In this document: positions 1 to 64,000 of the stretch, piece after piece
How positions within the stretch are numbered: position 1 is the stretch's first letter
Layout: each line of letters opens with the position of its first letter
Source: an uncultured Verrucomicrobiae bacterium
GTDB lineage: Bacteria > Verrucomicrobiota > Verrucomicrobiia > Chthoniobacterales > UBA10450
DNA length: 64,000 bases
Direction: 5' to 3'
Assembly: GCA_963726745.1 (NCBI GenBank)
Contig: CAVSDR010000003.1
Location: forward strand, 864,001-928,000
The notes under the pieces: generated by a model
What the model saw: the letters and a program-made list of their open reading frames with translations, nothing else
Databases searched by the model: none
Told to the model about the DNA's origin: nothing
Program-made: the position numbers and the translations under genes

Positions 1-1047
1 GTGGCAACCGGCGCAATCCCGCGCGTAGATGCGGCTGCCAGCTTCCGCCCGGACCGGATCGATCGGATGCGTCGCCGCGAAAGGCCACGCGGGCGGCGGG
101 AGATCGCTCAAGTAGCGGTCGAGGTCGGCCATGCGCTGGAGGAACCACGGGCGCGGCGGCGCGCCCAGACCCATCGCGGAATCGATCAAGACCGAGCGCA
201 CCGCGGGCGTGTCGCCGGTCCAGTTGAGCAGCATTTGCCGGCCGTTTTTATCCTTCCCGCTGCGAATCCCGAGATTCCAGATCGAAGGAAAATCGGTCGG
301 GCCGACGCTGTTGTCCTCCTTCTGCTGGGTCATGAAATACTTCGTTAGGTTCATCGCGTCGTCGCGGCCGGGGCCCCACGCCGGCTTGGCCGTACCGTCC
401 CCGACGAAACGCTCCATCCAGGTGAACTGCTTCTCCTGCTCCAGGAGCGCCTTCCTGGTGAAAGGAATGAGCACGTAGCGGTAGATCTGGCGGTCGAGGA
501 AGCTGAGGCCGCCATTCCCGTACTGGTTGCCGCTAACCAGGCGGATTTCGTTCATCAAGGTCTCGGAGTTAAAGCGCGGATCGTGCGCCGCCTTGAACAT
601 AAAACGGAGGACATCCTGGAGATTATTCGTATGCCCGGGAGCAGCCGCCACGACCTTGGGTGTCTCTTCCTCGCTGAGGCGATAGGTCGCGGTGTGGCAG
701 ACGGCGCAGTTATTTGTCACCCGCTCGAAGCCCACGGTCTTTTTCGAGAAACCGACCGGCATCTCCGCGCCTTCTTCCCAGATGATTCCAAAGGAAGTCC
801 AGCCGCCCGGTCCTGGCAGGAGATCGGCGAAAAGCCGCGGCATTACCAGCCAGATGAAGTAAGGCAGCCCGCGATCACCTTCCGCGCCTAACGAGCCGTA
901 TTTAAATTGCTCTTCCTCGCTGGCGAAGACCTGCGGCCGCTCGCGGAAAAATTTCACCCAGGTGAGCCAGCCGCCAAAAGCCGCGAGCAGAACCAACGAG
1001 ATCAGGCTCACCCCGAGGAAGCGTTTGGTTTTAGGCGACAACTTCAT
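1..1047 (-). CDS. Di-haem cytochrome c protein (RoxA/MauG/CCP-like), 3' end runs off the window
   Basis: Not in the ORF track, translated by hand from ATG 1047: MKLSPKTKRFLGVSLISLVLLAAFGG...FKYGSLGAEGDRGLPYFIW...NNCAVCH...GPGRDD...DFPSIW...RDCAGCH (window edge). N-terminal TM anchor, two CxxCH motifs, clear paralog of 1051..2616. Confidence 0.85.
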   Translation of the reverse strand, partial: MKLSPKTKRFLGVSLISLVLLAAFGGWLTWVKFFRERPQVFASEEEQFKYGSLGAEGDRGLPYFIWLVMPRLFADLLPGPGGWTSFGIIWEEGAEMPVGFSKKTVGFERVTNNCAVCHTATYRLSEEETPKVVAAAPGHTNNLQDVLRFMFKAAHDPRFNSETLMNEIRLVSGNQYGNGGLSFLDRQIYRYVLIPFTRKALLEQEKQFTWMERFVGDGTAKPAWGPGRDDAMNLTKYFMTQQKEDNSVGPTDFPSIWNLGIRSGKDKNGRQMLLNWTGDTPAVRSVLIDSAMGLGAPPRPWFLQRMADLDRYLSDLPPPAWPFAATHPIDPVRAEAGSRIYARDCAGCH

Positions 1048-1050
1048 CGG

Positions 1051-2616
1051 TCAAAAAGTCTTGAGGTATTCCACCAGCGCGTCCTTCTCCGCCGGCGAGA
1101 GCATCGTCCCGTAGGCGGCGCCTTCGTGGCCCGTATTCAGGTTGCCCTCGTTGCGCTCGCGCGGCGTTGCGCCCTCGCGCGGCTGGGTTTCGTAACGAAA
1201 GAAATGCCGTGGATTGGCCGGGTCATCGAGGCTGGTGCCATCCTCCCGGAAATGCCCGGGCTCAGAGACAAAGCCGAGCTTCGCCTGGTCGTAGACATCG
1301 TAGCCGCGGTAGAAAACCTGCGGCCGCTCAGCCGCGGGATTGAGCAGGTCGCGCATCGTTGGCACAGAACCGTTGTGCAGATAGGGCGCGCGCGCCCAGA
1401 CGCCGTCGAGCGGCATGTTTGCGTAGCCGTAGGTTTTGCGGAAACGATGGAAGCGCCACGGGTAGCCGGCGTAGAGGTTGTTCTGCGAAGCGGCCAGCTG
1501 GTGCGTGTAGGAATCGAGCCGATGCCGGTCGGTCCCGATCTCAGCGATCGGCACCACCTGCCCGACCTGCGCGCCTTCGAAATCGCGGCCGCTACGCCCG
1601 TGGCAGCTCGCGCAGTATTGCGCGTAGATCGGCGCGCCTTGGGCCGCGCGCGCCTGGTCGATCGCGAAAGGATACTTTGGCGGCTCCTTGGTCAGGAGCC
1701 AGCTCTCCAGCCGGCTTACTTGTTTTAAGTCGATCGTTGGCGGAAACGTGCCGGTGCCGAAGGAGGCGCTCTTGTTTCGTTCTTCCATCTTGTCGTTATT
1801 CCCATCCCAATGCGCGTGCAGCCCGCGCTCTTTCCGCTGCCCTTGCAGCCAGATGGAGGGGAAATCGCACAAGCCCACCAGCTCCCGCGTTTCCAGCTTC
1901 TCCAGCGGAAACTCGAGCAGCGTCTTCGCCGGCGTGAAAGTATCGGTGCGGCCGGGACCTTGGGCTGCTTCCCAATCAAGAAAACGAAAATGACCCGCGA
2001 GAAGTAAGAGCCGCTCGCGCATTAGCGGAATGGCGTAGAAGCGCATGATCTGGCGGTTGAGGAAATCGTAGTCCGCCCCGATGCCTTGCATCTCCGCCAT
2101 GAGGCGATCAGCAGTAAAGCGCTGGTCCGCGGCACAAGCGAAGACAAAGCGTTCAAACGCGCCCAGGTCGACTGTGTTCGACGGCATCCCGGTGTGGAAC
2201 ACCGGCGGGCTCGCGGGGGTTTCCCGCACGGAGCCGACATGGCAGATGGCGCAGTTTAGGAAGACGCGATTAATCCCCTGGGTGTTCCGCTGCGAGACTC
2301 CCACCGGCAAATCCTTCCCGTCCTCATAGAGAAAACCTAACGAGACGTATTCTTTTCCCGGGACATATTGCTTTCCGGGCAAATACTCCGGAAACATTTT
2401 AGGCAGCACTTTCCAAATCCAGATCGGGATCCCGGATTCCCGCTCGCCGCCGGTGGAACCATACTTGAAGTGCTCCTCGAGGTCGGCATAAAGCACCGGC
2501 TGGTCGCGGTTAAAACGCTGGAGATAATGCAAGGCCACGAGCGTGAGCAGGGCCACCCAGACAAGGAACACGAAACGCCAGCGCGCCTTCCGTTCTTCTA
2601 GGTCCGGCTCAGCCAT
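1051..2616 (-). CDS. Membrane-anchored di-haem cytochrome c protein (RoxA/MauG/CCP-like)
   Basis: 521 aa, N-terminal TM helix, CAICH and CASCH haem motifs, PLDGVWARAPYLHNGSVPT motif, ends ALVEYLKTF. Confidence 0.85.
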   Translation of the reverse strand: MAEPDLEERKARWRFVFLVWVALLTLVALHYLQRFNRDQPVLYADLEEHFKYGSTGGERESGIPIWIWKVLPKMFPEYLPGKQYVPGKEYVSLGFLYEDGKDLPVGVSQRNTQGINRVFLNCAICHVGSVRETPASPPVFHTGMPSNTVDLGAFERFVFACAADQRFTADRLMAEMQGIGADYDFLNRQIMRFYAIPLMRERLLLLAGHFRFLDWEAAQGPGRTDTFTPAKTLLEFPLEKLETRELVGLCDFPSIWLQGQRKERGLHAHWDGNNDKMEERNKSASFGTGTFPPTIDLKQVSRLESWLLTKEPPKYPFAIDQARAAQGAPIYAQYCASCHGRSGRDFEGAQVGQVVPIAEIGTDRHRLDSYTHQLAASQNNLYAGYPWRFHRFRKTYGYANMPLDGVWARAPYLHNGSVPTMRDLLNPAAERPQVFYRGYDVYDQAKLGFVSEPGHFREDGTSLDDPANPRHFFRYETQPREGATPRERNEGNLNTGHEGAAYGTMLSPAEKDALVEYLKTF

Positions 2617-2627
2617 GCGCGCTCCAC

Positions 2628-3068
2628 TCAGTCCACCGGAAACTCCAAGGCGAAATCAATCAGCCGCTTCTTGCTCCAGAAGACCTTGCCCAGGTAAGTC
2701 CCGGGCGCGACCAGACGGATTTCATCCCGGATCCAATGGGCCACGAGCGAGGTCTCGGAATAATCCAGGACGATGCACTCCTTCTGGTCCATCCAGCTGG
2801 GTCCTTTGTAAACTTTTGCCAAAATGGCACTCAGGCCGAAGGGAAGAATCTTGTTTCGGAGCACTCCTTTGGCCGGATCAAAGACCTTCCCCTGCCAGGC
2901 GAAATGATTGACGAAGGTCGCAATCTCATCGGTGAAACGCGTTCCCGGGGCGACGATTGCGGTGCCTTTAGCTTCCCCGCTGGGGATTTCGCCGGCTGGA
3001 GCCTGGAGAAATAACTCATCCAGCTGTTCCTGCGTCATCTTCATCAACTCGGCGACAGTGTTTGGCAT
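2628..3068 (-). CDS. Conserved hypothetical protein within the cytochrome operon
   Basis: ORF 2628..3089. Start at 3068 preferred because GAAAGGAGA (RBS-like) precedes it. WQGKVF and VLDYSETSLVAHWIRDEIR segments, tightly packed between the cytochrome genes. Confidence 0.7.
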   Translation of the reverse strand: MPNTVAELMKMTQEQLDELFLQAPAGEIPSGEAKGTAIVAPGTRFTDEIATFVNHFAWQGKVFDPAKGVLRNKILPFGLSAILAKVYKGPSWMDQKECIVLDYSETSLVAHWIRDEIRLVAPGTYLGKVFWSKKRLIDFALEFPVD

Positions 3069-3089
3069 AGGTCTCCTTTCGTTAGGCAT

Positions 3090-5270
3090 TCACAGCGTCT
3101 TCAGGAATTCGATCAGCGCGCGCTTATCTTCATCGGCAAGGTCGGTGCCGAAGTAATGGCCTTTGTCTTCCACGAAATCGGGACACTTATTCGCCGCCAG
3201 CATCTCTGGCACGGCCTTGATCAGTTCTGCAGTCGCTTCATCGCCCTCCAGGTGGCGCGCCTTGATCGCGACGAAGGCTTTCAGGAGTTTTGCCTGAATG
3301 GCCACGAGGTCACCCAGGTCCGGCTTTAAATTAGCCAGCAAGTTCACTGGCGTGCCTTTCGGCACCGGGCCGAAGTTCAGGTAACCATCCTTATCCGCAA
3401 AAACGCGCAGCGGCTTGGGAACAAATTCCTTTGCCAGGTGGAGGTAACACTCGTTCTCGGTGCGCCAGATGGAATTCCGGCCCGGCCGTTTCTCCGGCCA
3501 GAGAAGCTTCTCTGCCGCATCCTGGAACGCGGCCAGCCTTCCGCCTACCGAAGGATCGCCATTGAAGTTCCCGAGCGCGTTGTTATGCAGGAACGGCGCA
3601 GAACTCCAAATGCTCACCAGGGACGGCGTGCGGTAGTAGCCGGCCCCGACGTCGCGCTCGGCCGGCTTGTAGCTGATCGGCTGAGTTTCGTCGAAAGGAT
3701 TCAGGAAACTCATCTCTCCGGGGCGCGGCAGTTCTTTGTAGGTCTTGGAGGAGAAGTTATCCCAGATGTGGCCGGCCATGGCGTTGGTCCCAAAGGCGCG
3801 CGCGGAGTTCGTCTTAATCTGGTCGACCGGATAACGCTTTTCGTTCGAGAGGAAATTATCCTGGAGGAACTCGGGCTTCATGACCTCGGCCAGGAACCAG
3901 GCTTTTCCTTCGGCCGATTGCGGGTCGGTGCCCGCGGGCGGTTGCTTGCTGGAATGGCAACCGGCGCAGCTATTGGCAAAGACTTGCCGGCCACGATTCA
4001 TCACGGTGGCGTCCTGGGTGATGAAGGTCGCGCCGCCCGGCGCGTCGGCTAATTTGTAAGGCTGCAAGCGGCGAAAGAAGGCCGCGATGTTCCCCAGCCG
4101 TTCCTCCGTCGCGCGCCAAAAGACAGAGTGCTCGCGCGCATACGGAATCTCGAACGGCTTCTGCGGGAGCAGCCCGATGAGGCGATTATGCCGGGTAAGC
4201 CAATACTCCGAGAACATGCCGATATTCACGTAAACCCGGATGGTCGCGCCGGGCACGCCGATGGAATCCGCGCCATCCTTGAGGATGTGCGCAACCGGCA
4301 TGACCGACTCGGTCCCGGGCAATGCGAGGGTGCCGCCGGCGAGGGTTTCCTCGTGGGCGATGCGCTCGCGTTCCCCGAGAAGGAAGATGGCATTGATCGC
4401 GTTCGGATTATTCAAGTGATCGGTCGCGATGCGTGAGGTGTCGGAAGTGCCCGGGGGCTGCGCCCGCAGCATTTCGTAGAAGAAGCCACCCTTAGCCACG
4501 TTCGGGGCGAAGACGCGGCCCTCGCGCAGGTATTGGTTCCCGATCGCGGAGGCGAGATTCTCCCAGCCCGGGTTCTCGGGATCAGCCGGCGGATTGGTCG
4601 GCAGCGGCGCGATATGGCAAGCCCCGCAGGAAACGCCTACGCGGTATGGCCTAACGAGCGATTTTTGGTTGTAATAGGAAGGATCGTTCAGATAGCGGTT
4701 GCCATCCCACTTCTGGCGCGCCGCGGCATCGAAAGCCGGATTCGGGAAGAGGCGAAACCCGAGCACGCCGGAGGCCTTGCCGTAAACTTTTTCATCGATC
4801 CCCGCCGGTTCCGGCTCGACCGGCTGATCCAGCCAAAGTCCAAACTCATCCGGCTGGCTCGCGGCGCGGAAGCCCGGCTGGTTGATCACCCCCAGAGTCT
4901 TGAAGCGTTCTCCGCGCGGATACTTTCGGTTATCCAGCGTCTTCAAAAGATCCATCAAGCCAAAGCTGTCCTGCGCGACTTCGTTCCAAAAATGCTGGTT
5001 CCCGCCGGTCCAGAGATTCCAGGCATTCCGCCCCATGATTTCCTCCGGCAGGAGCACCAGTCCGCCGTCCATTTTGGCAAAGACATCCTCGGTTACCTGC
5101 GGAAAGTCTCTTGTCGTTAGGCGGGCGGCTTTGGCTTCATCCACCGGGTCGCGATCGCAACCGCTGGCGAAGAAGAGGAAGAGGAGGAGCGCACCGCCGA
5201 GATAGAGCTTCCACGTGCGACCGTGGCTCACGGCTGCCGGGCTGCTTTGCGTTGGGGGAAACGCGTTCAA
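3090..5270 (-). CDS. Large di-haem cytochrome c, probable lipoprotein
   Basis: 726 aa, hydrophobic signal ending FASGC (lipobox-like), CGACH and CAGCH, YRTPSLVSIWSSAPFLHNN, ends ALIEFLKTL like the paralog. Confidence 0.8.
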   Translation of the reverse strand: MNAFPPTQSSPAAVSHGRTWKLYLGGALLLFLFFASGCDRDPVDEAKAARLTTRDFPQVTEDVFAKMDGGLVLLPEEIMGRNAWNLWTGGNQHFWNEVAQDSFGLMDLLKTLDNRKYPRGERFKTLGVINQPGFRAASQPDEFGLWLDQPVEPEPAGIDEKVYGKASGVLGFRLFPNPAFDAAARQKWDGNRYLNDPSYYNQKSLVRPYRVGVSCGACHIAPLPTNPPADPENPGWENLASAIGNQYLREGRVFAPNVAKGGFFYEMLRAQPPGTSDTSRIATDHLNNPNAINAIFLLGERERIAHEETLAGGTLALPGTESVMPVAHILKDGADSIGVPGATIRVYVNIGMFSEYWLTRHNRLIGLLPQKPFEIPYAREHSVFWRATEERLGNIAAFFRRLQPYKLADAPGGATFITQDATVMNRGRQVFANSCAGCHSSKQPPAGTDPQSAEGKAWFLAEVMKPEFLQDNFLSNEKRYPVDQIKTNSARAFGTNAMAGHIWDNFSSKTYKELPRPGEMSFLNPFDETQPISYKPAERDVGAGYYRTPSLVSIWSSAPFLHNNALGNFNGDPSVGGRLAAFQDAAEKLLWPEKRPGRNSIWRTENECYLHLAKEFVPKPLRVFADKDGYLNFGPVPKGTPVNLLANLKPDLGDLVAIQAKLLKAFVAIKARHLEGDEATAELIKAVPEMLAANKCPDFVEDKGHYFGTDLADEDKRALIEFLKTL

Positions 5271-5330
5271 GCCAGCCGCAGGTGTAACCTTTTCCGCGGC
5301 CCCCTCACAAGGAGAAACATCCCGCGGCGT

Positions 5331-8061
5331 CTAGGTCTGGAGCGCTTCCTCCAGCCAGGCGGGCATGGAAGTGCCGAGATGTCTTTGCACCGCGCGCACG
5401 AAGCCGGCGAAATCCTCCACCGGGTCCGGACAGATGAGATTCATCGTGTGCCGGCCGAGCATGCGATAACTCTCGAACTGCGACTCGCTGAAGAATTGAT
5501 CGGTCGTGCTCTCGTGCGGGAAGAGCTTGTTGCTTTTGAAATACTCGTAGACGTCGCGCGGCTCCGCGCCGTAGCAGGCGGGCTTCAGGTAAACCAGGAT
5601 GCCATCAGGCGCGCCCTCACCGTCGACTGGCGAGTAGCAGCACGCGCCCGATCGCGGCGTGACAGCCGCCCGCGCCGCCCGGCGGCTGATCGTTCCGGCC
5701 ATAGATGCGGATGTCGTCGAACTCGATCGAAATGCCGAGATCGATCCGGATTTTGCGCACGGCATCGCCGAGATCGGCGAAAGAGCATTCCGGATCCTGG
5801 CCGGCGTCGCTGACTACGAGGTAATGGCAGCGCCGCAGAACCATTTCGTAAAGCCCGAGGTTCTCGAAATGTCCTCCGTCGGATAGGTAAACGTAGGGAT
5901 TGCACTCGTTCGTTAGGCCGAAGGCTTCGGCAAAGATCGGGCGCACGCTGAAGTTCGGGTAACTCAGCTGAAAAGTATTGTCCCCCGCCGGCCCGGGGTT
6001 ACCCAGCCATGCCCCCAGGCGGACGTTCAGCAAGGTGAGGATAAAGGTGACCAGCGGCGAGGAATGGTAGCCCATGTTTGGGCTCGCGGCCGCGCCGGAG
6101 ATGGTGATGGCCGTGCCTAACGAAAGCTCGCCACCGTAGCGGCAGCCCGCCGGCGCGACCAGCCGGCGATAGCCGACTTCATACGACCCGCAATGCAGCG
6201 GCGAAATGGTGAAACTGGCCGCCTTGCGGTCCTGCCAGGCCAGCCGCTTTCCGCTGACGAGGTTGAGCGCAACGTTCACCACCGGGAGAAGTCGCCGGCT
6301 AAATTTCTCCGGTGGCCAGACGAAACGCATGGCCACGTTGTCCTTCTCGTCGAAGCCGGTAAACGGATTCGGGCACCGGCGGCGATTGGAAGCGCCCAGG
6401 TAGGCGCGGATGAGCCGGTCGCGATACATCGCGTGCAGGGAAAACTTGTTCGTGTTGATCAAGTGCGCCATCGCCAGCCCGAAGAGCGCCAGCCCGGCAG
6501 CCACGCAGCTGAGCAGCGAAAGCGGCGTGTAGAGGATGACGTTGAGGTATTCCACCGTCTCGCCGAGGACGGCAGAGCGATCCTGCAGATTCCACGGCAA
6601 TGCGAGGCTTTGGCCGATGTGTTTCACCATCCAGGTGGTCCCTTTGGTGATGAAGATCATGAGCACGAGGACGAACAGCAGCGCCGCCAGGCTGGTCGCC
6701 TTCGAGAGAAGGAGCGCGAGCGGCCCGGCTTTGCCTTTTTCCTTGTCGTTCGCCGGGATGTAGCTGCTCCGGCTGGCCAGAATAGTCAGCAACCCGGAGA
6801 TCGCGCCCGCCGCCAAAGTGCTGCCTAAACGCACCCCACGCGAGAGCAGGAGCGGGCCGAAAACGAGCAGGCCGCTCATCAGGACCCAGCCAGCCGCAAG
6901 CGCAAGAAACCAGCCGGTCGCGCGGCCCCACCATTCGCGATCGGGATCGCCGGTCCACCGGCTGGAGATGCCGGCGAAGACCATGATCGCGAGAAAGAAA
7001 AACGAGAGAAACAGCGGCACCGCAAGGCAGGTGTAGAGCTCGGCTTTGGCGGTGGGTTGATTAAAAATTTTCGTTGCCCCCAGCCAGAGAAGCCAGCCGC
7101 CCACGCCGCCGGAGACAACAACGGCGATGAACTCCTTGAAACGAAAGCCATGCGCCCGCAGGAGCGAAGTGGCCCACGAGATCAGGTGCATCACCACCCC
7201 GAAAAGGACGAAGGGATACTCCGAGCGGAACTCCGTCCAGCCGAAGAAGCGCCAGGCAATCAAAGGCCGCTCGTAGTAACGCCACCAAGCCCAGTGCAGG
7301 GTGATGCAAATCGCCGCCAGCAGCATCGGCAGGAGGCAGAAGAAGAGGAAGCGATTCTGGCTCCAGCGGCGGTTCCCACCGCAGGGAAGATTCAGGCCCA
7401 TGTAGGCCACGCTCATCGCGATGCAGAGCCCGCCGGCGAGCAGCGGGTAGACTGAATACGGCGGCGGCGAGAGCATGAGCGTGGCGGTGTAAAACCACGG
7501 CACCGTGAGCATCGCCGCGAGCAGCGGCAGGAGGACACACCAGTTTAGCAGGAGATTGCGCAGGTAAGTGCCGATGAGCGTCCAGGTGTCGGCGGAGAGC
7601 AGGCCCAGGCGCGGGCTTAAGTAGTTTGAGTAACTGCGGAGGTTTTGGATCGGTTCCGGCTCGGGGTTGGGCCGCGCCTTTGGCTCCGGTTGCGCCAGCC
7701 GCGCGGTCACTTCGCTCAAGCCGCCATCGGCATTCCCGATCCAGGCCGCGAGCCAGCCGCCGATGTAACCGCCGCCCGACACGGTCGAGAGATAATGAAA
7801 TTGCGGGAGCAACCCGATCCGCGCCAACCCCTGGAGCACGCCCAGGGAAAAGGTCGCGCTCCGGATGCCGCCGCCGGAAATACAAAGTGCTGCCTGTTTT
7901 TCCTCCAAGGCATGGACGGCCGACCAGTAGGCCGGCAAAGCTTCCTCGGGGATATTCCCAGAGGATTCGTTAGGCAGCGGCCCATGCAGCCGGGCAAATT
8001 CCTCCCGCAAAACTTCGTGCAGTGGCAGCGAAGGGTTGACCGGGGAAGGAGGCGTCTCCAT
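5331..8061 (-). CDS. Patatin/cPLA2-like phospholipase with multi-TM insert (apparent frameshift near 5640)
   Basis: SGGGIRSA oxyanion motif, STVSGGGY nucleophile motif, many TM helices, LSDGGHFENLG. The C-terminus continues in ORF 5331..5765 (FPHESTTDQFFSESQFESYRMLG). Confidence 0.8.
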
Positions 8062-8162
8062 GCCGTGCGGACTGCACCCAGTCTTACCGAAGCGTCTCCG
8101 GTAAGGCAAGCTCGTTAGTCCAACGGCGCTTTACGCGCGTCGCTGCGCCTTAGGCAGCGAGA

Positions 8163-8254
8163 TGGCGGAAGGGGTGGGATTCGAACCCACGGTGGGTTTA
8201 ACCCCACGTTCGATTTCGAGTCGAGTGCCTTAAACCGGGCTCAGCCACCCTTCC
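8163..8254 (-). tRNA. tRNA-Ser (anticodon CGA)
   Basis: Reverse complement reads GGAAGGGTGGCTGAG...CT CGA AA...long variable arm...GGTTCGAATCCC ACCCCTTCCGCCA, with encoded CCA. Confidence 0.95.
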
Positions 8255-8315
8255 TCTCGATTGCGCTTGCGGGGTGATTATGCTGGAGCCCGCTTATTTT
8301 GCAACGCCTCTTGCG

Positions 8316-9642
8316 TCACGAAAAAGTTGCGTGCGCCAGCCATCCCAGCGCGAGCAGATCCAGCAGCAGCGCGCCAGCCAGGAGCGCCTCGAGCATCCGC
8401 GGGACCCGGCGCAACCAGTCGTTAGCCAGCGAGATCAGGAGGAACGGCAAAAGCGGGAGGAAATAGCGCCCCTGGAAACCCTGCACGCGCGGCGCGCCCA
8501 CGGCATTCCACATCGAATAAATCGCGAACTCCGCGGCCACGAAACCTGCGAGCGCCGTCGCGAAAAAGAGCGCGCGCATGGGCCAGGAGAGGCGCAACGT
8601 TCCCGGCTCCAGCAGGCAAACGCCAAGTGCGAGGAGCAGCAAAAATCCCAGCACGAGGAACCATGGCAGCGGGAAATTGAGCCAGCCGAAAACGCCGATC
8701 ATTTCCCGCAGGTGATTCACGCCGAGCTCGCGCAGGTCGGTCAGCATCGCGCCGAGAAACCTCGCCCGGAGCCTGCTGGAGAAGCGCCAACTGGCCCGCG
8801 GGATTGGTCGTGATTCCCGGGCGCATCTGGTTGAAAAGCGCGGGCAATTGCGCGCTCCAGGCGAGATACGGCACGATGAAGGCGCTGGCTAAAAGGGCGC
8901 GCAAACCCCAGCCCCGCGTCCCGGTGCGCCCAGGCAGCGCGAAGACCGTCAAGACCAGGAGCGGCGCGCGCGTTTGCGAAAGCAGGAGCGCCAGCACCAC
9001 CAGCCACACCTGTTCGTCCAGCGTGAGCGTCCCCCGGCTGCGCGCGCGCAAGAGTTCCGCGCACCAAAGAAAAGCCAGCGGGATGGTCACGCTATCGGCG
9101 CTCACGACGCCCAGTTGAAAAAGCAGCATCGGAATGAAAGCGAAAACTCCCAGCGCCTCCGCCCCTGGCGGGAGGCGCCGCAAAGCGAGCACGAGCAAGC
9201 CCGCGCCGCAGAGCGCGCCGGCCAACCGGGCTGCGTAGAAAAGCACCAGCGGCCGGTGTTCCACCGAGCGGACGAGCGCGATCGCCGCGGCCTGCGGCAG
9301 GTAAGTCACCGGCGAGTAGAGCGCGCTCCCGGGAAAATTGGCCCACGCGCGCTTGTGCGGACGCAGGCGCACCTGGCTGCCGAGGCGAAACTGGCCGCGG
9401 CTGGTTTCGATCTTTGCCGCGCGCGGGAACTCGCCCGCGGCGGTCGCAAGTTGCAGCAAGCTGGCCGGCAATTCCCCGCCGACGACGCCTCCCGGTCCGC
9501 GCTGCGCGAGCCATTGGCCTTCCGAGACCTGGTAGGCGCGGAAGAAATGGCTCGGCTCATCCGCGCCGCGAAACGGTCCGGTCACGAGGGGAAACGCGAG
9601 CGCAAAAGCGAAAACGGCGAAGCTGGCGAGGCGCGTTCTCAT
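8316..9642 (-). CDS. DUF2142-like integral membrane protein, putative GT-C glycosyltransferase (apparent frameshift near 8760)
   Basis: P..GADEPSHFFRAYQVS, YSPVTYLPQA and C-terminal GFQGRYFLP motifs, split over ORFs 8422..9690 and 8316..8747. Confidence 0.7.
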
Positions 9643-9759
9643 CCGTAGAGGGCGAAGGTGGGGAGTTTTCCCCGCCGGGGCGAGCCGCAAAAGCGAAAGC
9701 GCCGGCTAATTTTAGACAGCAAATTGGGCGGAAAAGGCGGTTTCTCCCTCGTAAAAAAA

Positions 9760-9768
9760 TGTTACAAT
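9760..9768 (+). promoter_or_regulatory. Extended -10 element upstream of nrdJ
   Basis: TGtTACAAT in an AT-rich patch about 175 nt upstream of the nrdJ start. Confidence 0.5.
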
Positions 9769-9793
9769 TCTGTGCTTGAGCGGGGCTGCCTGA

Positions 9794-9841
9794 GCACCCC
9801 ATCTTGTAGACCGCTCGGGCAGCTCCCCCAGCATCTTGTTG
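9794..9841 (+). promoter_or_regulatory. Tandem putative NrdR boxes
   Basis: gcaccccATCTTGTag (9794-9809) and ccccagcATCTTGTtg (9826-9841) are 32 nt apart, partially match the NrdR consensus acaCwAtATaTwGtg, and lie between the promoter and nrdJ. Confidence 0.6.
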
Positions 9842-9943
9842 TTCCCGGTTCTTCACGGGTTGTGCACAGGATGCTGGCTGGGCTGTTCACGGTTCTTCGC
9901 CGTTTTTCACACCAACCGTTCACCTTTCAACCGTCGACCCGTC

Positions 9944-12900
9944 ATGATCCAACTCAAACCCGGCCTCCAACCCGCTTCCTTCTCGTCTTCCGCCAAGCCG
10001 CGCGTGCGCAGCAAGAGCCGGAACCGAAAAAAGCCGGCCGGCCTCCGCTTTGACCGCGTTTTCAGCAACGCCAAAGTCGCGCCGTTCGACCAGATCGAAT
10101 GGGAAAAACGCACCGCGGAGATCACCGACGACGCCGGAAAAGTGATCTTCAAGCAGGAGAACATCGAGGTGCCGAAGTCGTGGAGCGCGCTCGCGACCAA
10201 GATCGCGGTCTCGAAGTATTTCTACGGCGACATCGCCAACGGGACCGATCCGCTCAAGGGCGGCCGCGAAACCTCGGTGCGTCAGCTGATTCACCGCGTC
10301 ACCCGCACGATCACCGACTGGGGCATTGCCGACGGCTATTTCGCCGACGCCGCGACCGCAGAAACGTTTTACGACGAGCTCACCTGGCTCTGCCTGAACC
10401 AACATGGCGCCTTCAATTCGCCGGTCTGGTTTAACGTCGGCCTCTACCACCAATACGGCACCGGCCGCGAGGCGGGGCTGGGCAATTTCTTCTTCAACCG
10501 CGAAACCGGCCAGGCTGAGCGCGCGACCTCGCAGTACGAGTATCCGCAGGGCAGCGCCTGCTTCATCCAGAGCGTGGAAGACACCATGGAAGACATCATG
10601 CGCCTGGCGATGAGCGAGGCGATGCTCTTCAAATACGGCAGCGGTACCGGCAGCGATTTGTCCACCCTGCGGAGCACGCGCGAAAAGCTCAGCGGCGGCG
10701 GGAAACCGAGCGGCCCGCTCTCGTTCCTCAAGGTCTACGACCAGGTGGCGAACGTGGTGAAGAGCGGCGGCAAAACTCGCCGCGCGGCGAAGATGAACAC
10801 GCTCAAGGACTGGCATCCGGACATCGAGGAATTCATCGATGCGAAGCAGAACGAGGAGCGCAAAGCCTGGGCCTTGATCGAGCAGGGTTACGACGGCAGC
10901 TACAACGGCGAAGCCTACGGCTCGGTGATGTATCAGAACGAAAACCTGAGCGTGCGCGTGAGCGACGAGTTCATGAACGCCGCGGTCGAAGGCCGTGAAT
11001 GGTGGACCAAGCGCGTGCGCGACGGCGTTCCCTGCGACAAGAAAGATGCGCGCACCCTCCTGCGGAAAATCGCCGAGGGAACGCACGTCTGCGGCGATCC
11101 CGGGATGCAGTTCGACACCACGATCCACAAGTGGCACACCTGCAAAGGCACCGCCCGGCAGAACTCGACCAATCCCTGCAGCGAATACCTGTTCCTCGAC
11201 AACACCGCCTGCAATCTCGCCTCGCTCAACTTGATGAAGTTCAAGGGCGCGGACGGCGTTTTCGCGGTCGAGCGCTTCAAGGCAGCTTGCCGGCTGTTTA
11301 TCACCGCCCAGGAAATCCTGGTCGATAACGCCAGCTACCCGATCAAGGAGATCGCCGAGAATTCGCACATCTTCCGCACCCTCGGCCTCGGCTTCGCCAA
11401 TCTCGGCTCGCTCATCATGAGCTACGGCTACGGCTACGACAGCGCGGAAGGCCGCGCGCTCGGCGGCGCGATCACCTCGATCATGACCGGCGAAGCCTAC
11501 GAGCAGAGCGCGCGCATGGCCAAGGCGATGGGCCCCTTCCCCGGCTACCGCGACGCGCGTTGCAGCGGCGTGGCCAAGCCAAAGGCGAAGGACAACGTCG
11601 CGCCGATGCAGGAAGTGATCGAACTCCACCGCGCGGCGGTGAACGAGATCCAGCCGAACGAAGAGTTCGCCTACCTGAAGGACGAAGCCGCGAAAGTCTG
11701 GGACTCGGCCGCCTCGTTAGGCCAGAAGCACGGCTACCGGAACGCGCAGGTCACCGTCCTCGCGCCCACGGGCACGATCAGCTTCCTGATGGACTGCGAC
11801 ACCACCGGGATCGAGCCCGACATCGCGCTGGTTAAATACAAACTCCTGGCCGGCGGCGGCATGCTCAAGATCGTCAACCAGACGGTGAAACCCGCGCTCG
11901 AGAAACTGGGTTACAACTCCGAGGAGATCGAGCGGATCATCGCCCACATCGATGCCTGCGACACGATCGAGGACGTGACCGACAGCGACGGCTCGACGAT
12001 CTCTTCCGGGCTCAAGCCGGAGCATCTCGCGATCTTTGACTGCGCTTTCAAGCCGCACCGCGGCCAGCGTTCGTTAGGCTACATGGCGCACTTGCGGATG
12101 ATGGCGGCCGCGCAGCCCTTCCTGAGCGGCGCGATCTCGAAGACGGTCAACATGCCGGAGACGGCCACGGTCGACGAAATCATGCACACCTACGTCGAAG
12201 GCTGGCGCCTCGGCCTGAAGGCGATCGCGATTTACCGCGACGGCTCGAAGCGTTCCGCGCCCTTGAACACCAAAAAGACCAAGGACATGGGCGGCCTCAT
12301 GGAAGCGGCGGCGATCGCTCGAGCGGCCGGAGCAGGCGCTCGAGCTGCGCATCCTCGAACTCGAGAACGAGATCAGCAATCTCCGCGGCAAACCGACCCG
12401 CCACCGCATGCCCGACACGCGCATGTCGCTGACGCACAAGTTCGAGATCGCGGGCCACGAAGGCTACATCACCGTCGGCCTCTACGAGGACGGCATGCCC
12501 GGCGAGCTCTTCATCCAGATGGCCAAGGAAGGCAGCACCATCGGCGGCTTGATGGACACGGTGGCTACGCTCACCTCGCTCTCGCTGCAATACGGCGTGC
12601 CGCTGGAATCGATGGTCAAGAAGTTCGCCTACCAGCGCTTTGAGCCGAGCGGTTTCACCAAGAATCCCGACATCCGCAACGCCACCAGCATCACCGATTA
12701 CGTCTTCCGCTGGCTCGGGTGCCAGTTCATCAAAGGCTACAAGGAAGCGACCGCGCCCCATCGGACGCAGCCGGAATTGCCGATGAAGGAAATCCCGGAC
12801 ATGGAGAAGAAGGCGGTCAATCGCCCGGTCTCCGACCTGCCGCGGACCGCGGAGAAGGAAGTGCTCGACGTGATCACGAACCACGTCTCGAACGACGGCT

Positions 12901-13067
12901 TACCGAGTGTGAACGGCGGGGGCCACACCCACGCCGAGCGCGTGAAGGAAGCGCTTGGCTCGACCTTCATGGAAACGCCCTGCTCCCATTGCGGGAGCGA
13001 GAAAGTGATCCGGGCCGGCGCCTGCGGCGTCTGCACCGAGTGCGGCACGAGCCAGGGCTGCAGCTAG
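9944..13067 (+). CDS. nrdJ: Vitamin B12-dependent class II ribonucleotide reductase (apparent frameshift near 12320)
   Basis: FNSPVWFNVG, PQGSACFI, TNPCSEY, APTGTISF, SGAISKTVN, YRDGSK. The C-terminal TSCPD/Zn-ribbon part (HEGYITVG...CSHCG...CTECGTSQGCS) is in ORF 12408..13067. Confidence 0.92.
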
Positions 13068-13092
13068 CCCCAACCTCAGTCGCTCAAGAAAG

Positions 13093-13125
13093 AAGGCGCG
13101 CGGGATTACACCCGCGCGCCTTTTT
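13093..13125. terminator. Intrinsic terminator between convergent genes
   Basis: AAGGCGCGCGGG-attaca-CCCGCGCGCCTT followed by a T run, with an A-rich run on the other side. Confidence 0.8.
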
Positions 13126-13146
13126 GTTGAGCCGCCCGCGACGCGG

Positions 13147-16100
13147 TTACGGATTGATTCCGTTGCCCGCTTTGCTCCGCACGATGATGGCGTCGCCGCC
13201 GTTGATCGTGCCGTCGCGGTTGACGTCGTAGCGGAAGTTCGTCCCGTCAGTCAACTGGCCGGAATTGCTGCGCGTTTGCTGGGCATCACCCGCGTTGACC
13301 GTGCCGTCGCCGCTGGTGTCGCCGATGAGGAAGCCCATGACGGCGTTGACTGAGCTTAGGACCCCGCCGCCGGTGACTGCCGTTACATTGGTCGCAGTGA
13401 GGGTGAGCTTCTGCTGATCGCCCACGCCGGTGAGATTAACCAGCATGTCGTTTCCGCTGAAGGTGACCGCGCCCGCGGTGCCGACACCGGCCGAGACGGA
13501 AGCATTTCCGCTCTGCAACGGCCGGTCGAAATGCAGCACGGCGGTGAAGTTGCCGCCAGTCCTCGGCTCCACGCCGGAACCATTGAGGAGCATTTCGGTG
13601 TCAAACGAGCCGGCTGCGCCGTGGGCCGCGCGGGTGCCCGCGCCGATGAGCACCGGCACGCCCGGCACCGCGGCGCTGCAGGCATTGGGCAGGCGAACGT
13701 TGCTCACGCCAATGTCGTCCAGGTAAAAGCCTTTAAACTGCGCGCCGGGATCCGAGACGAAGCGCCAGCGGAACTGGATGGTGTCTCCCGGCGCGAGGCC
13801 CGTGAGCAGATGGCAGCGCCGTCCATAGCTGGTGATGTCCGCCGTGGTCCAGGTGTTGCAATCCACCCCGCCAGCCGCCGCCGGCCCGGTGATGACCGTC
13901 TTGGAGGCCGGGTAGCCGCAGGCGTTCGCCGCGGGCGAACCCGTGCAATCGAGCGCGGCGTAATCCGCAGTGATGTCGGAGACCATGCATCCATTAGCCG
14001 TCGAGTTGGTCGGCGCAGGCACGTCCGTCCAGGGACCGCCGTTGCGCGAGTATTCGATCGCGACGCCATCCCAGCCCTTCTCGAGCTGGTGCCGTTCCCA
14101 ATAGGTGAGGTTGATCGAGCTCGCGCCCACGGTAAGCACGGGCGTCTCCGCGGCGGAACATTGGTTGTTGGCGTAAAGCGCGTTCGGGCCCGGGCCGGTG
14201 TTGCGATAGGCGTAGCCGCCGCCGCTGGTGTGGTTCGCGCCTGCGTCATCGGCGGTTTTCACGATCCGCCAGGTCGCGTCCGTGGTATTGCCGGCGCCGC
14301 TGGGATTCAGCCGCAGGAAGGAAGTGGCGTCGCCGCCGCCATCCGTCCATGCGCCGGGAGAGGCCGACGTGCCGGCAGCGTAGGCAGTGCCGGCGACGTG
14401 TAGGTTATTCAAGTCCTCGTTGCCGCCGCAGGCGCCGCCATTGCCGGTGGTATTATCCTCCGCGCGCACCACGTAGTAGTAGGTATTCCCGCCGATGAGG
14501 TTGTCGGTGTCGGTATAGCTGGTTCCTGCCAAACAGCCGGCCACACGGTTCGCCGGTGCGGGTGTGAAATCCGGCACGGTGCCGCGGTAGACATTGTAAC
14601 GCAGGGTCGAATTGAGCGGGCAACCAGCGGACCCCGGCGTCCAGTTGAGCGTGATCCCACAAGCCGGGCCATCGAGACTGCTGGCGCGGTTCAAACCCGC
14701 GAAGGTCGGCCGGATGGTGCAATTCCCCGTGGCGGTCGCGCTGGCGGCGCTGCTGCGCACGAGCGCCTGGCAACGTCCGGCGCCATCGGTCGCCGCAAGC
14801 ACGCGATAACTATAGGTCACGCCTCCTTGCACCGTGGTGTCGGTAAAGCTGGTCGCCGAGCCAGCGACAAAGCCGACCGGCTGGTAAAGCCCTTCGCTCC
14901 CGGCGGCGCCGAGGGCACGCTCGATCGCGTAACTGCCCGGCGCGGGAGAAATAGCCGACCAGTTCACCTGGAGCTGGTTCGGACCTATGGCCGAGACCGC
15001 GCCGATGACAGGCGCGCTTGTGGGCCGCGCCGTGCAAGTCGTCGGCTGGCATTGCCCCGCGGGAAAAGCAGCCGAACCCACGCGCGTGTGCCAGTTGGCG
15101 TTGGAGGTGCCGCCGGCGGCGTAATACTCGTTTACGTGCCAGAAAGTGCAGTCGTCCGCGGGATCGATGCTCGTGCTGGTGTAATCGCCCCAGCGTCCCG
15201 GCGAAAGACCGGCGGGATCATTCACGATGTTGCGCGTGCCGGTGAAGATGATCGCCTCGGGCGCGGTCATGGTCCCGAGCGGGTCGGCCTTCGCCCGGGC
15301 GGTGTAGCGGATGGAATGCGCGTCCGTCAGTTCCACCGTTCCGGTGGCGCTGTAACCCACGAGAATGTTTTCCCCGCCATCCATCGCGATCGATGGCATC
15401 CAGCGCGAGCGCCCATTCGGCGCATCCGCCACGGTGCCCTGCTGGTAGGTGCAAGGGTAGGTCGCGCAGACCGCATCGGGCGTTCCAGAAATCCGGAAGT
15501 CATACCAGCGCACCCCGGAGACCACGCCCGCGATGTTTGGATCGACCGAATGAGAAACAACCAGCGACTCGTGATCGACGAAGTTGCGGTAGGCCAGGCG
15601 GAACATCAGCCGGTCGGCCAGCGAATCGATCGTAAAGGCGCTTTGCGGCTGCGGAATGCAATTGCCGCCCCCGCAGGCGGCGCTGGCCGCGGCGATTGGC
15701 ATTTTCGCCTGCAACGTGCGCGTGGTGTTGGCCGCGTTCGCGAAGTCCACCTTCATTCGATAGAGATACATCCCATCGGAGTGGATCGAGGTGAAGATGC
15801 CGGGTGCGCCGCCCGGCGGCGGGGCGAAGCCGTCCAAGTCTGCCGGCAAATGCCCGCCCTCGAGCGGGTCCACAATCACCTGCCAGGTCGCCGTCGGATT
15901 GCCCGCGAGCATCTTCGTGCGGTCCATCGCGCCGAAGAGACCGCCGACGAAGCCGCCGGAGGTGTTCACGAAATTGTGCGCCATCACGTAATAAGCGTCG
16001 GTCCAGACGCCGTAGTGCGGATAGTCGCCGAAGTTGCCATTCGGCACCGCAAAGGCGTAGCGCGCATAGGTCCCCGCGGCATTGGCCGAGGTCGAGACAG

Positions 16101-16932
16101 CGACGCATTGATAATAGAAACCGCCCGAGACCGCGGAGGTAAACTGCGAGATCATCCAGCGGTTCGCGACCTTGTCATACAGCACCACGGGGTCGCCGGA
16201 GTTTTGCGTCTGGCAAGGCCCGCCAAAGCCGGCCCAGAGGGTGTTGATGTTCACCGGCCCCACGATCGAGGTCGCGACCTTGGTCGTGCGATTGAGCGAC
16301 CAGACCTGGTAGCGCGAGTTCACCGTCTCAACGTATTGGTCATTCCCGACCGAGCCGTTGTTGTCCGGCGGGAAGCTATTCGACCCGGCGATGCCCTCGA
16401 AGTTAAAGCCGGCCACCGGCGCCGCGGCCGTGGTCACCAGGCGGCTGGCGGTTTTTGCCGCGGGCGCGACTTGCGTTACCGGGTCCGACAGCTCGGAGCG
16501 CGGGATGCGCGCGGCCGGTAATTCCAGTTCTGGCAACTGCTCGGCCGCGGGCTCGGGCAGCGCGATCTTGGCCAGCTCCGTCAGCGGCGGCGAGAGGTCG
16601 AAATTAGCCGGCGAGATCGAGTAGACCGTCTGGCCCATGCGATTTGTCGCTTCGCGCACGGTCGGATGCTGCGGGAGATTTTGCGCCCGCGGCGCGCTCG
16701 CCGCCGGGGCGGAGGCTCCCACGGTGGTCATGGCCGCGCTGCCGCGCACGCTTTCACCCTTCTTCTTTAGGAGCGCCAGGTTGCTGGCTATTTTTGGCGG
16801 CGCTTTGTCGATGGGATTTGGCAGCGCGCCCAGCGCCAGGAGCGCCAGGAGGCTGCCGATGAGGCAAAACGTCAGTGCGAGCAACGCACGGATGCCGAAG
16901 AAAGCGGAAGGGACAGAGGGTGTTCTTTTCAT
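13147..16932 (-). CDS. Large secreted protein with FN3-like repeats and a C-terminal dockerin-like module
   Basis: Start [26 protein letters not shown] (signal peptide); [32 protein letters not shown] motifs; FN3-like [36 protein letters not shown] repeats. The ORF-track extension to 17478 overlaps dctA and is rejected. Confidence 0.8.
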
Positions 16933-17076
16933 AGTTTGGGACGGAGGTTCGCGCGAGCGCCAGCATGTCAGATTGGGCCCGCTGGTGGCAGCAAAAAACT
17001 GCGCGACCACGTCTGGCCCGCGCGAAGAGGATTGCGCCCAAGCCCGCTCCGCGCTTCCAATGCCGGGCCAGTGCCC

Positions 17077-18387
17077 ATGATCTCCGCCTCGCCTGCTTCC
17101 CGCCGCCCTTGGTATCGCGTTCTCTATCTTCAGGTGCTGGTCGCGGTCGCACTCGGCATTCTCGTGGGCCATTTCTTCCCCGAGTTTGGCCGGGCGCTCA
17201 AGCCGCTCGGCGACGGCTTCATCCGCCTGGTGAAAATGATCATCGCCCCGATCATTTTTTGCACCGTGGTCCACGGGATCGCCTCGATGCGCGACCTGAA
17301 AAAGCTCGGGCGCGTCGGCGGCAAGACGCTGCTCTACTTCGAGGTCGTTTCCACGATTGCGCTCCTCATCGGCCTGGTGGTGGTCAACCTCCTCAAGCCC
17401 GGCGCCGGCTTCAACATCGACCCGCGCACGCTCGATCCGGGGATCGGGCGCGGCTACGCCCAGGCGGCGCAAAACCACTCGTTAGTCGACTTCCTGCTCA
17501 ACATCATTCCCCGCTCTTTCTTCGACGCTTTCGCCACCGGCGATCTCCTTCAGGTTCTGCTCGTTTCCATTCTCACCGCCTTCGCCATTTCCTTCCTCGG
17601 TCCGCGCGGGCAACCAATCCTGCGCGTGGTCGCGACCGGCGCGGAAATCTTTTTCGGGATCATGCGCCTGATCGTAAAAGTGGCGCCGCTGGCCGCCTTT
17701 GGCGCGATGGGATTTACCGTCGGCAGCTACGGCCTGGGCGCACTCCATCGCCTGCTCGCGCTCATGCTCGGCTTTTACCTCACCGCCGGCATTTTCGTGC
17801 TGGTGGTCCTGGGCACGATCGCGGCCGCGGCCGGCTTCTCGATCTTTCGCTACCTCGATTACATCAAGGAGGAAATCCTGCTCGTTCTCGGCACCAGCTC
17901 CTCGGAAACCGCGCTTCCGGGAATGCTGGCAAAATTGCGCCGGCTCGGCTGCGCCGAATCGACCGTCGGCCTGGTCATTCCCACGGGCTACAGCTTCAAC
18001 CTCGACGGCACCAACATCTACATGACCATGGCCGCGATCTTCCTCGCGCAGGCCACGAATACGCCGCTCGACCTTCGCCAGCAGCTCACGCTGCTCCTCG
18101 TCGCGATGATCTCCTCCAAGGGCGCCAGCGGCGTCACCGGCGCGGGCTTTGTCACGCTCGCGGCCACCTTATCGGCCGTGCCGGTGATCCCGATCGAAGC
18201 GCTCGCGCTCCTCGTGGGGATCGATCGTTTCATGAGCGAGTGCCGCGCGGTGACGAACCTCATCGGCAATGGCGTGGCCACGATCGTAATCAGCCGCTGG
18301 GAGGGCGAGGTCACGCCGGCGCAGTTGCGGGAGAAATTGCGCACGCCGGCGAGCTTCCTCGATCTCACGCCCGAAGGCGCTGGCTAA
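17077..18387 (+). CDS. dctA: C4-dicarboxylate:cation symporter (DAACS family)
   Basis: [58 protein letters not shown]. Confidence 0.92.
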
Positions 18388-19283
18388 ATGCCGCGCGGAG
18401 GCGTCGGGCGGCGGAAAATCATCCACACGCCCAGGAGCACGAGCGCGCCGCCTGCGAGTTGCCAGAGCGAAAAACTCTCGCCGCCCAGCAGCCATCCGAT
18501 GGCGACGGCGCCCGGCGGAGTAATCAGCGAGATCGTCTGGAGCTTGTTCACCGCGATTCGCGGGAGCAGCCAGTAGAGCAGGAGAAAGGTCAGCGCCGAG
18601 CCGACGATCGCGAGATAAAGCAGGCAAAAAACCGCCAGCCCGCTCCAATGGAAGGCGAGCGGGTTTCCCTCCACCACCAGCCCGAGCGCAAGCAGCGGCA
18701 CCGCGCCGAAGATCATTTGCCAGGCGGCGATCATCGCCGGCGCCAGCGCGAGCGCGCGCTGCTTCAGGAGCACATTCGAGAACGCCGCGCCCGCGCCGCC
18801 GAGCGCGATCCCCAGCCCGCCCCAGAACGGCAGCGCGCCGCTGTGCGAAAAAAGCCGCGCGCAGATCAAAGCCACGCCCGCGATCGCCACCAAAGCGCCG
18901 CCTAATTGCCGCCCGCGCAGCGGTTCCGCCGGGAGCAGCCAGTGCGCGAAGACCATCCCGAAGACCGGAATCGTGGCCTGCAAGACCGCGGCCAGGCCGG
19001 AGGAAACGTTGAGCTCGCCCCAGAAGAGCAGCCCGTAGTTCACCGTGAACATGAGCACGCCGGTAAAGCCGAGCAGCTGCCAGTCGGCCCGCGTTCTCGG
19101 CAGCAGCCGCACCCGGCCTAACGAGACCGCGACCAGGACCACGAACGCCAGGAGGAAGCGAATCGCGGCAAAAGAAATCGGCGGCAAATCCGCCAGCCCC
19201 ACCTTGATCGCGAGCCACGTCGAACTCCAGACGACGCAGAGCGTGGCGTAAGCCGCCAAGATTTTCCACCGGCCGGCGCCCAT
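18384..19283 (-). CDS. EamA/DMT family transporter
   Basis: About 10 TM helices, [22 protein letters not shown]. Confidence 0.88.
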
Positions 19284-19289
19284 TGTTCG

Positions 19290-20393
19290 TTAGGCCAGGA
19301 CCGCCGGCGCCGGGATTTCTTCACGCGGAAGCGTGATCGTAAACACGGAGCCTTCGCCGAGCGTGCTCTCGACCGTGAGATCGCCGCCCATCGCGCGCGT
19401 CAGCTCGCGGCTGATCGAAAGCCCCAGGCCGACGCCCCGTTGCCGCGAGTCGATCCGCTGCCGGTCCACCTGCACGAACGGCTCGAAGATGCGCTCGAGA
19501 TGTTCCGCCGGGATGCCGTAGCCGGTGTCGCGCACGCGGATGCAACCGCGCCGCGCAGCGGCCTCGCATTCCACCGAGACGAGGCCGCCACGCGCGGTGA
19601 ACTTGATCGCATTAGTCAGCAAGTTCAGCAGCACTTGCTGGAGCCGGTCGGGGTTCGCCCGCACCGCCAGGTCGGGGTCGCAACCAACTCGCGAATAGGC
19701 GATCCCGGCTTCGTGGAACTTTGGCGTGAGCAAGACCTCCGCCCGCTGGACCGCGCGCTGCACCGGCACCGTTTCGGTGCGCATCTCCGCCTGCCCGGAT
19801 TCCAGCCGGGCAAAGTCGAGAATGTCGTTTAACAGGCGCACCAGCTCCTCGCTCGCCTGCCGGATGGAGCGCAGGTCGCCGATCTGCTCCTCGTTCAAAG
19901 GACCACTCGCGCCAGTCGTAAGCAGGTCGCAGTAACCGGTGATCGCCTGCAGCGGCGTGCGCAATTCATGCGACATCATCGAGAGGAATTTCGCCTTCGT
20001 GTCGCTGGCTGTTTCCGCCAGTTTCCGCGCCTGGATCAATTCCTCCTCGAAGCGCGTCCGCTGGAGCATGCGCATGAAGATGCACTCGTTCACCGCTGCT
20101 GCGCCCCCGGTGCGCCGGACGGCGTTCGCCAGCACCGGGATGTCCGTGCCCGCGCGCGAACGGAGCGAAAGGTAAACCTCCTCCACCTCGCCCTTGAGCT
20201 TTAGGATCGGAAAGAAATGCGTGTGGTAAAAAATCTTTCCGCCCACTCCGCAAAGGAGCTCGAAGTGTTGTCCCACCAATTCCTCCGGTTCGTTGCCCAG
20301 GAGGTGCGCCAGGGTGCGATTGCACGCGGTGATCTTGCCGTCATCGGCAAAGGCGAGATACCCGCACGGGGCCTGGTCTAACGAGGGATCCAT
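19290..20393 (-). CDS. PAS-domain sensor histidine kinase
   Basis: N-terminal RsbP-like PAS (APCGYL...IFYHTHFFP), H-box SHELRTPL, N-box NLLTNAIKFT, G-boxes DTGYGI and GVGLGL. Confidence 0.9.
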   Translation of the reverse strand: MDPSLDQAPCGYLAFADDGKITACNRTLAHLLGNEPEELVGQHFELLCGVGGKIFYHTHFFPILKLKGEVEEVYLSLRSRAGTDIPVLANAVRRTGGAAAVNECIFMRMLQRTRFEEELIQARKLAETASDTKAKFLSMMSHELRTPLQAITGYCDLLTTGASGPLNEEQIGDLRSIRQASEELVRLLNDILDFARLESGQAEMRTETVPVQRAVQRAEVLLTPKFHEAGIAYSRVGCDPDLAVRANPDRLQQVLLNLLTNAIKFTARGGLVSVECEAAARRGCIRVRDTGYGIPAEHLERIFEPFVQVDRQRIDSRQRGVGLGLSISRELTRAMGGDLTVESTLGEGSVFTITLPREEIPAPAVLA

Positions 20394-20409
20394 CCGACAG
20401 GGGCCGCGC

Positions 20410-21213
20410 TCAAGCCGCCGCCAGATACTCGCGCATCACCGCGATGGTTTCGTCCGGATGGCTCATGTGCGGGCAATGCCCGATCGCCTCCATCTGATGG
20501 TAGGTGCTCCCTGCCAGGTGCGCCTCCAGGTAACGCCCGGCCGCCAGCGGCGCGATCGTGTCCTCGGAGCATTGCATGATCAACGAGGGCACGGTCGCGC
20601 GGTCAAGATCGGCCCGGTTATCGGACAGGAAAGTTACCTCGGCGAAGCGGCGTGCGATCTTCGGGTCGGTCGAGCAAAAGCTCTCCTCGAGCTCGGCCGC
20701 GAGCTCGGGGCGATCGGGGTTCTTCATTACTGCGGGCGCGAGGAAGCTGGCCCAGCCAAGGTAATTTTTATCCATCATCTCGAGCAGCCCCTCGATGTCC
20801 GCTCGCTCAAAGCCGCCCACGTAAGGCGGATCGTTGATGTAGGACGCCGAGGGCGCCACCAGCACCAACTGCTTAAAGCGTCCCGGCTCGCGATTCGCCG
20901 CGAGGATGCCGACGACGCTGCTGACGGAGTGGCCCACGAAAATCACCTCGTGCAGATCGGCCGCAGCGCAGATCTCGAGCACGTCCTGCGCGTAGCCCTC
21001 GAGCGAGTCGTAGCGTTTCGGATCGTACGCCGCGAGGTCGCTTTTCCCCGAGCCGACGTAATCGAAGAGCACGATCTTGTAGTCGCGCTCAAAGGCCGGT
21101 GTGATCCAGCGCCACATGTTTTGATCGCAGCCGAAACCGTGGGCAAAAAGCATCGGCTGCGTCCCTTGACCGAAGATGCGGACGTTGTTGCGGCGCAGAA
21201 TGTCGGCAGTCAC
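20410..21213 (-). CDS. RsbQ/KAI2/D14-like alpha/beta hydrolase
   Basis: RRNNV, FAHGFGCDQNMWR, FVGHSVS (Ser), SEDTIAP (Asp), GHCPHMSHP (His). Confidence 0.88.
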   Translation of the reverse strand: MTADILRRNNVRIFGQGTQPMLFAHGFGCDQNMWRWITPAFERDYKIVLFDYVGSGKSDLAAYDPKRYDSLEGYAQDVLEICAAADLHEVIFVGHSVSSVVGILAANREPGRFKQLVLVAPSASYINDPPYVGGFERADIEGLLEMMDKNYLGWASFLAPAVMKNPDRPELAAELEESFCSTDPKIARRFAEVTFLSDNRADLDRATVPSLIMQCSEDTIAPLAAGRYLEAHLAGSTYHQMEAIGHCPHMSHPDETIAVMREYLAAA

Positions 21214-21268
21214 CGGGGAAAGTTAAGCGGGGATGCGGCGCACGGGAAGCGTTTCCCCATCTTGCCGG

Positions 21269-23092
21269 CTAATTTTCCCGGGCGCGGGCGATCCACGCGT
21301 CCACCTGCTGCTCGAGGATCTCCAGCGGGAGCGCGCCGCTCTTCAAGACGGTGTCGTGGAACTCCCCTTCGCGGAAACGGCTGCCCAGTTCCCGCTCGGC
21401 CCGCGTGCGCAATTCCTGGATCTTGAGCATCCCGACCTTGTAGGCGCAGGCCTGCCCGGGCGAAACGATGTAGCGCTCGACCTCCGCGGTGGTTTCCTTT
21501 TCGCCCATGCCGGTCTTTTCCTCCATGTAAGCGATCGCCTGCTCGCGCGGCCACTTTTGCGCATGGATCCCGGTGTCGACCACCAGGCGCACCGCGCGGA
21601 ACATTTCCCCCTGCAGGCGGCCGAGATCGCCAAAGGGATCGCCTTCATACCAGCCGGCGTTTTTTGCCAGCCACTCGGCGTAGAGCGCCCAGCCTTCCGT
21701 GTAGGCGGTAAAGGGGATGATCTTCCGGAATTGCGGCACGCCGGTGATCTCCTGCGCAGTCGCGAGCTGAAAATGGTGTCCCGGCACGCCTTCATGGTAG
21801 GCCAGCGTCGGCATGCCCCAGCGCGGGTTCTCGCTCAGGTCGCGCAGGTTCGCGTAGAACACGCCGGGCCGCGTGCCGTCGAGCGCCGGCGGCTCGTAGT
21901 AGGCGCCCGCGAACGTCGCTTCCTTGAACTCGGGCACGCGGCGCACTTCCACTTTTGCGCGCGGGATGGTGCGGAAATGCTCGCGCGAACGCACCAGCGC
22001 CTGGTCGATCAGGCGGGTGTATTCCGCCAGCGCCGCCTCGCGCCCGGCGTCGTCATTGGCGAACAGGAAACGCGGGTCCGCCGCGAGCGCTTTCATCGCC
22101 GCGCCGATCGGCTGCCCGGCATAGCCATTGGCGTCGAGTAACGCCCGCATCTCGCCCTCGATCCGCGCCACCTCAGCCAGGCCTAACGAGTGGATCTCCG
22201 CGGGGTTCAGGCGCGTGGTCGTGTTCTGCCGGAGGAGATGCGCGTAATACTCCGCGCCGTCCGGCAATTTCCAGACGCCGTCGTCCGTGGTCGTCTTTGG
22301 CAGAATGCCGGAGAAATAGCCGGCCAGCTGGCGGTAGGCCGGGTAAACCTCCCCCGCGATCGCTTCCTCGACCCGGCGCTGGAAGTCGGCCCGTTGCGCT
22401 TCGCTCAAGCCCTCGATTTTGGCCGCGCGCCGCTGGAAGGAAGTCGCGAGGATGTTCTCCGCCGGCGGCGTGGCCACGAAGTCGTTCATCTCCTTGAGCA
22501 CCTTCTCGACCACGAAACGCGGCGGCAGAATGCCCTTCTCCTCGCGCACCCGCAGCCCCTCGATCAAGCCCTCGAACTGCGGCCCGACCGCGTGCAGCCG
22601 CTCGAGGTAATACTCGGCGTCGCGCGGTTTCCGCAGCCGATGGGTGTTGGCCATGAACGACGGGAAATTGCTCTGCACGCCGAAGAGTTGGTTCACCGGG
22701 TAGTCGTGCCATTGGAATTTTTCGCCTTCGAGTTGCACCTCCAGGAACCAGCCGAGCACGGCGGTCGAGAGGCGTTGCGATTCGCTCTGCCGGTCAGGCG
22801 AATACGCGCGCAGATGAGCCACGTCGCGGCGCAGCCGGTCGAATTGCGCGCGCTGATGCGCCGGCGAGAGGTCGTCGAGTTTCCCGCTGTGGCCGGTGAT
22901 CCCGAACTGCTCGACCAGCCCGACGCTGGTCAGGAGCTGCGGCTGATCGAAGAGGAACTCGAGGAAAACTTTCTCGTAGAAAACGTTGAGCGACCACGGA
23001 CGGAACCAGATCGCGTTCGCCACGAAGACCGCCGCGACCAGCAGACACAGAAGAACGATTCCACCAAGCCACTTGCCGACGCGCTTCAACAT
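21269..23092 (-). CDS. DUF885 family protein
   Basis: AYHEGVPGHHFQ, EGWALYAE, RAVRLVVDTGIH, EVERY, PGQACAYKVG. Start at MLKRVGKW with an N-terminal TM. Confidence 0.9.
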   Translation of the reverse strand: MLKRVGKWLGGIVLLCLLVAAVFVANAIWFRPWSLNVFYEKVFLEFLFDQPQLLTSVGLVEQFGITGHSGKLDDLSPAHQRAQFDRLRRDVAHLRAYSPDRQSESQRLSTAVLGWFLEVQLEGEKFQWHDYPVNQLFGVQSNFPSFMANTHRLRKPRDAEYYLERLHAVGPQFEGLIEGLRVREEKGILPPRFVVEKVLKEMNDFVATPPAENILATSFQRRAAKIEGLSEAQRADFQRRVEEAIAGEVYPAYRQLAGYFSGILPKTTTDDGVWKLPDGAEYYAHLLRQNTTTRLNPAEIHSLGLAEVARIEGEMRALLDANGYAGQPIGAAMKALAADPRFLFANDDAGREAALAEYTRLIDQALVRSREHFRTIPRAKVEVRRVPEFKEATFAGAYYEPPALDGTRPGVFYANLRDLSENPRWGMPTLAYHEGVPGHHFQLATAQEITGVPQFRKIIPFTAYTEGWALYAEWLAKNAGWYEGDPFGDLGRLQGEMFRAVRLVVDTGIHAQKWPREQAIAYMEEKTGMGEKETTAEVERYIVSPGQACAYKVGMLKIQELRTRAERELGSRFREGEFHDTVLKSGALPLEILEQQVDAWIARAREN

Positions 23093-23172
23093 CCCGGGAG
23101 AACACCGGAAGCCGCGCGCGCGGTCAAGCCGGGGCTTGAAGCGGCCGCAGTTCACGCGGAAAGCATTGCTCG

Positions 23173-23961
23173 ATGAAGCTTCCTTACTTCGAAGTCGCGG
23201 CCTTCAGCCCACGCGCTTTTGCCGGCAATCCCGCGGGCGTTTGCCTCCTGGAGGAATGGCTCCCGGATGCGGTCATGCAGGCGATCGGCGCGGAGAATAA
23301 CCTCGCCGAGACCGCTTTCGTCGTTCCGCAAGGCGACGACTTTGGCCTGCGCTGGTTTACGCCCACGAGCGAGATCGATCTCTGCGGCCACGCCACCCTC
23401 GCCTCCGCGCATGTGCTCTTCCGGCATCGCGGGCTCGCGGGCGACAGCGTGCGCTTTCATTCGCCGCACAGCGGCCCGCTCGGGGTCGCGCGCGTCGGCG
23501 ACCGCCTGGTGCTCGATTTTCCCACGCGCCCGGTCGCGCCCTGCCCAGTCACGGAGGAAATAGCCAGCGCCCTGGGCGCGCGGCCGGTGGAGCTTTTCCA
23601 GGCGCGCGATTACCTCGCGGTCTTCGAAAACGCCGCGCAAATCCGCGCGCTCCGGCCGGACATGGCGCAGCTGATCTCGCTGCCTAACGAGGGCGTGATC
23701 GTGACCGCGCCGGGCGACGATTGCGATTTCGTTTCCCGCTTTTTCGTGCCGCACCACGGAATCCCGGAGGACCCGGTCACCGGCTCGACTCACTGCAATC
23801 TCATCCCCTTCTGGGCCGAGCGGCTGGGCAAGACCACCCTCCATGCGCGCCAGATTTCCGCGCGCGGCGGCGAACTTTTCTGCGAACTCCGGGGCGACCG
23901 CGTCCGCATCGGCGGCCACGCCGCGACCTACCTCACAGGCGAAATCGAAATCCCGGACTAA
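23173..23961 (+). CDS. PhzF family isomerase
   Basis: AFAGNPAGV, ENNLAETAF, LRWFTPTSEIDLCGHATLA, EDPVTGS. Confidence 0.92.
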   Translation: MKLPYFEVAAFSPRAFAGNPAGVCLLEEWLPDAVMQAIGAENNLAETAFVVPQGDDFGLRWFTPTSEIDLCGHATLASAHVLFRHRGLAGDSVRFHSPHSGPLGVARVGDRLVLDFPTRPVAPCPVTEEIASALGARPVELFQARDYLAVFENAAQIRALRPDMAQLISLPNEGVIVTAPGDDCDFVSRFFVPHHGIPEDPVTGSTHCNLIPFWAERLGKTTLHARQISARGGELFCELRGDRVRIGGHAATYLTGEIEIPD

Positions 23962-24674
23962 CGAACAAAACTCGCGCCGTTAATGTCGAGCACCGCGCCG
24001 GTCATCGAGGCCGGCGCTTGCAGCGCGAGATAGGTGATCACGTTGCCTACTTCCTCCGCGCTGGCCACGCGGCCGAGCGGGATCTCTTTCAACAAAGCCT
24101 CGCCCCCGCGGCTGCTCAGGTATTCCTCCGCCATCCCGGTCATGGTGAAACCGGGCGCGACCGCATACGCCAAAATCCCTTCGCCCGCGAAGCCGCGCGC
24201 GATCGACTTGGTCACGCCCACGAGCGCTGCCTTCGACGCGGCGTAATGCCAATGCTCCGGCGAATCGCCGCGATAAGCTGCGCGGCTAACGACATTCACG
24301 ATCCGCCCGCCGCCGCCGCGCGCGCGGAAATGGCAAACCGCCAGCCGGCAAAGATCGGCCGCGGCCTGGAGATTGATCTGCATCGTCCGCTGCCAGAGCG
24401 CGCGCCAGCTTTCCGCGCTCTCGCCCACGGAAGCGCGCTCGTAGATCCCGGCATTGTTGATCAGCACGTCGATCCGGCCGTCGAGCCGATCGAGCGCTTC
24501 CTGCCACAGATGTTCCGCCGCCTCGGGCTGCGACAGGTCGGCCGCGAGCTGCATCTCGCCGTCTATTTTCGAGCCGTGACCTACCACGCGTGCGCCCTGT
24601 CGCTCGAGTTCCACGCGCGCGGCCGCGCCGATCCCGCGCGTGCTTCCGGTTAATAAAACATGCGTCGCACTCAT
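23958..24674 (-). CDS. SDR family oxidoreductase
   Basis: TGSTRGIG, NNAG, YAASK, VAPG motifs. Confidence 0.9.
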   Translation of the reverse strand: MSATHVLLTGSTRGIGAAARVELERQGARVVGHGSKIDGEMQLAADLSQPEAAEHLWQEALDRLDGRIDVLINNAGIYERASVGESAESWRALWQRTMQINLQAAADLCRLAVCHFRARGGGGRIVNVVSRAAYRGDSPEHWHYAASKAALVGVTKSIARGFAGEGILAYAVAPGFTMTGMAEEYLSSRGGEALLKEIPLGRVASAEEVGNVITYLALQAPASMTGAVLDINGASFVR

Positions 24675-25747
24675 TTTTTCGGCTCCGATTCCTGCAGCAA
24701 CTTCACCAGGTCATCCTTCCAGAGCGCCGCGAGCGTGTGGCTCCCGTGCCCACGCGTCTGCTCGCTCCGCGGGACCACGAGCGCGCGGCCGTGCGGCACG
24801 CGCTTGATCTCGCGCTCGAGAATCTCGAGCTCGGGCGGATTGATCAAGTCGTCGGCAAAATTGATCGCGAGAAGCGGCGCCTTGATCTTTTCCAAGCCGG
24901 GGCCGGGATCGTAATCGTGCGAAGCCTCGACCGCGTAGAGCACGTCGGTGGCGTCGGCATTCTTCAGGTAAGCCTCGACGTATTTATCCAGCGCCTCGTC
25001 CGTTTCCTTGAGCGTCGGCGTCTCGTTTTGCCTAACGACTGGATTGCTGCTCATGAGCCAGAGCATCTCGCCGGCCGTGCGCAGGCTCGGCGGTTGCGCG
25101 GCATATTCGCCTTCGTTCCACTTAGGGTCGTTCCGGATCGCGTCGATCACCAGCCGCCGCCAGGCGCGATTCCGCCCGGAAATTTGCGCGGGCAAACTGG
25201 CCAGCGGCAGGAGCGCGTCCATGAACTCCGGATAGGTCTCGCCCCAGAGCCAGGTGTGCATCCCGCCCATCGATGTGCCCATGACCAGGCGCGCGTGATC
25301 CACGCCCAGGCCGTCGGCCAGGAGCTGGTGCTGCGCCTTGATCATGTCGCGATAGCCGTAGCGCGGGAATTTTGCGTGCAACCCTTCGCTCGGGCGGGAC
25401 GACTTTCCGTGGCCAATGCCGTCCGGCAGGACGATGAAAAACTTCGCCGCGTCGAGCGGCTGACCGGCGCCGAAGAGTTCGCCGGCGAATTCCGGCCGGA
25501 TGAAATTCGAGCCGTTGCCGGTGGTGCCGTGGGTGATCAGGACCGCGTTGAGCGCGTGGCCTTGCGCGTCCTTTTTCAGCGTCCCGACGGTGCGGTAATG
25601 GATCCGCAGCTCAGGCAATTTCTCGCCGGAGGCGAACTCGAAATTCTTGAGCGTGTAATCGGCTTCCTGCGGCGCGGGATACTCCGCCGCGCGGACGGCG
25701 GCGAAAGGAAAAGCGAGAAGGGCGACTGCGAAAAGCTTCAGGTTCAT
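24671..25747 (-). CDS. Secreted homoserine O-acetyltransferase-like alpha/beta hydrolase
   Basis: Signal peptide, HGTTG, GTSMGGM nucleophile elbow, ADDLINPPE, GHGSHT. Confidence 0.8.
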   Translation of the reverse strand: MNLKLFAVALLAFPFAAVRAAEYPAPQEADYTLKNFEFASGEKLPELRIHYRTVGTLKKDAQGHALNAVLITHGTTGNGSNFIRPEFAGELFGAGQPLDAAKFFIVLPDGIGHGKSSRPSEGLHAKFPRYGYRDMIKAQHQLLADGLGVDHARLVMGTSMGGMHTWLWGETYPEFMDALLPLASLPAQISGRNRAWRRLVIDAIRNDPKWNEGEYAAQPPSLRTAGEMLWLMSSNPVVRQNETPTLKETDEALDKYVEAYLKNADATDVLYAVEASHDYDPGPGLEKIKAPLLAINFADDLINPPELEILEREIKRVPHGRALVVPRSEQTRGHGSHTLAALWKDDLVKLLQESEPKK

Positions 25748-25778
25748 TTTGTGAAAGCGCTGCCTAAATTCTTCGGGA

Positions 25779-26666
25779 ATGATCCACGTCCTCGATACCC
25801 GTCAACTCGGCCGGCCCGGGATCATCGCTGCGACTGCGCTGGAAACAGCCGAAGGCCTGGCGCTGTTCGACACCGGCCCGGAGTCGACCTTCGCGACCAT
25901 CGAAGCGGAACTGCAGCGGATCGGCGCGCACGCGGCGGACGTGCGCCATGTGTTCCTGAGCCACATTCACTTCGACCACGCGGGAGCTGCGTGGCGTTTC
26001 GCTGAGCTGGGCGCGACGGTTTACGTGCATCCGCGCGGTGCCCGGCATCTGCTCGATCCGGCCAAGCTGGTGGCCTCGGCCACGCAGATTTTTGGCGACG
26101 AGATGGAGCGGCTCTGGGGCCGGGTGCAGCCGGTGCCGCCCGAGCGTTTGCGCGTGCTCGAGGATGGCGCGCGCGTCCGCCTCGGCGCGGTCGAAGTGCG
26201 GGCGGTGGCGACGCCGGGACACGCGAGCCATCATCACGTCTACTATTGGGACGACGTGCTCTTCGGCGGCGACATTGCCGGCGTGCGGCTCGGGCGCGGA
26301 CCGGTGATTCCACCCTTCGTGCCGCCGGAGTTGCAGGTCGAGGAATGGCTCCAATCGATCGCCCGGATGCGCGCGCTCGCGCCGGCCACGCTTTACCTGC
26401 CGCATTTCGGCCGGGTCAACGATTCGTTAGCCGACCACTTCGACGCGCTCGAGGAACGGGTGCGCCGCTGGGCCGATTGGTTCCGCGAACGCCAGTCGTT
26501 GACCGAGGCGGAGCTGGTGCCGGCTTTTGCCGAACAGGAACACGCGGAACTGCGCGCCGGTGGAGCCGACGCGGAAGGGGTGCTTGATTATGAAGCCGCC
26601 GATCCCAGCGCAATGGCGGTGACTGCGGCGCTCCGCTATTGGCGCAAGAAACAGGCGACAAATTGA
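25779..26666 (+). CDS. MBL-fold metallo-hydrolase
   Basis: [19 protein letters not shown] and PHFG motifs. Confidence 0.9.
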
Positions 26667-27647
26667 TGCTCTATTCCATTCTCGATCTTTCCCCGGTGCG
26701 CGAAGGGGGCAATGCCGCGGAGGCCTTCCGCCACTCGGCCGACCTCGCGGTGCACGCGGAGCGCTGGGGCTACACGCGCTATTGGCTGGCGGAGCATCAC
26801 AACATGCCGGGGATCGCGAGCGCCGCGACCTCGGTGGTGATCGCGCACGTCGCCGCGGCCACGAAGACCATCCGCGTCGGCTCCGGCGGCGTGATGCTGC
26901 CGAACCACGCGCCGCTGGTCGTAGCTGAGCAATTCGGCACGCTCGAATCGCTTTACCCGGGCCGGATCGACCTCGGGCTGGGCCGCGCGCCGGGGACGGA
27001 TCAAACCACCGCGCGCGCGCTCCGGCGTTCGCTCGGGAGCAACGGCGACACTTTCCCCGACGATCTGCTCGAGTTGCAGGCGTATTTCCGGCAGGAGGTG
27101 GGCGCGGTCAGCGCGGTTCCCGGGCGCGGGCTGGAGGTGCCGATCTACTTGTTAGGCTCGAGTGATTTCAGCGCGCAACTGGCGGCCGAGCTCGGCCTGC
27201 CGTTCGCCTTCGCCTCGCATTTCGCGCCCGATTATCTGCCGGTGGCGATTGCGCTCTACCGACAAAATTTCAAGCCTTCCAAGGCGCTGGCAAAACCACA
27301 CCTGATCGTCGGGATCGGGTTGTATCTTGCGGAGACGGATGCGGAAGCGGCGCGGCTTTTCACCTCCGCGCAGCAGATGGGGCTGGCGTTGATCCGCGGT
27401 CGCCCCAGCTTGCTGCCACCCGCCGGTGGAGAGCATGGAAGGGCGCTGGAATCGCGGAGAGGAAAATGCCGTCCGCCATCGCGGGACCTACGCGATCGTG
27501 GGATCGCCGGAAACCGCGCGCGCGAAATTAGCCAGCATTCTCGAGGAGACGGGCGCGGATGAATTCATCGCCGTAAGCCAGATCTACGACCACGCGGCGC
27601 GGCTCCGTTCCTACGAGCTGGGCGCGGAAGTTTTCCGCTCGCTCTAG
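26666..27647 (+). CDS. LLM-class (luciferase-like) flavin-dependent oxidoreductase (apparent frameshift near 27420)
   Basis: [37 protein letters not shown]. The C-terminus (VGSPE...ADEFI...RLRSYEL) is in ORF 27426..27647. Confidence 0.85.
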
Positions 27648-27653
27648 CACTCG

Positions 27654-28061
27654 TTAGGGCAAAGGCGGCGGACCGCCGGGCCGATGCTGCCGCCGGAGCA
27701 TCTCCTCGTGGTGCGCGCGCATTTTTTCCAGCTCGGCCAACTGCGCGGGCGTGAGCAGCGGCTTCATTTGCTCGTGCGATTGCTCCATCGCCTGGCGCAC
27801 CCGCTGGGTGGTCTCGCCGCGGATGCCTTCGAGCTGCGCGCTCAGCTGCTCGACGATCGGATCGATCGCGCGCGCCTGGTCCGGAGTCAGCTTCAGTTGC
27901 TCGCGCAAATGCAGCCGCATCCGGTCATCCAACGGTCCGCCGTGCGGTGGTCCGCCGCGGCGGTGCATCTGGTGCGCCGCGCCCAGGAATCCGGTGGCGA
28001 TGCCGGCGAGGTAAACCACCACGAGCGCGACCGCGATCCAGATTTTAGCCGACGCGTTCAT
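27654..28061 (-). CDS. Membrane-anchored periplasmic helical protein (Spy/CpxP/heavy-metal-sensor-like)
   Basis: N-terminal TM, LKLTPDQ and LLTPAQ repeats, third gene of the ECF operon. Confidence 0.7.
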   Translation of the reverse strand: MNASAKIWIAVALVVVYLAGIATGFLGAAHQMHRRGGPPHGGPLDDRMRLHLREQLKLTPDQARAIDPIVEQLSAQLEGIRGETTQRVRQAMEQSHEQMKPLLTPAQLAELEKMRAHHEEMLRRQHRPGGPPPLP

Positions 28062-28360
28062 TGCCAGCTCCCAGCTTCGATCACGCGATCGGCCATGGCG
28101 TAGGCGGTGGCGGTGGGCGAATCGATTTCTTCGACCTGCTGCAGCTGCCACCAGGCGGCCGAGCCGGCGCAGGCTCCGACGAGCAAGGCCGCGACCGCAA
28201 TGCGCCGGAGGAAAACAGCCAGCACGCCGCCGTTTGACGGAGCGTAGCCGCGCGCGCGCGCGAGCACGCGCGTGTCGAAACCGAAGGGCATTTCCGCGCC
28301 CGGCGCTTCCGCCCGCGCGGCCGCGCGCAGGAGGCGATCGAGTTCATCCGACGCGGGCAT
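28058..28360 (-). CDS. Putative anti-sigma factor
   Basis: 100 aa, LDRLLRAA..PFGFDTRVLA, single TM, overlaps the 3' end of the ECF sigma gene. Confidence 0.65.
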   Translation of the reverse strand: MPASDELDRLLRAAARAEAPGAEMPFGFDTRVLARARGYAPSNGGVLAVFLRRIAVAALLVGACAGSAAWWQLQQVEEIDSPTATAYAMADRVIEAGSWQ

Positions 28361-28946
28361 CTTCCTCCTTTATCCGCGCCAGGAGCGCTTTCAATTTCTG
28401 CCGTGCACGAAAGGCGCGCACTTTCACGAGCGCGCCGCTCCAGCCGGTGAGCGCGCGAATCTCGGCGACGCTTTTGCCTTGGAGATATTGCAGGTCGATG
28501 ACGAGCCGTTCGGCTGGGGCGAGGCGCTCGAGCAGACGCGCCACGAGATCGCGCGCGGCGTAGCTCTGGTCCGGCGCCAAGTCGCTGTCTGTTTGCGCAA
28601 GATTGGCCATGACCGCGGCCTGCTCTTCGCTCAGGTCGGCGTGGCGCAATTCCGGGCGCGCCTTCTCCGCGGCGATCTGGTTCAGGCAGGTGTTGATCGC
28701 GATCCGCGAGACCCAATGCTCCAGCGGGACGGCGCCGGAGTATTGCCCGAGTTTTTGGAAAATTTTCACGAAGATCATCTGGCAAAGGTCCTCCTCGGCC
28801 GCGCGCGCCGGACGATGCGAACGGACCAGCCGGGCCACGAACGGGTAGAGATGCTGCAGGAGCGCCCGCGCGGCTGCTTCTTCTTCGCGCCGCGCGCCTG
28901 CCACCAGCGCAGCCACGTCGACCTCATCAGCCATGCGTTCCACCAT
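28344..28946 (-). CDS. ECF-type RNA polymerase sigma factor
   Basis: AEEDLCQMIFVK, HWVSRIAINTCLN (region 2), SVAEIR..VKVRAFRARQKLK (region 4). Confidence 0.9.
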   Translation of the reverse strand: MVERMADEVDVAALVAGARREEEAAARALLQHLYPFVARLVRSHRPARAAEEDLCQMIFVKIFQKLGQYSGAVPLEHWVSRIAINTCLNQIAAEKARPELRHADLSEEQAAVMANLAQTDSDLAPDQSYAARDLVARLLERLAPAERLVIDLQYLQGKSVAEIRALTGWSGALVKVRAFRARQKLKALLARIKEEDARVG

Positions 28947-28965
28947 GCATCCACTCTGTGGGAGA

Positions 28966-29032
28966 TGACAGGCGCCCGGCCGCGGCGGTTACAAAAAAAA
29001 CTTTTGTAACCAAAAGCCCCTGTCGCTGGTCA
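28966..29032. promoter_or_regulatory. Back-to-back ECF-type promoters, TGTAAC-N18-GTCA on each strand
   Basis: Plus strand: TGTAAC 29005-29010 and GTCA 29029-29032. Minus strand: TGTAAC 28993-28988 and GTCA 28969-28966. Both spacers are 18 nt. Confidence 0.65.
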
Positions 29033-29086
29033 AACCCTGCAAGCACCCGCGCTCCGGCGCACCAACCAAGAAAGACAACCAGCAAG

Positions 29087-29509
29087 ATGAAACGACAACT
29101 CCTAGCACTCGCCGCCTGCAGCGCCCTCGCGCTCGGCTCCACCTTTACCCTGCTCGCCGGCGAGCCGGAACCCGGCCGCGGCCCGGGCTACGGTGAGCAC
29201 CACGGCGGCATGCGCGGTCACGGTCCCGGCCCCATGGGCGGAAATCCGCTCGAGCACCTAACCAGGGAGTTAAACCTGACCGAGCAGCAAAAAACGCAGG
29301 TCGCGCCGATCGTCGAGCAGGCCAAGCCGCAGATCAAAGCAATCCACGAGGAAGCGATGCAGAAAATGCACGCGGTGATGGAAAACGCCACGGCGCAGAT
29401 TCGCCCGCTGCTCACGGCCGAGCAGCAGACCAAACTCGACGCGATGAAAAAGGCGCACGAGGACGAGATGAAGGCCCACCAGGAGATGGACCAAGCCAAG
29501 GCCAAGTAG
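29087..29509 (+). CDS. Spy/CpxP-family periplasmic protein
   Basis: Signal peptide MKRQLLALAACSALALG, Gly/His/Met-rich linker, LNLTEQQ and LLTAEQQ (LTxxQ) motifs. Confidence 0.8.
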   Translation: MKRQLLALAACSALALGSTFTLLAGEPEPGRGPGYGEHHGGMRGHGPGPMGGNPLEHLTRELNLTEQQKTQVAPIVEQAKPQIKAIHEEAMQKMHAVMENATAQIRPLLTAEQQTKLDAMKKAHEDEMKAHQEMDQAKAK

Positions 29510-29530
29510 CTTTCGGCAGAGAAAAGGCAG

Positions 29531-29566
29531 GCAGCGGTCGCCGCGAGGTGGCCGCTGCTTTTTTCT
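29531..29566 (+). terminator. Intrinsic terminator
   Basis: GCAGCGGTCGCC-gcga-GGTGGCCGCTGC followed by a T run, between convergent genes. Confidence 0.75.
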
Positions 29567-29586
29567 CTCCTGCTCCTGAGCAGGAA

Positions 29587-30447
29587 TTACGTGCTGCGCT
29601 CGATCGGCATGCCGACGCGATTCCCCCACTCGGTCCAGGAGCCGTCGTAATTGCGCACGTTCTCGAGGCCGAGGAGGTAGGTGAGGACAAACCAAGTGTG
29701 GCTCGAGCGCTCGCCGATGCGGCAATAAACGATCGTCTCCCGGTCCGAGGAAACACCGCACTCCTCCTGGTAAATCTTGGCCAACTCGTCGGCTGATTTG
29801 AAGGTGCCGTTGTCGTTGGTCGCAGTTTTCCACGGGACGCTCTTCGCTCCGGGGATGTGGCCGCCGCGGAGCACGCCTTCCTGCGGATACTCCGGCATGT
29901 GGGTGATCTCGCCTTTGAATTCGCCCGGCGACCGCACATCGATCAACGGCTTCCCGGCTTTGCTTTGCGCGAGCGCTTCATCGGCGAAGGCGCGAATCTC
30001 CTGGTCGTAGCGCTTTGCCGGCTCCGGATATTTTGTGGCTTCGAACTTCGGCACTTCACGCGTCATCGGCCGGCCTTCGGCTTTCCATTTGTCGCGGCCG
30101 CCGTTGAGGATTTTCACCTTCGTGTGGCCAAAAAGCCGGAAAGCCCAGAGCGCGTAGGTGGCCCACCAGTTGGCCTTGTCGCCGTAGAAAACGCAGGTGG
30201 TCTCGGGCGTGATCCCGTGGCGCGAGCAAAGCTCGGCAAATTTAGCCGGCGAGATGTAATCGCGAATCAACGGGTCCTGCAGATCGCTCCGCCAATCGAT
30301 GTGGACCGCGCCGGGAATGTGCCCGGAGTCATAGAGCAGGATGTCCTCGTTTGACTCGACGATCCGCAGGCCGGGATCGTTCAGGTGCTCGGCCAGCCAG
30401 GAGGTTTCGACGAGCGCCTCAGGATGGGCGTAAGAGTGAGTGGCCAT
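29587..30447 (-). CDS. Two-domain thiosulfate sulfurtransferase (rhodanese)
   Basis: [20 protein letters not shown] active-site loop, YDGSWTEWG signature. Confidence 0.92.
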
Positions 30448-30495
30448 GCGGTGAACTTCCGCCCGCCGCCGTCGAGCGGCAAGGCGATTGTCCCG

Positions 30496-31722
30496 CTAAC
30501 GCCGCCGCCGGCCGTAGCTGTAGCCGCCGTGCGTCCGCCCGCCGCCGATGGCGCGTTTGCCCGAGCCGGTGACCGATTCCGGCTCGAAGAGCGCGGTGTA
30601 TTTGTAATCGAAGCCCTCGAGCTTGAGGCGCGGAATCTTCGCGCCGATGAAGCGCTCGATCGCCTGGAGCGAGCCCAACTCTTCGCCGTTCATGAGCGTG
30701 AAAGCGTCGCCTACTTTCTGCGCGCGACCGGTGCGGCCGATGCGGTGGACGTAGTCTTCGCTGTGCTCCGGCACGTCGTAATTGATCACGTGGCTGATCC
30801 CGGCGATGTCGATCCCGCGCGCAGCGATATCGGTCGCGACCATGATCTCGTATTTGCCGCTCTTGAAGCCTTCGAGCGCCTCGACGCGTTCGCGCTGGGT
30901 GCGGTTGGAATGCAGCACGGCGACCGAGTGCTTCCCTTGCTTTAAGCGGACGGCGATTTTGTCGGCGCCGTGTTTCGTGCGCGAAAAAATGAGCGCGCTG
31001 TCAAAGTTCGTCCGCTCGAGCAGCGCCATCAGAAGATCGAATTTCTGGTCCGCCGCTACCGGGTAGACCGCGTGGGTCACGGTTTCGGCGGGCGAGCGTT
31101 GCGCGCCAATCTCGATCGTCTCGGGATTGCGCAGGACCCAGGATGCGAGGCGCTCGATCTCCGGCGGGAGCGTGGCCGAGAAAAGCAGCGTTTGCCGATC
31201 GGTCGAGATTTGCTCGACGATCCGGCGCACATCGGGAAGGAAACCCATGTCGAGCATGCGATCGACTTCATCGAGCACGAGGACGTTGACGCTGCGCAAG
31301 TTCATCGCGCCCTGCTCCAGGAGATCGAGCAAGCGGCCCGGCGTCGCGCAAACCACATCCACGCCGGACGCGGCCTCCTCGCGTTGCTTCCCGTAGCCGA
31401 CGCCGCCATGGACCAGCGAAACACGCAGATCGGTGAAGCGGCCGTAATCGCGGAAAGCAGTCTCGACTTGGGCCGCGAGTTCGCGCGTCGGCTCGAGCAC
31501 GAGGCAGCGAAAGGCGCCGTGTTGCGCCAGGTTCGTCAGGATGGGCAAAGCGAAGGCAGCGGTTTTGCCAGTGCCGGTCTGGGCGGTGCCAATCAAGTCT
31601 TTGCCCGCGAGGACGACCGGAAACGCCCGCAGCTGAATCGGCGTCGGGTCAGTAAATCCCATCGCCAGGGTGCCCTGCACGACTTCATCGGAAAGGCCAA
31701 AATCACGAAAACTCACGGGCAC
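30496..31722 (-). CDS. DEAD-box RNA helicase (RhlE-like)
   Basis: Q motif, AQTGTGKT, PTRELA, DEVD, SAT, ARGID, HRIGRTGR. Confidence 0.93.
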   Translation of the reverse strand: MPVSFRDFGLSDEVVQGTLAMGFTDPTPIQLRAFPVVLAGKDLIGTAQTGTGKTAAFALPILTNLAQHGAFRCLVLEPTRELAAQVETAFRDYGRFTDLRVSLVHGGVGYGKQREEAASGVDVVCATPGRLLDLLEQGAMNLRSVNVLVLDEVDRMLDMGFLPDVRRIVEQISTDRQTLLFSATLPPEIERLASWVLRNPETIEIGAQRSPAETVTHAVYPVAADQKFDLLMALLERTNFDSALIFSRTKHGADKIAVRLKQGKHSVAVLHSNRTQRERVEALEGFKSGKYEIMVATDIAARGIDIAGISHVINYDVPEHSEDYVHRIGRTGRAQKVGDAFTLMNGEELGSLQAIERFIGAKIPRLKLEGFDYKYTALFEPESVTGSGKRAIGGGRTHGGYSYGRRRR

Positions 31723-31817
31723 ACGCTACGCAGATAAGCGCCTCACACAACGCAGCGCCTAACAACTCCCGCAGGAACCGTTGCTAGAGCAACCGGCGCT
31801 TTGTGCGAAGCTGCGCG

Positions 31818-32270
31818 ATGTCCGGAAAGCTCCGCATCCTGGTCCTGGCGGACACGCACAACCATCTCCCGCCCCAGCTGGCCGCTCTCGCCGAGGGCGC
31901 GGATGAGATCTGGCACTTGGGCGATGTCTGCGATCCCAGCTTGCTGGCTATTTTGCGGAAAGTCGGGCCGCCGGTCACGGTGGTGCGAGGAAATTGCGAC
32001 AGCGAAGAAACGTGGCCGCTGCAGGTGGACCTGGAGCGCCACGGGGTGCGCTTTCGCCTGGTCCACATCCCGCCGGCAAAACCACCGGCAGCGGTGGACG
32101 TCCTCCTGCATGGGCACACGCATGTGCCCCGCGACGAGCGCGTGGGCTCGGTGCGTTTCCTGAATCCTGGCTGCGTCACCCGGCCGAACCGGGGCGCGCC
32201 CGCCAGCGTGGCGCATCTCGAAGTTTCGGCAGACGGCCACGTCCGCTGGAACTTGGAGACGACTCGTTAG
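31818..32270 (+). CDS. YfcE-like metallophosphoesterase
   Basis: ADTH, HLGD, RGNCD, HGHTH, NPG motifs. Confidence 0.9.
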   Translation: MSGKLRILVLADTHNHLPPQLAALAEGADEIWHLGDVCDPSLLAILRKVGPPVTVVRGNCDSEETWPLQVDLERHGVRFRLVHIPPAKPPAAVDVLLHGHTHVPRDERVGSVRFLNPGCVTRPNRGAPASVAHLEVSADGHVRWNLETTR

Positions 32271-32294
32271 GCCACGCGGCGTGCGAGCCTCGGC

Positions 32295-32543
32295 TTAACC
32301 GCGATCGGCCACCGCGGGATTCCGCGGAGCAGTCTTCGCGACCATGGGGGCCGGCGTGCTCTCGAGGTTGGCGGGCGCCGACGCTTTCGCGGTCATGCCC
32401 GGGGTCACCACGGAACTGGAGACGAATTGCCAACCGGAGAAGGCGGTGCAGAGGACCACGAGCGCATAGATGCTGTGCTCGAAGATCGCCCGGCCCTTTT
32501 CTTCGGCTTGAAGGAGGATGGAGTAGGTGTTTTTGCTTTTCAT
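32295..32543 (-). CDS. Small hypothetical membrane protein
   Basis: MKSKNTYSILLQAEEKGRAIFEHSIYALVVLCTAFSGWQF, 82 aa with one hydrophobic segment, directly downstream of a sigma54-like promoter. Confidence 0.6.
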   Translation of the reverse strand: MKSKNTYSILLQAEEKGRAIFEHSIYALVVLCTAFSGWQFVSSSVVTPGMTAKASAPANLESTPAPMVAKTAPRNPAVADRG

Positions 32544-32572
32544 TTTGTGTGGGTATTGAGCCCACCCATATC

Positions 32573-32587
32573 GCAGGGTCCGTGCCA
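32573..32587 (-). promoter_or_regulatory. Sigma54 (-24/-12) promoter
   Basis: Reverse complement TGGCACGGACCCTGC matches TGGCAC-N5-(T)TGC, 30 nt upstream of ATG 32543. Confidence 0.65.
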
Positions 32588-32715
32588 GCCGACGTTTTAA
32601 GCCGTAAAGCGTGCAAGTCCCGTAACTTACACGCGAGAATGATCTTACGTGCCCAACGGAAGCGTGGCAGCGCTGGGACGCGGCCGTTTCGTTTCCGGGA
32701 CGCCCGCATTCGGGC

Positions 32716-32749
32716 AAAAAAATAGCGGCAACCTTTCGGCCGCCGCTAT
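32716..32749 (-). terminator. Intrinsic terminator after rplQ
   Basis: ATAGCGGC...GCCGCTAT stem followed on the minus strand by T7. Confidence 0.75.
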
Positions 32750-32774
32750 CTTATTTGAACGCTGAAAGCGCTGC

Positions 32775-33290
32775 CTATTCTTCCGACTTCTCGGCTTTCG
32801 GCTCCTTCTTCTTGCGAGCAGGTTTCGCTTCGGTCTCCTTCGAGGCCTTTTCTGGCTTGGAAGGCGACTTGGCGGCTTTGGTTTTTTTCGCCGCGGTGGT
32901 CTTCTCGTCGGTCTCCGCTTCGTCCGTGATCAGGGGCGCATCGACCCACTCGATCAAGGCCACGGGCGCGGAGTCGCTTTTGCGCTGGCCGAGCTTGATG
33001 ATGCGGGTGTAACCGCCGTTGCGCTCCGCCGCGCGGGGCGCGATGTCGCTGAATAATTTCTTAACCGCATCGGCCTGGCGCAGGGTCGCCAGCGCGGTGC
33101 GCCGCGCGTGCAGCGAACCTTTTTTGCCGAGCGTGACCATTTTCTCGGCCAACGGACGGACCGCCTTGGCCTTGGCCAGGGTGGTTTTGATCCGCTGGTG
33201 CTCGATCAAGCTGCAAACCTGATTGGCCAGCAGCGCTTTCCGATGCTCTGCCGTGCGGCCGAGCTTGACCGTTTTTTTCTGGTGTCTCAT
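32775..33290 (-). CDS. rplQ: 50S ribosomal protein L17
   Basis: [44 protein letters not shown], Lys/Ala/Glu-rich tail. Confidence 0.97.
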
Positions 33291-33320
33291 GAGATGATTC
33301 TTTTTCTTCCCTAACGAGTG

Positions 33321-34358
33321 CTATTCCCCGAGGTCGGCGCCATTGGCGCCATCGAGCGGGATGCCCATGGGCGTGTCGACCAAACCTGGATCGAATTTCA
33401 TCCCCAGGCCGAGGCCGAGCTGAAGCAGCTTGTCCTTGATTTCGTTGAGCGATTTCTTGCCGAAGTTGCGATACTTGAGCATCTCCGCTTCCGACTTCTG
33501 GGCCAGCTGGCCCACGGTCGTGATGTTGGCGTTGTTCAAGCAATTCGCCGCGCGGACGCTCAGCTCGATCTCGTTCACGCTCATGTTGAGCAGCTTCTTC
33601 AGCTTCATGTTCTCCTCGGAAACACCGGCCGGCGTTTCGTCGAATTCGATCACGTCTTCGTTGAAGTTCACGAAGACATCGAGGTGATGGCGCAGAATCG
33701 CGGAAGCCTGCAGGAGCGCGTCGTCGGGGGTGAGGCGGCCGTCCGTCCAGACTTCGAGGATGAGCTTGTCGTAATCGGTCCGCTGCCCGACACGGGTGTT
33801 CTCGACCGCGTATTTCACGCGCGTGACCGGCGAGAAAATGCTGTCAATCGGGATCAGGCCAATCGGCTGATCAGCGCGCTTGTTCTCATCGCCGGTGGCG
33901 AAACCGCGGCCGACGCGCACTTCGAGCTCGGCGTCGAACTTGTGCTTCTTGTCGATCGTGCAGATGAGTTGATCGGGGTTCAGGACCTCGAAGCCCTGCG
34001 CCAGCGTGATGTCGCCGGCAGTGACTTCGCCTTCCTTGTTCACCGTGAGGGCGAGCTTGCGGGGTTCGTGCTCGGCGGCTTTGAATTTCACGCGCTTCAG
34101 GTTGAGCACGATGTCGGTCACGTCCTCAACCACGCCCGGGAGGGTGGCAAATTCGTGCTCCGCACCGGTGATCTTGACCGCGGTAATGGCGGCGCCTTCG
34201 AGCGACGAAAGCAGGACGCGGCGCAGGCTGTTTCCGACCGTGTGGCCATAGCCGGCCTCGAAAGGTTCGGCGACAAACTTGGCGTAGGTTTCTGTGGCGC
34301 TGCTCTCCTCTTTGGTGAGCGTTTTCGGCATTTCAAACCGACCGTAACGTACTGGCAT
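33321..34358 (-). CDS. rpoA: RNA polymerase subunit alpha
   Basis: EPFEAGYGHTVGNSLRRVLLSSLEGAA, DSIFSPV, RVGQRTDYDKL, ELSVRAANCL, NFGKKSLNEI. Start at MPVRYGRFEMP. Confidence 0.97.
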   Translation of the reverse strand: MPVRYGRFEMPKTLTKEESSATETYAKFVAEPFEAGYGHTVGNSLRRVLLSSLEGAAITAVKITGAEHEFATLPGVVEDVTDIVLNLKRVKFKAAEHEPRKLALTVNKEGEVTAGDITLAQGFEVLNPDQLICTIDKKHKFDAELEVRVGRGFATGDENKRADQPIGLIPIDSIFSPVTRVKYAVENTRVGQRTDYDKLILEVWTDGRLTPDDALLQASAILRHHLDVFVNFNEDVIEFDETPAGVSEENMKLKKLLNMSVNEIELSVRAANCLNNANITTVGQLAQKSEAEMLKYRNFGKKSLNEIKDKLLQLGLGLGMKFDPGLVDTPMGIPLDGANGADLGE

Positions 34359-34505
34359 AACTGATGGTTCCTCCGCGCCGGGTTCCCCCTGGCGAGTGCG
34401 GTTTCCGTCTAGCAACGGAGCCCCAGGGACCTACGGCGCAACGTGTGACGACTCGCTGCGGACGGGCAATGAACACGCTTTGGCCGGAATCGCAAGCGCC
34501 GCGCG

Positions 34506-34943
34506 CTAGCCTTCGACGACCGTGTTCGGAAGCTCGCCACGGAGCTCGTCCTTTGGCGGAAAATGCTGCGCGAGCAATTGCCCCACGCTCCCGATGCCCT
34601 CGATCAAGGCGTCGGTAAACGCTTCGCGTTGGAAATGCCCGCGCATCGTGGCCACAAGTTGCTGCCAAAATTCCTCGCCGCACTTCCGGTGAATCCCCTC
34701 GTCGCCGACCACGGCGAACTTCTGCGCGCGCGGCGCGACCAGGATGAGGACTGCGTTGCGCTCCCGGGTCGCGGTCATGCCGAGCTCGTGGAATTTCGCG
34801 GTCGCGAACTTCAGCGGATCGTCGGCTACTTTGCCGCGCTGCACGTAGACGCGGATCTCGCCGGAAGTGTTCGCCTCCGCTGCGGCGATCGCCGCCTCGA
34901 TCCGCCGGTGGTCCAGCCGAGCCATGAAATCATCGGTCTTCAT
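34506..34943 (-). CDS. TPM-domain protein
   Basis: AIAAAEANTSGEIRV, TRERNAVLI, GDEGIH. Part of the LemA-TPM-TPM operon. Confidence 0.85.
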   Translation of the reverse strand: MKTDDFMARLDHRRIEAAIAAAEANTSGEIRVYVQRGKVADDPLKFATAKFHELGMTATRERNAVLILVAPRAQKFAVVGDEGIHRKCGEEFWQQLVATMRGHFQREAFTDALIEGIGSVGQLLAQHFPPKDELRGELPNTVVEG

Positions 34944-34947
34944 TACC

Positions 34948-35727
34948 TTACCAGCTCGACCCTCCACCGCCGCCGCCGAATCCGCCACCGCCGCCGCTGA
35001 AGCCGCTAAACCCTCCGCCACCTCCGCCGCCGCTGGACCAGCCGCCGCCGCCGCCCCCGCCGCCAAGGAAAAACCCACCGGGAGCTCCCAGTAATCCGCC
35101 CCGACGCCGTCCGCGCGAGAGCTTGCCCATGATCACGAGGAAAATCATGAAGCCGATGAAGAGCACCAGGCACGACACGCCGCTCGAGGTGGTCCCGCCT
35201 TTTTCCCGCGACTCCGCCACGGTTTTGCCGCTGCCTTTGTATTCACCCTTCGCGGCCTTCATCATCAGCTCGATCCCAGTCGCGAGGCCGGCCTCGTAAT
35301 TCCCCTGCCGGAACTGCGGCTTGATGTGGCGCTCGGTAATGTCGAAGGCGGTCACGTCCGGGATCGCGCCCTCCAGCCCGTAGCCGACTTGGATGAACAT
35401 CTTCCGGTCGTCGATGAAGACGAAGAGGACCGCGCCGTTGCGCTTGTCTGCCTGCCCCACGCCCCAGGCTTGCGCGATTCGCTGGGTGTAGTCGGCGATG
35501 TCGGAAGCGCTCTGCATCTTCCGATAGACTGCGACCACGAGCTGGTTCGAGGTCTCGCGCTCGAATTGCGCGAGCTGCTCGTTAAAACGCAGCGCCGTGG
35601 CCGGGGAAACCACGCCGGCCAGATCGTTGAAGTAGCCAGCCGGCTTGGGCGGGATCGCCTCCTGCGCGCGCACCCCGCTTCCCGCGACGAGAAGGAGCGC
35701 GAAAATTAGCCGACGAATTGTCGCCAC
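34948..35727 (-). CDS. TPM-domain (YgcG-like) membrane protein with Gly-rich tail
   Basis: Signal peptide, WGVGQADKRNGAVL, VGYGLEGAIPD, TM helix, FSGGGGGFGGGGGGSSW. Confidence 0.88.
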   Translation of the reverse strand: MATIRRLIFALLLVAGSGVRAQEAIPPKPAGYFNDLAGVVSPATALRFNEQLAQFERETSNQLVVAVYRKMQSASDIADYTQRIAQAWGVGQADKRNGAVLFVFIDDRKMFIQVGYGLEGAIPDVTAFDITERHIKPQFRQGNYEAGLATGIELMMKAAKGEYKGSGKTVAESREKGGTTSSGVSCLVLFIGFMIFLVIMGKLSRGRRRGGLLGAPGGFFLGGGGGGGGWSSGGGGGGGFSGFSGGGGGFGGGGGGSSW

Positions 35728-35730
35728 GGT

Positions 35731-36405
35731 CTACGGCGTGGCCGCGGGCGTGGCCACCGGGGCGACCGCGGGTGCAGCGGCCGGCGCGGGCGTATTCCCG
35801 AAGCTCCCGAAGTTCACCTTCGGCGCGGTCTCGGCCCCGGCCTGCGCGGCGAAGAACGGCCGCGGCTGGAAGCCAAACATCTTGTTCAAGAGGTTCGTGG
35901 GGAAGGTTCCCAGCGCAGTGTTGTACTGCTGGACCGCGCCGTTGAAATTATTTCGCTCGACCGAGATCCGGTTCTCCGTCCCCTCGAGCTGCGCCTGCAG
36001 ATTCTGGAAGGCTTCGGTCGCACGAAGCTGCGGATAGTTCTCGCTCACCACCAAAAGGCGCGAGAGCGCGTTGCTCAATTGCCCCTGCGCTTGCTGGAAC
36101 TCCGCCAGCTTGGCCGCGTCCTTCGGCGCATTGTTCGGGTCGAGATTCACCCGGCCGACGCTGGCACGCGCATCGGTCACTTCCGTCAGGGTCGACTTCT
36201 CGAAGTTGGCCGCGCCCTGCACCGTGCTCACGAGATTCGGGATCAAATCCGCGCGCCGCTGGTAGACCGACTGCACGTCGGCCCACTTCTTGTTCACGTT
36301 CTGCTCCAGGCTAACGAGTCGATTGTAGCTCCCGCAGCCAGTCAGGGAAAAAATGAGCGTGAGCGCAAAGAGCGCGCTCGCGAGTTTGGAAGCAGTGGTC
36401 TTCAT
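35731..36405 (-). CDS. lemA: LemA family lipoprotein
   Basis: LTGC lipobox, YQRRADLIPNLV, ENYPQLRA, LEGTENRI. Confidence 0.92.
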   Translation of the reverse strand: MKTTASKLASALFALTLIFSLTGCGSYNRLVSLEQNVNKKWADVQSVYQRRADLIPNLVSTVQGAANFEKSTLTEVTDARASVGRVNLDPNNAPKDAAKLAEFQQAQGQLSNALSRLLVVSENYPQLRATEAFQNLQAQLEGTENRISVERNNFNGAVQQYNTALGTFPTNLLNKMFGFQPRPFFAAQAGAETAPKVNFGSFGNTPAPAAAPAVAPVATPAATP

Positions 36406-36437
36406 CGTCCGAGAGTCTCCGCTCCGGACCCGGCAAG

Positions 36438-37510
36438 TCAATCCGCGCGCGGACGAACCTCCACCCGCATCGGCAGCCAATGATTCACCATGTAGGTGCC
36501 GTATTCGGCCACGCGTCCCGGCGGCTGGGTGCGCCCGGCCGCGTCAGTCGCGCGCGCCATCAGGACCACGTTCCCGTGCTCCGCCGGCACCTGCCATGGG
36601 CACTCCCAAAAACGCCAGCCAAACGGCGCCGTCTCGCCGGTTAATTCCGCCAGCGGTCCAGCTTTGCCCGCCATCGCTGCTGAACTCCACCTTGCGTCAC
36701 CGGACTCTCGCCGCTCCAGGCCGCGCCGCGCACGGTGTAGCTGCTGCCGGCGTCCACCACCTCGCCAAACTTCGGCTGCGCGATCTGCGCTTTGACCGCG
36801 ATCTCGCTCAGAGGCGTGAGGTCCGGATGATCGCCGCGACGTTCCCAGTAGGCGTAATCAAAGGTCTGGAAGTAGCCGTGGAAGGGCCGCGCCGTGACCA
36901 CGAGGCGCCGAAGCCATTTCACCGAGGCCATGCCGAACCATCCCGGCACGACCGCGCGCAGCGGAAACCCATGCGGCGGCGTCAGCGGTTCGCCATTCAT
37001 CTCCAACGCCAGGAGCGTGTCGCCCATTGCTTTCGCCAGCGGCAGGCTGCGCGTGTAGTGGAAATCGGTCGGCGGCCTTGGCGGTTCGGCGACATTCCCG
37101 CGATCGGCACCCTCCAGGATCACCTCGACCGCGCCCGGCTTGACGCCCGCTTTCTCAAGCACGTCGCGCAGGAGCACGCCGGTCCAGCGCGCGTTCCCGA
37201 CCGCGCCGATGTCCCATTGCACGCCCTTCACCTTCGGCTCGAGATGCGAGCGGCCGTTGCCGGCACATTCCATCGTCGCGATCACCGTGTGCTGCGGCAA
37301 CGCGCGCAATTCCTCGAGGGAAAACGCGAGCTCGCGCTCGACCTCGCCCGCGATCTGGAGGCGGAAGCTTGCCGCCTCCACCTCCGGCACCGGGAAGTGG
37401 CAGCGGATGTAAAAGCGGTCGTTCGGCGTGATCCAATCCTCCAGGGTGGAGAACGGCATCTCGAGGTTCAGCGGCTCCTTGCTGCGGGTGATCAATTCCG
37501 GTTTCGTCAT
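36438..37510 (-). CDS. Sulfite oxidase-family molybdoenzyme (apparent frameshift near 36690)
   Basis: ITPNDRFYIRCH, MECAGNGR, VGNARWTGV, HGFPLRAVVPGWFG..SVKWL. The C-terminus (MARATDAAGRTQP) is in ORF 36438..36674. Confidence 0.85.
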
Positions 37511-37524
37511 AGTTGTCGCGCGCT

Positions 37525-38046
37525 TCAATGCGCCGGCAGTTCCGCGCGGCGTTTCTGGTCGAGCAAAAGGCCCCAGAGCCCATTGTAAGGATGCACCTGT
37601 GCGACCTCGTGGCCCTCGCGAAAAACCGGTCGCCCTTCATTGGCCCACTGGAAGATCGAGCCTTCGAGATTGCGCACCTTCGTGAAGCCGGCCGCGCGCA
37701 GGCGCTGCGCCAGCGCCGCGGAACGATAGCCGACCGAACAGTAGGTCACGATCGCGCGCTCCTTCGGCGCGGTGACCGCCGAAGCTGGAGCTGCGGGATC
37801 GATCCGCTCCGCGCCGCGCAGATGGCTCACGGCAAATTCCTCCGGCGTGCGCACGTCGAGTAGCAAGGGACGGCGCGCTTCCGTTGCCGTCATCTCGCCG
37901 GCTAATTCCGCAGTCGTGATCCGAGGAACTTCGGGAAACTCGCGGCGAATCTTCCCGTTCACCAGTTTCCAGCCGAGGCCCGCTTGGGAATGGGCGCAGG
38001 CCGGCAGCAAACTCATGCAGAGAAGAATCGCGAAGCTCCGTTTCAT
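37525..38046 (-). CDS. Secreted single-domain rhodanese
   Basis: Signal peptide, LLDVRTPEEFAVSHLRGA, YCSVGYRS, NLEGSIFQW. Confidence 0.88.
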   Translation of the reverse strand: MKRSFAILLCMSLLPACAHSQAGLGWKLVNGKIRREFPEVPRITTAELAGEMTATEARRPLLLDVRTPEEFAVSHLRGAERIDPAAPASAVTAPKERAIVTYCSVGYRSAALAQRLRAAGFTKVRNLEGSIFQWANEGRPVFREGHEVAQVHPYNGLWGLLLDQKRRAELPAH

Positions 38047-38137
38047 CGGCCGTGAGAGTCTAACGATCGCGGCGCCGCTGTCACCCGGCGATCAACTTGC
38101 CAAGTCCGCGGGGGCAACGCATAGTCCCGATCGTTTC

Positions 38138-38212
38138 GCGCGGTTAGCTCAGTGGTAGAGCACCTCCCTGACACGGAGGGGGTCACAGGTTCGAAACCTG
38201 TATCGCGCACCA
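38138..38212 (+). tRNA. tRNA-Val (anticodon GAC)
   Basis: GCGCGGT TAGCTCAGTGGTAGAGC A CCTCC CT GAC AC GGAGG...GGTTCGAAACC...ATCGCGC ACCA. Confidence 0.96.
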
Positions 38213-38229
38213 TCTCTTTCCCCTCCTGC

Positions 38230-38811
38230 ATGGCTGAACACTCGAGCATTCTGCAGGCAGCGATCGACTCCGCCCGGGAAACGCTCGAGACCCTCGCGGT
38301 CTTGGCGGAGCCGATGGACCGCGCAGCCGCCGCAGTCGAGCGTTGCCTCACCTCGGGGCACAAAATTCTCCTCTGCGGCAATGGCGGAAGCGCGGCTGAT
38401 GCGGCCCATTTTGCGACCGAGTTCGTCATCCGTTTCGTCAATGACCGGCCGGCTTACCCGGCCCTCTGCCTAACGAGCGATGGCGGCACGCTCACGGCCG
38501 GCGGGAACGATTACGGCTTCGACGAAATCTTCGCGCGCCAGGTCGCGGCTTTTGGGCAAACCGGCGACGTCCTCATCGCCCTCAGCACCAGCGGGAATTC
38601 GCGCAACATCGTGCGTGCGCTCGAGGAAGCGAAAGCGCGCGGAGTGCAGACGATCGCGCTTCTCGGCCGTGATGGCGGGAAGACGCGCGGCTTGGCCGAG
38701 ATCGAGTTCCTGGTCGCGGGCCAGGCGACCGCGCGCATCCAGGAAGCGCACATGTTTCTCCTCCACGTCCTTTGCGAGGAGATGGAAGTGCGGCTGGCGG
38801 CCGCTCGTTAG
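38230..38811 (+). CDS. gmhA: D-sedoheptulose 7-phosphate isomerase
   Basis: CGNGGSAADAAHFATE, NDYGFDEIFARQV, STSGNS, TARIQEAH. The ORF-track start inside the tRNA is rejected. Confidence 0.92.
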   Translation: MAEHSSILQAAIDSARETLETLAVLAEPMDRAAAAVERCLTSGHKILLCGNGGSAADAAHFATEFVIRFVNDRPAYPALCLTSDGGTLTAGGNDYGFDEIFARQVAAFGQTGDVLIALSTSGNSRNIVRALEEAKARGVQTIALLGRDGGKTRGLAEIEFLVAGQATARIQEAHMFLLHVLCEEMEVRLAAAR

Positions 38812-39734
38812 GCGAGCGGCGGCAGGTGGATGGTCGCGAGCATGCAGCGCGCGCTCCCGCCGGCGAGTTCAATCGTCGGCAGATCCAATGGCACCGGCCG
38901 CGCGAAACGCTCGATCGTTTTCCGCTGCTCCGGCGCGAGCGCGGCGAGTGCGCGCGCTGAAAGCACGCAGAGCTTTTCGCCCGCGGCGTTCTCCAGCTCG
39001 AGCGCGTTGCCGGCAAATTCACCGATCTGGGCCGCGCTCAGCGCGAGCACTTCCTTGCCGGTCGACTCGAGTAAATTCTGCACGCCGATGCGCTCCGCTT
39101 CATCGGCGATGAGCGCCGTGCCCAAGAGCGCGAACTCCGTCCCGACACACATCACCACGTTGGTGTGATAAACCGCGCGGCCATCCGGGCTCGCGCTGTG
39201 AAATTTCACCGCCTCGTAGCCGAAGTCGGCGCAAAAACGCTCCAGCACGTCGGGATGCGTCCGCTGCGAAAGCGAGGCGTAAGCCAGCTTATTTTCGTGG
39301 TCGAGCACCAGGCTGCCGGTGCCTTCGAGGCATTGGCCCTGCGCCTCGCACGCGGAATAGTCGACCACTTCCGCAACGCGATAATGCTTTCGCAATTCGT
39401 CGATCACCTCGGTCCGCCGCTCCCGCCGGCGCGCCGGCGAAGCCATCGGATAAAGCGCGACTCGCCCGTCGTGATGTGTCGAGAACCAGTTGTTCGGGAA
39501 AACCGCGTCCGGCTTCTCCGGCGCCGCCGAATCTTCGACCACGTGCACGGTCACGCCAGCGGCGCGCAATGTCTCCACCGCGGCATCGAACTCGCGCTGC
39601 GCCGCAAGAGAAAGAGCCGGCAACTCGCCCGCGGCGACCGCGCGCTGGAAGGCATTGTCGGCCGCTGTTTCGGGGTTCGGATAAAATCGGTGCGGCCGGA
39701 TCATCAGGACTGCGCGGGCGCTTTGTTCGCTCAT
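38808..39734 (-). CDS. Amidinotransferase superfamily protein (CtlX-like)
   Basis: VLMIRP, ETAADNAFQ, PDAVFPNNWFS, LEGTGS, YHTNV, GGSARCM. Confidence 0.88.
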   Translation of the reverse strand: MSEQSARAVLMIRPHRFYPNPETAADNAFQRAVAAGELPALSLAAQREFDAAVETLRAAGVTVHVVEDSAAPEKPDAVFPNNWFSTHHDGRVALYPMASPARRRERRTEVIDELRKHYRVAEVVDYSACEAQGQCLEGTGSLVLDHENKLAYASLSQRTHPDVLERFCADFGYEAVKFHSASPDGRAVYHTNVVMCVGTEFALLGTALIADEAERIGVQNLLESTGKEVLALSAAQIGEFAGNALELENAAGEKLCVLSARALAALAPEQRKTIERFARPVPLDLPTIELAGGSARCMLATIHLPPLA

Positions 39735-39746
39735 AAGGGAAAGAAT

Positions 39747-41450
39747 TTAGACAGCAACTTGTTCTGGCCGGCTGGCACCATGCCGCCAAATCGCGAGCGC
39801 GACAAAGAGCAGATCGAGCACGACAAAGCCAGCGACGTAAGCCTCGCCGCCCGCGCCGAAGCCGTAACTGTGCAGCCCTTTGCCCAGGAGAAAATTCACT
39901 CCATACCAAGCCATCAACACCGCGAGAAAACAGATCACGCTCGCGACCACCAGGCCGAAGTCCGCCCACCAACCCGCCAGCCGTCCATGCAGCGCGACGA
40001 GATAAGAAAGGAGCGCCAGCAGCGCCCACGTCTCCTTCGGATCCCAACCCCAAAACCGCCCCCAGGAATAGTTCGCCCAAACGCCGCCGAGGATCGTCCC
40101 CGCAGCCAGCAGAAGCACGCCGAGCTGGAGCACGCGACGAAGCCGCAGAGCCAACGCTGGGTCCACCGGCGCCCGCAGCGCGCGCCAGAGCAGGATGTGC
40201 CCGAGACCCAGCGCAAGCGCGAAGGCCGCGTAGCTCAGCGTGATCGTGAGCACATGGATCGTGAGCCAGAAATTATCGCGCAAGACCGGCACCAGCGGAT
40301 CGATGCTCGCCGATAGCGCGACCGGCATTTGGTGCACCAAAAGCAGCGCCACCAGTGCGATCGGCAAGGCCGCGAAGAGGTAGACGAGCGCGCGCGTGCG
40401 CAGGAAAAAAATCATCCCAAAAAGGGCGACCGCGAACGAAACCCAAATGATCGACTCATACATATTCGTCACCGGCGGCCGCCCCGCGACCAGGCAGCGG
40501 AGGACGATCGCGGTGCCGTGAAAGAGCAGCCCGCCGAGCGCGAAACCGACGGCTAAATTTCGCAGGACGCTGCTCCCGCGCATGAAGGCCGCGAAGGCAA
40601 AGAGCAAGAGCGCGAGCCCATACGCCCAAGCCGCGCGGTAAAACCCATCGAAGTCGTGATACCGCACCTCGAGCTTGAGCTGGCGCTCCGTCGGGTAAAT
40701 CGCCGGGCTGAGCGCGCGCAAAGCGCTACGCAATTCCGCCGCGCTGCGTGCAAACTGCGACCGGTCGCCCTGGAGATAACCGAAGGCGAGCGCCTGTAGC
40801 GCGGTCTCCGCGCCGGCGAATTGCTCCGCGGAATAATATTCGCCAAAGGCCGGCGGCACGACCCACGGATCGGTCACGTTCTGCGCCGCGGGCACGATCA
40901 AGAGCGCGCTTCCGTCGAGGATGCGGTTGAGCAGGGTCAGCCGCGCGCTCACCAGGCTCACCTCGGTCTGCAAGCGGTTCAGCGGCTGCTCGGCGCGCTG
41001 GAGCGCGTGCACTTCCGCCGCCAGCTTCTGCAATTCCGCGGAGCCGCTCAGTTCGGTGAAGGAGAAGCGGCGCTGCGACTTCGGCAGCCCCAGCCGCTCG
41101 ACCAACTCGCCTAACGAAACCAAAACCAGCGGTTCGTTTTTCCAATTCCGCGTTTCCAGCAGCGCCGAAAGGAGAAAATCGTTCGCGCTCCAGCGCCTCC
41201 CGCCGGTCAGGCGATAGGTCGAGCGGCCGCTAATTTTAGTCAGCGCCTCGCGCGCGAAAGTGTCGACTGGTTTCCGCCGGCCGCCCTCCTGGATCGCCAG
41301 CATGCGCCACTGCGAAAAATCGAGTCCGCCCGTCTCGGGCACGGGTCGCGGCGCCGTTTGGCCGAAGGCCGGGAGCGCGAGCGCCACCAGGAGCGCGAGG
41401 AAAAGCGGATGCAAAGTCCGGGAATCTAGCGCCCGGCGCCGCGTCGCCAA
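39747..41450 (-). CDS. ccsA: Cytochrome c biogenesis protein CcsA (system II) with N-terminal periplasmic domain
   Basis: GRRKPVDT, GRPPVTNMYES, LVPVLRDNFWLTIHV, GGVWANYSWGRFWGWDPKETW (WWD), GLHSYG. Start codon uncertain. Confidence 0.88.
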   Translation of the reverse strand: MATRRRALDSRTLHPLFLALLVALALPAFGQTAPRPVPETGGLDFSQWRMLAIQEGGRRKPVDTFAREALTKISGRSTYRLTGGRRWSANDFLLSALLETRNWKNEPLVLVSLGELVERLGLPKSQRRFSFTELSGSAELQKLAAEVHALQRAEQPLNRLQTEVSLVSARLTLLNRILDGSALLIVPAAQNVTDPWVVPPAFGEYYSAEQFAGAETALQALAFGYLQGDRSQFARSAAELRSALRALSPAIYPTERQLKLEVRYHDFDGFYRAAWAYGLALLLFAFAAFMRGSSVLRNLAVGFALGGLLFHGTAIVLRCLVAGRPPVTNMYESIIWVSFAVALFGMIFFLRTRALVYLFAALPIALVALLLVHQMPVALSASIDPLVPVLRDNFWLTIHVLTITLSYAAFALALGLGHILLWRALRAPVDPALALRLRRVLQLGVLLLAAGTILGGVWANYSWGRFWGWDPKETWALLALLSYLVALHGRLAGWWADFGLVVASVICFLAVLMAWYGVNFLLGKGLHSYGFGAGGEAYVAGFVVLDLLFVALAIWRHGASRPEQVAV

Positions 41451-41638
41451 ATCGCATCAGCGCGCGTATTTTTGCTGGTTCACTTCCTGTCCCGGCGCGG
41501 GCCGTGGCCGAATCGCTTTCACGTGAGAGTCAACCAGAACGCCTCGCTCGTGGTCGTGAGCTTTCGCGATCAGCAGCAGCGCCGGATAGAAGCATGGCGC
41601 ACGCTGGAGGCAGCGGCGGATCGCCTCAACTGCGCGGC

Positions 41639-44600
41639 TCAGAGCGCGTGGCCAGCCGCGCGTTTGACCACAGTGCTGTCGCCGGTATTGATCGCGCCAT
41701 CCACGGTCACGTCGCTGCGGAAGTTCCCCTGGTCGACCGCCTGCCCGGAGGCGGATTTGCAGCGGAGGGCATCGCCGGAATTAACCGCGCCATCGCCATT
41801 GGTATCGCCGAGGAGGAAGCTGATCGGGAGCGCGTAATCGCCGCGCGCGGTGCCATCGTCCACTCCGAGAAGCGTGAGCGTGAGCGTCTGTGCATCGGCC
41901 ACGTCCGCGAGCTGGACGGAGATATCATTGCCCGCTGCCTGGCTGCTGGCCACGGAGCCGACGCCAGCGGTGATCTGAGCGCCAGCGAACGTGACCGGGC
42001 CGGCAAAGCGCACCACGATCTCATGGACGCCGCCGCGGCACTCGACGCCGGCGTTGCCGTTCACGGGTAAATCGAGATCGAACGCACCGGCGCTGCCGTG
42101 GACCTTCCGCGAAACAGCGCTGACCGGGCCTGCGGGCGGAGCGATGGAAGTCGCTCCCGGGTTCGGCCGATCGAGCGAACGGACGTAGGCGATAAGTGCA
42201 TCGAGATCCTGCTCGGACAAATGCGAGGTCCGGCCGTGGGTCTCGGTGAGGACGGCCACGTGGTTCGCGGCCAATGCCGGATTGATCCTGCCGTCGCGCA
42301 GCAAGGGCGCAAGGTTGTTCGTCCCGAGCCGATCGATTTGCGCGGACCCATCCGGCAGGATGGTCCACGGGCTGTCGAGGCTCACGTAGATTTCGCCTTT
42401 GCCGTCGCCCGCGAGCGCGCCGGAGCTATCCGCTAAGGTGATCGGAACCTGGGTCGGCAAAATAGGCGCGGCTTGATTCCCCAGGCCGGCGCCGGTGGCG
42501 CGTTGATGGTCGGTGCGCACGGTGCGGAAATTAAAACCGCGTTCGCCAGGTCGAAGGAGCGGGGAATCGGGCGCGAGCAAGACCTCGCGCAAAGTGTGGG
42601 CAAAGCCGTGGTGCAAATAACGCGGGACCGCATCCCACTCCGCGCGCAGATGTTTCGTGTTCCGGCTGCTGAAGTTCTGCGGCGTCCCCACATCCTGCGG
42701 CGGAGCGAAGGCGGTGAAAAAATAGTCGTTCGTCGGGCGGTAGAAGGGTCCGTGACCATCGACAGTCGTCTCGCTGACGACACCCGGTTCGTGAATGTTA
42801 AAATCCTGGAAGGTGTCGTCCGTGACACCATTCGTTAGGGTGTTGCCGTTGTGGTGACAATCAGCACAGCCCGCCCCGCCCTGCGCCACCTTGCTGCTAA
42901 AGAGCAGACGGCCACGGGCGATCTGGTCTTTCTCCGCTGTGCTCGGCGCCTGTCCCAAGGGGTTGGGAAAGAGCCGCGTCTCGTTTTGCGACCAGAGAAT
43001 TTGCAGGTAGGCCAGCTCGTAATAGCCCACCTTGCGGGCTTTGCCGGTTAATTCCGGGCGGCCGATGTTGATCGAGTTTTCCTCCGTTTTCTGGAGGACA
43101 TAATCCTCGCGTGCATGGAAGCGATCGACCGCGTTCGCCTGCGGGAAGAGCGGCGTTGGGGCGCGTTCGCCTAACAAGACCTCGCCGTTGCAGGCGGAGG
43201 CATAGGCCATGAAATCGTTGTTTAAACCTTCATACCATTCCGGCCAGTTATCGGAGATATCCTTGTTTTGCGGGCAGACTTTTACCCCGCCGACGGCATT
43301 CGCGGCCACGTTCCACTGGCAGCCATCCTGCCGTCCATCCCAATGGCAAAAGCCGCACGATTTTTGCGCATCGAAGCCACCCACGGTAAGCCCCGGAATT
43401 GGGCCGTCGTCGGCGTAAGCGGAGCTGAAGAACCAGCGCAACCCTACTTCCTCGTCGGTCGCAAAGAGGCCCTCGCCGTTCCCGCCTTTAACCGGATCGG
43501 GCGTCTCCGGCGTGACTCCGACCGCGAGATGTCCCTGGCGCGTGAGGCCACCGTTCGCGTCCACCGCGAGAAAAGACACATCCTCGGTCTGCATATTCGC
43601 CACGTAGAGGGTGCGGCCGTCGGGCGCGACCTCAAGGCCCTGCGGTGTGATGCCGCCGGTAAACTCAAAACCCGCCGGCGTGAGGATTCCCGCAGGGTCG
43701 GCCGCGTTTTCGTTGACGCGAAAAACCTCCACCTTGTCCGAGTGCAGCATGCTGGCAAAAAGCCAGCCATTGCGTAGGGCCAGCTGCTCCGGGCCGCTGC
43801 CGCGGATGATCTTTTGCGCTTCGGAATGATCGTGGAGATCCACGATCTGGCCGGGAGTGACCAGTTGCGAATAATCGCGCCCTTTGTCGACGTAACGGAA
43901 GACAAAGCGGTTGGTCTGCGTGTCGAAAATATTCAGCTCGCTCCCGATGTCATCGAAGGTGGTAGCCTTCGTCGCGTCGGACATCACCGGGGTGTAGCCG
44001 AGGGGTTGGCCATTGTTTTTCAAGGCTACGCCGTTGGCATCGAGCGTCGGCAGGCCATGCCCGGTCTCGCGTTCGTTTAGGCGGGTGTTCGTTTCCTGGC
44101 CAGAGACGATGCCCCACCGGCCGCTGATCTTTACATCGGTCACCAGGCCGCCGACGGGCAGCGTTTGCCGGAGGACATGGGCATCTCCGGCCACGTCGAT
44201 CGCCGCGAGCGTGTGGCCGAGTGTATTCGCCACGTAGAGCGTGCGTCCATCCGCGCTCAGGGCGAGATCGCGCGGGTTAGTCCGCTCCAACTCGGTCGCG
44301 CCCGTCGGGATCTCCGCGATCTGGAGAAAACGCGGACCCGGATCGACCCGGAAAGCGCGCACGCTGTCGCGGTAGCGGTCGGTTACGTAAAGGCGGGTGC
44401 CGCTGGCGTTGAAGAGTGCTTTCTCGGCGTAGGTCCCGGTCGGAAACTCGCCGATGACCTGGTCGCTTCCCGTATCGATGACGGAAGCGAAATTGGCGTA
44501 CTGATTCAGCACGACCGCATACGGCCGCGGATAGATCGCCGGGTTCGCCGGTGAAACGCGCACACTGATCGGCCGCAAACCGCCGGCGATGCCCGCCGGC

Positions 44601-45170
44601 CGAAGATCGATCCAGCGCGAGACGCTGCCGCGCGGCGGTGTCCACCACCGCTACCCGCCAATCAGGATAACCTTCCCGACCGGGAAGCGTGACGTAGAGC
44701 TTGCGGCCATCGGGGGTGAGCGCGAGCGCGCGCGGCTGGCTGCGGAAAGGCTGCTTGCGATGGGGCCAGAGCTGGTTGCCGCTGCTCACCCGTGGATTAT
44801 TTGGATCGATGCGCGTGCCGGGGTCCGGTCGGCCATCGATGTAGCCCGCGCCAAACATGATTTTGGTGAAGCGCTCCAAGCCGCCGCGTTCGCCCGCGCT
44901 CTCCGGGCCGACGATGCGTTTTACCGGATCGCTGTTCGGCCCGGTAATGATCCGGCCCTGCGAATCCGTTTTGACCGCGGTGGAGAAGAGGCGGAGCGCG
45001 AGCGGCGCTTCTGCCGTGGTCGTGAGGACTTGATAGGTGAATGGCGGGGACAACTGGGCGCGGCGCGAATCGCTCCGCAGGAGGCCGCGTGCGTTTGGCA
45101 GGATGAGAGGAGAGAGCACCGCGAAAACGGCGGCGCCGAGGAGCAGGCCGGCGGATGATGGAGCCTTCAT
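41639..45170 (-). CDS. Secreted YVTN/YncE beta-propeller plus di-haem cytochrome c plus dockerin-like protein (apparent frameshift near 44627)
   Basis: Signal peptide from 45170; PRALALTPDGRKLYV, PRDLALSADGRTLYVAN and PQGLEVAPDGRTLYVAN blades; CGFCH and CADCH; RYLHHG; SRKVHGSAGAFDLDLP module and GDTNGDGAVNSGD. Removing one base near 44627 joins ORFs 44277..45290 and 41639..44578. Confidence 0.8.
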
Positions 45171-45296
45171 GGCCCCAAAATAAATCCGCGCCCGCGGGCG
45201 ACGAGTCGGCGATGGTAACGCAGCTGTTACCGCGCGAAAAGAGACGGAGCGTTTTACAGCCCGCGCTTCGAGCAAGCGCGAATCAAGCAAGCAGTC

Positions 45297-47675
45297 ATGC
45301 GAGTAAACAAAAACGCTTCCGCGGCGGCTTTAGCCGGCATTTTCACCGTCGTGCTGACGGCGTTTGTCATCACCGTGCTCTACGTCGGCAAGGAGGTGCT
45401 GATCCCGCTGGCGCTCGCTTCGATGCTGACCTTTCTGCTCTCGCCGCTGGTCGCGCGGGTGGAGCGCTGGATCGGGCGCATCGCCGCGGTCCTGCTCGTG
45501 GTCGTGATGCTTTTCGCGATCATCGGCGGCGCCGGTTGGCTGCTCACCCGGCAAGTGGTCGACCTCGCGGCGAAGCTCCCGGATTACCAGTCGAACATCG
45601 AATCGAAGCTGCGCGCCATCCGCATGCCCACCGGTGGCACGCTCGGACGATTCACCCACAGCGTCGATGAAATCCAGAAGCAGCTGCCTAATGCCGAGGA
45701 GCCTTCGCCGACGCCGACGGAGTTTCCGTGGCGCGCCCGGCTGACCGATGCGAAACCGGCAGCCTCGCCCGTGCCGGTGCGCATCGTGGAATCAACCAGC
45801 AAGCTGCCGCAACTCCTGCAGCTTCTCGGCGGCGCCGTTCTCGGTCCGCTCGGCACCGCTGGCCTCGTGCTCTTGCTCGTGGTCTTCATGCTTTTCAAGC
45901 GCGAGGACCTGCGCGGACGACTCGTTAGGCTAATCGGCCAGGGGCGGATCAGCGCGACCACCCGCGCGCTCGACGATGCCGGCAGCCGCGTCGCGCGCTA
46001 TTTGCGGATGCAGCTTCTGATCAACACTGGCTTCGGCATCAGCATCGCCGCCGGCCTTTATTTCATCGGCCTGCCCAACGCGCTCCTCTGGGGCGCCTTC
46101 GCCGCGATCATGCGCTTCATTCCCTACGTGGGCGCGTGGATCGCGGCCGCGGTGCCCTTGATCTTGTCGGTGGCGGTGTTTACCAACTGGCTGCCGCCGC
46201 TGTTGGTCCTCGGGCTTTTCATCGGGCTGGAGTTGATCAATGCGAACGCGCTCGAGCCGTGGCTCTACGGCGCCAGCACCGGCGTTTCCTCGATCGCGCT
46301 CATCGTGGCGGCTGTTTTCTGGACCTGGCTCTGGGGGCCAGTCGGCCTGCTGCTCTCGACGCCGCTGACGGTTTGCCTCGCGGTCATGGGCCGGCACGTG
46401 CCGAAGCTGCAATTCCTGAGTGTGCTCCTGAGCGAGGAACAGGCGCTCGCGCCGCACGAGGAATGTTACTACCGCCTGCTCCGCCTCGGGCTCGAGGAAG
46501 GGAGCGATTTAGCCGACACCTACCTGAAGTCGCATTCGCTGACTGCGCTCTACGACAGCGTGCTCATCCCCACGATCACCCTCGCGGAAAGCGATGCGCA
46601 ACGGCAGCAGCTCGAGAGCGAGCAGAGGGCCGCGATCCAGCAGCACATCCACGACATGGTCGAGGACCTCGGCTCGATGCCGCAGACGCCCTCGCCCTCG
46701 GAAGCCGACAAAACCGTGGCGGCGAATACCGTGCTCCCCTTGACCGCGCCGACCTGCAGCGTGCTCACCGTGCCGGCGCGTGCTTACCGCGACGAATTAG
46801 CCGGCACCATGCTCACGCAATTGCTCCAGCAGCAGGGCTTCCACGCGGAGAACGCCCGTGCGGCCGACGGCCCGAACGAACTCGTGAAGCTCGCGCGCGA
46901 AGGCGATTGGGAAGCGATCTGCATCTCCGTGGTCGCGCCTTCGACCCACATCCATGCGCGCGCCGTCTGCGCGAAACTGCGCGGCGCGCGGATCAACGCC
47001 AAGATTGTCGTCGGCGTCTGGGGCGCGAGCGAAAACATGATCGAAACGGCCGAGCGCCTGCGCGCCGCGGGCGCGGATGAAGTGGTCATGTCGCTTGCAG
47101 AGGCGGTCGTCCAGTTGGCCAAGTTCTCCGTCAGCATTACCGACGAGATGATCCCGGCGCCCATCCCTTCCAACGAAGACGAGCGGCTGCGCGAGCTCGA
47201 GGCGTTGCAAATCCTGGATACCGCGCGCGAGGAAAACTTCGACCGTATCACCGAAAAAGTGGCCCGGCTCTTCGAGGTCCCGATCGTCCTGATCAGCTTC
47301 ATCGATCGCGACAGGCAGTGGTTCAAATCCGAGGTCGGCCTGCCGCCAGATCTCGCGGCCGCGCGCTCGACCACGCGCGCGGAGTCACTCTGCGGCCACG
47401 TGATTGCGACCGAGCAATCGCTCACCGTCGAAGATGTCGCCCGCGACCGGCGCTTCGCGAACAATCCGCTGCTTAATTCCCGTGGGATTCGTTTCTACGC
47501 GGGCGTGCCACTGCGGATCAACGGCCAGTCCGTCGGCTCGCTTTGCGTGATGGATGTGAAGCCGCGTCGCCTGACCGAGCGCGAACAGCGGCTGCTCGAG
47601 ATCACCGCCGAGGATGTAGTCGACGAGATCAAGCGCCGCACCCGCCGCAGCGGCGCGACTCCGGCGGCGATCTAG
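45297..47675 (+). CDS. AI-2E family permease fused to a cytoplasmic alpha/beta domain and a C-terminal GAF domain
   Basis: LIPLALASMLTFLLSP, RFIPYVG, WLWGPVGLLLSTPLTV; C-terminal PSNEDERL..FDRIT..RQWFKS..RFANNP..RFYAGVPL (GAF). Confidence 0.85.
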   Translation: MRVNKNASAAALAGIFTVVLTAFVITVLYVGKEVLIPLALASMLTFLLSPLVARVERWIGRIAAVLLVVVMLFAIIGGAGWLLTRQVVDLAAKLPDYQSNIESKLRAIRMPTGGTLGRFTHSVDEIQKQLPNAEEPSPTPTEFPWRARLTDAKPAASPVPVRIVESTSKLPQLLQLLGGAVLGPLGTAGLVLLLVVFMLFKREDLRGRLVRLIGQGRISATTRALDDAGSRVARYLRMQLLINTGFGISIAAGLYFIGLPNALLWGAFAAIMRFIPYVGAWIAAAVPLILSVAVFTNWLPPLLVLGLFIGLELINANALEPWLYGASTGVSSIALIVAAVFWTWLWGPVGLLLSTPLTVCLAVMGRHVPKLQFLSVLLSEEQALAPHEECYYRLLRLGLEEGSDLADTYLKSHSLTALYDSVLIPTITLAESDAQRQQLESEQRAAIQQHIHDMVEDLGSMPQTPSPSEADKTVAANTVLPLTAPTCSVLTVPARAYRDELAGTMLTQLLQQQGFHAENARAADGPNELVKLAREGDWEAICISVVAPSTHIHARAVCAKLRGARINAKIVVGVWGASENMIETAERLRAAGADEVVMSLAEAVVQLAKFSVSITDEMIPAPIPSNEDERLRELEALQILDTAREENFDRITEKVARLFEVPIVLISFIDRDRQWFKSEVGLPPDLAAARSTTRAESLCGHVIATEQSLTVEDVARDRRFANNPLLNSRGIRFYAGVPLRINGQSVGSLCVMDVKPRRLTEREQRLLEITAEDVVDEIKRRTRRSGATPAAI

Positions 47676-47707
47676 ACCTGCGCGCGGAAAGCCGCAACAC
47701 TGCGCGC

Positions 47708-48898
47708 ATGCCCTGGTCGCGCCAGCTCGCAGATTTCTTCGGGCTGAAGCGCAACCTCGTTATCCTGCTCCTGGCGACCTTCGCCATCGGCACGGGCGAG
47801 GAACTTTGGATGCGCTTTCTGCCGAAGTATCTCCAGTCGTTAGGCGCGACCGTTTTTGTCATCGGGCTGTTCGATGCCCTGCGCACGCTGTTGGGCGCGG
47901 TCTACGCCTATCCCGGCGGCGTGCTGGTCGATCGCTGGGGACATCGGCGCGCTTTCCTGGCCTTCAATCTCCTGTCGATCGCAGGCTACGCGCTCGTGCT
48001 CGCAGTGCCGCACTGGGGCGCGGTCATCGCGGGGATGTTTCTTTTTCTCTCGTGGACCAGCTTCTCGCTGCCGGCCTCCTTCTCGCTCATCGGCGCCTCG
48101 CTCGCGGCCAGCCGGCACGCGACTGGGATCGCGGTGCAAGCAGTGATCAAACGCCTGCCGATCATGTTCGCGCCGCTGCTCGGCGGACTCCTGATCGATC
48201 ACTACGGGCTGGTCCCCGGCGTCCGGCTCGCGCTGGCCCTTTCCATTGTCCTCTCGTTAGGCACGCTCCTGCTCCAGCGGGAACTGCGCGACCCGCCGGC
48301 GGAAAGAGACAGCCAGATGGAGCCGTGGAATTTCCGCCGGAGCCTGCGCGCCTTTGACGCGCCGCTGCGCCGCCTGCTCCTGAGCGACATCCTGGTGCGC
48401 TTCTGCGAGCGGATCCCGTTCGCCTGGGTGGTGATCTACGCAATGGACACGCTTGGCCTGAGCGCGGCGCAATTCGGCGTGCTCACGACCGTGGAAATGG
48501 TGGTGGCCTCTGTCTGCCTGCTGCCGGCGGCGCATTTTGCCGACAAGTTCGGCCGCGAACCTTTCGTGCTCGCGACCTTTGTCTTCTTCACTCTCTTCCC
48601 GGTGATGCTGCTCTTTGCCGCCGGTTTCCCGATGCTCCTGCTCGCTTTTGCGGTGCGCGGCCTGAAGGAATTTGGCGATGCCGCGCGCAAGGCGCTGATC
48701 ATTGGCTGCTGCGACCCACAACGTCGCGGGCAAATGGTCGGCACCTATTACCTCATCCGCGACCTCCTGGTGAGCAGCGCCGCTTTCCTCGGCGCCGCCC
48801 TCTGGAAACTCGGCCCGCAGGTGAACTTCCTGACCGCTGCCGCGATCGGTGCCCTCGGGACTTTATTTTACCTCGCCACCCTGCGGCGTGCAGCCTAA
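47708..48898 (+). CDS. MFS transporter
   Basis: About 12 TM helices, GGVLVDRWGHRR and FADKFGRE loop motifs. Confidence 0.88.
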   Translation: MPWSRQLADFFGLKRNLVILLLATFAIGTGEELWMRFLPKYLQSLGATVFVIGLFDALRTLLGAVYAYPGGVLVDRWGHRRAFLAFNLLSIAGYALVLAVPHWGAVIAGMFLFLSWTSFSLPASFSLIGASLAASRHATGIAVQAVIKRLPIMFAPLLGGLLIDHYGLVPGVRLALALSIVLSLGTLLLQRELRDPPAERDSQMEPWNFRRSLRAFDAPLRRLLLSDILVRFCERIPFAWVVIYAMDTLGLSAAQFGVLTTVEMVVASVCLLPAAHFADKFGREPFVLATFVFFTLFPVMLLFAAGFPMLLLAFAVRGLKEFGDAARKALIIGCCDPQRRGQMVGTYYLIRDLLVSSAAFLGAALWKLGPQVNFLTAAAIGALGTLFYLATLRRAA

Positions 48899-48902
48899 CG
48901 AC

Positions 48903-48935
48903 AAAAAAGGCGGAACCTTGCGGCTCCGCCTTTTT
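48903..48935. terminator. Bidirectional intrinsic terminator
   Basis: AAAAAAGGCGGA-accttgcggc-TCCGCCTTTTT between the convergent MFS gene and pnp. Confidence 0.8.
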
Positions 48936-48954
48936 GAAAAAATAGCCAGCAGGC

Positions 48955-51150
48955 TTAGCGGCTGGGCTGGTAGTCGTCCTGCATCTGCGGCTGTCCGGAT
49001 GGCGCTTGCTCGCCGCCCTCGGGATTCCCGGCGCCTTCGCTCTCGGCGCGCTCTTTGAGCGCGGCTTTGCGGCTCAATTTCACGCGGCCTTTGTCGTCGA
49101 TGCCGATGCATTTGACCCAGATCATCTCGCCCATCTTGGCGACGTCTTCGGTCTTCTTGACCCGGAAATCGGCCAACTCGGAGATGTGCACCAGGCCGTC
49201 CTTACCCGGGAAGACTTCCACAAAGGCGCCGAATTCCTTAATCGAAACAACCTTGCCGTGGTAGACCTGCCCGACTTCGATCTCGCGCGACATCCCGCCG
49301 ATGATCTCCTTGGCGCGAGCCATGGACTCGGGGTTGTTTGCGTAAATGTGCACGGAGCCGTCGTCCTCGATATTGATCTCGGCGCCGGTCTCGGCCACGA
49401 TGCCTTTAATTGTTTTCCCGCCCGGCCCGATGAGCGCGCCGATTTTATCGGGGTTGATCTTGAGGGTCTCGATGCGCGGGGCGTATTTGCTCAGGTCGGA
49501 ACGCGGTTTGTCGATCGCCTGCGCCATGATCTCGAGGATCTTGGTGCGCGCTTCCTTGGTGCGCATGGTCGCCTCGGCCATGATTTTGTGGCTCACGCCC
49601 GGGAGCTTGAGGTCGAGCTGGAAACCGGTGATGCCATCGGCTGTGCCGCAGACTTTGTAATCCATGTCGCCGAAGTGATCCTCGGAACCGAGGATATCGG
49701 TCAGGAGCTCGTAGCGTTTCATCTGGCCGTGGTCGTCGTTCTCGGTCACCAGGCCGCAGGAAATGCCGGCCACGGGAGTCTTGATCGGGACGCCGGCGTC
49801 CATCAACGCGAGCATGCCGCCGCAAACGCTGGCCATCGAACTGGAGCCGTTCGACTCCATGATCTCGCTGGTTATCCGGACGGCGTAACGGAAATTATCC
49901 GTGCCCGGGACGACCGGCTCGAGCGAACGCTCGGCGAGCGCGCCGTGGCCAATCTCGCGACGGCTGGCGCCGCCAGTGCGGCCGGTCTCACCGACGCTGA
50001 ACGGCGGGAAGCTGTAGTGCAGGATAAAGCTCTTGGAATTCTCGCCGCCACCGTAGGCGTCGATCATCTGGGCTTCCTCGATCGGGGCGAGAGTCACGAC
50101 CGCGAGCGCCTGGGTTTCACCGCGCTGGAAAATCGCGGAACCGTGTGAGCGCGGGAGCACGCCCACTTCGCATTCGATCGGGCGAAGGTCCTGGTAACCG
50201 CGGCCGTCCATGCGCTTTTGCTTGTCGAGCACGCTGATGCGGAAGGCTTTCTTCTGCACGTAGTCGAACGCCTGCGAGATGCTGAACTTGTCGGCTTCCG
50301 GGAATTTCTCGAGCACCGCATTCTTCACTTCGTCCGCGAGGGCGTTCACTGCCTTGGAGCGGTCGACCTTCTTCGCATTGTAGAGCGCGGTTTCGATCCG
50401 GTCGCCCGCGACCTGGTAGGCAATCTCGAGGATCTCGGGATTCACCGTCATCAACGGCATCTCGCGTTTCGGCTTGCCGATCTGCGCGGTCAGTTCTTTC
50501 TGCGCGCGGATCATCTCCTTGGCGTGGCCGTGGGCGAACTCGAGCGCCTTGATGAAGTCGGCCTCGGGAATCTCGAGGGCCGAGCCTTCGATCATGATCA
50601 CGTCGTTCTCGGTGCCCACGTAAACCAGGTCGAGGTCGCTCTCAGCGCGCTCGTCATGCGTCGGGTTGGCGATGAACTCGCCGTTGACCCGGCCCACGCG
50701 CACCGCACCCACCGGGCCAGCCCAGGGGATGTCGGAAACGCTCAGGGCGGCGGAGGCGCCGTTGATCGCGAGAATGTCGGGATCGTTCTGGCCATCCGCG
50801 CTCAGGAGCATGGAAATAATCTGCGTGTCGTAAAGATAGCCGGCGGGGAAGAGCGGACGCAGCGGGCGATCCGTCATGCGCGAAGTGAGCGTCTCCTTCT
50901 CGGACGGGCGGCCTTCGCGCTTGAAGTAGCCGCCGGGAAATTTCCCGACTGCCGCCGCTTTCTCGCGGTAATCGACCGTGAGCGGAAACCAATCCTGGCC
51001 TTCTTTGATTTTCGTGGCCGAGACGGCGCTGGTGAGCACCATGGTGTCGCCGCAGGAGACGATGACCGAGCCGTCGGCGAGCTTCGCGATTTTGCCAGTC
51101 TCGATGGAGATCTGATGGGACCCGATCTGGGCCGTGACCTTGTTTTGCAT
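48955..51150 (-). CDS. pnp: Polyribonucleotide nucleotidyltransferase (PNPase)
   Basis: [57 protein letters not shown] and S1 domains. Confidence 0.97.
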
Positions 51151-51191
51151 AACTGCTTTCTGGAATTTTGGCTGATCCCAGGCCGGTCACC

Positions 51192-51243
51192 CTGATTGTA
51201 GGTTTTAACCTCGAGCCAGCTCGGAGCTAAAACCTCTAATCAG
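51192..51243 (-). promoter_or_regulatory. Long imperfect stem-loop in the rpsO-pnp spacer (candidate RNase III site)
   Basis: CTGATT-g-t-AGGTTTTA...TAAAACCT-c-t-AATCAG inverted repeat about 40 nt upstream of pnp. An RNase III-cleaved leader stem is established for E. coli pnp. Confidence 0.55.
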
Positions 51244-51347
51244 AGATGGAACGACGGCCTGAGGGCCGGGTTACTGTTCTCTTGATCGCGATGGCGCCCA
51301 GCAACTCCACCAAAGGGAGGGAGCGCGCCAGGATCGGCCTGCGAGGA

Positions 51348-51611
51348 TTACTTCCGCAGGTTGAGCTTCTCGAGCAGCTTCTTATAGCGCTCGGAGTTCG
51401 ACTTGCTCAGGTAATCAAGCAAGCTCCGGCGCATCGCCACCATCTTGAGAAGGCCGCGGCGCGAGGAGTGATCTTTGGCGTGACTCTTGAGATGATCGGT
51501 CAACTGCGCGATTCGGCGTGTCAGGAGCGCGACTTGTACGTCCGCGCTGCCTGTGTCCTTGTCGTGGAGTTGGAACTCCGTCATATCCATGGTGTCACTG
51601 CTTTCTGCCAT
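51348..51611 (-). CDS. rpsO: 30S ribosomal protein S15
   Basis: [33 protein letters not shown]. Confidence 0.96.
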
Positions 51612-51679
51612 AACGAAGGGCCCACCTTAGATGCGAAATGCGCATTAGCAAGGGCCGCCCCTGAGATTGATTTCGCTGG

Positions 51680-52903
51680 CTAAAAGTAGCTCAGCCAGGC
51701 ATCCCGCCGCCGTTGCTTTAGTGCCGCGAACCAGCGGCAGAGCGGATAGAGCAGCGCGAGCACCAGCCCCCAGACTGCGTAGACCCCAAGCAAGCCATAG
51801 CCGTAATCTAGCGGGAGACCCTTGGCCTCCGGGAAGACCGTGTCGTGCAGGATCCCCTTCGCGTGTCCGTAGCGCAGGAGGGACAGCAGGACCGCAATCC
51901 CGTGGATCAACGGGAGGTGCAGCAGATAATAGAAGAGCGGCACCCGCCCAAAGACGAGAATTGGTTTTTGCCACGCTTGGTTGAGCTCCCGGTCGGCCAA
52001 CGAAAGAAAAATTAGCGCTGGCCCGAGCGTCATCAGGAGATAGAGCAGCGAAGGCGGATACTTCGTGCAATTCACAAACGAAAAGAGCGTGAAGAGCGCC
52101 GAGGCCTGCGGCGCCCAGGGTTTCGGGTCGCCGTAGAGATTGGTCGCGCGCAGCACCACGAACCCCACGCTCAGCGCCAACCCCAACCAGAGCAGGAGTC
52201 GCCGCCGTTCCGCGCGTTCCCGTCTCAAGAGCGCGCCGAAAGCGAAACCGGTGGCCACCACCCCGATCCACGGGATCAGCGGATAGGCGATGAAAACGTC
52301 ATAGCCCGGCGCCGGATTCACCAGGCCCTGGACGTGCAGCATTTTCCAAAGCCCGCTCCACGCACCCCAGCTTTGCGGCGAGATCGGGTCGAGCAGGTTG
52401 TGCCCGGCGATCATGATCAACCCGAAGGCGGCCACGCCCCAAAGCGGCAGATGAATCAGCGCCGCGAGCACGATCATTGAACAGCCGATGGCCCAGATCA
52501 CCTGGAGGAAGAAATTGTGCGGATCGAAAGCGAAGGTCCAGGCCGAGCCGACGAGCGTGAACTCCAGCACGACCAGCCAAAGGCCGCGCGTGACGAGAAA
52601 CCACGAGAGGTCGCGTTTCGTTTTGCCGCGCCCGAGCGAAAGGAAGGCCCCCGTCCCGGCGAGAAAACAAAAAATCGGCGCGCAGAAATGCGTCACCCAG
52701 CGCGTAAGGAAAACCCAGCCATGCGTCATCGAAAGATCGGTCGGGTCGAAGAGCATCGCCTCGTGGCTGAGGAAATCCCGCGTGTGATCCAGCGCCATCA
52801 GGATCATGACCAGCCCGCGCAGGAGATCGAGCTGGTCCAGCCTTGGGCGGCTGCCGGCGGGCCGCAGCGGAATAGCCGACGAGCTCACGGGCGCGGATTC
52901 CAT
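51680..52903 (-). CDS. DUF1624/HGSNAT-like membrane protein
   Basis: DLLRGLVMILMALDHTRD, TRWVTHFCAP, YPLIPW, KYPPSL, GRVPLFYY. Confidence 0.85.
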   Translation of the reverse strand: MESAPVSSSAIPLRPAGSRPRLDQLDLLRGLVMILMALDHTRDFLSHEAMLFDPTDLSMTHGWVFLTRWVTHFCAPIFCFLAGTGAFLSLGRGKTKRDLSWFLVTRGLWLVVLEFTLVGSAWTFAFDPHNFFLQVIWAIGCSMIVLAALIHLPLWGVAAFGLIMIAGHNLLDPISPQSWGAWSGLWKMLHVQGLVNPAPGYDVFIAYPLIPWIGVVATGFAFGALLRRERAERRRLLLWLGLALSVGFVVLRATNLYGDPKPWAPQASALFTLFSFVNCTKYPPSLLYLLMTLGPALIFLSLADRELNQAWQKPILVFGRVPLFYYLLHLPLIHGIAVLLSLLRYGHAKGILHDTVFPEAKGLPLDYGYGLLGVYAVWGLVLALLYPLCRWFAALKQRRRDAWLSYF

Positions 52904-52929
52904 GCGCGCCGAGCTAAGCAAACCACTCG

Positions 52930-53391
52930 TTAGCCGTCGAGCGCCAAGGTGAAGTGATGCGAGGCGATCTGCATCCGCTTGCGCAGGTAAAAGCGATGCG
53001 CGTCGAAGCGTTGCACCCCGGAATCGAGCGTGAAAGCGCGGCACTTCTCGCGCCGCGCCTCCTGCACCAGCCAATCGAAAAGCCGGTCGCCAAAACCGCG
53101 CGAGCGATCCGCGGCCCGCGTCACCAGGTCGTCTACGTAAAGCGTCCGCCCGGAGAAAAGCAGCTCGAGGATCCGGTAGCCCGCGACTGCGCGCACCTCC
53201 CCGTCCGCCTCGAGAAAAGCCAGCCGGTAACCTTCCTTCTGCTGTCGCTGAACTTGCCGGCTAAATTTCGCCCGGTCCGCGTGGTGCGGCCGCAATTCCG
53301 CCATGACCGCGTGGCAGCGGCCGATCTCCGCCGCGGTGCGCGCCTCCCGGATCGTTACGTCGCCGGGCGTTCCCGTTTTCCGTCGTACCAT
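52930..53391 (-). CDS. GNAT family acetyltransferase
   Basis: LYVDDLVT, RSRGFG, LDSGVQRFDAHRFY. Start uncertain because it overlaps the upstream gene. Confidence 0.88.
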   Translation of the reverse strand: MVRRKTGTPGDVTIREARTAAEIGRCHAVMAELRPHHADRAKFSRQVQRQQKEGYRLAFLEADGEVRAVAGYRILELLFSGRTLYVDDLVTRAADRSRGFGDRLFDWLVQEARREKCRAFTLDSGVQRFDAHRFYLRKRMQIASHHFTLALDG

Positions 53392-54074
53392 AAATCAAGC
53401 TTCTCCCGCTTCCGCAGCGCCCGTTGGCCGCCGAAGAAAATGAAAAACGTCTGCCCGAGAACGAAGCGCGCCGAGTGCATTCGCACCTTCCGCGCGGAGG
53501 TCACGATCGGCTCGCGCAGGATCTCGAAGCGGCCGATTTTTTTCAAAGCCAGGGTCAGGAAGACCTCTTCGCCGGCGAAATATTGCTCATCGAAACCGCC
53601 CGCCTGCTCGAAGAACTCGCGCCGGGTGAAGACAAACGCGCCCACCGCCAGTCGCATCCGAAAGTAGATCGCGGAGAAGCAGCGCAGGAAAATGCGCGCC
53701 CAGAGCGCAAGCTCACTATCCATCGCCACGTAGGCGCTCCCGCCCACCGCTCCCTTTGCCAGCGCCGCGAGCGCGCCGGTGACGTGCCCGGGCGCGATCC
53801 GCGTGTCGGCATCCACGAAGAACAGCACCTCGCCCTGCGCCACCCGCGCCCCGGCGTTGCGGGCCGCGGCGATCTGGCGGCGTTCGATCGCAACCACCCG
53901 GGCGCCAAAGCCGCGCGCGATCTCCGCGGTTGCATCGCTCGAGGCGTCGTCCACCACGATGAGTTCGTAGCTTTCGCCGGAGGCATCGGCCGCCACGCGC
54001 AGTGCCGAGAGCGACCCGGGCAACTCGAGTTCCTCGTTGTGGGCCGGGACCACGAAGGAGAGCGCGGGCGTCAT
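53355..54074 (-). CDS. Family 2 glycosyltransferase
   Basis: SFVVPAHNEE, VVDDASSDAT, ARNAGA, FVDAD, GGFDE. Confidence 0.9.
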   Translation of the reverse strand: MTPALSFVVPAHNEELELPGSLSALRVAADASGESYELIVVDDASSDATAEIARGFGARVVAIERRQIAAARNAGARVAQGEVLFFVDADTRIAPGHVTGALAALAKGAVGGSAYVAMDSELALWARIFLRCFSAIYFRMRLAVGAFVFTRREFFEQAGGFDEQYFAGEEVFLTLALKKIGRFEILREPIVTSARKVRMHSARFVLGQTFFIFFGGQRALRKREKLDLWYDGKRERPAT

Positions 54075-54177
54075 CGGCGGGAGGTTGAGCCCGAATCGCC
54101 CGCGACGAAAGCGATTTTCCTGCCGGCGCGGGCACGACACCTGCACTGCCTAACGAGACTACCTCGTTCCATCTCCT

Positions 54178-54634
<457 letters not shown>

Positions 54635-54645
<11 letters not shown>

Positions 54646-55741
54646 GCTTGCCGGCAAGCAGCGCCTCGGAATCGAGCGTCTGCGGGCCGGCTTCGGTACA
54701 GACAGCAAATTGATTCGGGTAAAGCGCCACGCCCGCGTACTCGCCCTTGGCGTTCAGGATGTAGAAGTTGACGTTAAAATTCGGGAGGCCGCGGCTGTTC
54801 AGGAGACGCTTCTCGATCGTGTTCCCCTGGATGCGCTTGAGCGCTTCCATCCCGGCGTCTTTCGGTGTCATTCCGCGCCGCATGTTTTCCACGATCAGGA
54901 ACGAGCAAAGGCCGTAGAGATTGGCCTCGCCGCGCCCGGTTGAGCCGGCGGCGCCAATCTCGCCATCGACATAAAGTCCCGCACCCAGGATCGGCGAATC
55001 GCCCACCCGGCCGGGAATCTTCCACGCCAAGCCGCTCGTCGTGGTCACGCCGCAGATCTCGCCCTGCGCGTTCACCCCGTTGCAATTGATCGTCCCGGTG
55101 ACGTGCTGCATTTCGATCAGCCCCTCGTTTACCATCGCCACGCGCGCGCGATCGCCCGCCTCGGCGCGTTTCTGCGGGTCGAGCCAATGCTCGGGATCGA
55201 TCCGGCGTTTCCAATCGAGCCAAAGGCGGCGCGACTCCTCGGTGTTCAGGTCCTCCTCGATCTTGAAGCCCATGTCGCGCGCAAATTTCTGCGCGCCCGC
55301 GCCCACCAGCAGGTGGTGATCGGTAAAGTTCATTACCTTTTGCGCAACGTTCGACGGCGTGCGCACGCCCTCGATGCAGGCCACGCCGCCGGCCCGCTTC
55401 TTCGGCCCATGCATGCAGCAGGAGTCGAGCTGGACCACGCCGTCGGCATTGGGCAATCCGCCAAAGCCAACGCTCGTGTCCGCGGGGTCGAGTTCGACGA
55501 TGTTCACCCCGGCGATGAGCGCGTCGAGCACATCGCCGCCCTGCGTCATCAAGGTCCAGGCTTTCTGCACGCAGGTCATCTCGCCGCCGTTCTTGAATTT
55601 GTTTCCGTTCGCCGACGAGATCACCACCGGCTTGCTCGACTTGTTAGGCATAATCTTGGGAGACTGAGCGCGCAGAGCGCGCGGGAGGCTGGCGGCCAGG
55701 CTCGCGGCCGCGGTGGTTTTGACGAAATTGCGGCGATCCAT
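54635..55741 (-). CDS. Tat-exported N4-(beta-N-acetylglucosaminyl)-L-asparaginase/Ntn hydrolase
   Basis: MDRRNFVK Tat signal, SVGFGGLPN, GTI nucleophile, TTTSGLAWKIPGRVGDSPILGAG, TGRGE. Confidence 0.88.
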
Positions 55742-55757
55742 CGCGTGAAAGCGTCGG

Positions 55758-57249
55758 CTATTTCTTCCAGACGTCGCCCACGCCTTCGCCAAGCCAGCGG
55801 GTGCTCACGACTTTTTGCTGGGTGTAAAACTGCACCCCTTCCTTCCCCTGGATGTGGAGGTCGCCGTAGAACGATTCGTCCCAGCCGGTGAACGGGAAAC
55901 ATCGCCATGGTCGCGGGCACGCCGACGTTGATCCCGACCATCCCAGCTTTCACGCGATGCTTGAATTCGCGCGCGGCTTTGCCGGAGTTGGTGAAGATCG
56001 CGGCGCCGTTGCCGTAGGCGGATTTGTTTGCCAGCGCGATCGCCTGGTCGAGGTCGTCCATCCGCATGACGTTAAGCACCGGGCCGAAGATTTCCTCGCG
56101 GCCGATGGTCATTTCGTTCTGCACTTGGTCGACGATGGTCGCGCCAAGATAGAAGCCGTTCGGCGCTTCCGAGACGCGCAGGTCGCGCCCATCGGCGATG
56201 ATCTTGGCGCCTTCCTTCTCGCCGCTAGCCAGCAAGCTCAGGACGCGGTCGCGGTGCTGCGCGGTGATCACCGGGCCCATGTCCGGTTGCGCCTCGGCGC
56301 CATCGGTCGGGCCGACCTTGATCGCGCGCGCGGCCTCGACCAACGACGGCAGCAGATGCTCCGCGGCCTTGCCGACGGTGATCGCAGTCGAGCCGGCCAT
56401 GCAACGTTCGCCGGCGCAGCCAAAGGCGGCGGTCGAGAGCGCCTCGACCGTGCGCGGGACATCGGCATCGGGCATGACCACGATGTAGTTCTTCGCGCCG
56501 CCGTTCGCTTGCACCCGCTTTCCGTGGCGCGTGCCGGTTTCGAAGATGTATTTCGCCACCGGGGAAGAGCCGACGAAGGAAATCGCGCGCACCTTCGGAT
56601 GCGTCAGAAGCGCATCGACGCATTCGCGGCCGCCGTGGACGATGTTGAGCACGCCTTTCGGCAAGCCGGCTTTCTCGAGCAGCTCGATGATCATGACCAC
56701 CGTGAGCGGGACTTTCTCGCTCGGCTTGAGCACGAAGGTGTTTCCGCATGCGAGCGCCAGCGGGAACATCCACATCGGCACCATCGCGGGAAAATTAAAC
56801 GGCGTGATCCCGACGCAGACGCCGAGCGGCTGCAGGAGCGTCTCGCAATCGACCCCGCGCGCGAGATCCGGCAGGTTGTCGCCCATCAGGAGCGTCGGCG
56901 CGCTGCAGGCGTACTCGACATTCTCCAGCCCGCGATAAACGCTCCCGCGCGCTTCCGCGAGCGTCTTCCCGTGCTCGCGCGAAACGCTCGCGCAGATGCG
57001 CTCGAAGTTTTCCTCGAGCAACTGGCGGTAGCGGAAAAACAAACGCGCCCGCTCCACTACCGGAGTGTCGCGCCACGCCGGAAAAGCCGCGTGCGCGGCC
57101 TCGACCGCATCATTCACCCGGTCGGCCCCGCACATCGGGACCTCGGCAATCACTTCGCCGCGGGAGGGATTGTAGACGGGCGAAGTGCCGTTGCCGTCAA
57201 CGGTCTCCCAAGTTCCGCCAATGAAGACCGGGCAGGCTGAAGTAGGCAT
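55758..57249 (-). CDS. mmsA: CoA-acylating (methyl)malonate-semialdehyde dehydrogenase (apparent frameshift near 55890)
   Basis: [41 protein letters not shown]. The alternate frame gives [33 protein letters not shown] with a stop at 55758. Confidence 0.88.
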
Positions 57250-57252
57250 GGG

Positions 57253-58382
57253 TTACCCTCGCGCCAATGCGTCGGATTGCTTCACGAAATCGTCGCCGCT
57301 CCACTCGCTGTCGGCCTTGACCATTTTCGCTTCCTCGGCCGCTTTCTGCGCTGCCTTGCGCTCGCCCTGCATGCGCACGAGCTCGGCGTGGGTGGTGAAG
57401 TAATCCAGGCTCTTGCCTTTGAAATCAGCCAGCGTCTCGAAGCTGTGCTTCTCCATGAAGGCGAGCAGCTCGTCCTGCATCCGCTTGACGCATTCGTAGC
57501 CGAACTTCATCACGCCGGTGCAGACCTGGACGGTGTCCGCGCCTAGCAGGATGAACTGCGCGGCGTCGCCGCCGCTTTCCACGCCGCCGATGCCCGAGAG
57601 CGAGCGGCCGGGAAATTCCGTGGCGAATCATGGTCGCGATTTCCATGACCATGCGGAGCGCGATCGGGCGGACCGCCTTGGACGAATAACCGCCCGGCGT
57701 GGTGAAGCCTTCGACCGATTGGCTCCGGCCGGAGCGTCTCGAGGTTCACTCCCATGACACTGCGAATGGTGTTGATCGCCGCCAGTCCCTGGCAGCCGGC
57801 GCGCAGCGAGGCGCGGCTCGGATCGGTGATGCGGGTGACGTTTGGCGTCATCTTCGCCCAGACCGGTTTCTTGGCTGCGCTCATGACCCAGCCGCAGACT
57901 TCCTCGAGAATTTCCGGCACCTGCCCCATGGCCGCGCCCATCTTCCGCTCGGGCAATCCGTGCGGGCAGGAGAAGTTGCACTCAAACGCATCCACCCCCG
58001 CGTCCTGGCAACGCTCGACGATCTCGACCCAGGCGTCCTTGTTGAACTCCTCCATGATCGACGCGATCAAAATTCCCTCGGGAAACTGGTCTTTGATCTT
58101 CTTGAATTCCTCCAGCCAGATCTCGAATTTCCGGTCGCTGATCAGCTCGATGTTTTCCCAGCCGATGACTTCCTTGCGGTCCTCCGAGTAAAGCTTCGCG
58201 TAGCGCGGGGTGACGTTGACCACCTTGCTGGAATCGAGGCTGACGGTCTTCGCGATGACCGCGCCCCAGCCTTCCTTAAAGGCCTTGTTGATCACGTTCA
58301 GGTTCGTCCCCGGAGGACCTGAGCCGATGACGAAAGGGTTGGGTAATTTCAGGCCGTCGACGGTGGTGGCTAGTGTAGGCAT
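57253..58382 (-). CDS. preA: Dihydropyrimidine dehydrogenase PreA, plant PYD1-like with no C-terminal ferredoxin (apparent frameshifts about 57620-57725)
   Basis: NPFVIGSGPPGTN, GWENIELIS, NFSCPHG, WAKMTPN, AINT. The C-terminal part VQVCTGVM..YFTTH..WSGDDFVKQS is in ORF 57253..57582. Confidence 0.85.
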
Positions 58383-58460
58383 AAGCGATGGGGTGGGAGT
58401 CGCTTCTATGCGCCCGGGCCGGAAAACTCAATCCCGAACTCCGCGCGCCCCTGGCGCGCG

Positions 58461-60343
58461 TTACGGCCGCGAGACCTGCAACCGGATGAAGCGCCGCGCC
58501 GCCTCCGCGGTGGAAGCGTTATCATGCGCCTGCAAAAGCGTGAGCGTGTTTTGCTCGATCGTCGTCTCCGCTGCATTCCAGCCCGCGAGGTCGCTCGCTA
58601 CCTCGATCGCAAGCGCGAGATCGGTCGCGGCGGGATTTTTCGCGACCGTCATCCTGAGATGACCCGCCGGATCGAGGCTGGTCGCGACCCCGGTGCCCGG
58701 CGGATAGGCCACCAGCGGATTCAGGCCTAACGAGTACTTGAGCAGATTGGCCAGCCCGTCGCCGCTGGGGTTGGCGGTGTCGGCGGCGTCGCCGGTGTTG
58801 GTCGCGCCGGGCCCAAAATATTGCTGCCGCCAATGATCGACCGTGTCGGTGACCAAGCCGGTGAGCGCGATGACGTGCCGATTCGGATTGCCGCTGGTGT
58901 TCAAGGCAACGGCCGGTTCGTAGCGGTCGTTCGCGGTGAAGCTGAGCGGCGCCTGGTAAAGGCCGCTCGCACTTGCCGAAAGCGTGACGCTAAAGCTGGC
59001 CGACTGGCCGTTGTCCAACGACGCGCTGGGAAAATCCGCGCTGCCGTAGCCGGCGGGGAGCGCAAGATCGGCGAGCATCAGCGGACCGCTGCGCAACGGG
59101 CTGGTTTGGGTGTTCGTGATCGTGATCGTGCGCGCGACCGGCGCATCGAACGGCGTGGCGCCGAAGTCGACTGCCGTGACCACGCTCATTTCCGGCTCGA
59201 TCAACTCGAAGGCGCCAGCATCTGGCAGCGCATGCCGCGGCGCGTCGCGCTGGTCGAGGCTCACGCTCGAGGCGAGCCCTGCCCGCTGCGCAGCCGAGCC
59301 GCGGAGCAGCGCGTGGCTTTTGGTGGAGCCACCGTTGAGCGCGAGCGCGGGGGCCACGGAAGCAGCCAGGTTTGCGCGGCCAAGGCGGTCGCTCCCGCTC
59401 ATGAACTGCGCGCTCGTGACCGTTTCGTCGGTGACGTTTCCGCCTAACGAGGAGTAGCTCAGGGTGAGCGCGCCGGTCGTGTTGCCGGCAAAATTCCGCA
59501 GGGCGCTGGCCGGCGCCTGGTTATTAGCCAGCAGGCTGTTCTTGACGCTGGCGAAGGTGTGATAGCTCGCGGTGTAATTCTCGCGTATCGCCCCGGCCGC
59601 GCCGCTGGCGTCGACATTCGCCACGAAGGTGCAGTGCTCCACGGTAAGCCCGGCCGGATTCGAGGGCGTCGCGCCGTAGTTATAAATCGCGCCGCCGCCC
59701 GGCTGCCCGGTGGCTGCGCCGCTCTGGGTGTTGCCAGAGAAGGTGCAGTTAGTGATCCGGGAAGCGACCGTCGGCCCCAGGCTGAGCGCACCGCCGCCGC
59801 CGTATGTGCCAAAGGCCAGGCCGGTGCTGTTGTTACCGGAGAAGGTGCAGCGGTCCAGGAGGAGGCCGCCGTTGAAGACGTCGACCGCGCCGCCCCAGCC
59901 CGATTGATTATTGCTGAAAGCGCAATCGCGGATCGTGAGTCAATTTCGCCGCGCCGCCGGCGCTGAAGTTGTCGGCAAAAATCGCGCCGCCGGTGTCGAT
60001 GTCCCCGGGGAAGGCCCGGCAGTTGTCGAAAGTGAGGCCGCTGATCGTGCAGCTGGCGTTGGTCAGGTGCAGCGCGCGCGTGGTCGCGTTGGTCGTGATC
60101 GTGAGGTTGGTCGCGCCCGGGCCGGAGAATCGTCAGGTCTTTGCCGTTGACGGCGATTTCACCACTCGTTAGGGCAATCGTCCCGTTGATCTTGAAGGTA
60201 ATCGTGTCGCCATTCGCCGCCGCGGCCAACTGCGCGCGGAGCGAACCGACGCCGCTGTCTGCAGTCGTGCTCACGCTCAGGCTTGCGGCTTGCGCGCCGG
60301 TGCCGGCGAGCAGAAGCGCAAAGATGAGGCGGAGCGTTTTCAT
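58461..60343 (-). CDS. Secreted beta-helix/choice-of-anchor Q-like protein (apparent frameshifts near 60125 and 59940)
   Basis: Signal peptide, VSTTADSGVGSLR, GGA repeats, LALNGGSTKSHALL..DQR..DAGAFE, C-terminal WRQQYFG..GDGLANLLKYSLGLNP. Confidence 0.7.
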
Positions 60344-60346
60344 TCG

Positions 60347-62511
60347 TTAGCCACCCATGGTCGCGCCGGGGAAGAAGGGGAGGCTGCGCAGACGCGTGCC
60401 GGTTAATTTCGCGTAGGCGTTCGCGACCGCGGGCGCGATCGGCGGCACGCCCGGTTCGCCGCATCCGCTCATGGGCGCGCCGCTGTTGATGATGTTGACC
60501 GTGATCACCGGCGCCTCGCTCATGCGCAGGACGCGATACTTATTGAAGTTGGTCGCGCCGGGCTTGCCCGCGGTCCATTTGATCTCGCCCCAAAGCGCCG
60601 CGCTCAAGCCGTGGAAAATGCCGCCCTCCATCTGCGCCGCGACGGAGTCGGGATTGACCGCGGTGCCGCAATCGACCGCGCAGGCGACTTTGTAAACGCG
60701 GATGCTGGTTGCCGTGCCGGAGATTTCGACGCACTCCGCGACGATGGTGTTGAACGCCTGGGCCACGGCGAGGCCTCGCGCGCGACCCGCGGGCAACGCC
60801 GTGCCCCAACCGCCGATCGCGGCCGCGCTGTTCAAGCACGCGAGGGTGCGCGCGGCCAGCGGGTCGGTGCTATTGGCCAGCAACTGCTGCCGGAAGAGGA
60901 GCGGGTCGACGTTGGCCGCGAGCGCAAGTTCATCGATCGCGCTCTCGACCGCAAAGGCGTTGAGCGAATAGCCGACGGACCGCCAATAGCCGACCGGGAT
61001 GGGCGACGGATGGATGACGTATTCGACCGTGCGGCTGCCGAAATTATACGGCAGCGTGGTGCTGCCTTCGGTCGCCTGCGAATCGCCCTTCGTGCCGATG
61101 GTCGCGCCGCGTTGCTTCGAAATAGACGGCGAGATGTGCCGGTAATTCCACGCGCTCACGCTCCCGGCATTATCCAAACCGGCGCGCACGCGGATCATCG
61201 CCATCGGGCGATACTGGTCGTTTGCCATGTCCTGCTCGCGCGTCCAGGTGAGCTTCACCGGCGTGCCGCTCGGGAGGGCTTTCGCGACCTGTACCGCCTG
61301 CGAAATAAAATCCTGCTCGATCTTTCGCCCGAGCCCGCCGCCCATGAGCGTGGGGTAGATCGTGATGCTGGTTTTCGGCAATCCCGAGACGTTCGCGACC
61401 GTGGTCAGCGCGCTGTTTGGACCTTGCGTTGGCGCCCAGACTTCGCAGGTCGTGGCGGTCAGACGCACGGTGCACGCGAGCACTTCCATGCAGGCGTGCG
61501 CCAGGTAAGGGAAGTTATAGGTCGCGTCGATCGTCTTCGCAGCACTCGTTAGGGCGGCGGCCGCGTCGCCGGTTTGCTCGGCCATATACGGCGCACCGCG
61601 TCCCATCAATTGCTGGGCCTGGGCGAGGAAGACGTTGCTATCGAGGAGCGCGGCATTCGCCGGCGCGGTCCAATAGTTGTTCGAGATCCCGTTGGCTAAA
61701 TTCTTGGCCTTGTAGGTATCGGTTGAAACCACTGCGACGGCGTTCGCGGTCGTGCCGGAAATCGGGAGCAGCGGGACGAGCGCGATCGCGGAGCTGGGCT
61801 TCGGCGGCGTGGCATTGAGCAAGCCGCCGATGACCGGGCTGTGCTTGACCGCGGCGAAGACCATCCCGGGAAGGAAGGTGTCGATGCCGTACTTTGCCGA
61901 GCCGTTTGTCTTCGGCGGCAGATCGACCCGCGCCGCCGGCGTGCCGATGATCCGATAGTTGGCAGCCGGCGTGAGCGGCGGATTCGTCGGCACTGGAAAG
62001 GTCGCGGCGGTCGCCGCGAGCTGGCCGTAAGTCAGCGACTCGTTCGTCGATGTGTTCCTGACGGTGCCGTTCGTCGCCTGGCAAAGCGCGCGCTCGACGT
62101 TCCAGGTTTGCGCCGCGGCGCTGAAGCAACATCTCGCGCGCGGCCGCGCCGGCTTTCAGGAAGGTGGGCAGGCGCGAGCGAATCCCGCCGCTGCCCTGCG
62201 GAAAGCCAGGAAGAAATGGCGGCGATCGGTTCCACTTTCACCGCGGTCCACGGCACCATCAATTCCTCCGCCGTGGCCATGGCCAGACCGGTGTAAATGC
62301 CCTGCCCCATCTCGCCGCCGCCGACCAGGACGGTGATCGATTCATCCGCGCCGATGCGGATGTAAGTGGTGATGCTGGTCGGTCCGGGCGTTTGGGCGAA
62401 CGCGCGGCTGCCGCCAGCCTCGAGCGTGATCGCGAGGAGGAAGCCGCCGGTGAGCTTGAGAAATTCGCGCCGGTCGAGCGAATTAGCCTTCGAGATGGCG
62501 GGCGCGCTCAT
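60347..62511 (-). CDS. Molybdopterin-binding subunit, isoquinoline 1-oxidoreductase beta/xanthine dehydrogenase family (apparent frameshifts about 62130-62200)
   Basis: RREFLK Tat-like N-terminus, EMGQGIYT, AHACME, GGGLGRK, WRSVG, AQMEGG, GEPGVPPIAPAVANA. Confidence 0.85.
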
Positions 62512-62517
62512 GACTCG

Positions 62518-62964
62518 TTAGCCGCCGTTGGCCGCGCGATGAATCGCCGCGCGAATCCGCTGATACGTCCCGCAAATGCAGATGTTGTGGATCTCGTTGA
62601 TCTCGTCGTCTGTCGGATGCGGCTTCTGGCGCAGGAGCGCGCACGCGGCCATGAGCATGCCGGATTGGCAATAGCCGCATTGCGGGACCTGCTCGGCGAT
62701 CCAGGCCTTTTGCAACGGATGGCTGGCGCCGTCCGGCGAGAGGCCTTCGATGGTGGTGATCGTCTTCCCGACCGCGGAGCTGACGTCGTATTGGCAGGTC
62801 TTCTCGGCCTGGCCGTTGATCATCACCGTGCAGGCCCAGCAAACCTCGATGCCGCAGCCGTATTTCGTCCCGGTGAGCCCGAGGAGGTCGCGCAGGACCC
62901 AGAGCAACGGCGTGCTGCCCGCGACGTTTACGTCATAGTTCTGCCCGTTAACGTTGAGCGTCAC
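62518..62964 (-). CDS. (2Fe-2S)-binding subunit of the same oxidoreductase
   Basis: TPLLWVLRD, GTKYGCG..C.ACTV, QCGYCQSG, CICGTY. Confidence 0.92.
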   Translation of the reverse strand: MTLNVNGQNYDVNVAGSTPLLWVLRDLLGLTGTKYGCGIEVCWACTVMINGQAEKTCQYDVSSAVGKTITTIEGLSPDGASHPLQKAWIAEQVPQCGYCQSGMLMAACALLRQKPHPTDDEINEIHNICICGTYQRIRAAIHRAANGG

Positions 62965-63022
62965 GACAGCGCGAGGATAGGACTTCGCTCGCGGAAAGCA
63001 CGCGCCATTTCAAGGCGGCTCG

Positions 63023-64000
63023 TTAGCCGAAACGGCGGAATTTCGGCCAGGCCTCTTCCCAGCGAAAACGCGGCCCGCGGCAGAGAAAAATGTCGGGATG
63101 CTCGGTGGTCTCCTCGTTGGCAACGCCTTCGCGATTGGTGATGTGGCCGACTAATTCGCAAGAGCGGAAACGCGGCTCCAGATCCTCGCGCGAGGCGCCG
63201 AGAATGATGAGGATTTCCGGAGGCGGATCGCCGTAGCCGCGAGCCCAGAAGGAGTTCACCGGAGAAATCGCAGGCGGCAGACCATACCGCGGGCCGTAGA
63301 GGTTGATCGCGCCGGCTTCGCCGTAGTTGCCCGCGAGGATGCGCACGCGCTCGCGGTCGCCGGGCGGGAGGGAATCGCGGATGCGCGCGACGTTCTCCAC
63401 CAACTCCGGCCAGCCGATTTCCTCGCGCAGGTCGCGGTTAATCTCCGAAACGATCTCCCACCAGCGCGAGTGCAGCGGAGCGAGCGGCAGGAAGATCGCG
63501 GAGATGACGACGATGTTCACGCTCACCCCGAGGAAGGCGAGGGCGCCAATGGTGCGTCGCTTCCACGGGCGACTCTGCGCGAGCCATTCCGCCCCGGCGA
63601 CGGCGCCCGCGGCGTAGAGCATCGGGTAAGCCGGCGCGAGGTAGTAGCCGCGGCCCCGGGCGAGAAGGAAAAGGGCGAGCGGCGCCAGATACATCCAGCC
63701 AAGCACGCGGAACCGCCCTCCCCGCGCGAGGAAGCAGAAGCCGAGGCCGGCCAGCGCCAGCGGGAGCGCGGCCAGGGTGAGCAGCAATTGATCCGGCAGA
63801 AAAGAATCGGTCCGCCCGATCGCGATGTCGCGCGCGTGGATCTTGCGCAGGAACTCCAGCGAGATGAAATCGTGCTGCCATTGCCAGAGGAAATTTGGCA
63901 GGAAGATGAGCAAGGCGAGCGCCGCGCCGAGATAGAGCCACCGGCTGCGTAAATGCGCCCGGAGCGGGCCAAGGATCACGCCCACGCCGAGACCCGCGAC
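63023..64000 (-). CDS. GT39/ArnT-like membrane glycosyltransferase, 5' end outside the window
   Basis: Multi-TM, LPNFLWQ, YYLAPAYP.L.AAG, GWPELV, NYGEAGA motifs. Confidence 0.75.
   Translation of the reverse strand, partial: VAGLGVGVILGPLRAHLRSRWLYLGAALALLIFLPNFLWQWQHDFISLEFLRKIHARDIAIGRTDSFLPDQLLLTLAALPLALAGLGFCFLARGGRFRVLGWMYLAPLALFLLARGRGYYLAPAYPMLYAAGAVAGAEWLAQSRPWKRRTIGALAFLGVSVNIVVISAIFLPLAPLHSRWWEIVSEINRDLREEIGWPELVENVARIRDSLPPGDRERVRILAGNYGEAGAINLYGPRYGLPPAISPVNSFWARGYGDPPPEILIILGASREDLEPRFRSCELVGHITNREGVANEETTEHPDIFLCRGPRFRWEEAWPKFRRFG

Follow-up and report, generated by a model that had tools for sequence, protein, structure and literature searches.

Word 1 in the analysed window

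The window, that is, the whole stretch of 64,000 nucleotides that was analysed, includes genes of the class II ribonucleotide reductase, dicarboxylate symporter, SIS-domain and MFS families (Pfam), and its only Rfam matches are two tRNAs. Across it, 46 exact copies of the heptamer CTAACGA (word 1) are dispersed, every one at the coordinate listed in an earlier note on this DNA (Table 1). According to the gene calls of the present analysis, 30 of these copies lie in coding bodies, 10 at stop codons and 6 in intergenic DNA, and 33 of the 46 extend to the longer form CCTAACGA, as had been claimed. In 100 dinucleotide shuffles of the window, the heptamer occurred 3.36 times on average and at most 7 times; the chance count proposed earlier was about 4. 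The same gene calls reproduce the codon readings that had been assigned in the families named above, namely TCG-TTA at both sites of the ribonucleotide reductase gene and at 17479, 47837 and 48254, CTA-ACG in the SIS-domain gene and GTT-AG at 45922. No RNA runs are listed among the public sequencing runs that match the window.

Table 1. Positions of the dispersed words in the window and of selected copies
Feature	Position	Strand	Details
Word 1 (CTAACGA core of GCCTAACGAG), 20 copies	888..59450	+	Exact match; starts 888, 2337, 4651, 6117, 19118, 20378, 22183, 23684, 23958, 24286, 25032, 33311, 36311, 38060, 38470, 41111, 48895, 54150, 58727, 59444
Word 1, 26 copies	342..63026	-	Exact match; starts in + strand coordinates 342, 3079, 5114, 5910, 7967, 8112, 8419, 11714, 12071, 17479, 19287, 26424, 27651, 32264, 38805, 42832, 45922, 47837, 48254, 52927, 54639, 60166, 60344, 61546, 62515, 63020
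Two word 1 copies in class II ribonucleotide reductase gene (9944-12643, +)	11714..12077	-	TCG-TTA-G
Word 1 copy in SIS-domain (GmhA-like) gene	38470..38476	+	CTA-ACG-A
Word 1 copy covered by 259-base contig of public run X1	22183..22189	+	1 letter differs from window
Word 2, SAWnKYGYYGGCWAWWTY	1028..63157	both	107 matrix matches at 11 bits or more, 77 at 14 bits or more
Word 2, examples			3328 -, 6287 +, 9694 +, 21257 +, 53249 +

Genome-wide excess and consensus

The whole genome holds 2,025 copies of word 1, with the consensus (Y)GCCTAACGAG(W), against 136-398 expected under Markov models of order 2-4; the maximal order 5 model predicts 1,395, a high value because the word itself inflates this model. 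In coding bodies, 1,437 copies were counted, whereas 20 synonymous-codon shuffles gave a mean of 120 and a maximum of 145, which corresponds to a 12-fold excess. The heptamer is only part of the actual motif: throughout the genome G precedes it at -2 in 87% of copies and C at -1 in 75%, and G follows at +7 in 64%. In word 1 the core, CTAAC(G/a)A, is strict and the flanks are graded, and the genome-wide sites show no conservation past +11. GCCTAACGAG is not self-complementary. All open reading frames of the word are used, and its cost is high enough to alter peptides, with 763 occurrences of the encoded tripeptide SLG against 422-576 for three permutations, and 253 of PNE against 134-182. The earlier proposal of a lineage-specific signal, with a constraint acting on DNA and not on protein, is supported.

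Distribution and conservation of the copies

Neither orientation bias nor replichore polarity was observed. On a 1-Mb contig with nearly uniform skew the two strands carry 316 and 305 copies, and sorting the copies by skew strand gave 743:820 (p=0.055), in agreement with the earlier argument against a Chi- or KOPS-like character. The density is 0.50 per kb in coding and 0.57-0.79 per kb in intergenic DNA; between convergent genes it amounts to 0.79, against 0.57-0.70 per kb, with no excess past that. Copies of word 1 show self-avoidance over about 250 bp: pairs at 12-200 bp reach 0.49 of the random density, against at least 0.83 for 60 control heptamers. Inverted pairs of the terminator type, a hallmark of the uptake words DUS and USS, are rare in this genome, and head-to-head pairs closer than 60 bp number 6 among 2,018 neighbour gaps. 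The seven longest word-free stretches measure 13.5-25 kb and hold mainly genes for sugar biosynthesis or large secreted proteins, as judged from N-termini; polysaccharide islands are devoid of word 1.

In alignments with orthologs, 174/190 sites were gap-free within 5 codons, as were 17,331/18,104 control sites. Where the peptide is the same, the word was silently retained at 18/21 sites in the relative G013 and at 18/21 in the relative G024, with a four-fold identity of 0.53-0.54, and at 12/33 sites in six low-density relatives. By residue and gap statistics, the proteins are somewhat more variable around the sites, and tolerance therefore accounts for part of the pattern.

A family trait with additional words

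The signal reaches past one genome and is a family trait within Chthoniobacterales. A reversed-word control was exceeded in 188/200 genomes of the family and in 0/16 genomes from other families of the order. In two overlapping samples of 101 and 401 genomes from the order of G341, a genome assigned to Gemmatimonadaceae by its title only, none came up to its own reversed control. Word 1 is constant over some 30 genera, with hundreds to thousands of copies per genome, and is carried by genomes titled Candidatus Udaeobacter. Its density spans a 200-fold range (about 7-1,480 per Mb) and shifts between sister genomes. Genome G062 is nearly null (1 coding copy, against 3-6 in shuffles), and G253 and G039 are without the word. 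In the densest genome, G087, tandem copies lie 10-13 bp apart in free DNA, and same-orientation spacings in six dense genomes peak at 10-11, 13 and 21-23 bp.

Word 2 is more abundant than word 1, in the window as in the genome, and independent of it. The two do not avoid each other, so a single uptake step cannot account for both. A third word is carried by other genera, and the extra words are confined to sub-lineages.

Identity with the left end of attC sites

The R'' box of attC sites has the form RYYYAAC. In the attC sites of this class, the modal left end (R'' box plus spacer) is GCCTAACGA(G/C), to which word 1 is identical over up to 14 positions, the weaker preferences at +8 and +11 agreeing as well. 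In an attC-type search in which the start CTAACGA was no requirement, 26/26 matches of the family and 38/73 from outside it began with this heptamer (counted by eye). The present genome has a genuine attC array of 8 sites (C6:737843-744800), and R''/R' boxes around a foldable 60-140 bp element occur at about a dozen sites, in or near that array only. Unlike the attC sites of Verrucomicrobiae integrons, the dispersed copies have no L boxes, R' partner or hairpin and lie in housekeeping genes. The earlier interpretation is partly supported: it recognized a DNA signal and overlooked the attC left-end identity, the short-range self-avoidance and the second word. The mechanisms that it offered, uptake, a nucleoid or repair protein and methylation-linked biased repair, are possible explanations.

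Possible functions of word 1

The explanation that we favour, tentatively and with somewhat less than even confidence, is that word 1 acts as a self-type tag favoured in natural transformation. GCCTAACGAG would be a dispersed DNA tag for a putative sequence-specific factor of the family, which most likely takes part in natural transformation, either when DNA is taken up or in the processing step that comes next, and prefers word-bearing DNA. Point mutations that complete the word would be re-imported more often and so spread by molecular drive, while a further copy less than about 250 bp away would add little gain; the tandem copies of G087 fit poorly with the notion that one copy per fragment is enough. 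For known uptake sequences, an inner and an outer core of the USS (PMC3458573) and an enrichment of the encoded tripeptides (PMC2817400) have been described.

ComEC, DprA, two PilB-like proteins, PilC, two PilT-like proteins and pilins are intact in the genome, and ComM and ComF were matched by short patterns only. In the present assembly recA is spread over two frames, by error or in reality, and the nuclease-ComEA fusion of relatives appears as two separate pieces. As the reader of the word, ComEC and ComEA-like genes are not discriminating; ComEC occurs in 40/41 genomes regardless of word density. Nine real pilin-like proteins were found, none of them markedly basic, and no ComP family match was obtained among 68 proteins scanned. 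The operons of DUF7305 minor (tip) pilins were likewise discarded as reader, being present in 21/53 genomes, G062 included, without tracking the word; they were not found in 3/3 genomes of the densest genus.

Less securely, the factor may have acquired its specificity on DNA with attC sites, since this class of sites predates the genome-wide excess and is more widespread. A related scenario, which we consider improbable, is that an ancestral uptake or processing factor read the attC left end and environmental cassettes were scavenged, the chromosomal copies being a by-product and readers, each with its own word as a trace in the genome, being added or swapped later. In Vibrio, transformation has been described as feeding cassette capture (PMC12614218). 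Words 2 and 3 would be further specificities, gained independently by the same kind of process.

A possible but rather unlikely alternative is that word 1 is bound by an abundant protein inside the cell, one involved in chromosome organisation, replication or segregation, with selection holding one site per few hundred to two thousand bases and the attC arrays sharing the protein. The similar coding and intergenic densities, the self-avoidance, the spacing peaks, which resemble binding on one helix face, and two phage records in which the full consensus is tightly clustered between genes are consistent with such a protein. However, the density range and its differences between sisters make an essential structural role hard to reconcile, word-free stretches reach 25 kb, the recombinases are XerC/XerD-like only, and there is one ordinary ParB. 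A ParB paralogue or canonical parS was rejected (single ParB, no match to the parS pattern used), and so was a derivation of word 1 from a dif-like site, as no convincing dif was found. Viral contigs contain 33 loci with a tandem pair and none is word-rich along its length; with a stricter pattern, tandem pairs were counted at 7 loci, against 12 for a control word. The terminase of the clustered phage matched 5/201 genomes, the best family terminase reaching 42-45%.

Also doubtful is a methylation-linked ratchet of the kind put forward for HIP1: the word would be marked by the orphan methyltransferase of the family, and the strand so marked would be preferred in mismatch repair or gene conversion. 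A single methyltransferase of the beta class (263 aa; Pfam N6_N4_Mtase) was found in 34/34 family genomes tested, this one included, and in 2/26 outside, with no evident restriction gene beside it; MutL and MutS patterns are present in the genome, and HIP1 offers a precedent (PMC13756078). Yet such a distribution is expected of any family-specific gene, G062, G253 and G039 have the enzyme without the dispersed word, and three unrelated words are beyond one enzyme. Its single-sequence fold (pLDDT 37) was set aside, and a test for mutational conversion through depleted one-off variants is confounded by dicodon bias. Being an orphan enzyme fixed in the family, the methyltransferase is a candidate partner of word 1, insufficient alone, and the ratchet can double as the marking half of the transformation tag.

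That the copies are attC remnants or secondary-site products of the integrase is very improbable and was largely refuted by downstream-box counts and integrase distribution, despite the shared left end and the true array. GTTRRRY follows 40-150 bp downstream at 105/2,025 sites (5.2%; random 5.6%), conservation stops at +11, few copies of the R' end word GCCTAACCA occur (23 against 1,312), and sites within housekeeping genes align without gaps. The integrase occurs in 34/49 genomes, unlinked to density, is present in G062 and outgroups, and was not found in G000, G024, G075 and G087; nor was a stand-alone integrase N-terminal domain in G000. That the signal was produced by base-calling, codon usage or the context of stop codons, as stop codons within 263/2,025 copies and frameshifts in the assembly might suggest, is refuted with near certainty by the excess of internal copies over codon shuffles, the occurrence in about 200 separately assembled genomes, the retention at orthologous positions and the contig from another public run.

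If the transformation tag is real, it would be fixed over a large, uncultured family of soil Verrucomicrobia and would bias the flow of genes among very common soil bacteria. Through the attC-end match, the origin of such tags becomes testable, and the match also suggests a possible route of cassette capture. The family is a natural experiment, since its near-null member, density range and sub-lineage words make reader genes traceable by whole-proteome comparison.

Comparison with known systems

Two families are established cases of DNA uptake by sequence tags, and HIP1 is a likely third case. No description of word 1 was found in the literature searched, which covered few subscription journals. 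Chi and KOPS are short, non-palindromic, over-represented words, as is word 1, which differs in having no polarity relative to GC skew.

HIP1, GCGATCGC, has been described as a highly iterated palindrome of cyanobacteria (PMC13756078). Like it, word 1 is spread by substitution, is conserved in coding and non-coding DNA, and combines non-random spacing with large density gaps between relatives and a lineage-fixed orphan methyltransferase; unlike it, word 1 is no palindrome, and the methyltransferase also occurs in genomes without the word.

The known uptake words are the USS of Pasteurellaceae, with the core AAGTGCGGT, and the DUS of Neisseriaceae, GCCGTCTGAA (PMC3458573; PMC2817400; PMC1939737). 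Word 1 differs from them in its phylum and sequence, its near lack of inverted terminator pairs, its constancy over some 30 genera at a 200-fold density range, the unrelated extra words stacked upon it and its identity with an attC end. Competence genes accompany it, although ComEC also occurs in genomes without the word. What it shares with DUS and USS is a length of 9-10 bp, a non-palindromic sequence, more than 1,000 copies on both strands and in all open frames, a lack of orientation bias, a strict inner core with graded flanks, and tripeptide enrichment.

Abundance and mode of action of word 1

The earlier note had listed 46 copies of a CTAACGA-cored word in the window (C3:864001-928000 of G000, a 3.41 Mb genome in 7 contigs), and exactly this number was confirmed, against 3.4 in dinucleotide shuffles. 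Genome-wide, this dispersed word (word 1), with the consensus (Y)GCCTAACGAG(W)nn(W), occurs 2,025 times (1,034 copies on the plus and 991 on the minus strand), at a density of 0.45-0.70 per kb on each contig. In coding DNA the full 10-mer was found 627 times, where the amino acids and the codon usage with the word masked predict 4.5. Variants at positions 1, 2 and 10, as well as G to A at position 8, are still enriched 7- to 69-fold, and no enrichment was seen for variants within CTAAC or at the last A.

Word 1 acts on DNA. Relative to the 3,122 genes that we called ourselves, 1,458 copies fall inside genes, with all four open frames represented; another 263 take in a stop codon, 303 lie between genes and a single one covers part of a start. 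The proposal that the constraint falls on DNA rather than protein was borne out by synonymous shuffling, which gave a mean of 120 copies versus 1,437 observed (genes of at least 300 bases); TCG-TTA is used in 485 of 752 Ser-Leu-Gly tripeptides, and SLG and PNE tripeptides are over-used across the proteome. Polarity was absent, as had been argued (G-rich strand 743, C-rich 820; p=0.055). Word frequency is flat along gene position, and low-GC3 genes carry less of it (0.35 vs ~0.53 per kb). With respect to spacing, pairs less than 200 bp apart occur at half the random frequency, compared with at least 0.83 for 60 control heptamers. This deficit ends near 300 bp, is weaker in the relatives G013 and G024, and is reversed at 10-50 bp in G087, the genome densest in word 1.

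Two further features of G000 were observed. In these gene calls TAG is its commonest stop codon (1,106, followed by TGA, 1,087, and TAA, 929), which is unusual at 64% GC. GTAC is strongly avoided in its coding DNA, where GTAC-containing hexamers reach 0.04-0.08 of the codon-shuffle expectation, to an extent that differs among relatives.

Origin and persistence of sites

Partial regions of eight genomes of the same genus yielded 429 ortholog pairs for comparison. Of 196 word 1 sites in G000, 190 could be aligned, 174 of them gap-free within five codons (control 95.7%). Where the peptide is the same, word 1 is kept at 18/21 sites in G013 and 18/21 in G024, and at 12/33 in six low-density genomes. 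Four-fold sites between these orthologs are just 50-54% identical. The gap-free alignment and this retention point to sites that originate by substitution and are continually maintained.

Taxonomic range

Across 200 genomes of one Chthoniobacterales family (33 genera), the density of CCTAACGA ranges from ~7 to 1,480 per Mb, and the suggestion of a lineage-specific signal held in 188 of the 200, which exceed a control count of the reversed word, 12 not doing so (hand count from a table). Unpublished genomes are counted in this tally and in those for the other families of the order, the word 2 sub-pattern, ComEC, integrase, the methyltransferase and the order of G341. Outside the family, values stayed below control in all 16 genomes of the same order, which represent 15 families (1-18 per Mb), and in 5/5 from elsewhere in the class. 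Enrichment was also absent from all 401 genomes in the order of G341 (of uncertain placement), so that convergence between phyla finds no confirmation in these data. The weakest family members (~21 per Mb) lie near the highest outgroup value. In G062, the lowest family genome, almost every sampled copy lies in non-coding DNA and resembles an attC (integron cassette site) end, with 1 coding copy. A PNPase tree, in which the sister pair G001/G012 is the only result resting directly on an unpublished genome, places several changes of density inside the genus.

Close protein relatives carry the label Chthoniobacterales. Three genomes titled Candidatus Udaeobacter / AV_138 gave word versus control counts of 157 vs 48, 74 vs 49 and 44 vs 43, two clearly above control and one barely; one Chthoniobacter and one Limisphaerales genome had 2 copies each. 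From these labels and counts we infer that the family is presumably that of Ca. Udaeobacter (GTDB UBA10450).

Relation to attC sites

In the outgroup G028, word 1 clusters are cassette arrays, whose elements carry the word at the start (CTAACGA in 12/16, CTAACGT in 4/16), are 100-125 bp long, end in GTTAGGC and have a foldable bottom strand. A search of 121 genomes of the class, in which only RYYYAAC and the inner box were fixed, gave 99 matches in 38 genomes; CTAACGA begins 26/26 matches in the family and 38/73 outside (counted by eye), some rows lacking it probably being chance matches in genes. In another outgroup, G312, 8/10 copies of GCCTAACGA fall on attC matches. As CTAACGA-type ends also occur outside the family, the attC end ranges more widely than the excess seen genome-wide. 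Copies dispersed over the genome were themselves rejected as attC sites. No integrase was found in the G000 assembly despite its array.

Further words

Once word 1 was masked, a second word emerged: word 2, SAWnKYGYYGGCWAWWTY, with 3,156 coding matches at 14 bits versus 172-184 in three shuffles, a somewhat generous ratio given that the matrix was trained on G000 itself. With ~3,850 strong sites genome-wide it outnumbers word 1, and in the window it extends over 1028-63157; it shows no strand polarity, is self-avoiding and is indifferent to word 1. It frequently forms inverted pairs sharing an A/T tract at a 13-14 bp offset, and only 3/41 genomes (G000, G011, G015) have clearly high counts of a fixed sub-pattern. 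Word 3, AAGATCGACA(W), reaches 167 per 100 kb in G065 and 28 in G072, and 0.6-2 in G000, G058 and G064. The family thus seems prone to acquiring such words, each with its own putative reader (recognising factor).

As side observations, the first seven bases of word 3 are similar to the inner box found in this class of attC sites, and GTTGGACGTT is a possible fourth word, for which TTGGACGTT has 13 copies in 120 kb of G005 versus 0.5 expected.

Coordinates of features discussed in the text
Feature	Location	Strand	Remarks
tRNA gene	window 8166-8254	-	
tRNA gene	window 38138-38209	+	
Array of 8 attC sites	L286 (G000 C6:737843-744800)		G000 also has a few single sites
Orphan beta-class DNA methyltransferase, 263 aa	G000 C3:981251-982042 (L285:5252-6040)		convergent with HD-domain gene
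recA, two frames	G000 C6:172199-172988		
Tandem word 1 runs	L251-L258 (G087)		gene junctions; up to four copies, 10-13 bp units
Word 3 loci	L405-L409 (G065); L390-L394 (G072)		
Possible fourth-word loci	L017-L022 (G005); L003-L009 (G015)		
ComEA-like fusion protein of the order	L238:1495-2427; L239; L242		
ComEA-like parts	G000 C4:17230-17874; C2:230178-230267		
Type I modification-subunit fragments	G000 C4:371575-372988; C6:81-1458		two contig ends
Tight full-consensus clusters, two phage records	L348:9966-10018; L355:9191-10033; L350:9957-10043		
Prophage-like terminase locus	L388 (G057 C4:2091-6869)		5 word 1 copies in 4.8 kb
Other prophage-like terminase loci	L387; L389		0 and 1 word 1 copies

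Candidate machinery and mechanism

A transformation-linked drive would spread word 1, and this is the explanation towards which we lean, tentatively and short of real confidence. In a protein-family scan covering 68/3,122 G000 proteins, ComEC (847 aa), DprA, pilus ATPases, PilC, PilM/N and pilins were intact; ComEC, found in 40/41 genomes, is therefore not discriminating for word 1. In this assembly recA is split (an error or a pseudogene), and it is whole in four relatives. That word 1 is the site of an intracellular binding protein is rather unlikely, and no reader of it was identified among the candidate machinery examined. A methylation ratchet, partly compatible with transformation-linked drive, appears improbable. 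The co-distribution of a methyltransferase stood at family level, the orphan enzyme being present in 34/34 family genomes (67-78% identity) and 2/26 others, and failed in three word-less genomes that also have it; its closest solved structures are distant (E 7e-20). Integrase remnants, for all the attC-like ends, are hardly credible, integrase presence having no relation to word 1 density.

Other loci were noted in passing. In this order the ComEA-like protein carries a fused N-terminal domain that appears nuclease-like; in G000 the parts are separate, with a truncated helix-hairpin-helix portion. One Type I fragment is followed by an ORF that by eye is DarT-like. In the first phage record word 1 lies between primase and terminase genes and also at the contig end; in the second, five copies occupy 90 bp behind an endolysin gene, three being the tolerated G-to-A variant. 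Phage word 1 pairs were no commoner than control-word pairs.

Comparison with known systems

A literature search of incomplete coverage found no description of word 1. New here are its family-wide census, including a near-null member, its extended match to the R'' end (box plus spacer) and not the R' end of attC, its short-range self-avoidance, the stacking of several independent words and a methyltransferase fixed in the family. Because natural transformation supplies chromosomal integrons (PMC12614218), a putative reader tuned to attC ends is plausible. Word 1 resembles DNA uptake sequences in that its core is built alike, it leaves an imprint on the encoded peptides and it shows no polarity (PMC3458573, PMC2817400, PMC1939737). 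It resembles HIP1 (PMC13756078) in that its sites seem to originate by substitution and its lineage has an orphan methyltransferase. However, it lacks the frequent terminator pairs of DUS/USS and the palindrome of HIP1, and is therefore classed here as working like both without being a member of either.
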